Of a DNA stretch of 64,000 nt, positions 1-64,000 are shown piece after piece. Location of the stretch: assembly GCA_047495785.1 (NCBI GenBank), contig JBLDXI010000085.1, forward strand, positions 239,368 to 303,367, given 5' to 3'. The stretch comes from Lepidodermella squamata (taxonomy: Eukaryota > Animalia > Gastrotricha). The notes under the pieces are model-generated. The model had not been told where the DNA came from, did not search any database, and saw nothing but the letters and a program-made list of their open reading frames with translations. The position numbers were made by a program, and so were the translations under genes. Numbering within the stretch: position 1 is the stretch's first letter; each line of letters begins with the position of its first letter.

Positions 1-853
1 GTAGGCCGTGTACAATTTCAGCTAAGTCCGTAAAAGGGCAATTGTCTGGCATAGATCACCTTCAAGACAATTGTCTCACAAAAATTCTACAATGCCAGCA
101 TTTTCAAAAATGATCATTCATAAACGAAAAATCAAAATTTTTGCGAATTTGTAATGTTTCAAATCGGAAGTGACTTTTCAAGTCCCAAAAATTCTTCGCA
201 AAACTTTTAAACTTTAAATTTGCGAGATCAAACTCGATAATTTATTATTTTTTATGATTTTATGTTAGAGGTCAGTAAAAATGGTACTGCGATGATGTTT
301 GATTGGTCGACGAGTTCATAAATCGGCAGCAATTTTATTGGCGATCAAGGCGGGAGAAAGCCGTCGGTATCGCAATGTATCACGTGACTGATGCTGAAAT
401 CTAATCAGGAAAATCGACTGCGCTCGATAAGCTACTTCACTAAATGCGTGCTTTTTATAGCCATATCGTATGATTATTAATTTGGTATTAACAACATCAG
501 CACTTGGGCGTCAGCATCTACCTACTTCTTCCTACTTTATCTGTTAGATGAGCCAGCAGAAATAAAAAGAAGAGTAGATTTTAAAAAAATTTGGTTCTAT
601 TTGCCAGTAGTGATTTTCAAGCAAGCTTTTATACCGAAGTTTTACCGGCAAAGTCTGCCCCGTATTATGCACGGACCTAAATTTATTGCCCACAGCTCAA
701 TTCTGTAATTACGAGGCTGTCACTGCGAACAGTAAAACGAAGCGCCTAATAAATCATTGGAATGCTAATGATCTCAAGGCACGCGAGAATCCATAAGAGA
801 AATCAATTTCCGATTTTCAAACCATTCTATAAATTTTCATTTTTTCACAAACC

Positions 854-3096
854 ATGGTATTGCTGATTTCAATAACCATCGTCTTTGTGGGTTTGTCTTA
901 TTATATCTAACATGATCTATCTAAAACTAACGGCTTCCTTTTCGATTAGGCATCGCCTTCTCCGAAGCAGGGCGACAGCCCAAGCACAGAGCATGGCGAC
1001 GTATCGCCCTCGGTGACGATGCTAACACTAACTCGAATGTGAATCGACTCGAGAGTTCGCCGTTTTTTTATTATGCGATCGATGACGGCAGCGACGAGGC
1101 CACGCCGCTGCTGCCATGGTGGATCTACTACTATCACCCAGAACCTACGACGCCGACTACAACATCGACAACGACAACAACAACTACGACAACAACAACT
1201 GCTGCCCCGGTATAAGGCTTATTATCATTTTAATCCATCTTATCGGGATGATAATCAAGGGGTTAATTTCTAAATACTGTATATCTACTAATTTTCGGTG
1301 GTCACTAATTTTCGGTTTCGGAGATTTCGGACCTGTACTTTTTATTTCGGTGGATTTGAATTCGGTTTGAGAGTTGATCCTGAGAAAAAAATTCGAAATT
1401 AGTCACTTTAAAATTGATTTCAGTGCTTCGATTTCGTGTTTTTACACGCTATCAGGAGATAATCCCTGCTTTAGCAGCATCAATGTCTGTTGCTTCCAAT
1501 ATCCTTACTACCTAAAATTGCAGGTAACACAATTTTGGCACATTTTACCCTACTTTACCATGATGAAGCTGTATTTTAGAAAAGAACAATAAATTGGCCA
1601 TTGGCCGAATTTATTTTCGGTGATTTTGAATCCGGTGTTTCCTCAAAAACACCGAATTCAAAGATCAAACCGAAAATTAGTGACCACCGAAAATTAGTAG
1701 ATATACAGTACTGCATTATTTAAAAAACGATCATTCATTATTAAAATAATCTCTTATGACGCGATTGAACAACTGATGTCTCATGGTGCAAATTTCATAT
1801 TGTAATTAGTAATATAGATATAAGTTGTTAACCTAAACCAAATATTAAAATTTGACTCTCAAAGCAAACTTTTAACAATTGTCGTTTTCGAAAAATTATG
1901 TTGCATAAGGTCATGATGACCTCTAACTTCATTCTTCAAGCTTCACGAAATTGACGAAATCTGAGCGGTTACTGGGTTTTCCAAAATTCCAATATTCCAG
2001 AATTTACAAAAAATTCGAATTTGCAAACATATGATAATTTATTTCTACTGATCTCAATCCTTGTCACTTTGAGGTTATTTATCTATCTTTTATAATGTAA
2101 TTTCCATGAGGTAATTAGTAGTAGTTTTCGTCCGTGTAGTAGAACATTTTTTATGGCAGTAGAACCAACATAAAAAGGACCACGGCGCTTCTTCATAGAA
2201 GTACAGCTTTATGTCGTTAACAACGCGCCAAAACAACCACTTAGATGACTCATTCGATCGTACTTTTACTCGCCTAACGTAATGATGAAGTACGTTAGGC
2301 CTTTTGAGCACCGATTTTTTCATTTATCGAACGTACTTTACTCATAAAATCTATAAATAGTAAAGTGGTTGTTTTGGCGCGTCGCTAACGATATCGACGT
2401 TGTTCACATTCGAGTTGGCATTTGAATTTGTCATCGAGCAAAATTTGGCGCCATTTTTTGTATTTGTGATTCCGCCTAGCAGCAGGAATTCTTGCTTCAG
2501 CAAAAGCGATGGCTGTTAACAAAAAATCATAGAGCACTACGTTCTCTATGCAAAAAAACAACATTATTTTTCATTAAGCGTTGATTAATTTTTTTAATTT
2601 CCGTGGACGTGCAATTTTGTGAATTCTGCTTCAGGCCGTCTTTCGGTGTATCGGACCAAACGGCGTTGTTACGTGCCGACCAACCGATTGCAATGGCGAT
2701 GAGATGAAGTTCCCGTCGAAAGCCTTCACAAGCCAATCAGCTTGTGAAAACGCAGTCAAAACCGTGGAATATCTCCCTGGAGCCTTTTTTCGCCCTACAG
2801 CCGACACAAATTGCAAGCGGTCCGGTGGGCTATTGGCGACTATCCAAACGCAGGCGGAGCTTGACAAAGCCTTGGCAGATCTTGGCTTCTCTGCTTTCGC
2901 CCACATTGGCTTGACAAATAAGTCTGGAAATTGGGCGTGGGACGACGGCACGCCTTATGCCAACTTTCCGCCCTGGGATTCTGGCGAGCCCAACTTCGGC
3001 ACAAATGCCTGCGCCTATCTTTACCAAGGCGGGGTCCTTAAAGACTCGGACTGTAACGTTCGCGCGAGCGGTTCTTTTTGTGAAACCTACGCTTGA
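854..3096 (+). CDS. Secreted C-type lectin, type A head (gene A1); probably chimeric with a B-type CTLD exon
   Basis: Predicted exons 854-890, 950-1209 and 2635-3096 with GT-AG and compatible phases. Signal peptide MVLLISITIVFVG, conserved KHRAWRRIALGDDANTNSNVNRLES..PWWIYY peptide, poly-Thr, then CTLD with HIGL, W.W.DG, EPN and FCE. Splicing across the 1.4-kb intron is inferred. Confidence 0.7.
1277..1708. mobile_element. MITE, Tc1/mariner-like, TA target duplication
   Basis: ~42-bp terminal inverted repeats CTGTATATCTACTAATTTTCGGTGGTCACTAATTTTCGGTTT, with TA at 1275-1276 and 1709-1710. Removing it restores 'tactgc', as seen in the paralogous intron of gene A2 (~20569-20574). Confidence 0.9.
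2115..2515 (-). pseudogene. Inverted relic of a type A' head exon (paralog of 28978-29315)
   Basis: Reverse strand reads AIAFAEARIPAARRNHKYKKWRQILLDD..NANSNVNNVD / KLYFYEEAPWSFLCWFYCHK, matching gene A5 exon 2. It is frameshifted and split by an insertion. Confidence 0.8.
2212..2393. mobile_element. Small inverted-repeat element inserted in the pseudo-exon
   Basis: Imperfect ~30-bp TIRs (tgtcgttaacaacgcgccaaaacaaccactt / aagtggttgttttggcgcgtcgctaacgata) interrupt otherwise contiguous exon homology. Confidence 0.7.
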
Positions 3097-3713
3097 AGCT
3101 GAAGAAACTTATCGGACTATATTAAGAGTCGACATTTGACTTTAAACTCTCTTTGTGTTGAAAATTTAAATTTGTGTTGAATCGGACCTCATCTGAGTTT
3201 ATTTTGATGCCTTAGTTGGGCAACCCTCGGCGCTACTGCGGATTGCCCCACAGTAAACCTGCTGCCGCTGCCAACTAGCCAGAAGTAAACTCTTTTTTCA
3301 GTCCACATGAACACCTTGTTTTGGAAGCAACCTGGCATTGCAGCAGCTCCTTCGACTTTAGTTAATAAGGTTTTGTGCGGTGTTTGCACGTCGGTTTCAG
3401 TCCTGCTTATGGCCAGAGCTTCGGATTTAATTTGATTCGACTTACTTCTTAACTCACGGAACTCATTTAATCAATCAAAATTAATCAATAACCCATTTTT
3501 ACAGAAATAAATAAATCAAATCAAATCAAATCAATCATTGACATAGATAAATCACAATAAATAATGAAATATCAAGATTTTTACATATCTTTGGAAATTC
3601 TTTGGAAATTCAAGCAATGGATAAAATAGCGAAAATTTGAAACTGCCGTCCCTCTACATATCTAATTTCTATCAAAAAGGACGGAACTACCTTAGCGGCA
3701 TCCGAGATTTTCG

Positions 3714-5192
3714 AATTTCAAGCAGTGCTCATTGAATGGCTTGCTGGTCACTTGCGTACCAATCAACCAAACGTGCCCTAACAGCGAATTAGGATCCTCG
3801 AAATAGGGGGGTATTTCGGGCCCCAATTTTATGACCAAAGGGTGTGGAAAATCCCCCTGTGGGTTTTTTGGGGATTTTCCACACCCAGCCGAACTGGATA
3901 GCCCTCATTCCCCCCGTACTTCGCGCCCTGTTAGTTAGTGTATAAATTTTATCTTCTGTTTTTTAGAATATAACTATATATATGTCGTACCGTTTTAGGC
4001 GATCCTCCCAAAAGGCAATTGGGATAACCCATGAGGCAATATGCCTAAGATGGAGATATAAGATACCGCTAAGGACAATAATTGACAACATCTAGAAACA
4101 CCGAATATTTCCTCCTGTAGCCTAAAAAGGTTGCTCACTGATTAAATTTCTAACTCGGTGGGTTGATAGAGATATAAGAAAGCTTTCCCGAAGTTCAAGC
4201 GCCAAAAACCGACTAATAGGTCATAGTTGGCAGCTGGAACTTTTGCTGAACCTTCAAGGTTCAAGATAATGATCCTAGTTCCGACTGATTGATTTCGTCA
4301 TCTAAAGCAATTGATCAGTCTAAAAAGTAAACCCAACCCCATAGTTCACATCAATCGAATCTCATGGAGCCTGAAAGAGTCTCTAGGATCAACTTCTGTG
4401 GAAAAAAGGAATCTAAAAATTCAAGCAAGGGGAACCACATACTAGAACTGGGGAACCAGAAATGAACTTGCTAGGGTTGACATCCTTTAAGAAAATTTAA
4501 ATTTGAGTATTATTTGAAATTTCCAGTCATTAATGCCAAAAAATGACAATAAGTAGAGAATAAATTGAAAATACCACGATTATCGGTCATCGATGTATCG
4601 TTTTGAGAAATAATTATTTTGAGAATTATTAATTTGCTTAAAAAGTGGATTTTTAGAGCAATTGCTCTAGAGGGTAACCCAATTGCCAATTGGGGCGGAT
4701 TGCTCATAACGGTACGACATATATATCTCGTAATCACATATATCGTTTAAGTATCTTAACTATTGATCAGATTAAATTGGCTTTTTCTTTTTGTTCACAA
4801 GGCTACCGGTAGTCGAACATATGCCAACCTAGCAACTTGCGTCGATGGGAAAAGTTATTTTCAATAAATTATTATTGTCCTCTTGTAGCTCACTTGATTT
4901 TCAGTTCTGGTGCCAGACAGTGAGAAGCCACATGTCCGCTGTCTTAGCAACCCTGGGCGAATTTTCAATGGCTGCCGTCTCAGCTCAACCGGGTGCTGGG
5001 CTAGCAATGAGACCCAGGAGGCAGCCCCAAAGCCGTACATCAACCGTGATAACTGCCTTCGAGGCGTAAGCTCTAAGTTGAACTTGATTCCAATAGTCAG
5101 ACTCTGTGTCTTTATCCCAGGCTGCAGCACAGTGTGACTCGAGCGGAACGAAGCTTTGCGTTGGGAGATCCTGTCCTGCGTGGTCTACTCAG
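3714..5192 (+). pseudogene. Truncated type B lectin gene (B0): internal Cys-module exons only
   Basis: Homologs of B1 exons 5-8 (FKQCSLNG.., ATGSRTYANLATCVDGK, PDSEKPHVRC.., AAAQCDSSGTKLC..). No signal-peptide exon or CTLD exon was seen; it runs straight into 3'UTR-like sequence at ~5197. Confidence 0.8.
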
Positions 5193-5942
5193 GTATTGAA
5201 GATGAAGAATCTTATCGGACTATATTACGAGCCGATACATTTGACATTCGACTCTTTCTGTGTTGAATGTCTACAATTTTATTTTGAGAACCTGCAATTT
5301 TGAGTAGTGGCGACGCCTTGAAATCAAATACGATATTAGGCGTGACAATAATAAAGACTGTTTAATTCGACTCCTTTCAACCTTTCATTCGTAGCTCGTC
5401 GAGAAATTATTCAATAATAAAACCTGTGGACCATTGCGTTCACCGTTGAGCACCTTCCATGTGCTTGCTAACTTTCGCCTTGCTTTTAGGCCTCAGCATA
5501 GATACATTCCACTTCCAAGCAAGGTTCGATCCCGGCGGATGCACACATGTTTGGCATTTGTTTGAAAGTAGCGTAGACGCCACTATGAAGGATATAGCTG
5601 AAATTTCCCATCAGTTTTGGAGTTCGCAATATGAACTCAGAAACCAGCGGTTCGATTCGAGATTTCGATTCTCGATGAGACCTTCATATGCTTTTCAATC
5701 AAACAACAGCATGCAAGCCTTCTATGGAAGGGCCTAGGGATCGTGGTAGAGAGTATCATTCGCACTGTGAAGCTGTTGGGTTCAATTTAGGTCATTTTTC
5801 GCGTAATCTCTGGAAGATTATTTGCTATATGAAAATTTCCTTCGACTTGGCTCCCAGCCAACAATTAATTTGTTGTTTTGAATTTTGTTAGCACTTGTTT
5901 TTTGTATTTTTAGCAGTTTTGGTGATGACACCTGTTTCGATT

Positions 5943-6015
5943 TCTATAAATAGATAAAATACGTGATTCCTGTAAACAGCTGATATTGAATTCGGACGCA
6001 CAGATTTCGCGTGCT
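5943..6015 (+). promoter_or_regulatory. Conserved upstream block of type B genes
   Basis: ctataaatagataaaatacgtg..taaacagc..ttgaattcggacgcacagatttcgcgtg is repeated at ~9551-9625 and partly at ~37845-37905, about 80-150 nt before each ATG. It contains TATA-like and forkhead-like (RTAAAYA) words. Confidence 0.55.
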
Positions 6016-6090
6016 CCTACGTGATATTAAATTTGGTGGAGTATTTTTTTTAAAGCGTTCATTCGAATTAGTTTCAACATTCTTCTTAAC

Positions 6091-8183
6091 ATGACGAGGG
6101 CTGTAGGTCTTTTCTTCATATTTTGTCTATTTGGAGGTGTTTCGTGCCAATGGAAGCGCTGTATGTCACTGCTCGACAATTCATTCGTGGACTGTGCGAC
6201 GTCTTGTGATGCATTGAAGGAATATCAAGTTATTTTATAATTCTCCGATTTGTTTACCTTTATTTGGCTAAATATTCCACAGTCCGGCTCCAGCATTACC
6301 ACTTATGATTCATGTCGAAGTGGAGTAAGAAACCATTTAAAATGCATTTTCCGTATCTGATTTTGTCTTCCTGAAACAGAATGGTCGCATGTGTTACAAA
6401 TTCGCTGCCCTAACCACAAGTTGCCGCCCTGGCAATGTTCCTTGTAAAGGTCCTGACGAAATATCAGTGCGTTAGATTATCAATCAATTTCAGCTTTGAT
6501 TATTTTCTCGATCATCAGTTTCAGCCTTTCTACAGCCGCTCGTTGCTTCGCTCGAGCTTGCAATTATGCGAAACCGATAGACTTAACTTTGCGGTACGTT
6601 GGGGATTTTAATAAATTAATAATTGAATGAAAAGCTGTTTTATTTGTTTCAGAATCAATATTTCAAGCAGTGCTCATTGAATGGTTCGCTAGTCACATGC
6701 GTCCCAATCAACCAAACTTGCCCTAGCAGCATGGTAAAGTTTTCAAGACTTGATTACAGATACTATGACCTATTAGAAGTTCCGAAAGATTTTCGCTGGC
6801 TATCGTCTTATAGGATTTTCGAGAGACATAAGAATGGGTATTTTCAGCCCCGAATTTATCTCATCAAAAGGCCCTCTCTGTGGTTTTTCTGGGTTTTCTT
6901 GGCTGGAACTCTCGAGGTAGGGAATACGGTACACCTCGTAATTCGCATACTTCTTCTTCTTATCATACTTTAACTCTTAAAATAATAGTATTTGTTCACA
7001 AGGCTACCGGTGGTCGAACATATGCAAACCTTGCAACTTGCGTCGATGGGAAAAGTGAATTTATTTATTTTTTTTGGATTTTTAACTCTAACAGCAGCTT
7101 ATTTCAGTTCAAGTACCAGACAGTGAGAAGCTACATGTTCGCTGTTTCAGCAACCCTGGACGAATCTTCAATGGCTGTCGTCTCAGCTCAGTCGGCTGCT
7201 CGCCTATCAACGAGACCCAAGAAGCAGCCCCCAAGCCGTACCTCAACCGGGATAACTGCCTTCGAGGCGTAATAAGTTTAATTTAATTTTTGTGTCGGAT
7301 GAGCATTTGTAAATTCCAGGCTGCGGCTCAGTGTAGCTCAAGTGGAACGAAGCTTTGCTTTGGAAGAACATGTCCCGCAGGATCGACCCAGGTAGGAACC
7401 TCTTCTTTTCAGTTTCGATAATATTTGCAACTTGAATTCGTTTGCGCCCTTTTTAAAAAAATCATGAAATACAGTGATGAATGAGCTATCAATCACTACT
7501 ATAACTATCTCTATATCATTCTAGCATTTGAGGAGCCTTACATGAAACCGTTACTGCCATTTCAGATCAAGCTCCACCAAAATTCGTCTTCCTTCCAAAC
7601 AAATTACGACAACTGTTTAGCTGAACTTACACCGGCGGTAAGATTTATGCCGAAATTTTGCATTATCCACAGTTTCACGATCCTTATTTTAATGAAACTC
7701 CGCATTCTTCTTCATCAGGCCGTCTTTTATCGGTGTCTTGGACCAAACGGCGTCGTTACATGCCGCCCAACAGATTGCAACGGTGATGAAAAGAAATACC
7801 CATCGAAAAGCTACTCCAGCCAATCGGCCTGTGAAAACGCAGTCAAATCCGTTCAACACTATAAGCAGACCATAAATCGCCCAGGAGCCGATGAATATTG
7901 CAAGAATCTCGGCGGGCTATTGGCTACTATCAAGACGCAGGCAGAATTTGACAAAGTTAGGCAAAATCAAATCCACATGGCCCACATTGGCTTGTCGAAT
8001 ACGCCTGGATATTGGACGTGGGACGACGGTACGCCGTTTGCCAACTTCCCGCCCTGGGATACTCGCGCTGGCTCGCCTAATTATGGTGAAAATGCCTGTG
8101 TTGCACTAATCGATGGTGGGGTCCTCAGAGACGGCAGCTGTAACATTACCGCGTTTAGTTTTCTCTGTGAAACTTTTGCTTGA
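6091..8183 (+). CDS. Secreted multi-Cys-module C-type lectin, type B (gene B1), 10 exons
   Basis: Exons approx. 6091-6228, 6283-6324, 6380-6466, 6519-6593, 6653-6733, 7003-7054, 7108-7269, 7320-7391, 7567-7638 and 7719-8183 splice in frame. Signal peptide ends ..GGVSC; terminal CTLD has SPN. Confidence 0.85.
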
Positions 8184-8827
8184 TGATGAAAAACTTGTCG
8201 GACTCGATTCGAGCCGATAAATCTATTTTGAACATTCGTTTGACTGCTGGACCTTTTCTGCGTATTTACGTAAAATTCTAATTAAGTGAATCGACATAAA
8301 TAAAAATGGCCTCTGATTACCTCGGATTACCTCTGTTACCTCTGATATGATACTTAATGATCAATTTTCTCTATACGATTGCTTTGGTTTAGCCTTAACC
8401 CTGAGAAGTTGGTCAGTTCTGTCAATTATTTGAATGAGATAGATCCAAAGCGAGGCCATGATGAGGAGTCTCCCTCGGGGTTTCAACGAAATACGAGTGG
8501 TATCGGCTGCAAATAGCAAGGTATGTAAACGCGTAAGGCAGATGTTAGCTATCTGGCTTTATGCGTTCGGGATTCACACCATGCGCGAAGCTCAACGGTT
8601 TCGAAATTGCTGGCAGCAGATTCTGAGCTGACCTCAGCGGCTTAATCGTTCCGCTTGAGTTGCTGCTTGTCGATAGCGTCTTACGGTAACGGTTGACCTA
8701 CTAGCTTTGATATTGTCGCAATCGCTGTTTTGACGTCCCACCGCCCCATGCTAGTCGGCATGGGTTCTAACGCATGTTCCCCATCCTCAGCGATATTTGA
8801 GTCAACGGTCCTCTTATCATCAAACTC

Positions 8828-8990
8828 GGTACAGCGACAAAACATCAGTTACGCAGTACAGCGAATGCAACGAAACAGCTAATTTTTCATTTCGCGACAA
8901 AACAGCATAAAACTAACTATTTAAAAGATGCAACGTGTTTCTGCTGTTTTGTCACGTTTGCTGTTTTGAGTATTTGCTGTTATGACTCAA
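8828..8990. repeat. Copy of the short non-autonomous element found at 14794-14974, opposite orientation
   Basis: Starts ggtacagcgacaaaac and ends ..tttgctgttatgac, matching the reverse complement of 14800-14974. Internal ACAGC/GCTGT subrepeats. Confidence 0.65.
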
Positions 8991-9700
8991 CTTCTTCAGC
9001 GAGGTCAGAATTATATATTCAGATTCTGACCAGACAATGATTAAAACTAAATAAGGATTGGATGATGATACCTCATCCTTTGTTGTTTCAAATCAAGTCA
9101 AGCACATTCCGACAGATTGAGCTCATGTTTCGAGGTAATAATGCAATAAAAGACTTTCCGAAGGTTTAATTCACCTTTAACCCTATTTTCGACGTTTTCG
9201 AAAATTATTACTTCGATAGAATTATATGGATCCGTATTCGGTCAAGTTGTTTTTCCCAATATAGTTGAAAAACACAAGATTCAGCCACTTGTCGCGTCAA
9301 TGGTGTTTCATCCACCATCCGGACGAATTTTGCGAATTTTTTAATTTTGCTTTGAGGTCATGGTGCTCTGAAGCTTTTGCTTTGAAGCCTGTTACTAAAT
9401 TTTCCCTACTTTGTAGGGGACCCATTGGGTGAACAATAAATTAGTATCCCCTTGACTTCCAGCCAAAAATAGTTTTGTTGTTTTGAATTTTGTTTGCACT
9501 GGTTTTTTTGTATTTTTAGCAGTTGTTGTGAGGCCACCTGTGTAATCCATTTCTATAAATAGATAAAATACGTGATTTCTTTAAACAGCTTACATTGAAT
9601 TCGGACGCACAGATTTCGCGTGCTCCCATTTTTGTTTCGGTTAGATATTTTTAAATAGCCTTCATTCAACGGTTTTTCAACTTCGTTTTAAACATATACG

Positions 9701-11629
9701 ATGAGGGCTTTGGCTTTATTTTGCTCTTTACTTTGCCTATTTGGAGGTGTTTCCTGCCAATGGAAACGCTGTATGTCACTGCTCGACAACTCATTCGTTG
9801 ACTGTTCGACTTCTTGTGATTCATTGAAGGAATACCAGGTTAATTTTATAATTTTTCCGATCTTTTTCAAAATTGGCAACAATTTTTTATTAGTCCGGTT
9901 CCAGCTTTTCCGCCTATGATTTGTGTCGAAATGGGGTGAGCGAGCATAAAGCATTCATTCCAAAGCTGATTTTTTATTCGAACTTCGAACAGAATGGTCG
10001 CATGTGTTACAAATTCGCAGCTCTGACTCCGAGTTGTCGGCCCGGCATAATTCCGTGTAAAGCTCCTGATGAAATATCGGTACGTAATTATTTCTTCAGA
10101 AATTAGCTCAGTTATTTAAAGTCATGCATTGATCAGTTCCAGCCATTCTACAGCCGATCACTACTTCGCTCGAGTTTGCAGTACTGCGAAATCGATAGGA
10201 ACAATTTTACGGTAAGTCGTCACCTTAAAAAAGATTTCGTCATAGGCAAGCCTGTTTGTTCATCACAGAATCAACATTTCAAGCAGTGTTCATCGAATAG
10301 TTTGTTGGTCACGTGCGTTCCTATTAACCAAAACTGCCCGATTAGTACGGTTTGTAAATAATTTAGCTATGAATTTTTTAAGCGGACCTTCGCCTGTGTT
10401 CTCCTAAAATTTCGGTGAATTCTTAGTCGGTAGAAACTGGTTACTAGTTTCTTAGATCTGGGAGGAGAACATTTTAACAAAACCATATCTATTCATTCAC
10501 TCTTCGAAAAAGGGACAGCTTGGCATGCAGTTACTGATATTCTTGTATTTTTCTTAGATTAATGGTAGCCAAACATTCGCAAACCTTGCTGCATGCGTTG
10601 ATGGGAAAGGTTAGGAGATTTTATTCTAAATTTCTTTGGGAATATTGCTATCTTTTATCAGTTCAAGTACCAGACAGTGAGAAGCCTCATGTTCGCTGTT
10701 TCAGCAACCCTGGACGAATCTTCAATGGCTGTCGCCTCAGTTCAACCGGCTGCACGGGTAGCAACGAGACCCAAGAAGCAGCCCCGAAGCCGTACATCAA
10801 CCGGGAAAATTGTCTTCGAGGCGTAAGATAATTTTTCATCTTTTTCTGATGAGGATTTGTTTTTTCCAGGCTGCTGCACAGTGTGATGTGGGCGGGACAA
10901 AGCTTTGTGTTGGTAGAGCCTGCCCTACTGGTTCGACTCAGGTAGGAAAACTTTCCTTGAGGTTACTTCTCTGCAAAAATCTTCACCGTTCGACAATAAA
11001 TCAAGGACAATTTTATGTTGAAATTTGTAATTTCAGATGAAGCTCTACTCAAATTCGACATCCTTCCAAATGAATTACGAGACTTGTTTGACAGACATTA
11101 AGCCGGTAAGTTTTGAACCATTTTTTTTAATTTCCGTGGCCGTGAAATGTTGTTTTTTCCACAGCCAGTCTATTTTCGGTGCCTCGGACCAATGGGCGTT
11201 GTTGCATGCCGCCAAACAGATTGTAACGGCGATGAGAAGAAATACCCATCGACCAGCTACATCAGCGAGACAGCTTGCCTCAACGCAGTCAAAACCGTGA
11301 CGTTGTATGCGCAGTCCAAGTTTCGCATTCAAACAAGTAATTTTTGCAAGAGCCTCGGTGGGCTATTGGCGACTTTCAAGACGCAGGCGGAACTTGACAA
11401 AGCTATGGTTGACAAAGGCGCGTTGGCGTTTGTCCACATTGGCCTGTCGAATCAATCTGGAAATTGGACTTGGGACGATGGCACGCCGTATGCCAACCTC
11501 CCGCCCTGGGAGTCTGGCTGGCCTACGCCGGCCGTAGTCTCCTGTGCCATGCTTTACGATGGCGGGATCATTAAAGTCGGCTACTTCAACGATGTAGCGC
11601 TTGGATTTTTCTGTGAAACTTTCGCTTAG
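9701..11629 (+). CDS. Secreted multi-Cys-module C-type lectin, type B (gene B2)
   Basis: Same 10-exon structure as B1. First exon 9701-9838 (MRALALF..WKRCMSLLDNSFVDC); terminal exon 11165-11629 encodes the CTLD. Confidence 0.85.
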
Positions 11630-12155
11630 CCTTGCTAAAACTGTTGAATTTGATTGGATTTTTATATGGACGATGCATGAGACAATTGAATGATAGTTCC
11701 TACTAATCATGCGATATTGGGATATTGATATCGGCATGCATGTTCATGTTCCTTATTATAGAAAATGCTAGCTTCAAGTCGCAGATGATGAATTTGTGAG
11801 CGACAAATTAAAAGTTGGTTATTAATTATTTTAACTCTCCGGTTATTTCCGCATATTTTGAGAATAATCGAAAATTCCTAAAATACCTATACCAATAAAA
11901 CATCTTAATTAATTAATTGATTAATTAATTAATAAAATAAATATTGATTAATCCGAGTAATTTCTTCAAAATGCCTCTCGCCTCGCTTCCAATTATATAT
12001 TTCAATTACGATGTTTTCAGCCGCAAGAGAAATCGACTATCTGATTATCTGATCCCCTGAATTTTACCTTCAAGGCAAAATGTTTTGTGCAACTCGGCAT
12101 CATGCATTTCTCGAAATGTGTCAAATAGGTACATAAAGGTTTTGTCCGAATGTTC

Positions 12156-12512
12156 TCAAGCTTTATACTCCTTGCATTTGTTGTTGCAATCGTCGAGTTT
12201 TATGAAAGCGAACGGCTTCACAGCATCGACTAAGCAAGAATCTTCGAGTTCGACACGAATGCATTTGTTGATATTATCGTCGAAGACGTAGGCCCATTTA
12301 GCTACGGGTTCGCAGCCGTCGTACTGGTCGCGGCGGAAGAACTCACGGTAAGCACATCGATCATGCTTCTGCCTGCCACCTGTACGACCTAGCAAGAGAA
12401 TAATTCAATAGAAGAGAATAATCTGAATGATGCCGAGACGCGACTTACATGCTACAGCCGCAGCAACAAGTAAGCACAGAGCAAAAAGTAGGCAAAATAG
12501 TTTTCGAAACAT
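12156..12512 (-). CDS. Small secreted Kunitz/BPTI-like protein, atypical spacing
   Basis: Exon 1 12512-12449 is a signal peptide (MFRKLFCLLFALCLLVAAAVA). Exon 2 12388-12156 has C-x13-C-x16-C-x8-C-x15-C-x3-C with YVFD....KC and F...DDCNNKC motifs. Confidence 0.75.
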
Positions 12513-13322
12513 GTTCAGTGATTATAGCCGAATAAGCCCAAAACCAGTGCAGAGCGTAATGAGCTCGGTTCAATGGTTTTTTTTTCACCGATTTAACGTG
12601 AGCTACGGTAACTCGTTTGAATATTAATTTGTTTTCAGCATCATGAGCATCAGATCTCATTACGTTTCGCCCGCTCTGATGAACTTACCATTGGCTTACC
12701 ATTGGCACAGGATTGGGGGGAGGCATTGAATAGGGAATAGGAATTATCAGCATTTATAAAATGAGGTCGCAGTGGGCTTAAATATATCCACTGATCAGCT
12801 TCGAAGCAGCCCATTGGCAGTGTAGCCAGCCAATTGTAACCAGCCAGTGTACCCAGATTGAGCCTTACATGGTCTAAAACGCATCAAATAGCAAGAAAAA
12901 GAACTAAAATGAATTAATTTTCTGAAAATTCCGTTAATTGCAAGGTTTATGAAATAGGAAGGCCACGCCAATAACCCCAAGATATTGCAATTCATTCAAT
13001 TCATTTTCCATAAAAACGGATCATAATGAAATTCCTGAATAGCGGAGCTACTCTCATAATTGGATTATTGATGCGCAAGTGGGGTATGACGCATTTAGCA
13101 GTTATCAGCCCACTCAAAAACCTAGCCACACAACTATCTTAGTCTATCATGCGGTAAGATGACGGACTTAGAGGGTTATATATTATTTATCGTCAAGGTG
13201 AGTAGGTGTTGCATGCGCATGGCCTAGGGAGGTAGTGGGCGGACGTAGGCGTGCTAGAATCACCTTTTTCGTTCAAGCAGGCCAGGCAGAGTCTTACCTA
13301 CGTTTTTAATCTCTTCGATAAC

Positions 13323-16300
13323 ATGAATTACATTCTTGCAGCCTCTTTCCTTCTCATCTTTGCAAGATCCACTTGTTCGCAGGCAACAATTTGCTCTGGC
13401 GCAACTTACCAGCCGCAGTATTCGCTTGTAGACTTCTCGAACTTCAAGTGGGGAGGCCAGCGTAACTATATTCTCAAAACTATATCCTTGAGCAATTCGG
13501 ACAGTGGGACAGCGGCCGCTCCTAATCTATCAGTAAGTTGTTTGCTGCTACAGCGCTTCCCAGTAGTTGAACACCCCGATGGTATCTACCGGGTTGGACC
13601 AAATTTTCTCGGACTTTAAAATCCCACTAACAAGTGACATACCTACTTTCTTGTACATACTATTTCAATTTTCCTAAAATTTTTCATGCCATGAGATGGT
13701 ACTTCGTCTTTCATTTTAGAGTTTCTGAACCCATTTTCCGTGTATTTTCACATGGACCAACCTCTTTGGCTAATTTAAATCAACGCTCTTATTTATTAAT
13801 ATTGCTATCAAAAATCATTCACCAATGTAATTTTCAACAGCCGTTCACTCTCGACGACTTTTATGCTGAAATAACCATTTCGATGGCAACATATACCATT
13901 GAGAATCCTCACCCCGGGTTCAGCGTGCTATTCAACAGTGAGACATTTGGCAGTTATGATGGAATTCTGGACATGGGTATGGCTTTCTTTCCTACCTTTA
14001 TTTTACGCCTCATGTTCCACGTATGGCCTCAGGGTTGCGCTTAACAATATCCCCGGCGACTGGCTCTGTTATTGGAGGCTGGTTTCCTTTGCCCGACGCC
14101 AAAAAATGGTTGGACATGGGCAAGAGCCAATCATGCGCTTCGTACGCCATGTGCTGGACTGGCTCGCAAACGCTGATGATGACATACCTGAGCGGGAAAA
14201 AAGTCACGTGGAAGTTACGAATGAGCCGGAACAGCGTGTCACTTTCCGCTTGCGTTTTCAACACTAGTGACTGCTTGAAAACCCTGGAGAATGCTGCGCT
14301 GCCAGCTTCCTTACAGACTACGTTCGGCGATTTGGATACTTATTTTTCGGTGATGGCTGCAACCGATAAGGCAGTCGAAGTTTACTCGATTACTGTCTGG
14401 GACTGCGCAACGGGATCAACCACAACAGTGGCTCCCACGGTTAGTAGAAAAGTTCATTAAACCCTTCCGTGAATGAATAATCGCATTGTTTGATTAAAGT
14501 GCGCCTTAAAAATCGAACTTTTGCATAAATTATTGATCCCCCGCAATGAGTGCAGATGTTATTTTCTCATGCGCTGTCGGCATTTTCTAGGTTAATCCGA
14601 GTTGATTAACTTTGCAAAATATTAGAAAAGTTCGGTGAAATCAAGTTAGTATCTCAATATCAACTTGAGTTTCGATCCTAATTTGAAGTCCTGTCTTTTA
14701 AGGAGGAAGGGAGAATCCTGGATTTTAGAAATGCTTAGAATTCGACATCCCCAAAACATTCTAATAAAGACTAATCCAAGAATACAAGAATCGGGCAGAC
14801 TGTCATAACAGCAAATACCAAAAACAGCAAACGCGACAAAACAGAAAATTTTTTCAACTTGCAGAACAGCAGAAAGTCGATGCATAGTAAGTTTTTGCTG
14901 TTTCGTTGCAAAATAAAAAAATTCTGTTTTGTCTTAATTGCTGTTCTGCGGAGTTGTTGTTTTGTCGCTGTACCAAGAATCGTCCTTCAACTAACTTCGA
15001 AAATATAACATAAAATTCGCCCAACTCCACTACTAGCCAGACATTTTTCTATTACCGGTAAAGGTCCAACCGCAAAGTCTGATGTGCTCGAAAGGAGTAT
15101 TCCAGCCGCAACTCTCGATGCAAAGCTTGATCGACCTCGTTACAAACTGGACGTACAACGTTGACCTAAAAAAATCCTACCAATACCAGGCTATGAGTTT
15201 GTCAACCGAGAATGATTCACGCGCAGCTATGTTTACGAAAGCGGTCAGTATAGATCAGCCAAAGTATTTGAGGAATTAAAGAAACTTTTGTAATTCACAG
15301 AAGTTCAATCTAACAGATTACTACGTGGAGGCAGTATTAGGCAGTCGTCTGGATTCTGCAGCCCTATTTGCCATCTCTCAAACCTGGAATTCCACTGATA
15401 CTAAAGTCACCGGTAAGCTAAATTTCCGCGAATTAGATGGAATGACACTGCATTCTTCCATTAATAGGACTTGGCATTTATCTCCCAAATGTGGATAGGG
15501 ATTCTACTGAGGATCGTGATGTTCCTTTAGGTCGATATTTGACTGCAAATTTCTTGAATAAAGACGGCGACCAGTCGAAGATACGAAATTGCAGTGGCGC
15601 CAATGCGTGCTATATGCCAAATCAGCATTTCATCACATCGTACATGCAAACGGGATCTGTTTGGCAGCTCAGAGTGAAAGGCAACGATTTTTCTTTAAAT
15701 GTGTGTCGTGCCGGTTTGAAATATTGCGCACGCGTGTTCAATGCAACTATCGACCATGGCATGGATTTCTCACGCATGAACCTATCTCTGGGAATCATTG
15801 CAGCTGATGCCCATTCAAGCGTCGGTGTGTTTTCTATCAGCGTTTGGGACTGTTCGCAAACTGCTAGTGGAACGGCTGCAACTTCGAAACCTGAACTGCC
15901 AGTTTGCTCGAACGCGGTTTTGCAGCCGCAATTTTCGATGGCTAATATAAGTCTATTCAAAGCGAACTGGGAATACGTTCAATCAAGCTGGCGACCCAGT
16001 GAGAGCTATTTTTCGGGTTATATGAAGCTCAGCGAAGTTGACTCAGCGTCATCGTGGGTGATTTCGCAGAACGTGAGAAATTTTTTCGAAAATTTGTATC
16101 AATATAAATTAAGTTTTCGAACATCACAGGCATTTAAACTCGACGATTTCACCGCTGAGATAACAATGATTCTGGAACCATATGAAGCTAATCACTCAGG
16201 GTTTGGAATTTTCCTCACTAACCAGTACTCTAAAAGTCGACAAATGCAATATGCAATTAGCGGCAGCGACAATATCGGTGAGATTCCCTGCAGTTCTTTT

Positions 16301-19021
16301 TGCCTCATTATATTATTGCTGCGTTTCAGGACTCGCCTTCATCATATCACCTGTGAAGCGAAGCATATTCGGCGGTTTTTTGGGTCCAGATCCCGATGAA
16401 ACTAAGTGGGGCAGCCGGAATAACGGCGGACCTTGTGGATCGTTTGAGTGGTGCTGGAAAGATCCGTCCAACCTGATGGATCTTTACCTTAACGGCCGGA
16501 CCGTGACGTGGAAGCTGCGAGTTACTACAACGAGTATTTCGCTTGACTTTTGCTTGGTTGAAACCAGCGATTGCATAAGAACACTCGATAAGGTCGCACT
16601 GTCTACTTCTTACCAATCGATGTTTGGCGGCATGAATTCGTATTTGATGATATCAGCCACGACTAACCAGGAGATCAATTTGAATGCAGTCAATGTATGG
16701 AACTGCGCCGATGCGAACTACGCTCCAGCGGCATCGGCAAGTTACTTAATTATTGATCTTATCGATAAATTATAAGGTACCAAAGTTTTTACTACAATTG
16801 TGCCATAGGGAAATAGCTCTATGAATTTTTAATTATTTTATTATTCAATTTTGTACTAATTTGTAATATTTAGTTTTTAATTAATTTTAATATTTCAAGG
16901 TGGATTTTTTACTATTTATTTTCTTTGAAAATCTCACAGGGCTATTTTTTCATTGTTTGAAATTTTAAGATTAGCTTGCCATAGAAAAATCATAATGGCT
17001 AGCTATATAATATTCTCTTATTTTTTGAATAATTCGCTGCCCTTTATATAAATGCGCAGCGAGATAATATTTATCCAATTATCTATTTTATCAGCAGCTG
17101 CAAGCTCACAATCTGATGTGTCCCAAAGGCATCCAGCAACAAAGATTTTCATATGAAAACAACGAAAATCCATCAAATGCTTGGGATATCTACACCAATC
17201 CTATTCAATTGCCATTCGACTACTTGTCTTTTGGTACTCTCAGGCTGTCAATGCTCAAAAATGTATCCATGTGGAGCAAAGCTGTAAGTAGATTTTATGC
17301 TCTGCGTATTGGTTTTTTTCCAACTGATCGGACTTTCAGAGCTTCAACTTGACCGACTTCTACGTTGAAGCATTGCTGACGCCAATATCTGGTGGCGTCG
17401 TTTTGATGATTGCCAACAGTTCGGTGATTATCAGGCCCGATTCTAGCGGCAACTTGAATCAATCCTTTGATATCAACGACATGATTGTCAATAAAAATTC
17501 GTTCTCAGGTTTGAGCTTTTTCAATTGAAAACATTAACCTAGTGTTTCCTGTTCACAGGCCTTGCAATCTACGCCTTGGCCACCCAAGGTGTACCTCAAG
17601 AATATTCGACGCTGAACTTGAAGAGCCAAGCCAATACTCCATGCTATCAATTGGACGGCACTCAGTCGCACTGCTTTCTCAATTGCACCACATCCGATGC
17701 GTGCTATAAACAATCGCGTTTGTTCCTGGAAACATATACCGGTTACCAATCAATTTTGCAAATTCGAATGCGGAACAAGGAAGTTACTGTCGACGTTTGC
17801 CGCGTTAATTCCAATTTTTGCTCACGAATCTTCGCCACGACATTGAGCAATAACTTGAATTTTGCCAGCATGAATAATTCATTTGGCATAAGCGCTACTG
17901 GCATACTTGATTTATCTTCGGTCAAAGTCTGGGATTGCGCAATACCTTTCACTGGAACGGGATCGGTTGAAGCATTGGCAAAGATGACAGCCGATAAGTT
18001 ACCTGAGAGCGACAAAGGCTTAGCAAATCTCCTGCCCCCATCTTCAGGCCTCTCAACATCTGACTGGTCGTCGTGCTCCACAACTTGCGGAATCGGTTTG
18101 AAATGGCGACTAACGGCGAATGGAACGAAAGAGAGCCAACAGTGCTCGAATTCAGTCCGATGCCCAGCGACGGCAGAGGAACAATCGCGCGGTGTCGATT
18201 TGATCTTTTCGCCTGTTCCAACACTGGACGGCTATTTCAAGGCGAGAAAGGCGATCAAAGTCACCCTGGCGAAGAAGGTCAGTGATGTCTGCGCGAAAAA
18301 CTACTCGAAATGCTGCCCGGTTTACACTGCAGGGACAACAAGTCCTTCTTTCAGCTACGTCGAAGCCGATGATCTGATCGATTCCAACTACGCCAATACT
18401 TCGCTGAAGGTGAATGGCTGCTGCTTCAGGGTTACGATTTTGATCAGCAAAATTACACCAAGCAAATTTTGCGAGGCTGGTGGGAAGCTGAAATCAGCCA
18501 GTAGTAGGAAGAAACGTGCGACAGCAGATTCCACTACGTTGAGCCAGGCAGATCTCAGCGCGGTGATTGCAGACCCTGATTTCAAGAAAGCACTATCGAC
18601 AGAGCTTGGCTATTTAGTCGAAACGAATGCCTGCTTACCAACTGAGAGTCGGTGCTCCGGGGAAGACGCTCTACCATCGCAGCAATCCTCTCAGTCAAGT
18701 GGCGATTCTGGATCAAGTGGACTGAGCCAAACTACGATAATTATCATTGGGTCAGTTGTGGGGGGAGTTGTAGTCCTTGGAGCTGCGATCGGCTTAATCG
18801 CTTACTTTTGCTGCGTTAAGAAGAACGCGGCGAATAAGATATCACCGCCCTATCAACCGAGCGATCGAAGGATGTCGACTGGAGTTGGAGCGAATGATTG
18901 GTATACAGATCCGAAGGCGGGGGTTTATGCTCCTCAGCGGGCTTCTTCGAACGGAATGCCGGTTCAGTTCTCCGGTCAATATCCGATTCATTCGCAGAAG
19001 CCCTACGGCAACAATTGTTGA
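13323..19021 (+). CDS. Type I membrane protein: 4 L-type-lectin/ConA-like repeats, TSP1, juxtamembrane domain with RKKR, TM, Tyr/Pro tail
   Basis: Signal peptide MNYILAASFLLIFARSTCS and about 11 exons. Repeats start C.....Q.(Q/R).S and end VW(D/N)C. WSSCSTTCGIG..R is TSP1; TM is IIIIGSVVGGVVVLGAAIGLIAYFCC; stop at 19019-19021. Confidence 0.8.
14794..14974. mobile_element. Short non-autonomous DNA element with 8-bp TSD (MULE-like ends)
   Basis: Direct repeat AAGAATCG at 14786-14793 and 14975-14982, GG...CC termini, inverted ACAGC subrepeats, and a second copy at ~8828. Confidence 0.75.
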
Positions 19022-19319
19022 CTACTGATAACTGAGTTTCAAAGATGCACGGCTTATACATCAAAACAAATACTTTTGTTACATATTTGAGTATGGTTAC
19101 ATGATCTGTAAAGAAGCTCTGTAAAGAACCCATGGTTCATGGTTCAATTAATTGTCAAATTTGACGATGATCCTGTGTGGTGTTTTATCAAATAAAAATG
19201 GGTTGAAACGACAGCTGTGTATAAGCTCACATCAAGTAAGCATTCAATAAAGCGGTCCGGAACTACCGCTGAATGCGTATTTTCGCAAATTAAAGTGTCT
19301 TCACAAGTGGGGTCCTGCA

Positions 19320-19530
19320 AACCCACCTTTGTCGGCTGTTCAATGTGTCCCTTGGCAGTCGATGCGTGCCTCAAGCTTGGAAAGAAGTGGTCATTGTGCC
19401 TATTCCGAAGGCCGGCAAGCCGCAGGACCATGTCTCGTCCCAGTATTTCCTATCTCCCTGCTGCCGACCAACGCTAAACAGCTGGAGTCGATCGTGGCTC
19501 GGTGGATGACCCAGTTTCTCGCAGAAAAGT
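19320..19530 (+). mobile_element. Non-LTR retrotransposon (LINE) RT fragment
   Basis: Frameshift-corrected translation LFNVSLGSRCVPQAWKEVVIVPIPKAGKPQD....PISLLPTNAKQLESIV is the classic start of a LINE RT domain. Confidence 0.8.
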
Positions 19531-20139
19531 ACAGGGGTGCTGGGGTGTCGCGACGCCCCGTCTCCGTGATTCCAACCCGAGGAAGGGTGAAAAAGCCACA
19601 GGGCCACAGGAGCTACCCTTTGGTTTCTTCGGCTGGAAATCCATTTCGAGATCCAACCAACTAGTCCTTCGCCAACATTTCCAGCTCATTTATCAATGTT
19701 TACCCGCTCAAATGCCGATGCGTTTAGATTTTCCAATTCGCGAATACACATGCTTGTTTACAATTTTGTTGCTCTTTAACTGCAATTAGTTGCCGAAGCC
19801 GTTATTTCTGCTCGAGACAACTTGGAAACTCCGGTCAGTCTCTTTTAAGCGATGCGAGAACCAACGTATAGTCGTGGCAACACCGTCTTCTCAACTTTAA
19901 TCTCACCGTCTCTCATGTTATAAACTTTCGCTCAAACTTAATCCCTAATCCTCGCTGTATAACTGAGCTGAATTTGTTGTTTAATTCACTGCTATGATCA
20001 GTAATTGCGAGGCCGTCACTGCGAACAGCAAACGCCTGAAAAAATCATTCAAGTGCTAATTATCACAACGGACAAGGCGAATCGTATAGAAAGAAATCAT
20101 TTTCATGCCATTATACAAAGTTTTCATATTACAGAAACT

Positions 20140-21260
20140 ATGGTATTGATCGTTTTAATAATAACCATCGTCGTTGTGGGTTTGTCTAAATTTAAAATGT
20201 AAATTAGATAACTAAGCGGTGCTTTTTCGATCAGGCTTCTCTTTTTCTGAAGCGGGGATTCCTACTGCCAGGCGACAATCGAAGCACAGAGCATGGCGGC
20301 GTATCGCCCTCGGCGACGATGCTAACACCAACTCGAATGTGAACCGTCTCGAGGGTTCGCCGTATTTCTACTATGCAATTGATGACGGCAGCGACCAAGT
20401 GGCTCCGCTGGTGCTGCCATGGTGGATCTACTACCACCCAGAACCTACGACGCCAACGGCGACGACAACGACAACGACAACAACAACAACAACAACAACA
20501 AATGCCCCGGTAAGGCTTATTTATGTAGTCCTTTATGTAGGAGGATACTCGTAGGGCTCATTTCCTATTACTGCTTAAATCCCAGATAATTGGGGCCTTT
20601 TTTAACTAAAATTTTCTTTAATGACACGATTTTACAACTCTGAACGAAGCTGAATAAATAAGAGTGGCCAAAGAAAACATGCCGGCTCTTCCCCGACCAT
20701 CAAAAATCTGAATCTTGGGACTATTTATAATGCTTCCCTCGATGAACGACGTAATGATCTAATTTCCATTAATTTTCATCGATGCTATTTTTCAGGCTGT
20801 ATTTTCTCGCTGTCTCGGTCCTGATGGCGTTGTGACATGCCGATCGACAGCCTGCGACGGTAGTGAGAAGAAATACCCGCAGACGACCTATGCCAGCAAG
20901 TCAGCATGCGAGAACGCCGTGAAAACGTTGGCATTCTACCCTATCGGCGGGCCACTCGCTAATGCCGTCACATATTGTACGAACCTCGGCGGACTGCTAG
21001 CGAGCATCAAGACCCAGGCGGAGCTTGATCTAGCCATGACGCTCAAAGGCGCATTTAACCAAGCTCACATTGGTCTGTCGAATGTATCCGGGCAATGGCG
21101 ATGGTCTGATGGCTCGCTCTACGCTAACATGCCGCCCTGGGGCACCAGCCAACCAGATGCTGGGCCCAATTCTTGTGCCGTTCTTTACACTGGGGCTGTT
21201 GTTTATGATGGAGGCTGCGGCGCGTTGGCACCTGGATTCATGTGCGAAACATTTGCCTGA
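20140..21260 (+). CDS. Secreted C-type lectin, type A (gene A2), QPD motif
   Basis: Exons 20140-20179, 20235-20509 and 20796-21260: signal peptide, conserved head peptide, poly-Thr, CTLD. Confidence 0.88.
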
Positions 21261-21542
21261 ATTGGAACACAAAATTCTGACTTTTTTCCTGAGACAATGA
21301 TATTACTCTTCCTCACCTGCAAGCTGGAAAATCTCAGGTTCCAAATTATTTGAATGTTATTCCTTATTCTTCCTTGTGTAGAAATATAATGGGCTTGCCA
21401 TTCTGTCGCTGAGAAATGTATGTATAATGCTAAATAAAAATAAAATGACAGTAGTTAGCAGGAGACGAGTTTGTAAATTTTCAGGATTTTCTGGCGAAGG
21501 ACAAAAAAATTGGGTTGGGACACTTCTTAGCTTTCAATATTT

Positions 21543-21643
21543 CGTCGCGTTGCGTTTGAAAGGAGCCACTCAATCGTTATTATTCATAAGAAATCCATCA
21601 TTATAACATTCAAATAGAGGCTCCTTTCAAACGCAATGCGACG
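21543..21643. mobile_element. ~100-bp MITE-like hairpin
   Basis: TIRs cgtcgcgttgcgtttgaaaggagcc / ggctcctttcaaacgcaatgcgacg, flanked by ATTT on both sides (possible 4-bp TSD). Confidence 0.7.
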
Positions 21644-22177
21644 ATTTCAGAAAATGATGAGTAATTAATGTCCATTAAGTCAAACAGTTAAACAACTGAA
21701 ATCCTCGCTGAATCAAGAATCAAGTAAAAACTACGCCAAGCCGTAAGGTACGTGCCAGTTAGCAGTAAAACACAAATAATTAGGGAATACTCTATGGCTA
21801 GCCATGGAGAAATGAAATTCCCCTCCGATCTGAAACCGATCGGGAACCCCGAAAACACATATTAACCCATTTTTCGGCCATGCGTAGACGATCGTATATG
21901 CCCATACGATCATGTCAAACGGCCCTCGATTAGCCGAGAGATGGAGATGAGTGAAGCCTCGGCATCATCTCGCCTTATTACGCGGGGTTTTCTTCGAAAC
22001 AAGGACACCATAAAATAAAACAGTCAAGAGTGGTTTATGAGCACGTTTCCTACTGATCAGCTTTTTATTGAAGTTCATCTGTATTCACATTATTCCCAAG
22101 AAAATTGATATCAGAAAATATTCAGAAATTGTTATAATAGATTGAAGCCTGCTGATACCATGTCAGTATTCGTTCGA

Positions 22178-23336
22178 TTATGCATAAGTTTCACAGAAAA
22201 ATGCATAGAAATTATTGCTGCACGAAAAGTCGAAAATAACAGGGCTACCGCTGAAATAGTCCATAACAGCACAAGCATCTGGACCAGCATTTGGCCGACC
22301 GGAGAGCCAAGACGGGATGTTGGCATACGGCGCACCATCGGACCACACCCATTGCCCAGACTCATTCGACAGGCCAATGTAGCCGTCCGAGACCGCCAGA
22401 GCATCGGTAGCTTCATCCTGTGTCTTGATTGTCGCCAACAGCCCGCCGATGCTCGCGCAAGTTGCAATCGCCTGGTCGCGAGTCATTGAGGTTGAGTAGA
22501 ATTTTAATGTTTTAACGGCGTTCTGGCACGCCGACATGCTGGGGAAGGACGTCGATGGGTATGGTTTCTCAGTCGCTTGGCAAGCTGTCTCTCGGCATGT
22601 CACTGCGCCATTTGTTGCAAGGCAACGGAAAACCACCTAACAATAAAACCGATTAAAGTTCGTTCAAAATTTGAAAAATTGAATTTCTCAAACTTGGTAG
22701 AATGGATAAATAACGAGAAAAAATGCAGTAGAACATTTTCTTTGCAAACTTCATAGGGCAGCAAATTTGTTACGAACATTGAGAAAGACACATGTATCAC
22801 AGCCTATAATTTTTCTCCAAAAGCAAATGATTTCTAATTCCTAATATTATGCTTTTAAATGATCTGAAAATTTGAAAATCTTATTTTTAATTCTTGAAAT
22901 TAGGTTTCAAAGCGAGTAATATTGATTTTCTCTGTGTGGTGATTTCTTATCACCATTTTTAAATAATTAATAATTCATACCGTCACAGTAGTTGTTGCCG
23001 GCGTTGTCGTCGATGTTGTCGTTGGCGTGGTCGTTTGTTTCGGGTGATAGTAGATCCACCATGGCATCAGCGGAGCCACCTCGTCGCTGCCGTCATCGAT
23101 CGCATAGTAGAAATACGGCGAACCCTCGAATCGATTCACATTCGAGTTGGTGTTAGCATCTTCGCCGAGGGCGATACGCCGCCATGCTCTGTGCTTGGGC
23201 TGCCGCCTGGCAGTAGCAAGTTCCGCTTCAGAAAAAGCGATGCCTGAGCCAGAAGAAAATAATGACTTTATGATGATACATCAATGAAGAAAGAACAACC
23301 TATGAAGGCGAGGCTTATGGAAATTATCAACTGCAT
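22178..23336 (-). CDS. Secreted C-type lectin, type A (gene A3), RPN motif
   Basis: Exons 23336-23300, 23243-22981 and 22636-22178; same architecture on the minus strand. Confidence 0.88.
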
Positions 23337-24229
23337 TGCTTATTGTTTTTTAAAATTGAAAATAATGAATTTGAAATTGACTTCTCTCATATCGATTTCG
23401 CGTGCCTTGAAATAATTAGCATCCCATTGATTTATAGGGCGTTGGGAATTTTGCTTTATGATCTGACAGCCTCGAAATTAGCGATCAATCGAGCAATAAT
23501 AAACTCAGCCCCAGGATTGGATTGTCGGCAATACTTCATGAGAAAATACGACCGAAAATTATTTTTGAGGAATTTTGTTATGGAGTATGGATACGACCAC
23601 ACTCTTGGATCAAGCTGCTAACGCAAACCAGAAAATCAATAATTTATGATCAAATCAGCAAAAAATTGTTATTTGAAATTATTACCAAGCCCTTTTGCCC
23701 ACATGACCATCTGGATGGTAATCGGGACCAGTTTTCACATGCTTGAAAGTTCATTTTCCCAATTTTGAACACAACTTCAGAATCCTCAGCTCAATTCCTA
23801 TCTCAGCAATGTGAAAAAAGTTTCGAAGTTTCAAACTTCTAATATTAAAAATGGCAGAAAAGAAAACGTTGAGCGTGGAAAGTGGAAAGCTTTCCTAGTC
23901 GGGTTTAGTTTCAAAACCAAGCCTTCAAGAACATTCTATGATTCGGGAACCTTCCAGATTATTGCATACACATTTATAAAGACTTTTTTGTTTTCTGTTA
24001 GCTACAGATCGTATTATTGTATAAAAGTTACATGCTCTTGCCCCTGCTTTTGTTCTCGGTCCTTACATTAAGGTCGAAATATGAGACAAATCCTCGCAGT
24101 TCAAATTGAAAAAACAGGTTGAATTCGTCAAAGGGGAGCCAATACTTAATAAAATCCCACAGATAAATGGTCGAAGGTCGAAAAGGCGCATTGTAACATC
24201 TTGAAGTTGCCGTAATTCTTGACTTAATT

Positions 24230-24843
24230 TCGAGCGCAGAAGTTCTACTCGTCCTAGATAGGCGTTTTCCAGTCAACCTGTGACATGGACCTTCGAAAGT
24301 TCCCATTCGATAGATCGCGTTTGGCAAGATCGAGTTTTGCATTCATCGCTCTGCCAAGCTTACAACATTCTCTGAGCTGAAAATCATAGCACCCGATGTA
24401 TTGTCTCCTATTGCCCAGTGGGCGATTCTGCCTGAGGAAACGAAGTCTGAAATCAAATTGCTGTCTGCTCCGAAGATTGGCAGCAGAGTCAGTTTTGCTG
24501 TTTTCTCCCTTACTTTTCGAAGACGACCCAGCTACTATCTTTTGAACATCATTGGCCCATGTTTGGTTCTCACATTCTTGGAACCTACTCGCTCTAAATG
24601 TTGCCCAGAATCAGGTCCTACAAAATGCCCCTAAAACTCTACAACCTATTTCTGGGCTATTTTGCGGCTGCAATGGCGAAATCCGAAATCGATTAAGAAG
24701 ATGCTGACTTCGGCTGCCTTCGCATTTCAGTCTTGGGTTTGCTGAATGCACTCGGTTTTGCTATGGCAGTGACCATCTTCTTCGGAATCAACCTGTATGC
24801 AATGTATATATCCTTAAATACGAATGAAACCGATTCGTTATGA
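24230..24843 (+). pseudogene. Degenerate Cys-loop ligand-gated ion channel fragment
   Basis: GVFQSTCDMDLRKFPFD is the Cys-loop signature; LTFRRRPSYYLLNIIGPCLVLTFL is pre-M1/M1; a hydrophobic M4-like stretch lies at ~24735-24810. Frameshifts and stops lie between. It may extend upstream to ~23500. Confidence 0.65.
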
Positions 24844-25321
24844 ATACTTTTATCCATAATTTGCATATCTTCTTATTTGATGATATCAGTGATGACGGGC
24901 TGGCTATATTGCTCGGCTCTGAAAATTAGGTCAGAGTCTCGATCTATTTGATTTCGTATTCTATCTTCTATCTTATTCTATTGTTTACCTCAGATTGATG
25001 AGACGCAACCTATATATAAATTTCCAATTTTCTAATATTTTTCTAGCTTCATAATATTTCATAATTCAGACGAGCTGGCAATTGCCTAGCTCTGAATTAA
25101 ATTAATTAATTCTTGACCTTTAACTCGAACCAAAATCAACGAATCCATTCTACAAAAATCAGCTCAATACTTCATTTATTATTTATTTATTGCTTTGGAG
25201 CTGTCAAACAGCAAACCATCTACTCCGAAAACTTAATTGGAAGGCTAATGATCACATGATGCGAGCGAATCTTTTAGAAAAATCAGTTCAATAGTTTTTT
25301 TTATAAAATATTACCAAAACC

Positions 25322-26147
25322 ATGAAATTTATCGTAAGCCTCACAATCATCACGGGTTAGTCTTCATAATTATGTTGAATAAATTGTTTTTGCTACCACT
25401 CTCAGGCATTTCCTTTCTTGAAGCGGTTTCCGCTGCAAGGCAACACAGAGCATGGCGACGTATCGCCCTCAATGACGATGCGAACACCAACTCGAACGTG
25501 AACAAAATCGAAGGCTCGCCGTATTTTTACTATGCGGTCGATGACGGGGCACCAGTGCCGCCCTGGTGGATTTTCTATCACCGTAAAACAACAACGACTA
25601 CGACAACTATCGCACCAGTAAGACTAATATAAATCCCAATTGAACAAGTCGCGAACCAATTTTTTGCTATGCTTGTTAGGATTTTTTCCGATGTCTCGCC
25701 CCTGATGGCCAAGTTACATGCCGCCCAACGGCTTGCCAAGCCAGTGAGAAGCCGCACCAAGCAACAACCTTCACCAGCATGACGGCATGCCAGAACGCCG
25801 TAAAAACGTTGAGTTACTTCGCAATCACTTCTGATATCGCACTTGCAATCTCAACTTGCGCTGGCACCAGCGGACTCGTGGCGACAATCAAGACACCGGC
25901 GGAAGCTGCAACTGCCCTGGGCCTTTCTGGTGGCTCATTCGCTTACGTTGGATTGTCGAATCAGGCCGGGCCGTGGATATGGTTCGATGGCACGGCGTAT
26001 GCCAATTACCCGCTTTGGCACATCGATCAACCTGATAACGGCGCGAATGCTTGCGGCGCTCTAAGCAACGTGGCTGTCAATCCTGTTCTCCTGGATTTTC
26101 CGTGTACCAACAATTTGTTTGGCTTTTTCTGTGAAACTTTCGCGTAA
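25322..26147 (+). CDS. Secreted C-type lectin, type A (gene A4), QPD motif
   Basis: Exons 25322-25355, 25406-25617 and 25680-26147 in frame; short Thr stalk. Confidence 0.88.
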
Positions 26148-26487
26148 TTAGTAATGAACTGGCATTAAATCATGCTATAATTTCTCAGCTATTCTCAGCT
26201 TCCTTACATTATGATTGAGTTTTCGCTCGTTTACAAAGAATTCGAAATAAATAAAAAGTTCAGATTCTGAAAAGCTGACGTTTTAGGGGATTTCCCAAAT
26301 TAGCCAGCCAGGTGAATTTTATAAAATAATGGGCAAAGGCAGAGGTCGAAAGGATTTCTTAGATCATTCAATGTTTGTATCCGCAATCCCAGGCGATTTT
26401 ACCTTGATTTATGGCTAATTTTCTCCCGCCCGGAAACCCTATGTCTATAATTCAGATAATGAACAAACTAATGCGGGTCGCCGAGAC

Positions 26488-28751
26488 GGCTTTCCCCCAG
26501 ATCAGCAACTCTCACTTGAGCAACTCTCACTTGCGCAACGATTATCAGCTTTATTATAAGCACACGCGCTAATTAACGTTTAATATGTAAGAGAAAACAA
26601 CAAGTCTTATTTATATAGTTTTGATAAAGAGAGCATGTTAACCGACAGTTTGTCCAGCGTCGCGTAAACGAGCTGTTTGTCTTTGTTGGGTTTGGCAACG
26701 AAAACGTCAACAATTTTAGCAATTTTTTCATTAATCTTTTGGTATTTCTTTGACCGTTTGGCCATCAAGCCCGGTTCGGCAGCCATGGTGACCTTGGCCG
26801 CCGCCTCCGACTCCTCCTCCCGCAACAGCTCGATCAATCGCCACACGTTGATGTGGTATGACTTGGCCCGCCGGTTCGCCTTCGCGTTCCAGCCTTCAGC
26901 GGCGTTGTTTGTGCGGGTGTCGAGGCCGTAAACGTTCCACTCGGCCAGTTTGACTGTTCCAGTCCATTGCTTGACCCAGTATTTTTTGAATCGCGCAAGA
27001 GAAGGAGGGCAGTCGGCAAGTAGCATTGGGTAATAATTTTCAACAACGTCGAGGGGGAGTAGGGCGAGCGCCATAAATCGTCGAATAAAGCGCCGAACAT
27101 TCGGCAGTTTGACGTAGTGTCGCCAGAGCCCATTTTCGCGCACCCAGGAAAGAATGGCTTTGCAATAGTGAAAAAAACCTAGAAACAAAACAACAACAGT
27201 CGTTGGTCGAATATCGAAACAAAACTAGCTGACTTACATCCGATCATATCCTTGAAAAATTTCCGGATAACCGGTATGAAGCCAGTTTCGAAGTCAACTG
27301 TCGCGCTTTTTTCGCTCAGATCGACTCGGCTCTGAATCGTCTGGAACAACTTTTCATAGGTTTTTTCCGACTTTGACGTCAGAAAAGCGAAGACGCCCGG
27401 CAGGAGAAGCTGTTCGTCCTCGCTGGTTTCGATGGCCGAGTGTATCACGAATAACTGCTGAAAAATTCGCGGGACAATTTTGAACGTGCCATCGGCGTAA
27501 ATTCGATCGGCCGATTCGAGACGCTGAAGACCCCGCTCTGAACCGAAAATTGCCGCCACGCCGCCGTCTTCCGCGACAACGATGTCGATAAGGAATTCTT
27601 GATCGTCTAGGGTTTTGATGAAACGACCGAGGAGCGGTTCAAATTCTTCGCTATAGGCACTTTCCATGTTCGATATGAAGTCGGCGACCGAGGTTGGGTT
27701 TTTCGGAACATGTCTTCCTCGAACACGATATAGTGTACTTTGAACAGCTGGGTATTTCGGAATAAGGCGGACTTTTGCCTCGTCAGACTGTTTGACCTCG
27801 CCCAAGACAAGATTATGCAGCTCAGGCACAGGTACGCGCTTGTTATTTTCGACTTTTTGTTTCATTTCTCCGAAAATGTGGTATTTAATACACTCGTCCG
27901 CACTCATTGTGTGCCAAGGCAAGTGGCTCGGCGGCTCCAGTTGACTTCGAAGTTTCACCTCGCCGTCGACGATTGAAGCTTTAACTTTACAACCGCCGCC
28001 ACCCAGACACCGCCAAAATTCGGTACCGGCGTTGGTGAAGCATTTCCGGAAATGGGCGTCGGCAAAACACAACAGAGGGTAACCTTTAGTGGTACCCTTG
28101 ATGCCCTCGTAAATTACGTATGGGGCATCAGCAGGCGGCTCGTCCGGCTCGAGTGGTTCAGTCTCAACAGGCGGTGGATTATCTTGAGGTGGATTAGGCA
28201 CCGCCCCCTCGTTGCGACTTGTTGTGCGCAGCAGCTTCGCCTCAAGAAACCGGATGCGGGCCGTCTTCGGCGTGAGTAATTGTTCGTCGCCACTGCTAGC
28301 CGCTGCTACAGCGTGTTCTGGCTGTGGGGTCACCACTGCAACCAACACCGAGGTAGAAGTGTCTTGTTGTAGCTCAGTGTCTTCGGAGTTGTTTGCAGCT
28401 CGTAACCGCGCCTCAGCCTCGAGTTGCTGTATTTGTTGTTTTGTCAATAGATGTTTTATGCGGTGATGATTGGCTCGGCCGCGGTTGTCATCAAACTTTT
28501 CATTGCATACGAGACACTTTATCTCGACCATGTTTGCAGTATGAAATAAAGGTAGTAAAAAGCGATTTAAATGAACAGTTTATTGAAAAATTGGTGAATT
28601 CTACAGGTGAGACTCTCTGTTTTATATAATGTATCATGTGTTTATCGCGCGATCCTATTCGACTCGCGCTCGCTTATGTAACACCTGCGCACACACGCCG
28701 TTGCTCAAGTGAGAATTGCTCAAATACACGTTGCTCAACTGGGGTAAATTC
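26488..28751 (-). mobile_element. Full-length Mutator-like (MULE) DNA transposon
   Basis: Direct repeat GCCGAGAC at 26480-26487 and 28752-28759 (extendable to 10 bp). Imperfect TIRs ggctttcccccagatcagcaac / gttgctcaactggggtaaattc, with subterminal GCAAC..CACTTG repeats. Confidence 0.92.
26607..28531 (-). CDS. MULE transposase, ~621 aa after splicing
   Basis: The two ORFs are joined by a GT-AG intron at 27237-27179, giving IGCFFH. Motifs ADGTFK..QLFVIH, VDFE and RTNNAAEGWN; N-terminal C2H2-like and FLYWCH-like zinc motifs. Confidence 0.9.
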
Positions 28752-28885
28752 GCCGAGACTTGATTAATGTGTTTTGCCAAATTAAATAGAATTGACGCGA
28801 CATCACGAGATCAAGGCGCGTGCGAATAGTCCGATCAAATCGAATTTGTTTGCCAATTTCGAAAAAATTTCAAATGTTTAGAACC

Positions 28886-29224
28886 ATGAACTTCTCGATT
28901 TTTCTAGCCGTCGTTCTATTTGGTATAAGCAATTTCAAACATGCTTTGTCCTAAAATTCTTCGTTCTTTGTTGACAGCCATAGCTTTTACTGAAGCTGGA
29001 ATTACAGCTGCTAGGCGGGATCGCAGATACAAAAGATGGCGCCATATTTCGCTGGATGAAAATTCGAATGCCAACTCGAATGTGAACAACGTCGATGCTA
29101 AGCTGTACATCTATGACAGTGAAGAAGCGCCATCGCCCTTTCTATGGTGGTTCTACTACCATCGAAAAGTTTCGACTACAACACCAGAGCAGCGGACGGA
29201 AACCTCAACATCAACAACATCATC

Positions 29225-29256
<32 letters not shown>

Positions 29257-29854
29257 CTACTACTACTTCTACTACTACAACGACCAATGACAATAATGCT
29301 ACGACACCTGAGCCCGTGAGTTGATTTCCGGCCTTCGAGATTAGAAATCGATTATAAAAAAATTTTGCACCCCATTTTTTCTTCATTAGGCCGTGTTTTC
29401 TCGGTGTCTCGGCCCTGATGGCTTTGTAATGTGCCGATCGACACCCTGCGACGTAGTTGAGAAGAAATACCCGTCGACAACGTATGCCAGCATGTCAGCT
29501 TGCCAGAACGCTGTCAAAACGATAACATTCTACCCTATCGGCGGGCTGCTTCCAGACGCCGTCACGTATTGCACGAACCTCGGCGGACTGCTGGCGACTA
29601 TCAAGACCCAGGCTGAACTTGATCTGGCTATGACACTCAAAGGCGACGTTACGCTGGCTCACATTGGCCTGTCGAATGTGTCCGGGCAATGGACATGGTC
29701 TGATGGTACGCCGTATGCTAACATGCCGCCCTGGGGCCCCAACCAGCCAGATGCTGGGCCCAATTCTTGTGCCGTTCTCTACGATGGGGCAGTTGTCTAC
29801 GACGGTGGCTGTGGCGCTGGGGCACCTGGATTCCTATGCGAAACATATGCTTGA
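28886..29854 (+). CDS. Secreted C-type lectin, divergent type A' head (gene A5), QPD motif
   Basis: Exons 28886-28922, 28978-29315 and 29390-29854; longest Thr stalk in the cluster. Confidence 0.88.
29207..29283 (+). repeat. Coding (ACA)n/(ACT)n microsatellite encoding the poly-Thr stalk
   Basis: Trinucleotide run in exon 2 of A5. Similar runs at ~1147-1200 and ~20446-20500. Confidence 0.9.
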
Positions 29855-30954
29855 TTTCACCGAAAAATTAAAAAACCTTTTTCGTTGTACTCGGTAAACT
29901 CTGTAAAATCACCACATTATTTATAAATTCCCAACTTTTGAGTATATTTTGAACCCTGTATAGACTTCGAATAAAGTAACGAGAGAGCTTCTTTTCGATG
30001 TTTATGAACAAGTGATCAATAGTGAAGGAAATCAACAGTGCTGCTATGCAGCTCGAATCCCTTCAAAGCTATGTTCCGATTTTTGCCAACTTGACCACGC
30101 TCAGTAGCAGACACAACAAAATATTATTAAAACCGTTGAGTAAAAGGGTAGGGGTCTTGTTAATCGACTTACGCTTTTAAGACCTTGCGAAACCGGTCAG
30201 GTTTAGGGATTTTTTAGTTTAAAATTCGCAATTTTTATGCTTTAAAAACGAACGTTATCCTATTTTTTCTATTCCCTAAGCCAACAGTTCCCATTCTCAT
30301 TTCTCATTAGAGCGAATTTTCAATTTTCTGGAATCTGCCCGGAAGGAAGTTAGAAGGAAACCTAAAATTCCTTCCTTATTAGAAAAAAACAAGCTTCGTG
30401 ATGCTCATTTTTCACATTTTCAGTGGTGACTCGCCCAAAAATCGGATTGCTTCCTTTGCATTCCATTTCGTTAAGTTATTTTTGTTTTTTTTCTTTAGCA
30501 ATATAAAAGACCTTACTCCCAAGAACAGCATCGAAGACTTTTGGCATATATAGCTATAGGGAACTATATCGCGCATTAATCAGTTTCGCGAACTTCGAAC
30601 CAATGGACAGCAGCTTAACGTAAACGTCGAAAAAAATCACAATTTATTCAAAATTCGCGCACACTTTTGGAGGACTGCTTCAAAGATAACGAAAATTTTT
30701 GCTGACAAGGAGTCATCAAAATTTCGCACTTCCCCTGATATTTCATAAATATTTCCTCACCCTAATGTTTCGTCTGAAATTAAAGGGCAGGGCGAGACAA
30801 CAGATGTCACAGAGTTACAGGCCTTACTTTGCTAACTCACACATTTCTGCAAATTGGGTGTTTACACAAGTTGATGCTGAGCTTAGTTAATTTTTAATTA
30901 CACGTTTCAAAAAGGCCCAAGCTCCCACATTTCACTTTTCGATTCTCCGTGAAG

Positions 30955-33900
30955 ATGATAGGACTAATACTACTGCTAACCTTAGCAAACTTTCATGGCG
31001 CCTTGCCCAGTAGCAAAATAGGCGATTCGTCGACAAGCGGCAACAAGCTGGCCGAGTTTGATTCATGGATAAGATACGACAAGGTGGACGTCTTGCGAAG
31101 CAAATTTCCTGATCCGACTAAATTGGCAACGGTGAAGAATGAAACTGGCGATACATTGCTGCATTTAGCAGCTCATTACGGCAAAATCAAAGTCGCGCAA
31201 TTTCTCGTCGATAAAGCTGGAGCTGAACTTACGGCTCGCAACAAAAATGGCGAACTTCCGATTCACCTGGCTTGTCTAGCTGGAAAATTGAGCTTCCTAA
31301 AATGGCTTGTCGATAAAAGTGAAGAACTGGAGCTGCCGAGGCGTTTGACGGTCGATGCTGATACAACACAGGGCCAAACCCCGCTTTTCTACGCTGTTAG
31401 GTCGAAATCCATCAATGCAGTAGCTGTTGTGAAATTCTTGCTGGGAAAAGATGCGACTAGGCTTCATCAGGACAAAACTGGTCGGTTGGCCTTTGGGCTG
31501 GCGACTGAGCTGAACAAAACGGCAATCGGCGAGTTACTCAGCGATAATTCATCTTACGGTAGAACTATCAAAAATGGAACACGAACAACTTGGCACATCA
31601 TGGCAGCCCAAAATCAGGTCGACTACTTGGATCGCAATTTTGTTCGCTCTAAATTTGACGTATCAGCGCCAGACGAATTCGGCGATACTCCTTTGTGCTA
31701 TGCGAATCGGAATGGCCATTACGATTTTGTGGCGAAAGCGATGGAAAAATTGCCAAGTTTGAGCAATGGTTCGCTTGCATCGATCAAGTGCCGCTTAGTT
31801 ATCGAGAATGGGAACGCAGGCGCGAAGTCGATAGGATCCGGCTCTCTTTTGTTCCTTGCGGCGTTTATGCGGAAGGATAACCTGGTCAAGCTGTATCTAG
31901 AAGCAAAACTTGATCTTAAGGCGACTAACGAGGTGAGCAATTCTTTATTAAAGCTCAGTGTTAATTTATCGAAAAGTTTTCCAAATCTAAATCTCACGAT
32001 TTTCGATAATTTTAATTTACGTTCCTTCAGCAATCCTCCTTAAAAAGGTCCTTTTCGATCTCAAAAATGTCTAACTTGAAGTTGGGGTACAAAAATTCGC
32101 TATCTTTCACAAATTAGAATGTCATCCACGCTATGGCTAAGCTGTCTGACCAAGAAGCTCGGTTGATCGAAGCAAAAGATTCAATCAGCTCACATCTCGT
32201 CTCAACCTTCACCGCAATCTCCCCCAACCTCGTCGAAGATCGCGATGAAGCAGGCAGAACTCCGTATCTCGTTGCTGTTGCTAACGACGCTGAGCGATTC
32301 GCCGATGTCCTTGGCAGCCAATTCAAAGCGAATACTCTAGCTGCTGATAAACAAGGCTACACAGCTCTTCATCTCACAAGCAACAAGGCCGCCTTCAAGA
32401 AGCATTCGTCCGACTTCGAAGATCCTTTCAATTTGAAAGCTGACCCTAGCCAAATGACACCGCTTTTGGTAGCAGTTGATGAGCGAAAATCGATCGATTT
32501 CATTGACTTTTTGATCAAAGAAGGTGCTAACTTACAGGCGAGGAACAACTACAGCCAATCGGTCGCTCATTTAGCCGTGAAATCGAATTTTACCGAATTC
32601 CTAGAGCTTTATGCCTCGAAGCTTGATCTATCAGCATGCGACTCATTTTCATACACTCCGATGTTACTGGCAATCGGGGCTGGCAATCACAACCTTGCGA
32701 CATTCATGTTGAATACCAGCGAAACGCTTTGGAATAAGCCAGTCGATTGTCAAACTAACGACAACGTGCTTCATTCAGCTATGCGCTTCAAACAAATGGA
32801 AGTTGTGAAGTACGTGATGCCGAAACTCGAAAAGCTCGAACAAATGAATATTGCGAACAAACTCGGCGAAACTCCACTTTCAATCGCTATTGAAGTAGAG
32901 TTCACAGCTGGTGTGAAGGCGATTGTTGACCGGAATCAAACTGCTGGGCTTGGGATTGCTTCGAATGGCTGGCCACTCTTGCATCGAGCTGTTCGCTGCA
33001 GCTCAGCTAGTATCGAAATTATCGATTTGCTACTCTCGCCGTTACCAAAGGACGAATTAACCCTGGTTCTCAAGCAGAAGAACATCCTCGGCCGAACCCT
33101 GCTATGGCTGGCAGTTGAGCAAGAATGCGCCAGACTTGTCGCGTTATTGATGGACAAATTTAAGGCTGGCTGCGAGGTGAATAGCAACGGTAAGTTGCCG
33201 CAAGACTGGGCGGAAGCTGCTGGGTTTCAAAGCGTTGTATCTGTTCTGAATGGCTACGACGGCTGTAAGAGGCAATCGCCGCAATCCTGCGCTTTGAGTA
33301 CAGGCATTTCGCCTGAATCGGCCAGGCTAAAAGGTTTGAGATTCTTCTTCCATTTTGAACCTATATAAGGTTAATTTTTCAGCTCTATCGGCTCGACCGA
33401 ACGCGATTAAGAACGGTGTTATAACTTATCAAGAAAACGATGCTTGTGGCGATGCTTCCGGGACAATCGAGTGCACCGAAGGCTACTCACTCATTGGTTC
33501 AGCTTCAGTTACTTACTCAGTTGGGGAAAACGCATGGAAAACTGCTGGCTACTGCGCGAAAAGTTTGCCATTTCCTCAATTTTTTTTTTAATTAGAATCC
33601 GAAATGTTTTCCAGCTTGCGATGAAGGCATTTCTTCTATTAGCCAGGCCGAGATCAGCGAGGTGGAAACCCCAGCTGTCGCTGGTAGTTCCGTTACGTTC
33701 AAATGCATGGAAACTTTCACGCTCAAAGGCTCGAACGTGATCAGGTGCTTGGAAAATGGCACTTGGTCTGTTATGGGTAGCTGCGTTGATTCTGGTTAGT
33801 TAATCGAACTTCTGTCAATTCCATTTTCACTGGATATTTCTTCATATTTTCAGAGACCAGCTTATACTGCGACGGCTCTCCTACAATTTCGAATGGAGTT

Positions 33901-35180
33901 TTACTGAATTTCAATCCATCGGAAACGTATTCTATCGGATCTGTCATTGCTGTTTCATGCTTGGATGGCTTCGCATTGCAAGGACCCGAATTTGTCTATT
34001 GCCTAGCCAACAACTCGTGGTCGCAACCCGGCAACTGTATTGCGCATGGTATGTCATTACGCAGAAAATTTAGCTTCATAAGTCATATCGAAAAATTTCA
34101 CAATTTTCGTACAATTCATTTCATTAAGATGAAAGTGATCACTACGTTCTCTATGATTAGAAATGTGTAAGCAAAACACCCGATTTTCTGAAATGGGGAG
34201 CTTATTTTCAAATTTGCAAAGCACGATGCTCGAGCTAGAATATACTTTACATGTAAAGGGTCCCTCTGTGGTTCTTTCGGGTTTTGAGGCTTGGAAATTT
34301 CGAGCTGGAGGTACCCCCTTACCTCCTTGTACTTATAATTTTTTTTTGAATTTCCCGTATTTTGCGAACACTGGCAAATTATGCTATTTTTGTACTTGGA
34401 TAAGGTTCTTGCGTGGTCCCTACTATCGAAAACGGCTCCGTTACTGATGAACTGGGGTCGAAGCGTTACGAACCACTCGCAACACTCGCACCTGGTTCAA
34501 TCATCGTAATTCATTGCAACAAGACCTTCGAAGTCGTTAATGGTTCCATGGTTTCAACTTGCTCATTCGAGTCAAAATGGAGACCCGAGCCTGGTTCGTG
34601 TCGCTTCAAGGTAACAAAATTCCATGAACAAATCTGCAGTAGCCTATCTTCCTTTTTCCAGGATGCAACGGCCGAACAATTCTTGCTTATCGAAGCTGTA
34701 AAATCTGGTAACTTGAGCGTTGCTAAGAAATTGGTGGAACAAGGAGCTGTGAACGTGAACTGGCGTGACGAGAGGTCTCAAGGCGATTGGCCGGTCAAAA
34801 ATGGAACTGCACTACACATCGCCTTAGCTTTCAAAGCCCCTCTGAACTTCATTCGTTTGCTCGTCGAAGAAGGTCGTGCTGATGTGAATCTCAAGGAGGA
34901 TACATACGGTTCACGGCCGCTTGAAATCGCAGTGTCGGAATGTAGCGGCGACGTTGTTGAGCTTTTGCTCAGAAATGGCGCTGCTATCGATGCGAGAAAT
35001 GGCCGTGAGGGCTACACGGCTCTCATGGCGGCGGCTATCAAGGGCAGGCTTGATAATGTTCAGATTCTGGTTCAATACGGCGCTAGTGCGAAGCTGAAGT
35101 CAAAGAAGGGAACAACCGCCCTTGATGAGGCTATCTCAGCCAACCGTGACCAGGTCGCTCGATTTTTACGTGCTCTGTAA
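30955..35180 (+). CDS. Signal-peptide protein: ankyrin array, 4 sushi/CCP domains, ankyrin array
   Basis: Exons approx. 30955-31932, 32118-33333, 33383-33561, 33615-33795, 33854-34048, 34406-34610 and 34662-35180 splice in frame. G.T.LH.A repeats; sushi exons with C..G(Y/F).L.G....C....W....C. Confidence 0.82.
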
Positions 35181-35729
35181 ACTGAACGGTATCATCTAAC
35201 GTATCATTTTACTAGTATTGGGTTTTTGGTCGAGTTGATCTGAGAATAAAGAGCTTTGTTGATCTTGAATCATCAGTCATGCTTTGTTATTTTCTTGTTA
35301 GATGACTTTTTGTTGAAGACTTGACAGCGACGCAATTCCCAAATGGTTACGGAGTCGTAGTGTTGTATTCGATACACAATTATCGCAGCAGTGCCTCGCC
35401 ATAAAATGTTGCCTCCTATTTTGATTCCTTTGAACTCGTGGAACTCGAGAAAAGCTTGTGTGACCACTTTAGCAGCTAAGACTTATCGCGAATTCTCGAA
35501 TCAGTTTACCAGTAGTAATTTTCCAGAAAATGTGGCCCGCTCTCAGCACTGAGTTGATTTTATTGATTCATTTATCGCTATGCGAGGCTGCCAGTCCAGA
35601 CAGTAAAACCACTACGCCGAAAAAATCAATTGAATGCTAATGATCACGAGACAGACGCGAGATCGATGAGAGATGGGAAAAATCAATTTCAGATGATGCA
35701 TCAATTTTCAATTTTCAATTTTTTTAGCA

Positions 35730-36676
35730 ATGAAATTGATCATTTCAATAAGCCTTGCCTTAATAGGTTTTTCCTTCTTCAATATGTTTTACCAACAAAT
35801 AAATGTTGTCTCTATTATCAGGCAATGTTATTTCGGAAGCTACTACCAGGCAACAGCCCAAGCACAGAGCATGGCGACGTATCGCCCTCGGCGACGATGC
35901 TAACACCAACTCGAATGTGAATCGACTCGAGAGTTCGCCGTATTTCTACTATGCGATCGATGACGACATGGGTCCGCCGCTGCTACCATGGTGGATCTAC
36001 TATCACCCGAAACCATCGACAACGACGCCGACTCAAGTGAGAACTCTTCATAAAAATAGTAGCAATAAAATTATGAGCGAATTAAGCCATGTAATTGACA
36101 ATGCAATTAATTAATTGGCTGTTCTATAGAGTTTGCAAATATTTTCTTCTGAAAAGTTTACATCAGTGGCCGAAAACTTTTGGTTTTGAATTGTATCGCT
36201 ATCATCAGGTTGTTAACCGGTGCCTTGGACCAAATGGCGCAGTGACATGCCGAGAGACAGCTTGCCAGGCCACTGAGAAGCCATACCCATCGACGACCTT
36301 CACCAGCATGCCGGCATGTCAGAACGCCGTTAAAACGTTCAAATTCTACTCAACCCCTACATCAAGTCGCGACGAGGCGGTCGCAACATGCGCGAGCGTT
36401 GGCGGGCTGTTGGCGACAATCAAGACACAGGCGGAGGCCCTCGATGCTCTGGCGATCTCTTCGAACATGGCCGCCTACATTGGCCTGGTGTCGAATGCGT
36501 CCGGGCAATGGACGTGGGTCGATGGCGCTCCGTATGCCAACTACCCGCCTTGGGGCTCTGCTGGTACTGGTAGAAATGCGTGTGGAGTTTTGAACTTGTT
36601 TAATGGCAGCCCTGTTATTGTCGACGTATCGTGTAGCAATACATTCACAGCATTTTTCTGTGAAACCTATGCTTAA
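35730..36676 (+). CDS. Secreted C-type lectin, type A (gene A6)
   Basis: Exons 35730-35766, 35822-36036 and 36209-36676. The CTLD loop lacks the xPx motif (WGSAGTGRNAC). Confidence 0.88.
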
Positions 36677-37986
36677 TCAAAACAAAACTGACATGGCTAC
36701 AATCTATAATGACTATTGTCTGATACCACTTTAACTTTGAAGAGCACAGATGACCTTTAATAAATAGCGTATACCACACCACTCTTTGGTCGCCTTTGTA
36801 TTACTGTCCAAGAAATAATAAAATGGTCATTATTTCACAGGCTGTCGAAAGCTGTGTATGCTGAGACGCTAGGATGTTACTGAAATTACAAGAGTTGATT
36901 TAATTTATGTAATTTAGCAATCACCGCCATGTGGCTATTCCACGCCGCTATGCCGAACCTTCGAACTTCGTTATTGTGAAATAAATGAAAGCGTATCTGA
37001 CGAGAAGGAAGTTTCTTCCCTAATTCTTTATACGAAGTTTCTTTCGACGTCAAGGCCTAGTGGATTTTGTGAGGTGATACAGAGCCACTTTGCGAGGATT
37101 TGCCGAGGAAATTGGTAAGTCACCGATGATTACTGTTTTGCCTAGTTCTTTTCCTTTTTATTCGTCATTTTGAAATTTGGGAGCTACTCCCGAAATCTTG
37201 GTCACTATGAATTAATTCAAATTGTGCCATTTTTCGGCTCTCCATAGGTCATGTTTTTTTGAGGGAAGATAGGCCGAGTGGTCAGATATCGGCAAACATC
37301 AAATCAGACTGATTAAATGAAAATCGAAAAAGTCGTTCATCTAGGAAAAACTATTATTTGAACCATTCACGAATAGCCATTCCGCCGTTTTTGTCATAAA
37401 TTCAAATTAGTTTCAGCTGATGCCTCATTTCATTTGATATTGCGCTCTTCAGGAGCAATCTCTTCTAATTTGTGTTACTTAAAGTTCTTCTTGGTCTATC
37501 AAAATTAAGACCATGAGACCGAAGACCGTACCAAATCAGCGACAAAAGGTCTCAAAAAGACCGATACCGGAAAAATTGTATGGTCTTGGTCTCACTTGAA
37601 AGACCAGACCGAAAGTCTGGGTCGAAGTGAATACGATTTTCAAGCAGGACTGACCCTGATACGCCTGAAATTGCGAGAATGTTTATTGCCGATTGGCAAT
37701 TCGACCTGTCTTCAATCCAAAACAGCTTTGTTTTCATATTTCTCTCTGATTTCCGACTCTTGGGAGGTCACAAAAGAAATTATATAAAAAACAGGTTGTT
37801 TTGATTTGGAATTTAAGGTCACGTGTTTAGTTTTTATTCCTAACGTAAATACACTTTATTTGCAGCGTAAACAGCCTATTGAATTCGGACACGGTGATCG
37901 CGTGGACTTCAGTTCAGTTCAGACTTTTTTATTTATCCGCCATTCAAGTTATTTTTTAAGCTTTTTAAGCGTTTCAAGCTTAAGAC

Positions 37987-39754
37987 ATGATAAAGTTCGC
38001 AGCTTGCTTGTCGTTATTTTGCGTATTTGGCGGTGTATCCTGCCAATGGAAACGCTGCATGTCACTACTCGACAACTCATTCGTGGACTGTTCGACATCT
38101 TGTGACCTATTGAAGGAATACCAGGTCTATTATAACTTCTCCACTGTTTAGCCCTTCAATAATCAAATCAAAACCCTTTAGTCTGGTTCGAGTTTCACTA
38201 CGTTCGATTTGTGTCGAGCTGGAGTGAGTAATTTTAAGAATATTTCTCTTCAAAAACATTTGTAAATGTTCTCGAACAGAATGGTCGCATGTGTTACAAA
38301 TTTGCCGCGTTAACTCCAAGTTGCAGGCCCGGCATTGTTCCATGCAAAGCTCCAGATGAAATATCGGTGCGTTACTTTGAAAGGTTATTCAACTTCAATT
38401 GCTTTCTCGATCAGTTTCAGCCGTTCTACGTCCGATCGATTCTTCGCTCGAGTTTGCAATACTGCGAAGTCGATAGAAATAATTTTGCGGTACGTCGAGA
38501 TTTACTATATTAAGATGCGATAATTGAAAGTCAAATTGTTAATTCGTTTCAGAATCAAAACTTCAAGCAGTGTTCGGCGAACAATACGCTCGTCACGTGC
38601 GTTCCAATTAACCAAACCTGCCCGAATAGTACAGTAAGTGAATTTACCCCCCGATCCCACCCCCCTTCCGTCTACGCCCCTGAAGGGAGTTGATGGTGAT
38701 CCTTCATTTTTCAGGTAATAGGTGGACGAACATTTGTCAACCTTGCTACGTGTGTTGACGGGAAAAGTGAGACAATTCGGCTGTTGACCGTGGACATGGT
38801 GTACTATTATTGAAATCTATTTCCAGTTCAAGTACCAGACAGTGAGAAGCCACATGTTCGATGTTTCAGCAACCCAGGGCAAGTCTTCAACGGCTGTCGT
38901 CTCAGCTCAATCGGCTGTTCAGCTAGCAACGAGACCCAAGAAGCGGTTCCGAAGCCATACATCAACCTTGATAACTGCCTTCGAGGGGTGAGTGTAACTG
39001 TTAACAAAATCTCGAAATCAGTTCTTGTTGTTTCAAGGCTGCTGCTCTGTGTGATTTAGGAGGATTCAAGCGGTGCGTCGGAAGACCATGCCCTGAAGGA
39101 TCGAGTCAGGTAGGTAACATAAGAAACATACTTTCTACTTTTAGTTTAAAGGCATTTTCTGATCAGATATTGGTCTACTCAAATTCGACTTCATTTGAAA
39201 CAAACTATAGGACATGTTTGGCTGATATGACTCTGGTGAATTTTCGGCCTTGCAACGTCAGCATTTTCCATTTTTTTATTCATCAGGTTGTTAACCGGTG
39301 CCTTGCACCAAATGGCGCAGTGACATGCCGAGAGACAGCTTGCCAGGCCACTGAGAAGCCATACCCATCGACGACCTTCACCAGCATGCCGGCATGTCAG
39401 AACGCCGTTAAAACGTTCAAATTCTACTCAACCCCTACATCAAGTCGCGACGAGGCGGTCACAACATGCGCGAGCGTTGGCGGGCTGTTGGCGACAATCA
39501 AGACACAGGCGGAGGCCCTCGATGCTCTGGCGATCTCCTCGAACATGGCCGCCTACATTGGCCTGGTGTCGAATGCGTCCGGGCAATGGACGTGGGTCGA
39601 TGGCGCTCCGTATGCCAACTACCCGCCTTGGGGCTCTGCTGGTACTGGTAGAAATGCCTGTGGAGTTTTGAACTTGTTTAATGGCAGCCCTGTAATTGTC
39701 GACGTATCGTGTAGCAATACATTCACTGCATTTTTCTGTGAAACCTATGCTTAA
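37987..39754 (+). CDS. Type B head joined to an A6-like CTLD exon (gene B3, chimeric)
   Basis: Nine B-type exons starting MIKFAACLSLFCVFGGVSCQWKRC. Terminal exon 39287-39754 is nearly identical to 36209-36676. Confidence 0.87.
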
Positions 39755-39949
39755 TCAAAACAAAACTGACATGGCTACAATCTATAATGACTATTGTCTG
39801 ATACCACTTTACCTTTGAAGAGCAATAAATAAATCAATAAATAGCGTATACCACACCACCCTTTGGTCGCCTTTGTATTACTGTCCAAGAAATGATAAAA
39901 TGCTCATTATTTCACAGGCTGTCGAAAGCTGTGTATGCTGAGACGCTAG
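39281..39949 (+). repeat. Near-identical direct duplicate of 36203-36872
   Basis: Offset 3078 nt. Identity begins at the acceptor CATCAG and runs through the exon and ~195 nt of 3' flank. Confidence 0.95.
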
Positions 39950-41079
39950 CATAGCAGCCAGGGCACAGATGCTATGCAGCCGACGTTTCCAGGCACGCAA
40001 AACGGGGTCAGAGCCGCGTATTTGTAGCACATTCGGCCGTTCTAAAATTTAAGAATTAATTAAAGATTTAAAAAGAAATGAAGAAATTGTAAAAAAACTT
40101 CAAATTTAAAAAAAAATTGACCTACCCCAGTGTTGCAGACGCCGATTGTTCGGAAAATTCCTCCCAGCTATCAAGATGTTACTTCCCATGCGTTCGAAGC
40201 TCCATAGAAGCAAACCTGATAGAGATGCGATTCCAATCGCTGGCATTGCATGCTTGTTTTATCGCCTCACCCGAAAAAGTCTCACTGATCATTCTCTATG
40301 AAATGTTAGCCTCTCAAAAATAATTAATCGGCACAATAACGAACTGAAATCACAAGTTTAACCGATGGCTGGAAAATGCAATAAAAATTGTGCCGATGCG
40401 AACACGCAGTCGCAGACCAGGATGATCGAAGTTTCAATCCTAACAGTTTTTCAATGCTTCCACGTGTAGTTAAGCCATGGTCTTTGCATTGCCGAATGGT
40501 TTAGTTGAGTAATCACAACGTGAAGTTACAACGTGGTCCAAACGCGGACGTTTACGGTCTTTAGGACATTTTGCGGGCTCCGAAATCATTAACAATCATT
40601 AAAAAAATGTCGGGGCTCGGCTCCATATTGGCTCCGGACTTTGGCTCCGATGGGCTCCAAAGGACTCCCTTGCAAACTTGGGCTTCAGATAAGTGCATTT
40701 TCGGTGGATTTTTGAATATGGCGTTGGCTGAAATACCATTGTCTTCATGATTCGAACAAATTGTCATATTTCTCTCCGGGGATTTAAAAAAAATGTTAAT
40801 ATGGTACTTTGAATTTTAATATGAAGACTTCAGAGCCTTTTCGGCTGCTCTTTTAGACATTTCGCATCAGGCTCCGGGATGATTTTTCAAATTATAGGAC
40901 ATATATGTCTCATAAAAAGGAAAAACAACGTTAAAAGGGAGCTTGAAATAGAGTCATTTCTGCGAATGAATTTCCCGGAAGTAAATCATGAGCAAACACA
41001 GATAAAAGCCGGACGCTTGAGTGAAACGGCTGAAAAACCCGACTTATTCTTTTCAGACATTATTCAAATTTTTCGAAAA

Positions 41080-44000
41080 ATGAAGGTCAAGTCACGATTT
41101 CTCACGATTTTATTGAAATTTCTCGAAATTAGTACAGCTTTGAAAATCGAAGCCGCTGGAAATGCTGAACTGAAATCGACCATCAAGAATCTAAGCTCAT
41201 CAGGTCAAAAAGTCGCCGAATTAAGCGATCCAATGCCTCGATTTGTAACTTCAACCCACTTCAACACGAAATCGACATCGAACAGGACGAAATTGATAAC
41301 AATTTTAACATCGATCAACTACCTGGGACCATTATACACAGGTCCGATTAGTACCAAGTCGCTTGAATTAGCTCTCGATAGATTCGCCGTTTTGGAAAAC
41401 TGGCTGCCTGGATATGAAATTGCACTCGATTTGATAGATGATGAATGCCTTGATGGGCCGACAGTTACTGGGTTAATGCATCAGATTCAGCGAAATCAGG
41501 ACGAGGCTGGCCAACTGAATCGCATCTCACTCATGTTTCCTACAACGTGTTCAGCTCAAGAAACATCTGCAGAGGTTCTGAATTACTACAACCTAACAGG
41601 GGTAGGTGGTAAAATCTGATTTCGAAGCCCAGTCAGATATTTTTTTTATTTACGCTTCCGATGGTGGGGCACTTCCTCCTAGACAGTTGCCAGCCAGATA
41701 ATTTACGATATTTCGAAGCTCAGATCACATTAATGAACCTGTTCTATGGGCCATGTCATTTAAAATTCAAGCCTAGGCAAATTGAATTAAATTTGTGTGA
41801 ATAACCTTTAAAGCTCCTCATTGCCCATTCTATAAAGTCACTTGAACCTTATCAAATCTGAGGGGACCTTTATGACCGTTTTGAATCTTTCAAAAACCTA
41901 CCTAGACTTGAGCTTCGAAATCTCTGCTTCAAGCAACAATGAGAAAGCTCGTTACAATTATTGAAACGCTTCCAGCTATTTCCACTGACCTTTCCAAGCT
42001 TGGTTAAGATTCCGGAACCTTTTCGAAGCTATGGGAACCTTTACATTACAACATCTGAACATCAAAAGGTTTTAGTTCTTTTCCAGCTTGATAATTAAAA
42101 GTATTTGAATTATCTAAAGCTTTTTCGTGTCTTATTTATGTTCATGGTACCTAGGCGAAAGGAAAGAGGATTGAAAATACTCACAGTGAACATTGAGCTT
42201 TGTCATTCTGGTGAAGCCTCTCATCTTTTATTTGGGAATTTCTCAATAGAGTTAACCCTTCGAATCATTTTCATCACTCTAGTCTGTATCAAGATCCTTT
42301 TTACTTCAGATGGTCCTACTTCAAAACACCCCAGAATTCTTGCTACAACGCAAGCGGTACAAGCAGTTTTTTGGGCTTGGCGAAACAGGCGACAAACCCT
42401 ACATCGCATTGGCCTCATTTGTCTCTCAGATGGGCTGGCGTCAGATTGCCGTCATATCGGAAATAAATTCCTACTTCAACGCAGTAAGTGCGATTATATG
42501 ATGCATAAACACGTTAAAACAATCTAGTCCCTTTGATAGATTGAGCGATATTTCTTTCCTGTACTCACTCGAATGAACATAACCCTAGCGTGGGTTGGCA
42601 AAATAACGTATGCGTCGTCGAACAGTGACGAGTTGGTTTCAAATTTCGAAGAGCTGAAATCGCACGATCAGCGAATTATTTTCGTAAATGGCGACTCAGC
42701 ATCCGCAATGGCGTGCTGGCTGCACCGATACAAAATGTTCGGACCATCCTACGTTCTATTCTTCGTAAACTGGGTCTACATCCCACCAAGCGACTGCTAC
42801 ATCCCAGAATACGTTGCATCTTGGTGCACGAAGGTAATGGTAGCCCAAGTTTACGAGGGCGCCTTTTTCATGGGCGATTCTTCACTGCTTGATGTTTACG
42901 GCGAAGATTGGACAGATTCGACTGGGCTTAGTGGCAGGCAGTTTATCGAAGGTATGAGGTCCAAAATCAATCGCCCTGAGGAATCGATTGGCTGGCAGTA
43001 TTGGCGGACTATGTACTACGACGCTGGGCTGTATCTCGGTTTCGTCCTCAATAGGACTGAATCGATTCTACGGGGCAGAAATCAAACCCTTCTTGATTGG
43101 ACGATAAATTCTGAAAAATTCCAAGAAAACGCTTCGGAAATCATGAAAATCTACGAAGAAGCAATATATTCGACCTATGTTCAAGGTTTCAAGGGGATTT
43201 ACGACTTCGATCGGGCTACGACAGTCAATTCAAACGGCTACACCCCTGCGACGATATTTCAGCTGAGAAATGCGGAGGACTTTAGCAAGTACCCTGATCA
43301 ATACGTAGTTGGGATTTACCAATCAAATAACCGGACCAATCCTACGACTCTACGGCGCGATCTAGTCAAATGGAGTACGAAAGATGGGTTACCGCCTCTG
43401 GACAGACCGATTATCGTGCCTTTGGAAGTAACTTTGATCCCGCAGGTGGTTGCAGGAGCAATTTTCGGTAAGGGATACGCTAAGGTCTAAATCACTGAGA
43501 TTTCAGTAGTTGAGAGTATTATAGGATATAAGCGGTTTCTTTCGTCAATTCGAAAATCAGTTAATTTCAGACTGTTTTTACAGGTATTTCCGTGATTCTT
43601 TTGATTTCCATGCTTTCGACGGTGTTGTTGATTACTTTTGGAGCGAAAAACTACCCTTCGACTTCTTTTAGTCTCTGCGAGAATTTTATTGGCTGGGGTA
43701 ATGTTGTAACTTGTCTCTCTGGCCTGGCAATGCCGATAAATCACTCAATGAGAGCTAATATCGCGGTTTGCGCCATGGCTATTGCTATCTTCGTTTCTAT
43801 CGGCTTTGTTACCACAATGCTCGGCATTATCGGCCAGATCGAATTACTTCACGCGAGACTAACATATTCTTACTGCAGAGGTTCTCGACAATTCCTTAAA
43901 CCCTCCTTATCGAATCGATACCTAGAGGAAGGTTCTACGAAGCAAAGTTTAAGATTACCTAGCGAATCCAGTTTACAGATCATAGAAGTTAGAAAAGGAC

Positions 44001-44737
44001 CTGGTCGTCTAAAAGTCGTAATTTTCACTTTGAACTGCTTCCTAGTTATTGGAATATTCGCGACAGGCCCACTGGAGACAGCACGAGTACTCGGGCCTAT
44101 GTTTCATGATGATAATGATGCGAGTTTGATATTTCAAGCTTTTTATTACCAGCCGTACGTCTCAGCATTTCCGGATGAAGTCCAGGCTATGGCGATCGCT
44201 GTAGCCACTCTTCATGTTCTCATTTTTGCGTACGCTTGCTACGCGTCGTACAAATCCAGTAATGTAAGCCCTAAATTGATCGTATTCGAATTGCTTTCTG
44301 TTAATGAAATTTTTTTTATGAAATTCTAAAATATCTTAAAACAATGCTTGAAGATTCCTCAAGTCAGCAAAAATAGTCATAAATTTGTAGGAAAGATTAA
44401 ATTATACCGCCCATTTTCAGAATCTATACTCGACACAATGGAATTTCAAGTTGGTTCTTCAAACAAGACGCGCTAGTCGCGCTCTTTACTGTATTGCCCT
44501 GTTTCTCATGGCTGCAACATTCCTCGGCTTTCGTCTCGGTCCAGATTACACCTTGCCACTAGGGGCCAGCTTAGCTATCCTTTTTTCCGCTGCTTCATTC
44601 GGTCTGGTGATTTTGCCAAAAGTGAACGAATTCGCCTTTTGATTATTTTCATCCAATTTATCTTCATTTTACAGGCTCTATGCAACAAACCCGCTATTGC
44701 GACTATTAAATCGAACATGTCAGCAACCCAATATTAA
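41080..44737 (+). CDS. Divergent class C GPCR (GABA-B-like Venus flytrap plus 7TM)
   Basis: Exons approx. 41080-41601, 42310-42483, 42540-43467, 43584-44263, 44421-44621 and 44675-44737. ELALDR....WLPGYEI.L...DDEC and MGWRQIAVI are flytrap motifs; seven hydrophobic segments end in ILPK. Confidence 0.8.
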
Positions 44738-45545
44738 AACGGTTCGATGACGCTCACGCGATAAAATGAGCAGAAAATATGGGCAAAAAACGAGCCGGTG
44801 CAAGAAAAAGGATCATTTTCCAGAAATAAAAGATGAATTAACATTTCACAGGAGAAAAATGCGGGAGCCGTAGTACAGTGAAAGGCAATTTTGTTTTGTT
44901 TCAACGATAGCCTGGGCCTAGCAATAGGACACGTATCCGTGAAGTCGAGGCGTTTTACTGTACGGTTTACTATCAAATACCCCGAACCCAGCCATCCAAT
45001 ACACCCAAACAATTTTAACATATGGGATCTGAGGCTTCCGCCGAATCACGCCAGTGCCGGGATGATGTTTCAGCCATCAGGTGGGGCAGTGCCTGCGTTT
45101 GACCCGCCGCTCGACACCCCAGCTCAGCTGGGATTCCAAGCAGAGGAAGGGGTGACCGGGTTTACCCTTTGGGTTGTTCGGGTTAATGAGAAGTAAATCA
45201 CTAACAATTCACTTCTTATTCACCTTGCTTCTGTTGTAAAATTCGGTATCTGCCAACCCTTAGGCCTTAGGCGCTACCCATACATGTAAAAGTCGTAGAC
45301 TGGCCCCGGTGGTATCGGGTCACAGCGTAACATAAAGAGTTCGAATTATGGTGTAGTGCGGAAACTTTCCTTCATGCTTTAACCATAGAAATCCAGCATT
45401 ACATCTCCTCATCACGATTGCAATAAAATCTAAAATCGATTGGGAATAGGCAGGAGATCATAGGTTTATACAAACGCATAGTTTATTGTTTAAAAATCAA
45501 CATTGAGGCTAAGGCTAAACAAATTGTACAATATGGAAGAACAGT

Positions 45546-47237
45546 CTAGTGAAATGAGGCGTTGGTGTCTCGCTTGCCGATGCGAATGAAGCTGCTATAC
45601 TGCATAACGCTGTTGGTACCGAATGAAATTTGAGAATAGCCAGTTCCGAAATTTTTGAAAAACACTTGGCTTTGCCATTGTCTGCCGCAAAACATCTCGT
45701 CGGTGCCGTCACCTATAAGCAAAAGAATATTCAACTCTACGAATTAGTTGTTAAATAGAAATCGAAATCGATTGATTAATCATTATTCAAATCTTAATGG
45801 ATTAATATAACTCACGGCAGTCTCTGAAGCCGTTGCACCTCGCACTAGGACTGTAGCACTCCGTACGACTACTGCATGGCATAGCACCGAACTTGCAACT
45901 CGGGCAATGCTCATCACTGCGGTCGCCTTCATGGTAAAACAAAACTATTAGTAAAATGATGATCTAGTCTAATCTCGAGCCCGCATTACCGCAATCATCG
46001 TAACCGTTACACACTCGACTGTAAGGCACGCAGTAACGTTTGTTGCGGCACAGAAAATATCCAGGATCGCACTGTCACAATGAGAAGTACAGCTATGCGA
46101 ATAATGAATCTCCGGCGTTTGAACTAACCTGTGGGCAGCCATTTTCGTCGCTGTTATCAACTTGGGAAGCAAATAGTTGAGCGGCTAAGAAATGCAGAAA
46201 AACGAGAAACTTACAGCAATCGTTAACGCCGTTGCACAGATGAACAGGCGTTATGCAGATGGGAGCGTTGAGGCAGGGGAATGACCCAGGAGCGCAATTG
46301 TGTGGCGGAGGGGGAGGGGGTGGAGGCTGAGCCTAATTTGAGAACCTAGTGAATGACGCTCGCGATCCGGAAAGGTACCTACCGTGGTTGTTCTAAGGTC
46401 AGAATTGTCTCTTAGTTCTGGACAGTTATACTCATCGCTGCTATCGCCTGAAATTGAAAAAACAGTAGGTTTGAACAGGTTTGAGTTTTCGTTTTTGTGA
46501 CTTCTATGACGTTTTGATACTTCATAGCGTAATTACTGAGGAAAACTTACCACAGTCGTCCTCTCCATCACATTTCCAACCATATTTGATGCAATTGCCG
46601 TTACGGCATACAAATCCCGAGCACTACACAATAGTTGAAGTACTTATCTTCCTGCCAGTCATTGCAAAGCATTTTACAAAGCACTCACCGGGGTCGTCGT
46701 GGGCCGGGTCGTTGGAGCTGGGGTCGTTGAAGACCGTGGGCAACCTTCTTCATCGCTCCTATCACCTGAAAAGGTTTTTTGACTGAGTAATGATTCAAGA
46801 AATCCAAAGACTTACTGCAATCCTTAATTCCATCGCATCTATCACTTCTCAAAACGCAATAGCCGTTGTCGCATCGGAATCCCGAACACTGCGACATTGA
46901 AACATCGTATATAACATTCCAATAGAATCATTTTCAAAGGGAATATTTACCGGAGTCGTTGGCGGTAGCGTAACTGGGCAATTCTCCTCATCGCTCCCAT
47001 CATCTTGAAATAATTGGAAAAATGAACATAGCCTTGATTGCGAAACGATCTATATTTTACTTACCACAGTTTCTGAAGCCGTTGCACCTCTGCCAAGCGT
47101 CGTAGCAGCCACCGTCAGCGCAAGTATACGCGTTACACTAGTGGAGTTTTGAATATTCAGTCCAGATTTATTTTAGAATTTATTCCGTAAAATACCGGTC
47201 GTTTGGTGGTTGGGCAGTTAAATTCATCGCTGTAATC
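45546..47237 (-). CDS. 3' part of an LDL-receptor class A repeat protein (6 complete repeats plus the tail of a 7th) with C-terminal SSFIRIGKR
   Basis: Short exons encode e.g. [24 protein letters not shown] and GD.SDE..C, with Pro/Thr linkers; stop at 45546-45548. The 5' end was not located. Confidence 0.8.
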
Positions 47238-49801
47238 TCCTGCATTCAAAATTGAAGTAAATTATGAACATCATTTTTTCTAAAGACAATTTATTGGTGC
47301 ACATCCTATATTTGAGGTCCAGCGGTTTGAAATTTTGACGTCGGGTTCTTTCACAAATGTTTGCATGAGTAAATGTACACCTTTCATTTCTGTGAGCCTC
47401 ATAAACCCTTGAAAAATTCGGCTTCGACAAACTGTTTCGGGCAAGGGTCCCTTAGATTTTTCCAATGGTTTCTATGGGTTAGGTATTCATAGTGACGCCA
47501 ACTTTGCGTGGCCGTTTTCAACCAAGCGGAACGGGATTCTGCGGCAAAATCAATTATTTCTTAATTATTTGCTGTAAATAAATTAGTTAATGAAAGTTAT
47601 TATTAATTTCATAAAGAAAATAATTAAATTTAGAGTTTCTATGGCGATTGGGATTGTTTATCGGCTGAAGTAGTCTCGCGTCGCCTCGCGTTTGCTGGTG
47701 CTGAGGCGTCAAGTGGCTAACGTGAGGTGGGTTAAGCTGGACTTGTACGTTTTCTGTTCGTTATCGGCCGATTTATCCGTGTTGTAGGTGTACGATCCTA
47801 CTCCTGAGCATCCTCAAATTGTATAAACAGCCAGCCAAGTTCAGCACGCCTCAATATGCCTTCCTCAATCTTAAAACTTACAAGTATCTGTGAAACATGC
47901 GGTATTGTTACTCAAGAGTAAACGAATTATCCCTTTCAATCTCATCCGTAGTTGAATTGCATCATTGAGATGGTGAACAAGAAATGATTACGAGTTCTGT
48001 TTTGTTCACATCTATTTATTGGCTATGCAAACAGGAATCGACAATCTATAATGCGAATTTAATCGATAATGCGAAAGATCTCACAGCAAGGTATCGTTCA
48101 ACTCAGGAACTAAGGAGTCGTAGGTGACATAAATAAAAATGATCTGCCCACCAAGCTTTTTGTACTTTGTATTACAAAAAACGAGGAAACAGTGATGGCT
48201 AATGGATAAATCGCACGACTCAATACTGTGAAAAACAATCTTCAAGACAGCTGGCTGCACAAAATAATAGACTAAATTTGATCAAGTTGGAACGAGGAAT
48301 TACGAAACCAAAGTAGTGTTAGATAACAAGTGAAATCAGACCAGCCGCCAGCAACTGAGCAACGAGGAGACGCATTTTTTTTTAACGAATTTCAGACAGA
48401 CACCTCATGACTGTTATCAACTCCAAATAAAACCCTGCTAATCAACTCTAGTGAATTTCAAAGCAGGTAGATGAATGTAATGATGCTGCCAACAAAAAAC
48501 AGGAATAGATCATCGCACAGAGGAATCCGTAGTTTCGAGTACCAAGAAATAAGCTAAGCATGCCCGTTCACAAATTTCGCGGAAGAAGAATCGACAAGAC
48601 GCAGTCCTAAATAAAGAACAATCACGCGAAACTGGTAGGGCATGACGGCGGGTGAAGCAATACCGTATAGATGAAATCACTCGAATTTTATGATTTTCAG
48701 GCAGAAAATTGTTGACCCAAGTTATTTAAATCAATTGTGAAAATTATAGATCTAATCTTATATCAAAGCAGGTATTCAAGGTCGCAAACACGGAACAATA
48801 GCAAGCTTCAAATACAAAGATAAGACCGGCCATCACTGCAATAGGTATCGGCAGTTGGAAAAACACCAGAGGAAGCTCAAGTTTTATAATGAACGGATGT
48901 TTTCATTCGACGAATGAGTTCCGAAGCGAAGCGCAGGCTGCGTTGAATTTGTTGAGTTACCTCGAAATTTGCGGCTAATCGACTCACAATCGACTCGCAA
49001 ATAGATTTCGACAAGGCTGAAACACAAATCAAATTGTAAATTCGATGAAAAAATGAGAAATAAATTAAAAATTTGATTGGCAAAATATCAGAATACAAAA
49101 AAGTCGATTGGGTGACTAAACAAGAGGGACATCTTTGAACTTGAGAGGATTAACTGAAGAAGATATTTTTTTCCAAATGAAATTCCCATACATTTTCATT
49201 CCCTTAAATTTGCCAGAATTATTCGAAATTTATTCGCAATATGCAAATCAAAGAAATGGAAGAATTTATTTTTTCTATGCGAATCGTTTCAAGTGAATAA
49301 AACTCAAGCGTAACAGCAATTCCTTCGCAATTAAAGTTTTCGAAATTAGTAAATTTAACGATTCCAAGTATCGATTTTAGAAATCAGTAATTTTCCCGAT
49401 ATCAGCTGTCTTGGAACCTAACATCGATCATTTTTCTACGTAGCTTAGGGCACCATGTAGCTACGATACAAAAACCCAAGGATCAGGGAGGGCATCAGTA
49501 TCGATCAAAAAACGAAAACGCCTAAATCGCAAAAAATCTGAAAAATTGAGTACCAGGATGCTTAAATTCAGTGCTGGATCCTCATTTTTAGTTGTGGAAA
49601 TATTTGGACCTAATTAGTAATGGTTGAGATACGATGTATTCAAGACGAAAATTACACATCGCCCATTCCTGATACCCAAAATACAGGCTATATCCGGAAA
49701 GTAGCAACTTGACTAATGTTTAGTCTGACTTGCTTTGGAATCTCTTGAAATGAGTAAAAAATGTCGTGAAATCCGAAATAGATGACAAAACCGTGTTCAT
49801 A

Positions 49802-51280
49802 GGGCAGGCGTCGGTCTTAATTCATAACAAAACAATGCGATTTCATAGCGTTTTTCGAGCGTTTTCAAAAGCGTTCAGCATTCAAGAAAGTTAGCATTTA
49901 GCATTGGAAAAAATATTACTTGGGTAAAATTGACAGCAAATAATGTGACGAGGCATCCGTAAATTCTTCCCGATTATTTGACGATTTTATTGACTTTCTG
50001 CGCGGGCGGAAAAATGTGAAAAATTGCTACCAAGGGGATCGAAAAACGATTTTTCTATTCACCTGATTTAGACCGGATATATTTTATTTGGAGGAGGGCG
50101 GTACATTTGAAAAATGGGTAACGAAGCCAGCGAAATGGGATGCCTTCGTCCACGAATTTTTGATACCGGTTAGATACAATTTTTGGGCCGGCGGAAAAAT
50201 GTGAAAATTCCTATCTAAGACAGCGGCAGGCCGTGCCTCTACCCGCGGTTTTTCTCAATTTATAAATTCGGAATAGTGCATTTTCCTCATTTTGGCGCAT
50301 TATAGACTTCAGTACCTATTCTCACCGATTTACCGGGGAAACAAATAAGTTCACTGCGAGGAAACCACGACTAAAGCTCGATCGGAATTAATCGGGAATT
50401 ATCGGTATATTCAACTTAAGTGAAGTTAATCTGGATTCATCAGATTGTTCCTGCCAAAAAATGCCGGGGCGGCCTACGGCAATCTATATGAAAATTTCTG
50501 GAATATATCGGAGAAAAGTCCGAGAAATTTTTCAGTAACCCTGGAATTTCAAAAATAAAATACCGAATTTTGCAGAATTTTCATTAAAGCTATCAACGAA
50601 TAAATTCTGAAATTTAGGGCATGCATGCTGCTGAAATTAGACAAATTATGAGTGTTTTCGATGCAAATGTTTTGCAAATGGCAACTCAAAGATCCCGAAC
50701 ATTTTTTTTCGATGACAAATGATATTTAATTAATCGGCTGATAATTTTGCCCATCAGGTAAAAATAAGCAAATTCTTACCAATTCATCGATGAGGCATGT
50801 TGACTAGATCTCGACGTATGATAGAGCCAGCGCCCTCATCAACCAATCATTCAATTGACATTCCTTCATCCCGAATCCCGAATAACACGCGATCCTCTTT
50901 CATGGGTTGCTTGGGCCGGTGGTGGCGCCGGTGGTTGGCGACCCTGGTGCTGTTTTGTCACGCTCGCCGTAGTCGTGCTGGCGCATTCTGTGGAGGCCAC
51001 GCTCGCTAATCACTGTGTTGAGCGCGAGAATGTAACACTTTCCAATCGACTCGAAAACTTGAAATGCGGCATCTGAAAATAAGAGAAAATAGCTTTGATG
51101 ACGTGGGTTTTTTCATGATGCAATGTTTGTCGGGAAGTCCGAAGTTCGAGATGCATACGAAAAGATCCATATTTTTCCCGAAAAAAACCCGAATTTTGTC
51201 CGAATTTTGTAGATGGTGAATAAAAAAGCTTCAACTTGCCTAGAAAAATCAATGGTCTTTCACAGAATTTTGGTCGGTCA
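49802..51280. repeat. Dispersed ~1.4-kb repeat, copy 1
   Basis: Collinear with ~54647-56010. Its GC-rich core recurs at ~51775-52134 plus 53244-53410 and at ~57560-58060. Confidence 0.85.
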
Positions 51281-52134
51281 TAGAAGGATAGAAAGCCAGG
51301 GATATTAAATAGGAAATAGGTGGTAATAATGCGCAGTTACGGTAAAAATGTATCTCTTCACACTTTTCAAAGCTGGACATATATTTTTGTAAACAAATTT
51401 GAAATTGTAATGAGAACTACGAAATCAGACGACGTAACCCCATTTTTTATGCGGAAAAGAGGGTGCAAATTATCTGATGAAATTTGGCAGGCACTGATCT
51501 TCCAATCGTAATACCGATTTTGGAACGCGAAGGAAATTGCTTTGAATGAGTCAAGAAATCGGAGGGCGACCTTCGTCAAAGAATTGAACCTCGATGCAAG
51601 GCCTTGCCGGCATCTATTCCTGTTTATAGCACGGCATTGAAACACCTTGGAATCCTAGAATCGTCCTTATTCAAGTCAACACACCTTTCGCCATTTGCTG
51701 GAAAATATAGAAAATACCCCAAACCCTATTTTTCACTTGCTACCGGTCAAATAAAAATTAAGTCTATTTTCTTCGATGCATTAATCAAAAAGGGAATCGG
51801 CTGATATTTTTGCCAATCAGATGAAAAAGGAATAAGAAAATTATTACCGATGGCTGGGACATGCTGACTGTATCTTGACGCTTGCTATGGGAGCCAGTTC
51901 ACTCGTCAACCTGTTATTCGATTAGCAATCCTTGTTACCCGCCTAACACGCCTCGAGTTGCTAAGGCTGGTGGTGGTGCCGGTTGTGGTCGACGCTGGTG
52001 TCGCTTTGTCACGCTCGCCGTGTTGACGCATACTACGATGGCTACGCTCGCGCGAGAATGTCCCACTTTCCAATCGACTCGACAATTTGAAAAATCATCT
52101 GAAAATAAGAAAATAGCTTTAATGACTTGGCTTT

Positions 52135-53243
52135 CCCCCGACGATGAAATTCTATTAGATAAAAATCCAAATTTAACGGAAATTACTCTCACCGAAATTA
52201 AAAATGCCATCGACCACATGAAAAACGGTAAAGCCCCGGGTATAGATGAAGTAAGACCCGAAATGATCAAAGCTCTGAGCGAGGCCAATATTGAATGGCT
52301 CAGGGAAATTTTGAATCGAGCTTGGATAGATAAGAGGGTCCCAGAAGAATGGTCAACGGCTATAATTACCCCAATTTATAAAAATAAAGGTGAGAAATCA
52401 AAATGCCAAAATTAACTAAACTACAGAATTTCTAAGGCAGGCAGTGTTTTCGGCGCCATGAATAAATTCATGTGCAACAAAAGTCAGGTTTCCATAGTTA
52501 CAAAACTTAAGGTACTGACATGTGTTATAATACCTACCATCATTTACGCCTGCGAATCGTGGAACATATCGATAGCCCAAGAAAATAGACTAAACACTAT
52601 AGAATATCGATGGCTTCGATCTATAGTAGGTGTCCACCTAATGGACTATATTCCAAATATAGACATTCGACTTGCGTTATGCGGAGGTCTCATTGAAGTG
52701 AGCCGCATTGTTGAAAAACAAAGGCTAAGATATCTAGGGCACATAATTAGGTCACGTGACTATGACGTAGAAGGACTAATACACAAAATATATATTTGGA
52801 CGCCTCCGCTTGGGTGGTTTGCACCCAGAGGTAGACCTCGAACCAGATGGATCAACGGAGTGCATAGAAGCTTAATTAAAGTAGGTCTTACTAAGGAAAT
52901 TCGCCGGAAAAAGAAAACCAATAAGAACAATAAGGTCAAGGATAAGAAAAATAAAGCCACCAAGAAACGAGAAAACAGAAAAAATCCCGGCGAAAAGGAT
53001 TTTGAGATCAAAATTATTCCCGATGTCCAACTAGCGGAATCGGTTTCTTTTGAAAAAGATGAATGGCGCATGGTTGTTAACTCGATTGAAAATTACGAAT
53101 TCTATACAAAAAGCAGAATCCTCGACTGTGGGGGTGGGTGAGGATCATTCTTCGCCTGCCTTCGCCCTCTTCAAAACCGGAAACGGTACACGACGCTCAG
53201 TCCCGAAGAGGATAAATAAAAACATTATTATTATTATATTATT
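52135..53243 (+). mobile_element. 5'-truncated, internally deleted RTE-like LINE
   Basis: 13-bp TSD ATGACTTGGCTTT at 52122-52134 and 53244-53256, and an (ATT)n tail. MKNGKAPGIDEV..PIYKNKG precedes RT and YACESW..RLRYLGHI..RGRPRTRW follows it; the RT core is absent. Confidence 0.92.
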
Positions 53244-54646
53244 ATGACTTGGCTTTTTCGCGATGTAATGAGAAGGTGGAGGCCCATACGAAAATTTTCA
53301 TAAATATCTCGCAAAGAAGCCGGAATTTCGTTCAACGTTGTGGACATTGTAAAATTTGAGACCTCTCATGTTAGCCGAAAAATTATGATCAGTCTTTCAT
53401 TCAATTTTTGTCAGTCATAATTCATCACTTGAATGGGAATATCAATTTTTAGGGAACTTGTGCCAATGAAAGTAAACCGATCAAGCCAATCTACCCGGGA
53501 AAAAAATATTCATGGGTCTGAATTATTTAATTGCGGCTAGATTATTTTTCGACGTTCATCAATTCTTTACATACGACATAATATTAGTATAGACTGTCTA
53601 CTCACGGGAAAAGGTGTTTAACGCCATGCCTATATGATTCTAAAATTCTAAAGGAAAAATTCTCGAAACCTTCCAATTATTCTAATTCTAAGGCTAATTA
53701 TTAGTGATCACCTTTCTCGAAATGTGTCCTAAAAACGACCGAGCGATGACAAAATGAAATACCGATTTGTTTCAAATTTGCAATTTTTGAAAATTCAAAA
53801 TGAAAATTTTCAAATTCAAGAAGCCTGAAAAAAACAGAGGAAATAATTACCGATGGGTCATTGATCGATGCCGACGAAAATTGGCGTCTGATATCACAGC
53901 CAGAATCTTGATCGTGTCGCCATTCGATTTCAAATCCGGCTGAGCAGAAAACTTGCGGACATAGGGGCCTGCTTCCGCTTTTGCGTTGCTAGGCCACACT
54001 GCGATTTGTGCCCACTTCGCCGATTTGTGCCCACTCTAGATGGCAACGATGTTGAGGTGGACAAGTCCCAATTTTCAACGGCGTCGGATAGCGACCCGCC
54101 ATCTATAAAGAACGATGAAAAACAATAAATTGGAAAAATCAACACAGAAAGTTCTTAATTTAAAGTGATTGTAGACAGAGTATCGATGCTCCAAGGCTAA
54201 CATTAGGTCTTCAAATTGTATAAAATCTACCTTAGATGGCATCTGAACTCATGTCTTATTAAAAAAAAACAGCGAGCGGAAAAAAATAGTTCGATTTCAT
54301 CTAAGATCTAATTAAGGTATGCAGCTCTTCACGGCTTTTTTCATAGCGAAGTTGGTAGCTTTCTAATATTTCAAAGTTTCGCAGGAAATGTGAACATTTT
54401 TCTAAATTATTCGACCTCTCATTAACCCCCAGCCACGTCCTTGATCCGTAATTTCACCGAAGAAATAACAAAATTTACCAGGGAAAACCGGGAAAAAGCT
54501 TCACTATAAAAAAAAGTTCGCTATTTAGCACGGCCGGTTATTTAGGATAAAAATTACAACAATTCCGAATTGCTAAATATCAGAAAACTATTTAGAATAA
54601 TCGCGGGTTATTTATCCTGAGTAACATAGGGAAAAATGGAGTTTAG

Positions 54647-56010
54647 GGTGTCCAAAATAGTCGGTCTCAATTCATAACAATACAATTCGATTTCAAGGCG
54701 TTCAGAAAGTTGGCATTTAACACTGAAAACATATTATTAGGGGAAAATTGACCGCAAAAAGGTGAGCATAAAATCCGTAAATTATTCCCGATTATTTGAA
54801 GTTCATATTTATATTTCTGAGCGGGCGGAAAAAAGTGAAAAATTGATAGCGAGAGGATCGAATGAGGATGTCTTTATTCACGAATTTTCCTGATTTTGGA
54901 CCCGGTCTATTTTATTGAGAGGGCGGTAAACTTGAAAAAAACTTGAAAAAGGGGTACCACAGCCAGCGAAATGAGAAGCCTTCGTTCACAGAATATTTGA
55001 TTTTTGACGGGTTAGATTAATTTTTTGGACTGGTGGAAAAATTTGAAAAATTCATAGCAAAGACAGCGGCATGCCATACCTCTACCGGCGATTTTTCTCA
55101 ATTGATAAATTCGGAATAAACTCATTTTCCTAATACTGACGCATAATAGCCTTCAGTACCTGTTCTCAATGATTTACCGGGGAAACAAACAAGACAACTG
55201 AGGAAACCGCGACTAAAACTCGATCGGAATTAATCGGAAATTACGTCTATGGTTTTTCAATCAACTTAATCTGGTTTCATCGGATTGTTCCTGTAAAAAA
55301 TTTCTGGGCGACCTTCGGTGATCTATACACAAATTTCGGAAATCAATCGGAGAAACGCCCGTAACCCTGGAATTTTAATAATAAATAGCTGAATTTTCGC
55401 TAAACTTTCATTAAAGCTATCAAGGAATAAATTCTGAAATTTCGGGCATGCATGCCGCTGAAATTAGACCATTAAAAAATTATGAGTGTTTTCGATGCAA
55501 ATGGTAACTCAAAGATCTAGCACATTTTTTTCGATGATAAATGATAATTAAAAAGGTAATCGGCTGCTAATTTTGCCCATCAGGTAAATTTAAGCAAATT
55601 CTTACCAATTCATCGATGAGGCATGTTGACTAGATCTCGACGTATGATAGAGCCAGCGCCCTCGTCAACCAGTCATTCAATTAACATTCCTGCTACCCGA
55701 ATAACACGCGATCCTCTTTCATGGGTTACTTGGGCCGGTGGTGGCGCCGGTGGTTGGCGACCCTGGTGCTGTTGTCACGCTCGCCGTAGTCGTGCTGGCG
55801 CATTCTGTGGAGGCAACGTTCGCAGTTCACTGTGTTGCGCGCGAGAATGTAACACTTTTCAATCGACTCGGAAAATTGAAATGCGGCATCTGAAAATAAG
55901 AGAAAATAGGTTTAATTACGTGGGATTTTTCATGATGGAATTTTAGTCGAGAAGTCCGAAGTTCGAGATTCGAGATGCATACGAAAAGTTCCATATTTTT
56001 CTCGCAAATT
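54647..56010. repeat. Dispersed ~1.4-kb repeat, copy 2
   Basis: Matches 49802-51180, e.g. the shared atgttgactagatctcgacgtatgatagagccagcgccc. Confidence 0.85.
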
Positions 56011-56144
56011 GAGTGGAATTTTTTCAAATTGAGTGGCATTTTCCGCGTGAAGCCACAATTTTAAATTTATATCTGAAATATTATTTAAGCGGAATGTTCC
56101 GCACAACTTTTATTGTAGAGAGGATTTTTTCGCACGAGAGATCA

Positions 56145-57076
56145 CCATAGAGCTAGTTTTAAGATAGAGGTCCTACTCCTGACTAAGCCTGTAAACGCCA
56201 TGGGCGCCGGATGGATGAATCAGCGTCGAGTGGTTGGAAAAGTAAACAAATCAGGTGAGTTTCGATCGCTCGTTATTCGTAAACGATTGATTACAATCAA
56301 TCATACCCGGCGGTTCGAGATGGCTCTTGAAACGACGAGCACATTGATTATTTTTCCGAAATTTAAATATTTTTTGAAATGGGAAAAATCGCATAAAAAG
56401 GAAATTAATCAATAATAAAACATGACAGCTGCGAAATTTAAGCGTATTTCTAACGGACCAGGTAGTTCTGATCAAGCTCCACATTTCAGTGCTTAGAGAG
56501 CTTGGACGAATTTTTCCTGATTTTCTGGAATTTTTTTATTAGTTGAATGAATGGCTTTTCACTGCATTCGAACTCCGTTCCAGCTCCGGACTCAACTCAG
56601 CCACACGTGGCGCACAAGCTGTCAAGAAAGATTCTGGATTGAATCCAACGGGCAATCTCGATTTTTATAATGTAAATCCAAGCAGAATAATTTATAAAAT
56701 TATAGAAAATCAGAAAAAAATCGTCCAAGCTCGCCCCAAGCATCAAAATAGAGTGTGATCAGGATATAACCCACTAAATTCGAAACATGCTTCAATTTCG
56801 ATTTTCGATCTAATTATTAGTTAATTTCCATTTATTCGAAATCAAATAATTGTTTTTACCTGCTCTAAATTTCTGCTTTACCTGCTCTAAATTTCTCTGA
56901 AAATTTCGAAAAAATAATCGCAGTGTTCCCCATTTGAAGCGCTATCTGGTACCACCAAATTTTTCGTCAAGGAAATTACCATATGAATTAGACATCGGGA
57001 ATAAAAAAATCGCCTGATTTGTTTACTTTTCAAACAAGTCAGGAGTAGGACCTCTATCTTAAAAATAGCTCTATGG
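56145..57076. mobile_element. Non-autonomous DNA element with 40-bp TIRs and 6-bp TSD
   Basis: TIR CCATAGAGCTA(G/T)TTTTAAGATAGAGGTCCTACTCCTGACT; AGATCA at 56139-56144 and 57077-57082. Confidence 0.9.
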
Positions 57077-57559
57077 AGATCACAGACAAAAATAGTTTGT
57101 TAATCATCGCAACACCACTCTAAGCAAGCTAACGCGTTAAGGTGGATCTATTTTAACGCCTGCAAATGCCTTCGGACATAACGTTAGTCTGACGGGGAAA
57201 TGTGTGAATAACGGCAGAAAATACCTGGTTTTTGAATAGTCAAGAATTATCAAGCCTTAGTCGAAAGATTCCTGGAAATGCTTTTGGAAAATGCCAAAAT
57301 AATTCCTGAAACTCAGCCCATCCAAGACTTATCAACCGTAAAACCAAGCATTTATTACACGTTAACGAGACGTTAGGAAAATTCCTCTACATTATAGCCA
57401 TAATTAAGCGTTAGATCAGGGCGACCTTAACGCCTAGACAAGTCATCCGGCGTTAGCACGAATTTACGCGCAAAATTCCCATCACTCATTATTCCATGCG
57501 GAAATAATACGTGCGCAAAATTCCACTGAACGAATATACCGTGCGGATCTACCTCTGAA

Positions 57560-58060
57560 TCTGATAAGTTTGCCAATCAGATGAAAAACGAATAAGGAAA
57601 TTCTTACCGATTCATGGATGGCACATGCTGATTGGATCTCGACGCATGACATCGGAGCCAGTTCCCTCGTCAACCCGAGCAATCCTTGTTACTAGGATAA
57701 CACGCTCTCGTCTTTCTCGAGTTGCAAGGGCCAGTGGTTGTCGACATTGGTTTTGTTATGTCACGCTCGCCGTAGTCGTATTGATGCACGGTGCGAAGGC
57801 CACGCTCGCAGGTAGGTGCTGAGCGCGAGAATGTCCCACTTTTCAATCGACTCGAATAATTGAAAAATCATCTGAAAATAAGACAAAACAGCTATATATA
57901 AAATGATATAGGCTGTTTCGTGAATTAATACTAATTGAGAAGTTCGAGACTCATACGAAAATGTCCATAATTTTCTGGCAAAGAAACCGGAATTTCGTCC
58001 GGATTTTGTGGACCAGCCACAAAGGTATGACTGGTCTTTCATTAAATTTTTGTCGGCCCT
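57560..58060. repeat. Diverged partial copy of the dispersed repeat
   Basis: Shares gccaatcagatgaaaa..gtcacgctcgccgtagtcg..gcgagaatgtcccacttt..caatcgactcga with the other copies. Confidence 0.8.
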
Positions 58061-58609
58061 GATTATCCCTCAAATCAAACTAAAATCGAAACTTCTTAGG
58101 CTAGATTATATTTTCGGCGTTCATCAATTCTGAACATGGGCGCTAGATCGTCTGCTGATTTATCTATTTCTTGAAGGCTTAAAATCGAAAAAATCAAAAT
58201 TCCAACCGTCGATTGGCGATAATGGCCAGAGTATAAAAAACCAAATGTCATCAGATAGATATCTTCAGGAGGAACACGGTGATATTTTTTCCGCAATTTG
58301 AATAATAAAGGAACTGATCAAATATTAGGAAATTTTTTGCATTCCGAAATAAACCATGGCAACAGCTTCCAAAAGTTAAATAGAACAACGTTTTCAGGAA
58401 ATTTGATTTTTCATACCAAAAGCTAATAAAAATCCACGATGAGAAATTGAAGTATAACTAGGTCATTTTCCTTCATTTTGTTTTATTTGTTCCATCAACT
58501 GCCAAAACAATACTCCACAATTTTAGACTGAAACGTTGCTAACTAAATAATCTCAGACATCGATGTTAGGGCCAAAAATCACCTGGCCATTCCTAACAAT
58601 TTCACCAGT

Positions 58610-58613
<4 letters not shown>

Positions 58614-58642
<29 letters not shown>

Positions 58643-58841
58643 GTTTCATTTAGCCTCTCCTAGACTGTACGTCCTTATACCGTTTCCGGTTTTGAAGAGG
58701 GCGAAGGTAGGCAAAGATTGAAGATTGATCCTTACCCACCCCCACAGTTGAAGATTCTGCTTTTTCCGAAAAATTCATAATTTTCAACAATCATGCGCTA
58801 TTCATCTTTTTCAAAGGATGCGAGTTCAGCTAATTGTAAAG
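58614..58841 (-). mobile_element. Short 3' fragment of the same RTE-like LINE family
   Basis: Reverse complement matches ~53030-53243 and includes an (ATT)n tail. CCAGTTGAA at 58605-58613 and 58842-58850 is a likely TSD. Confidence 0.85.
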
Positions 58842-59225
58842 CCAGTTGAAAAAACTAAACTAAAATTCGGAAAATAACTAAAACAAGACATTTTTACTAA
58901 ATTTCTAAATTTGAGGGGGCATCTCACGCTGAAAAATGGCTCCGGAAAAACAGTGATACTCTTGATACTTTGTCTGATTTCGGAAAAAAATCGTTTCAAT
59001 ATTTCACTGTAAGGCTAGGTGAAAACTGCGCTTCAGTTTCAACATAAATTTTCGATAAAATGTCAGTTGAATCGTTAATTTGTAATGTCGTCGAACCGAC
59101 TTGACCCCTCAACCCTGGGCTACTATTTGGGATGAGCAGCAACTGGGGTACTTATGGATCAAATCGTGAATTTCTAGAAAATGAAACTTTCAAGAAAGAA
59201 AAATTAGAAATCAAAAACTGATTTA

Positions 59226-59457
59226 CCGTAGAGCGGTACAATTTTGAACAGGGTACAACTTTGAACATTTTTTCAAAAGTACAATTTTGAACGAACGTTT
59301 GCATTGAAAAAAATGAAAGTGTTCAAAATTGTACTATCGTGAGTGTGAAGTACAATTTTGAACATTAACGAAATTTTCAATGCAAACGTTCGTTCAAAAT
59401 TGTACTTTTGAAAAAATGTTCAACTTTGTACTTGTTCAAAATTGTACCGCTCTACGG
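59226..59457. mobile_element. Palindromic (foldback) MITE with TA TSD
   Basis: CCGTAGAGCGGTACAATTTTGAACA.. / ..TGTTCAAAATTGTACCGCTCTACGG; almost the whole length is self-complementary. Repeated GTACAATTTTGAAC; TA on both sides. Confidence 0.9.
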
Positions 59458-62400
59458 TATATTTTTCGCATTTTTCAAATTTTAGGAAAATCATTATCAC
59501 AGTGTTGGAATTTATTTTCGGTAAAAATGCGAAACCATGCTCAGCAGAGGTTTACAAAAATTTCTCACCCTGAAATCGCGCTTAGACATCGACAAACCCG
59601 AATCGAATTTTTTATAAAATTTCCCGATATAGGAGAAAATATTTTCAACTTTTCTAACCTTTGTGAATGGTTCCAGGAGTGATTCGGCTTGTGATCACTG
59701 CATTCTGAGCTGAATCAGTTCGAGAATTCCAGAAGAAATCATTTCTTTCCAGCGATAACGAGATGCGAAATAGCGACCGATCTGACAAAACATCGGGACA
59801 ATAGCATTCGATCGGCAGGCTATTTCGAAAATGAGATGCCGTCAAAGTACGCGATAAGCGATTGCAACAAGTTGAGTTTAACAGATGCACAGTGTTGTAG
59901 CCAGCGCCTCCTGGCTACCAGCCGTTCGATTCGAAATTTTTCAGCAGGAATTTGAACGCATATTTGATTCGGGGAGCAGATTTTCGGACTGATGATCACT
60001 CCATCAAGGCGACGGATGCACGAAAACCGCGGCGCCTTAACAACAGCCGGATGAAGGAATGAAACATTAAGGACCGTCAGATTCAAGAATCTAATAAAAA
60101 ATGAAAAAAATGAAAAAAAAGTTAGAAAAAATGAAATAATTCCGGTTAGCAAAAATATATCCCAGGATATGTAAACTAAATACTTTATAGCTGAATTACC
60201 CATGGAGTTACAAAAACTCCTGCTTTTTCAACTCATTTCTTTCTTTATGATTAAAACGGTGATAACCAATCGGGAAGTCTCAATATTTATTCGCGAATAT
60301 TCCTAGGCATTACCTGGATTTGATAAGAATTTTTCTTAGATGAAGCATGACGGGAACAAATGAGATTTTCCTACTTTGGGTCAAAAAACAGCAAGACGTG
60401 GCGCTTATTCTCTTGAATTTTATAAACAATAGCTCAACTGAAATGTGCTCTCAGATTTTTGCCCTCGTAGATTCTTTGCTGCAAAATTCGAAAATTTTTT
60501 ATGGGCGAATCTTGAAATGCTAGACCGTGATTTATGGAATGTTGGCGTTCAAAATTAGTGGCCTATACTGTCCCTCCGGATTCGATTACCATCAGCCAAA
60601 TCATGCGCAAATTAAATTTACCTGCTCCGAGCAATTAATCAAGTATCATCAATGCTGGTTGCAAAATTAAAAGTCATAAGCCTTTGGACGCCCAATGATG
60701 GGGCAATATTTTATTAACCATGCCACACAAATATTTCATTTCTAACGCAAGCCAAGTCTGAACTGATATCAAAAATAATCCGAAATTTGATTGAACACGA
60801 TTGTTGGAATTATCCAATAATTCAATCCGAGCAATCCGACATGTAGTCGCGGTGAGGCGAAGTTGATGAGCGACTGGTTAGAGCAACAGCATTAACGGCA
60901 GCTACAAATAATTCATTCAGGTGGGTCATCTGAGTGGGTAAAAGTTACCCGCATTAGGTAGCAGTCGCATTGCAGCACTGCATTGCAGCAAAGAGGTGAG
61001 TGTAGAGACGTTGCATCAAAAGCTGCCTAACGATTTCGAGAAATTAATAGAAAATAGAAAATAATGCAGAAATGAAGGAATAAAATCGCTAATATGGAAC
61101 GCTTTCCTCTGTTGTGTAACAGGGGTTTTATGAAACTAAGTCGAGAACAATCTGATCTTGCGTCATCTCCGAGCCACAATGATCTCCATTACTTACATTT
61201 TCATGCACGCTATACAAATTAAGGACGCGAGCGGTCTGAGAACAAAAAATTGCGGGAATATAAAAAAATACCGGAAAATTGAAATAAAATAACAAAATGC
61301 AGGTGATCATCGGCGATCAACACAACGCTCCGGCGAATTTCCAGATACCAGTTCAATCATGGCTATTCACTAGGCTGACTACTTCTTAAATTGATAAATG
61401 TACTAATATAACAGATGAAAAATTGGAAAAATCGAAAAACCAACGAAACATGAAATTCTGTTCACCTTAGCTATCGCGAAATTACCCGCGAGTAAACGGG
61501 CTCCATCGGGTGCACCGATAATTGCAGCAGAAGAAATTACGAATTTGACACGAATTATATTTCGATGTTATCAATAAATTCCCATGTCGCAAAAATTCCT
61601 CAATATTTTCAGGGAAAAATCCGGGAAAAAAGTGATAGCTCGGAAATTCTGTCTCACAACAAAATGGGTAATGATTTGATTTGATTCTTCCCCCCACCTC
61701 AATCCTGTGGAAGCAGAAGGTAAAACGTACCAAGTATTAGCAGCCAGGCAAGCAGTGACCGATGAAGGACAAATAATGCCGAAAATTGGGGCAGCCACGG
61801 GCGGGAGTGAATAACACAATAATAATTAAATGCTAATCTGGTGGTCTAGAACAACAAAAAAATTAAAACTCAAAAATTATCGAAATATTTAATATTTTAA
61901 TGGAAATCTACGGATGCTGAAATTGCATAGCGCAGGAGGTCGACGAGGAAAATCGGTTCTTTCTACACGCACACACAAACAAACATCATGACCTGACAAG
62001 TAATAAAACAGCAGTAATAAAACGAGTGCGCGGATTATTACACCTTTTACGGCGGCATAATTAGGTCACGGCCTCAACGTATGACCTGGTCAGCTGCGGC
62101 GGCTGGCAGCAGAAATTATCCGTGGATCAAATGGGATGAGCTATGACATGAAGACCAAAAACGTCAGCAAAGCCACGTAGAAAAAATGGCAAATTTTGAA
62201 AAAAATTCAAAAAAATTTCTTTTAAAATAGCATGTAACAATTTCAGCTGCAAGCGTGAAAGGCAATTAATTTTACGTGGACCCCCGAAGCAATGCAACTG
62301 TCGGAGGCTGAAGCAATTTAACATGTCCGTTGAAAATTTTTCGCAAAAACCGCGATAAAATATACAAATAATTTATAGTTCTAAATAAAATAATGGTTAA

Positions 62401-64000
62401 AATTGTACTGATTCATTCCGGTCATTCGCAGGAATTTTCAGCTTCCTGGTATTGGCAAGTGTAAAGAATTGTCACGCTGTCAAAATCTAGACTTAATATG
62501 CCATAGCCAGATGCCATAACCAATGGGGTCAGACGAATATTAGAGACGAAACTGATAAATTCGGTGCAATAAAAAATAATAATAATTGAATAAACCATCT
62601 AAAATTTCTGGCGTCGCTGGCAATCAATACTGAACAGCTTCAAAGGTTAAAAATTATTGATAAAACATAAACCGAACGGATGGACGCAAATGCAAGTTGC
62701 CGGGGAATTTCATAAAAATCATTCGGAAATCAATAAATTAAAAATTAAAAATAAAAATTTGAATTAACCGAAGATAGTTTGAATTACCTAGGAATATTTA
62801 TCGGAATGTAGATCTATACCCTTGATTTCAGGATATTAATTGCCAGGCGAATGAATTTTGTAAAGTTGGGCATTTCTAACAAAATTCTATGTTCTAAAAT
62901 CTAAAATCTGAAAAATTGTCAAAATTTGCTTCGCACATGCACAAAATTACTCTCTCGCAAAAAAGCATTGTGCAAAATTCTCACTCATCGATTATTTAAA
63001 AAAACACATGGGCAGCGCACAGATTGAAAATTTGTGCGTGAAAAAGGCAGTTTTTATTGCTTTTTCACTCACGTCAAAGGTAAATTTCTGCCAGTTTTAA
63101 TGCTTCGGCATCCGTTTTTTCTCGACAATCTAATTGCCACGACTGCTAGCAACAATATATCGCTCGAAAATCCGGTTAAAATCGCTTAAAATCGCTAAAC
63201 AATGGTCAACAAGCAACCAGAACAATCCTCAAAATGGGCATATATTACAGGTATTTCAGCCTGCATTTTAATGGTAAAATGTATTCTAAAGCTATTCCTA
63301 AGTGATATTATAATGTAAGAGCAGAGGAATCTTAGGATATGTTCAAAATTCGAAAATTTTACAAACTGACCGAGAAAATCACCTCTATTTAAGGAGAATT
63401 CCAAAAAAAATCACGGCCCTCCGTTTAGAAGGGCGCCTGCCTTCATTGTTGCGTCATTAACACAGCCACACTAGTCACGTGACTCTTAATCGCTTTTAAA
63501 TTAAACTCAAAGACAGTAAATGCCATAAGCTTGTCACACAAACAGTGCTGATTTTTTCTGAGTGAGATTTTCGACGCGAAATTTAAAGACTGGGACTACA
63601 CGTATCATAAAACCTCAATTTCTTTCCACTCAGGTGAAAACTCAGCTCTTACCATTTATTAGGCATTCCTTCATCCGACGTGTGGGTAGTTTCAATGGAT
63701 TTTTTCCTTTTTTAATATATCTATGGAAAGTCCCGCAATGCCACGCTGCATTTTTCACGGTTCCATGCGATTTTTCCCTAAATTTTCAAAAACTTAATAA
63801 CCCTAAATTCAACAAAATTCAAAGCGTTTTAATTTTAGTAACATTGAAACCGGCGGTAGTTTTTTGCATTTAATGCGACTAAAGCCGATTCTTCTCCCCG
63901 CCGATTATGGTACCTACCTGGTACCTGGTATACGCGCTCCTGGTAATGTTAGCTGGTTATGTATGGTACGCAAATGCTTCCGATTTTGTTTTTGCTATTT

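What the first reader, a model, noticed from the sequence alone, without database searches (positions are those of the whole stretch)
854..39754. Mix-and-match lectin locus: two unrelated heads combined with exchangeable lectin exons
Seen: nine genes share one terminal cassette (4-Cys mini-module plus CTLD) that always begins after a phase-0 intron, attached to either an A head (conserved peptide plus mucin stalk) or a B head (five Cys modules). Head relationships and CTLD relationships disagree in at least three places: A6/B3, A1 versus B1/B2, and A2/A5. Inference: recombination or gene conversion in the phase-0 intron generates combinatorial scaffold-by-specificity diversity, as in a diversified recognition, mucus or adhesive system. 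I do not recognise either head as a named domain.
Basis: partly seen in the sequence, partly recalled or inferred. Interest (0 to 1): 0.9.

Follow-up and report, generated by a model that had tools for sequence, protein, structure and literature searches.

The report
Lectin gene cluster with swapped exons
Nine neighbouring genes for small secreted sugar-binding (C-type lectin) proteins, in an unidentified invertebrate, have repeatedly exchanged their last exon between two unrelated kinds of front end; this is a clean example of exon shuffling, which is a known way of evolving, not a new one.

Summary
Nine terminal exons (a 4-Cys mini-module plus a C-type lectin domain) each follow an AG acceptor in phase 0. 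Six carry an A head: signal peptide, conserved about 60-aa peptide, Thr-rich stalk. Three carry a B head: signal peptide plus five 4-Cys modules in nine exons. RNA contigs confirm the 10-exon B3 model.

All three claimed discordances are supported.
- **A6/B3:** they share a 675-nt tract at 97% identity (cassette dS 0.04; B heads dS 0.74-0.87). It starts within 7 nt of the acceptor.
- **A2:** its head is closest to A3/A6, but its lectin exon is closest to A5. This holds at third codon positions too.
- **A1:** an A head precedes a B-type lectin exon that still carries about 45 nt of B-type intron.

So exon-level exchange at this intron happened at least three times in the germline. Nothing shows a dedicated diversity-generating system.

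Corrections:
- The B head probably repeats the cassette's own module.
- A headless B fragment and an inverted, frameshifted A5-type head relic also lie here.
- A1's 1.4-kb intron is unverified.

Neither head matches any named domain or any public protein. Unchecked first-reader notes report the same module-plus-lectin family, and a similar domain swap, on other pieces of this genome.

The parts
854..1209 (+). A1 head: exon 1 at 854-890 (signal peptide, phase 1) and exon 2 at 950-1209 (conserved peptide plus Thr stalk), ending in phase 0 at donor GTATAAGG
   Evidence: The head core is 85-87% nt identical to A2, A3 and A6.
2135..2526 (-). Inverted relic of an A5-type head exon (2526-2393 and 2209-2135). 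It is 87-88% identical to the A5 head, is frameshifted, carries a 183-nt insert and has no cassette. It lies inside the putative A1 intron.
2589..3162 (+). A1 cassette unit: about 45 nt of B-type intron 9 tail (2589-2634), the cassette exon 2635-3096 (gamma clade, EPN motif), and a 3' flank shared with the B0 tail
3714..5267 (+). B0: partial B gene with exon 5 (3714-3785) and exons 6-8 (4808-5192) only. The exon 8 donor runs straight into a gamma-type stop and 3'UTR remnant (5196-5267). Exons 1-4, exon 9 and the cassette are absent.
6091..8183 (+). B1 gene, 10 exons, 414 aa: 6091-6228, 6283-6324, 6380-6466, 6519-6593, 6653-6733, 7003-7054, 7108-7268, 7320-7391, 7566-7637, cassette 7719-8183 (gamma clade)
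   Evidence: all introns GT-AG, open frame
9701..11629 (+). B2 gene, 10 exons, 413 aa: 9701-9838, 9894-9935, 9993-10079, 10137-10211, 10269-10349, 10558-10609, 10662-10822, 10870-10941, 11037-11105, cassette 11165-11629 (gamma clade). It lacks one conserved CTLD cysteine.
20140..21260 (+). A2 gene, 259 aa: 20140-20179, 20235-20509, cassette 20796-21260 (beta clade, QPD). The head is crown type.
22178..23336 (-). A3 gene: 23336-23300, 23243-22987 (or 22981), cassette 22636-22178 (alpha clade). It lies tail to tail with A2.
25322..26147 (+). A4 gene, 237 aa: 25322-25355, 25406-25617, cassette 25680-26147 (basal alpha clade, QPD)
28886..29854 (+). A5 gene, 279 aa: 28886-28922, 28978-29315, cassette 29390-29854 (beta clade, QPD). 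The head is divergent (62-67% nt identity to the other A heads) and the Thr/Ser stalk is the longest.
35730..36676 (+). A6 gene, 239 aa: 35730-35766, 35822-36036, cassette 36209-36676 (alpha clade)
   Evidence: A DNA k-mer contig covering 35936-36258 spans the intron/cassette junction.
36202..36875 (+). A6 copy of the shared tract: 7 nt of intron, the whole cassette exon and about 200 nt of 3' flank, 97% identical to 39280-39952
37987..39754 (+). B3 gene, 10 exons, 414 aa: 37987-38124, 38182-38223, 38280-38366, 38415-38489, 38553-38633, 38715-38766, 38827-38987, 39038-39109, 39167-39235, cassette 39287-39754 (alpha clade, near-identical to A6)
   Evidence: RNA contig joints; model and translation
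39280..39952 (+). B3 copy of the shared tract

Best explanation
This is a lineage-specific tandem family of small secreted lectins.

**Proteins.** Each protein ends in one exon that encodes a 4-Cys mini-module fused to a C-type lectin-like domain. That exon is joined to one of two stalk/head designs:
- an A head: signal peptide, a conserved basic/aromatic peptide, and an O-glycosylation-type Thr run;
- a B head: signal peptide and five 4-Cys modules, mostly split into phase-0 exons.

**Evolution.** The family grew by tandem duplication. At least three times, germline non-allelic recombination moved a whole lectin exon, or a whole head, between paralogues. The mechanism was either ectopic gene conversion or deletion/duplication with breakpoints in the intron before the cassette. 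Both head types end in phase 0 and the cassette starts in phase 0, so every such join stays in frame.

**Result.** Four head types (A crown, A4, A5-type, B) are spread over three lectin clades (alpha, beta, gamma) in seven combinations.

**What is shown:** the gene structures, B3 expression and splicing, the different ages of head and cassette, and the positions of the boundaries.

**What is inferred:**
- secretion, from the hydrophobic N-termini and the lack of any membrane anchor;
- O-glycosylation of the stalk;
- ligand binding by the lectin domain;
- the idea that the head sets anchoring or oligomerisation while the lectin domain sets the ligand.
For: - **Cassette identity.** There are nine cassettes with Lectin_C hits. 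The AlphaFold model has pLDDT 87, and residues about 40-155 match CD23, MCL, the mannose receptor and collectin-11 (probability 1.0, TM 0.6-0.7).
- **Phase.** All cassettes have phase-0 acceptors. The B3 splice pattern is seen in RNA contigs.
- **Cassette tree.** It has three clades at 99-100% support, with B3 inside an A clade and A1 with B1/B2. A/B monophyly is rejected at p = 3e-30.
- **A6/B3.** The tract is 97% identical over 675 nt with sharp edges. Cassette dS is 0.04, against 0.86-0.87 between the B3 head and the B1/B2 heads.
- **A2.** Head dS to A3 is 0.26 against cassette dS 1.13. Head dS to A5 is 1.23 against cassette dS 0.52. Closest-pair bootstraps are 1.0 in opposite directions, also at third positions.
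- **A1.** The head is 85-87% identical to the crown heads. The cassette is gamma type with a B2-like intron tail and a B0-like 3' flank.
- **Unit of exchange.** No sub-exon mosaic is detected, so the whole exon is the unit.
Against: - Head-only topology is unresolved and does not reject the cassette tree (AU p = 0.11-0.27).
- The head alignment has only about 60 codons, so its dS values are noisy.
- For the older events (A2/A5, A1) the flanks have diverged too far to locate both breakpoints, and the direction of transfer is open.
- A1 may not be a working gene: its intron is 1425 nt with an inverted relic inside, and there is no RNA evidence.
- A6 is essentially absent from the one RNA data set.
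- The sugar-site motif is incomplete in all copies: EPN or QPD is present in four, and the Asn of WND is absent in all. Carbohydrate binding is therefore not assured.
- The DNA run that supports the junctions may be the same sample the assembly came from.
Confidence: 0.82

Rival explanations
1. Concerted evolution of the heads only. The cassettes kept their original partners, and the crown A heads (A1, A2, A3, A6) were homogenised by repeated gene conversion of exon 2 and its 5' flank. On this view the heads look young and the lectin exons are not mobile.
For: - The crown heads form a star at 85-89% identity with no resolved order.
- k-mer depth over the head core in the DNA run is about 13 times the single-copy level, so many near-identical head copies exist in the genome.
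- A2 and A3 are neighbours with head dS of only 0.26.
Against: - It cannot explain B3: a B head with an A6-type cassette and A6's 3' flank.
- It cannot explain the B-type intron tail in front of the A1 cassette.
- It is the same class of mechanism, namely exon-level non-allelic exchange at the same intron, so it changes the direction and not the conclusion.
Confidence: 0.25
2. Assembly artefact. The near-identical A6 and B3 cassettes, or the A1 arrangement, come from collapsed or mis-joined paralogues.
For: - Tandem paralogues are error-prone to assemble.
- DNA contigs break inside the repeated exon.
- The DNA run shows a weak odd joint 36009>39296 (one contig, 28 nt on the shorter side).
Against: - An RNA contig from a separate 2015 run joins B3 head exons to the cassette (38871-38986 with 39286-39460) with no mismatches. 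That stretch covers the B3-specific base at 39306.
- DNA contigs 35936-36258 and 38831-39336 each cross their own intron-cassette junction and include the copy-specific base.
- The two copies differ at 6 exon sites and more in the flank, which a collapse would not produce.
Confidence: 0.04
3. No exchange at all. One duplication history with strong rate differences between head and cassette (constraint on the heads, fast evolution of the lectin domains) mimics the discordance.
For: - Cassette dN is two to five times head dN in crown A pairs and in B pairs.
- The unrooted head tree does not reject the cassette tree.
Against: - The order of synonymous and third-position distances reverses between the two parts of the same genes.
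- Non-coding 5' flanks of the crown heads are still alignable at 72-75%, while their cassettes are only 58-64% identical.
- A6/B3 cannot be explained by rates.
Confidence: 0.03
4. A dedicated diversification system. Exchange at the phase-0 intron would be frequent and ongoing, either somatically or as intergenic splicing between neighbouring genes, and would produce a large head-by-lectin repertoire.
For: - Nearly all exons are phase 0-0, so read-through splicing between neighbouring genes would stay in frame.
- Seven head/cassette combinations occur among nine genes.
- Unchecked notes report related clusters and a LamG-for-CTLD swap elsewhere in the genome.
Against: - Only intragenic B3 junctions are seen in the RNA contigs.
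- The events are few and of very different ages.
- There are no sub-exon mosaics.
- There is no ordered bank of headless cassettes. The extra pieces are decayed relics.
Confidence: 0.06

Closest known systems
Snail VIgL lectins (FREPs, CREPs, GREPs of Biomphalaria)
   Same: They are secreted proteins in which one kind of N-terminal scaffold is combined with alternative C-terminal lectin domains, including a C-type lectin domain. They form multigene families and are read as immune recognition molecules (PMC5433772).
   Different: The VIgL scaffold is one or two IgSF domains. Here the heads have no Ig signal in Pfam. VIgLs vary the type of lectin fold, whereas this locus swaps divergent copies of one fold between two unrelated heads. 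There is no evidence here of the somatic variation reported for FREPs.
Collectins and ficolins (own knowledge)
   Same: They are soluble lectins built as signal peptide, stalk and C-terminal recognition domain. The same stalk type is found with different recognition domains.
   Different: There is no collagen Gly-X-Y stalk or coiled-coil neck here. The stalk is a Thr run or a row of 4-Cys modules. The WND Asn of the canonical Ca2+/sugar site is missing in all nine copies.
Hybrid genes made by non-allelic recombination or gene conversion in tandem receptor and lectin clusters, such as KIR, Ly49/NKC and Lepore-type globin fusions (own knowledge)
   Same: Neighbouring paralogues exchange whole exons or fuse through intronic breakpoints, and the frame is kept by matching intron phases.
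   Different: Here the partners have non-homologous 5' halves, so only the last exon can pair. The outcome is domain shuffling between two architectures, not hybrids of like genes.
Generic animal C-type lectin-like domains (Pfam PF00059; CD23, MCL, mannose receptor CRD4, collectin-11 as structural neighbours)
   Same: The fold and the four core cysteines match.
   Different: An extra N-terminal 4-Cys, three-strand-plus-helix module (residues 1-40) is encoded in the same exon. It was not seen in the hits inspected from a 1.84-billion-protein profile search. The only lead is a structural neighbour cluster in arthropods that carries Lectin_C plus Dumpy_DPY (TM 0.70).

Membership tests
C-type lectin-like domain (Pfam PF00059 Lectin_C) | Profile match above the curated cut-off | tested here: met
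   Five cassettes tested scored 27.8-42.9 bits against a cut-off of 22.6. All nine align at 47-99% aa identity to B3.
C-type lectin-like domain (Pfam PF00059 Lectin_C) | CTLD fold | tested here: met
   The AF2 model has pLDDT 87. Foldseek against PDB, AFDB and the Atlas gives CTLDs at probability 1.0 and TM 0.6-0.7 over residues about 40-155.
C-type lectin-like domain (Pfam PF00059 Lectin_C) | Four core cysteines (C1-C4, C2-C3) | tested here: met
   They are present in eight of nine copies. B2 has Phe in place of C3.
Ca2+-dependent carbohydrate-binding CTLDs (canonical CRDs) | EPN or QPD tripeptide together with the WND motif | tested here: not met
   EPN is in A1 and QPD in A2, A4 and A5. A3 has RPN, B1 has SPN, B2 has WPT, and the motif is deleted in A6/B3. 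The Asn of WND is replaced in all nine, and only the Asp remains in eight.
VIgL lectins (FREP/CREP/GREP) | N-terminal immunoglobulin-superfamily domain(s) before the lectin domain | tested here: not met
   No Ig family appears in Pfam scans of A and B head exons, even at E up to 10. The A head has no confident fold (pLDDT 51).
Collectins | Collagen-like Gly-X-Y stalk and alpha-helical neck before the CTLD | tested here: not met
   The translated heads show a Thr run or Cys modules and no Gly-X-Y repeat.
Exon shuffling by intronic recombination (phase-compatibility rule) | The exchanged module is bounded by an intron of the same phase in all partners | tested here: met
   A exon 2 ends in phase 0, B exon 9 ends in phase 0, and all nine cassettes start in phase 0.
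Exon shuffling by intronic recombination (phase-compatibility rule) | The homology boundary falls in the intron | tested here: met
   A6/B3: 7 nt before the acceptor. A1/B2: about 45 nt before the acceptor. It cannot be resolved for A2/A5, where homology is confined to the exon.
Programmed or somatic lectin-receptor diversification (VLR-like, FREP-like) | Variant junctions or mosaics within one individual, or banks of donor cassettes | tested here: inconclusive
   No sub-exon mosaic was found. Only germline junctions appear in contigs of one RNA run and one DNA run. Contigs drop rare variants, so absence is not shown.
Repeat family of the 4-Cys module (B-head modules are the same type as the cassette mini-module) | Significant profile similarity between module positions | tested here: inconclusive
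   All modules share the spacing C-x7-10-C-x3-6-C-x16-23-C. The best hhalign E-values are 0.007 (M1-M6, M3-M4) at low probability, and hmmsearch scores are weak.

The most novel reading that the evidence does not exclude
The phase-0 intron in front of the lectin exon is a repeatedly used exchange point across the whole genome, not just here. It would let a large family of orphan stalks (A peptide/mucin, 4-Cys rods) be re-paired with different recognition domains (CTLD clades, perhaps LamG), and so give this animal a germline combinatorial scaffold-by-lectin recognition repertoire comparable to snail VIgLs but built from unrelated parts. Read-through splicing between neighbouring genes might add to the mixing.
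Probability: 0.18. Interest if true: 0.7.

Novelty: new variant of a known kind. Interest (0 to 1): 0.5.

Why it matters
The locus catches exon shuffling at three ages in one 39-kb stretch:
- a swap so recent that both edges are still visible (A6/B3);
- an intermediate one (A2/A5);
- an old one with leftover debris (A1, B0 and the inverted head relic).

That makes it a compact natural case for studying how intron phase and tandem arrangement let unrelated scaffolds share a recognition domain.

It also defines a protein family with no detectable relatives: an orphan about 60-aa head peptide, and a 4-Cys module used both as a stalk repeat and as an N-terminal cap of a C-type lectin domain. First-reader notes suggest the family is large in this genome.

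If the lectin domains differ in ligand (EPN, QPD or neither), the family could be a recognition or mucus/adhesion toolkit worth testing.

Tried and rejected
- **Word-indexed protein search.** The A5 cassette alone and the nine-cassette alignment both gave no hits.
- **Exhaustive profile search of 1.84 billion representatives.** It gave 4626 hits. The top 150 were mostly multi-CTLD proteins. The five whose match reached into the mini-module region carry no such module.
- **Two metagenome scans.**
  - The cassette scan found nothing.
  - The head A scan gave one hit, L001, which is a chance 'AWRRIALGDDA' in a high-GC bacterial contig.
- **Pfam on the heads, at E up to 10.** Only noise came back (New_glue and SSP160 from the Thr run, Megourin).
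- **ESM Atlas feature searches of head A and B module 4.** Best scores were 0.70 and 0.69, so they are not informative.
- **AlphaFold of head A.** pLDDT was 51, so no fold search was run.
- **Unrooted AU tests on head data.** They lack power.
- **GENECONV-style run test inside the cassette.** Nothing survives correction for 36 pairs; the lowest raw p is 0.04.
- **Search for a decayed original cassette or B exon 9 inside the A1 intron.** Nothing was found.
- **Organism identification.** An Atlas search with a neighbouring receptor gene gave only the family (ANF_receptor) and no useful taxon.
- **Transcript evidence for the other genes.** Read laying allowed a single call, which I spent on 35400-39950. 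A1-A5, B1 and B2 therefore have no transcript evidence.


Full report
**Setting**

The window is eukaryotic, with about 41% G+C. Its introns are very short, GT-AG, and 47-81 nt in most cases. The organism is not identified.

The finding spans 854-39754. These are exactly the ATG of the first A gene and the stop of the last B gene.

**The cassette**

tblastn with one lectin exon finds nine copies and no more in the 64 kb. The five I scanned pass Pfam Lectin_C.

Each copy is a single terminal exon of 459-468 nt (152-155 codons plus the stop). Each is preceded directly by AG and starts on a codon boundary. For B3, RNA contigs show the junction 39235/39287.

An AlphaFold model built from the nine-sequence alignment is confident (pLDDT 87).
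- Residues about 40-155 superpose on CD23, MCL, mannose-receptor CRD4, collectin-11 and other C-type lectin domains.
- Residues 1-40 form an extra module of three strands and one helix with four invariant cysteines. It is encoded in the same exon.

The sugar-site tripeptide varies:
- EPN in A1;
- QPD in A2, A4 and A5;
- RPN in A3, SPN in B1, WPT in B2;
- deleted in A6 and B3.

The Asn of WND is missing everywhere, and B2 has lost one core cysteine. Canonical Ca2+-dependent sugar binding is therefore not assured.

**The heads**

A genes have three exons:
- a 34-40-nt signal-peptide exon ending in phase 1;
- a head exon ending in phase 0 at a GT donor;
- the cassette.

The head exon encodes a conserved peptide followed by a Thr-rich run of about 10-50 residues. 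The consensus is ...RRQPKHRAWRRIALGDDANTNSNVNRLEGSPYFYYAIDDGSD..PLLPWWIYYH.

B genes have ten exons. For B3, nine introns are seen or implied in RNA contigs from a 2015 run. The assembled model is an open 414-codon frame with GT-AG throughout. B1 and B2 have the same ten exons.

The B head is a signal peptide plus five modules with the spacing C-x7-10-C-x3-6-C-x16-23-C. Four of the five are split by a phase-0 intron after the third Cys. Only intron 6 is phase 1.

The cassette's own mini-module has the same spacing and a similar (S/T)(S/T)F...C tail. Profile similarity between module positions is weak, with a best hhalign E of 0.007. I rate 'same module type' as probable, not shown.

No protein has a membrane anchor after the lectin domain.

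Neither head has a named relative:
- Pfam gives only low-complexity noise.
- The Atlas searches give nothing.
- AlphaFold of head A is unconfident (pLDDT 51).
- Public protein and metagenome searches find no relative of either the head or the module-plus-lectin cassette.

- **B0.** It has only exon 5 (3714-3785) and exons 6-8 (4808-5192). Its exon-8 donor runs directly into a remnant of a gamma-type stop codon and 3'UTR. That remnant is 85% identical to the flank after the A1 cassette.
- **Inverted head relic.** A copy of an A5-type head exon lies on the minus strand at 2526-2393 and 2209-2135. It is 87-88% identical to the A5 head, frameshifted and interrupted by 183 nt. It sits inside the 1425-nt gap between the A1 head and the A1 cassette.
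- **Other genes in between.** These are a four-domain lectin-like/TSP1 receptor (13.3-19.0 kb), MULE-transposase reading frames (26.6-28.5 kb, minus strand) and an ankyrin gene (30.9-35.2 kb).

**Discordance 1: A6/B3**

Positions 36202-36875 and 39280-39952 are 97% identical over 675 nt.
- The left edge is 7 nt before the acceptor. Upstream of it the two introns are unrelated.
- The right edge is about 200 nt past the stop and is equally sharp.
- The exon differs at 6 of 468 positions (cassette dS 0.04).
- The B3 head differs from the B1 and B2 heads at dS 0.86-0.87.
- In the cassette tree B3 sits with A6, then A3, then A4 (100/100/84% support). Forcing B3 to join B1 and B2 costs 123 log-likelihood units (AU p = 3e-30).

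It is not an assembly collapse:
- An RNA contig joins B3 head exons to the cassette with no mismatch, and it covers the B3-specific base at 39306.
- DNA k-mer contigs cross each intron-cassette junction and include the copy-specific base.

The alpha clade otherwise sits on A heads. B3 most likely received A6's exon, and A6 is its immediate upstream neighbour.

Two routes fit:
- gene conversion that started where exon homology begins;
- fusion of a B head to a recent A6 duplicate, by a deletion with both breakpoints in the phase-0 introns.

I cannot tell them apart.

**Discordance 2: A2/A5**

| Comparison | Cassette | Head |
|---|---|---|
| A2 vs A5, nt identity | 83% | 64% |
| A2 vs A5, dS | 0.52 | 1.23 |
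| A2 vs A3, nt identity | 64% | 87% |
| A2 vs A3, dS | 1.13 | 0.26 |

Closest-pair bootstraps give A2+A3 for the head and A2+A5 for the cassette. Support is 1.0 for each with all sites, and 1.0 and 0.999 at third positions.

A2/A5 homology is confined to the exon, from the acceptor to the stop. At this age that does not locate a breakpoint.

Two cautions apply:
- The unrooted head tree is a star with one long A5 branch and does not reject the cassette topology (AU p = 0.11-0.27), so the case rests on reversed synonymous distances.
- The direction is open: either the A2 head or the A2 cassette was replaced.

**Discordance 3: A1**

- Its head is 85-87% identical to A2, A3 and A6, and about 150 nt of 5' flank is still alignable.
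- Its cassette groups with B1 and B2 (99% support). It is about 70% nt identical to them and 58-61% to the other A cassettes.
- The last 45 nt or so of the intron in front of it align with B2's intron 9, and its 3' flank matches the B0 tail.
- The triplet tests reverse again. For the head, A1+A3 is closest (bootstrap 0.97-1.0). For the cassette, A3+A5 is closest and A1 is the outlier (0.82-0.98).

The simplest reading is a rearrangement. It placed an A head in front of the cassette of a former B gene, with the breakpoint inside the phase-0 intron, and left debris around it.

Whether A1 is spliced across 1.4 kb is untested.

**What it adds up to**

There are four head types (A crown, A4, A5-type, B) and three cassette clades:
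- alpha: A3, A4, A6, B3;
- beta: A2, A5;
- gamma: A1, B1, B2.

They occur in seven combinations among nine genes. Starting from crown-alpha, A5type-beta and B-gamma, at least three exchanges are needed.

A run-length permutation test finds no mosaic inside the cassette, so the exon moves as a unit.

Crown A heads and B heads evolve more slowly at the protein level than their cassettes. Head dN is 0.07-0.16 and cassette dN 0.10-0.47. That fits a conserved scaffold with a changeable recognition end.

**Comparison with known systems**

The principle is known: a common scaffold with alternative lectin domains, and hybrid genes produced in tandem arrays.

The best-documented parallel is the snail VIgL family, which has IgSF heads joined to FReD, C-type lectin or galectin domains (PMC5433772). 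Collectins and ficolins are a vertebrate parallel (own knowledge).

This locus is not a member of either family, because it has no Ig domains and no collagen stalk.

What is new is the parts list (the orphan head peptide and the unrecognised 4-Cys module) and the unusually legible record of the swaps.

Nothing indicates a programmed or somatic mechanism.

First-reader notes on other pieces of this genome describe more 4-Cys-module/CTLD clusters and a LamG-for-CTLD swap. I did not check them. High k-mer depth over the head core in the DNA run is consistent with a larger family.

**Verdict**

Exon-level exchange at the phase-0 intron did happen. A dedicated diversity-generating system is not shown.
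- I rate it a new variant of a known kind, of moderate interest.

Noticed in passing
window 13251-19021 (+): A large multi-exon gene lies between B2 and A2. It has long open exons, a TSP1-type hit (TSP1_CCN, E = 4.5e-5, 24.1 bits, below Pfam's cut-off of 27), a Mid2-like Ser-rich/transmembrane stretch and a cytoplasmic tail.
   Followed up: partly
window 26607-28531 (-): Two abutting reading frames (450 aa and 193 aa) lie between A4 and A5. The larger has a weak MULE transposase hit (E = 0.0017). A transposon inside the cluster could have helped the rearrangements.
   Followed up: partly
window 30949-35180 (+): Long open reading frames rich in ankyrin-type repeats have an apparent N-terminal signal peptide.
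   Followed up: no
window 40879-44329 (+): Several long open frames. The 305-aa frame at 42573-43487 resembles ANF_receptor ligand-binding domains (class C GPCR or GABA-B like) by Atlas features (score 0.90, a lead only).
   Followed up: partly
window 49885-58012: Repeated segments: 49885-51184 and 54704-56008 are 81% identical, with further copies near 51.8 and 57.6 kb. Open frames at 51882-53141 look retroelement-derived by eye. This is probably a nest of retrotransposon copies.
   Followed up: no
window 36009 joined to 39296 in DNA run X2: One DNA contig joins the end of the A6 head core directly to position +10 of the B3 cassette, skipping 3286 nt. Only 28 nt lie on the shorter side, and depth is 36 against about 57 for single-copy sequence. 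It may come from a paralogue elsewhere or from a structural variant.
   Followed up: no
window 35856-36007 and 36160-36311: k-mer depth in the DNA run is about 769 and 347, against a baseline of about 57. This suggests roughly a dozen copies of the head core and several copies of the cassette start in the whole genome, more than this window holds.
   Followed up: no
window 14804-14964 and 59221-59462: Each stretch is its own reverse complement (70% and 86% identity), so both are palindromic.
   Followed up: no
window 11165-11629 (B2 cassette): B2 has Phe where all other copies have the third core CTLD cysteine, and WPT in place of EPN/QPD. The frame is open, but the domain may be decaying or changing function.
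   Followed up: partly

Follow-up and report, generated by a model that had tools for sequence, protein, structure and literature searches.

A probable replacement of a lectin-type last exon between tandem paralogues in the gastrotrich Lepidodermella squamata

Two neighbouring genes of a lectin-like cluster in Lepidodermella squamata end in almost the same exon, and they raise the question of how one exon type came to stand behind two unrelated heads, with the identity beginning at the splice acceptor. The window analyzed here is a stretch of 64,000 nucleotides of contig JBLDXI010000085.1 (assembly GCA_047495785.1), with a GC content of 41%. It contains nine homologous last exons, each consisting of one four-cysteine module followed by a C-type lectin-like domain (CTLD). 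An A head (signal peptide, basic/aromatic peptide and Thr stalk) precedes six of the nine, and a B head, made of nine small exons with five four-Cys modules, precedes the other three. The A genes have three exons and encode 237-279 amino acids (aa) with every frame intact; B1, B2 and B3 share an identical ten-exon layout (413-414 aa, all intact). The intron preceding the last exon is in phase 0 in every A and B gene. The genes of main concern are A6 (35730-36676), B3 (37987-39754) and the minus-strand gene A3 (23336-22178). A6, on the plus strand, has exons at 35730-35766, 35822-36036 and 36209-36676 with GT-AG introns and an intact frame of 239 aa; its predicted product has a signal peptide, the basic/aromatic head, a short Thr stalk, the four-Cys module and the CTLD.

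The window also holds other open frames and repeats. Ankyrin- and sushi-like open frames (30898-35180) lie between the A6/B3 pair and the remaining cluster, and long minus-strand frames that by eye resemble a Mutator-type transposase (26610-28579) are located between A4 and A5. A 1.3-kb repeat (49885-51184 and 54704-56008, 81% identical, within 49885-56008) has more partial copies at 51766-52134 and 57561-58012 and is adjoined by reverse-transcriptase-like frames (51879-53138). An inverted repeat of 83 nt with a loop of 13 nt, 89% complementary, is found at 59253-59431.

A self-BLAST of the window revealed one outstanding repeat, 36202-36875 against 39280-39952 (both on the plus strand), with 97.2% identity over 675 columns and an E value of 0.0, which rules out chance similarity. 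The two copies consist of seven acceptor bases (TCATCAG), the last exon of A6 (36209-36676) or B3 (39287-39754), and about 200 nt of 3' flank beyond the stop codon, including a 3' UTR with AATAAA at +83. They differ in 19 columns, corresponding to about 12 events over 675 nt. The last exons, each of 468 nt and 99% identical, have exactly six mismatches (36228/39306, 36383/39461, 36460/39538, 36580/39658, 36616/39694 and 36649/39727), two of them non-synonymous (G/A and A/T); the 3' flank adds five substitutions and one complex change at 36746-36758. At this last site A6 agrees with A3, so it is the B3 copy that is derived there. Four of the six exon changes are silent (p 0.035 against neutrality), an excess for which selection acting on alleles of A6, not on B3, may be responsible. 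Upstream of TCATCAG the introns of A6 and B3 are unrelated (p=0.95 against shuffles), and the near-identity forms a sharp block embedded in otherwise diverged or unrelated DNA, as expected of a chimeric paralogue. An earlier note on this DNA had described one exon type on an A gene and a B gene, differing at about six positions and two amino acids and identical from the acceptor CATCAG onwards, with unrelated sequence upstream. Alignment bears out this description and extends the start by one base, to seven nt before the exon. The pairwise alignment that the note proposed as a check places the 5' breakpoint at 36202/39280 and the 3' breakpoint at 36875/39952, about 200 nt past the stop.

The two parts of B3 have different histories. 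Its upstream, presumed promoter region (37791-37986, plus strand) aligns with the upstream regions of B1 and B2 (p=0.001 against shuffles). According to the gene model and the alignment to B1 and B2, exons 1-9 (37987-39235, plus strand) encode the signal peptide and five four-Cys modules; they lie at 37987-38124, 38182-38223, 38280-38366, 38415-38489, 38553-38633, 38715-38766, 38827-38987, 39038-39109 and 39167-39235. This head is 77-79% identical in nucleotides to the B1 and B2 heads (dN 0.13-0.16, dS 0.86), and the whole is an intact ten-exon gene of 414 aa with intact splice sites. Introns 8 (57 nt) and 9 (51 nt) have lengths divisible by three and contain no stop codon, so that exons 8-10 are in one frame even when unspliced (39005-39751).

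The last exon of B3 belongs with the A genes. The exon shared by A6 and B3 is 83% identical in nucleotides and 75% in amino acids to the last exon of A3 (22178-22636, minus strand), its closest outgroup, and only 59-62% identical in nucleotides to those of B1 (exon 10, 7719-8183, plus strand), B2 (exon 10, 11165-11629, plus strand) and C1; the note's observation that it is nearest to A3 and unlike B1 and B2 therefore holds. In the exon tree, B3 grouped with A6, A3 and A4 at 100/100, with B1, B2 and C1 in a separate group, and the AU test rejected the exon groupings B1+B2+B3 (p 1e-42) and B1+B2+B3+C1 (p 1e-8). The shared UTR is homologous to the UTR of A3 (p 0.001) and not to those of B1, B2 and A5. 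Since the head of A6 is closest to that of A3 (90%), A6 is consistent over its length and B3 is the mosaic: its head and last exon have different closest paralogues. These comparisons show B3 to be a chimera: the promoter and exons 1-9 are of B type, and the last exon, in frame with them, and the UTR belong to the A3/A6 lineage. A6, or an allele of A6, is the probable source of the exon.

B3 is not the only chimera here. The head of A2 is 83-89% identical to those of A1, A3 and A6; its last exon pairs with that of A5 (83% in nucleotides, dS 0.52), although the A5 head is only 61-66% identical, and grouping the A2 exon with A3/A6/B3 was rejected. For this pair (20140-21260 and 28886-29854), the match of the last exons runs from the acceptor to just beyond the stop. 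The gene at 854-3096 combines the A1 head with a B-type last exon, C1; the two splice in frame (252 aa), and the intron between them, of 1.4 kb, contains an inverted and interrupted A5-like head relic (2135-2526) and a B2-like intron end. C1 was also considered as a simple reciprocal product and rejected as such: it is only 69-71% identical to B1 and B2, and lies behind this rearranged intron. A2 and A1-C1 are older chimeras of the same cluster. A B relic at 3714-5290 comprises exon 5, a 1-kb gap and exons 6-8, followed directly by a C1-like UTR, with exons 9-10 missing. These three cases indicate frequent rearrangement of the cluster, with working chimeras as well as debris among its products, a pattern of ordinary birth-and-death evolution.

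Why the B3 breakpoint should fall at the acceptor can be read from the flanking introns. Intron 9 of B3 (39236-39286, plus strand; 51 nt, phase 0) ends in TTCATCAG, as does intron 9 of B1, and is similar to intron 2 of A5 (p 0.001 globally, p 0.02 with the ends trimmed). TCATCAG terminates intron 9 of B1 also, and A5 intron 2 terminates in TTCATTAG. It is plausible that TCATCAG and the first G of the exon were a pre-existing microhomology, so that the seven intron bases need not have been copied. B3 equals A6 from the first exon base, and the switch must therefore lie within the seven acceptor bases or at the exon edge. A and B genes are homologous only from the last exon on, their heads and introns being non-homologous, so an exchange cannot begin further 5'. 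This limit of homology, together with the fact that only in-register products leave a working gene, would account for the acceptor position with no need of an exon-aware mechanism.

The 3' edge is less simple. Copy 2 is immediately followed by an inverted B-type exon 3 relic (39955-40041, minus strand; nhmmer E 3.6e-9), which is 87 nt long, as are the real ones, and has its own acceptor; it is identical to exon 3 of B1-B3 at 47-49 of 74 nt, and its end at 39955 is 3 nt from the block. We did not find exon-3-like sequence on the A6 side (p 0.83). Just 3' of this relic, open frames at 40825-44326 resemble a receptor ligand-binding region followed by hydrophobic segments. The shared tail contains a probable, tentatively assigned antisense relic of the second half of a four-Cys module (minus strand; 39914-39953, and about 36837-36879 in copy 1), which in a profile scan ranks 21 of about 128,000 positions on the B3 side, sixth among non-module positions, and 72 on the A6 side. 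Just beyond copy 1, before this relic, stands an acceptor-like TTGTAATTTCAG (36880-36891, minus strand; its role as an acceptor is putative), a motif that occurs once per strand in the window. The edge of copy 2 also carries an 8-bp inverted repeat, GCATAGCA / TGCTATGC (39949-39977); inverted repeats of this kind within 30 nt occur at 0.1% of window positions, and this one was noticed post hoc. The DNA downstream of A3 matches neither the A6-side nor the B3-side 3' flank. Transposon capture was considered and rejected, given the lack of terminal repeats or a target-site duplication at the junctions.

A real replacement between paralogues, whether by a single exchange or by two-ended conversion, most likely produced B3. 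We favour one unequal exchange with an A6 copy, to which we give about an even chance of being the actual route. A single exchange would have taken place between the chromosome carrying B3 and a copy of A6 that probably lay on the homologous chromosome. It would have occurred where the exon begins, by unequal crossover or by a switch of template, on the shared TCATCAGG and the first codons, which are similar. All sequence to the right of the acceptor would then derive from the A6-bearing molecule, and what distinguishes the two copies may be allelic variation that predates the event. Copy 2 has B3's own 5' flank; intron 2 of A6 shows a weak likeness to intron 2 of A3 (p 0.06), which makes the flank on the A6 side the native 5' flank. 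The antisense module relic seems continuous over the B3-side 3' edge, which suggests that the flank after copy 2 may be the native 3' flank, as one exchange predicts. An old antisense relic would have lain behind A6; copy 2 would keep its first half and have lost the intron, copy 1 would keep the acceptor and have been interrupted later by the B3 unit, and one exchange at the acceptor would then explain the layout. This relic-based reading of the native 3' flank draws on weak signals found post hoc, with conversion close behind. The single exchange also needs a haplotype in which B3 does not follow A6, and counting against it are the acceptor-like motif present on the A6 side too and the inverted repeat, which has the look of a scar left by repair.

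Two-ended ectopic gene conversion in place would give the same product, and we consider it possible, if the less probable of the two routes. Here a break in the B3 last exon would have been mended with A6, which lies 3 kb upstream, as the template; copying would have begun at the microhomology of the acceptor and finished by end joining about 200 nt beyond the stop codon. Two findings agree with conversion: the promoter of B3 is its own and its intron 9 resembles introns of A5 and B1, and self-BLAST of the window gave no near-identical sequence from which the B3 head could have come. An inverted-repeat scar at a repair edge has been described for synthesis-dependent end joining (PMC2943611), a model that the 8-bp repeat at the B3-side edge fits, and for NKG2, conversion confined to the exons of the lectin domain has been documented (PMC3210942). 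Conversion, however, requires two junctions, has a 3' end with no clear homology to stop in, and makes a coincidence of the exon-3 relic ending within 3 nt of the block edge.

The age of the event bears on whether it could be an artefact. Between the A6 and B3 copies dS is 0.036, compared with 0.38 for A3-A6 and 0.38-1.6 for other paralogue distances, which supports a young event relative to those distances. The heterozygosity of L. squamata is 2.987% (PMC11660948), and the A6/B3 divergence lies below it; the copies could therefore be alleles, and the event anywhere from a few generations old to the age of the alleles. By the same measure, the divergence alone does not speak against a chimera of multiple displacement amplification, or a misassembly, joining the B3 head to the exon of the other A6 allele. 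The assembly was made from amplified DNA of one animal, in which chimeras form by template switching (PMC11660948), and one such switch would suffice. We nonetheless consider an artefact improbable. The HiFi reads (83x, 13 kb on average) far exceed the 0.67-kb repeat, and the chimera screen of the assembly found none (PMC11660948); moreover, a whole animal provides many templates, a random chimera would rarely hit the sole position that yields an intact 414-aa frame, and the older chimeras within the cluster show the process to be natural.

The earlier note had read the locus as B3 very recently acquiring an A-type lectin exon, that is, as exon shuffling. That an A-lineage exon stands behind a B head and that the event is young next to other paralogue distances are upheld, but nothing was acquired in the sense of a gain: B1 and B2 have ten exons, as B3 does, and end in a homologous phase-0 exon with module and CTLD, so that B3 reflects replacement between paralogues with no domain gained. 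Classical exon shuffling by intronic recombination is a concept of Gilbert and Patthy. B3 resembles it in that a domain-coding exon is joined to another gene over a phase-compatible intron, of phase 0 in A and B genes alike. It differs in that the domain architecture of the recipient is unchanged (the same ten exons in B1, B2 and B3), that the exon is terminal and not a symmetric internal module, and that the exchange point lies at the edge of homology (the last seven intron bases or the exon edge) and not within non-homologous intron DNA. A true gain, in which a lectin-less B head captured the exon through intron recombination, is very improbable: lectin-less B copies do arise, the relic at 3714-5290 being one, but besides the shared architecture of B1 and B2, B3 retains exon 9 and the whole of intron 9, whose acceptor is B/A5-like, an indication that a downstream exon was already present. 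The B3 case is an example of the ordinary recombination that takes place among tandem genes; it does not represent a novel form of exon shuffling.

Three head/exon mismatches among the nine last exons (B3, A2 and A1-C1) speak for a dedicated system that swaps cassettes at the acceptor to diversify these lectins, as does the A2/A5 match, which likewise begins at the acceptor. We give such a system only a slight chance, since the junctions carry no signal sequence or long repeat, the acceptors vary between members, broken and out-of-register products are also present in the cluster, and homology limits with selection for frame already explain the breakpoint. Conversion mediated by cDNA from A6 mRNA, which predicts a start exactly at the exon edge, where the identity does begin, hardly deserves credence, because the block goes about 110 nt beyond the AATAAA conserved with A3 and thus, by this signal, past the poly(A) site, carries neither a poly(A) tract nor a target-site duplication, and seems to contain antisense relic DNA.

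The shared exon encodes more than a CTLD. Residues 1-40 form a further four-cysteine module, and residues 53-152 match Pfam Lectin_C (PF00059) above the cut-off. The predicted model (pLDDT 88.8) has CD23 as its best structural match, with a TM score of about 0.6-0.7; profile and predicted fold thus both agree with the C-type lectin-like domain known from the structures of CD23, langerin and mincle. A6 and B3 differ from that domain in being fused to a four-Cys module with no Pfam match and in lacking EPN or QPD, as well as WND, the motifs by which sugar binding is judged; the loop is also shorter in them. Among the other members, EPN is found in C1, SPN in B1 and QPD in A2, A4 and A5, and WND in none. 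The B3 product is predicted to be a secreted rod of six four-Cys modules, now with the lectin-like head of A6. Given the A6/B3 loop without EPN or QPD, the swap should change what B3 binds. In a full HMMER search, the best relatives outside were distant CTLD proteins (26-41% identical), those looked up being mostly mannose-receptor-like. The last exon and the open frame 39005-39751 gave no match in word-indexed protein searches, which cover lengths of 0.55-1.75x the query; neither did we find a relative in a metagenome scan, nor a near-identical protein in public sets.

The closest precedent is the homogenisation of ligand domains in the receptors NKG2 (KLRC), Ly49 (KLRA) and DCIR/DCAR, where, for example, exon 5 of human NKG2C has been overwritten from NKG2E (PMC3210942). 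There too, neighbouring paralogues that differ in their other halves have near-identical lectin-domain exons through conversion or recombination (PMC3210942). Those, however, are membrane receptors of opposing signal whose lectin domain is spread over several exons, whereas A6 and B3 are both predicted to be secreted proteins, with unrelated heads, and what moved was a single last exon together with its UTR. Chimeric gene duplicates of C. elegans and Drosophila, such as Sdic, and the fog-2/ftr-1 conversion offer a second comparison, chimeras being common among young duplicates (PMC3449122). As in B3, a young gene is made from parts of two adjacent genes by duplication or exchange at the DNA level (PMC3449122); unlike them, B3 has a join by which a homologous exon was replaced and the architecture of the B genes kept.

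A wider reading, which we hold to be rather doubtful, is that the last exon with module and CTLD is an exchangeable cassette, reassorted among unrelated heads often enough for polymorphism within the species. If true, the gastrotrich would have a germline combinatorial repertoire of secreted recognition proteins, and the B3 swap would still be segregating between the two haplotypes of one animal. B3 reveals no new mechanism. It is an unusually clean and young case in which an entire recognition domain passed from one subfamily to another within a lineage-specific lectin cluster; with both junctions readable and the product intact, it offers a direct test of how such clusters diversify.
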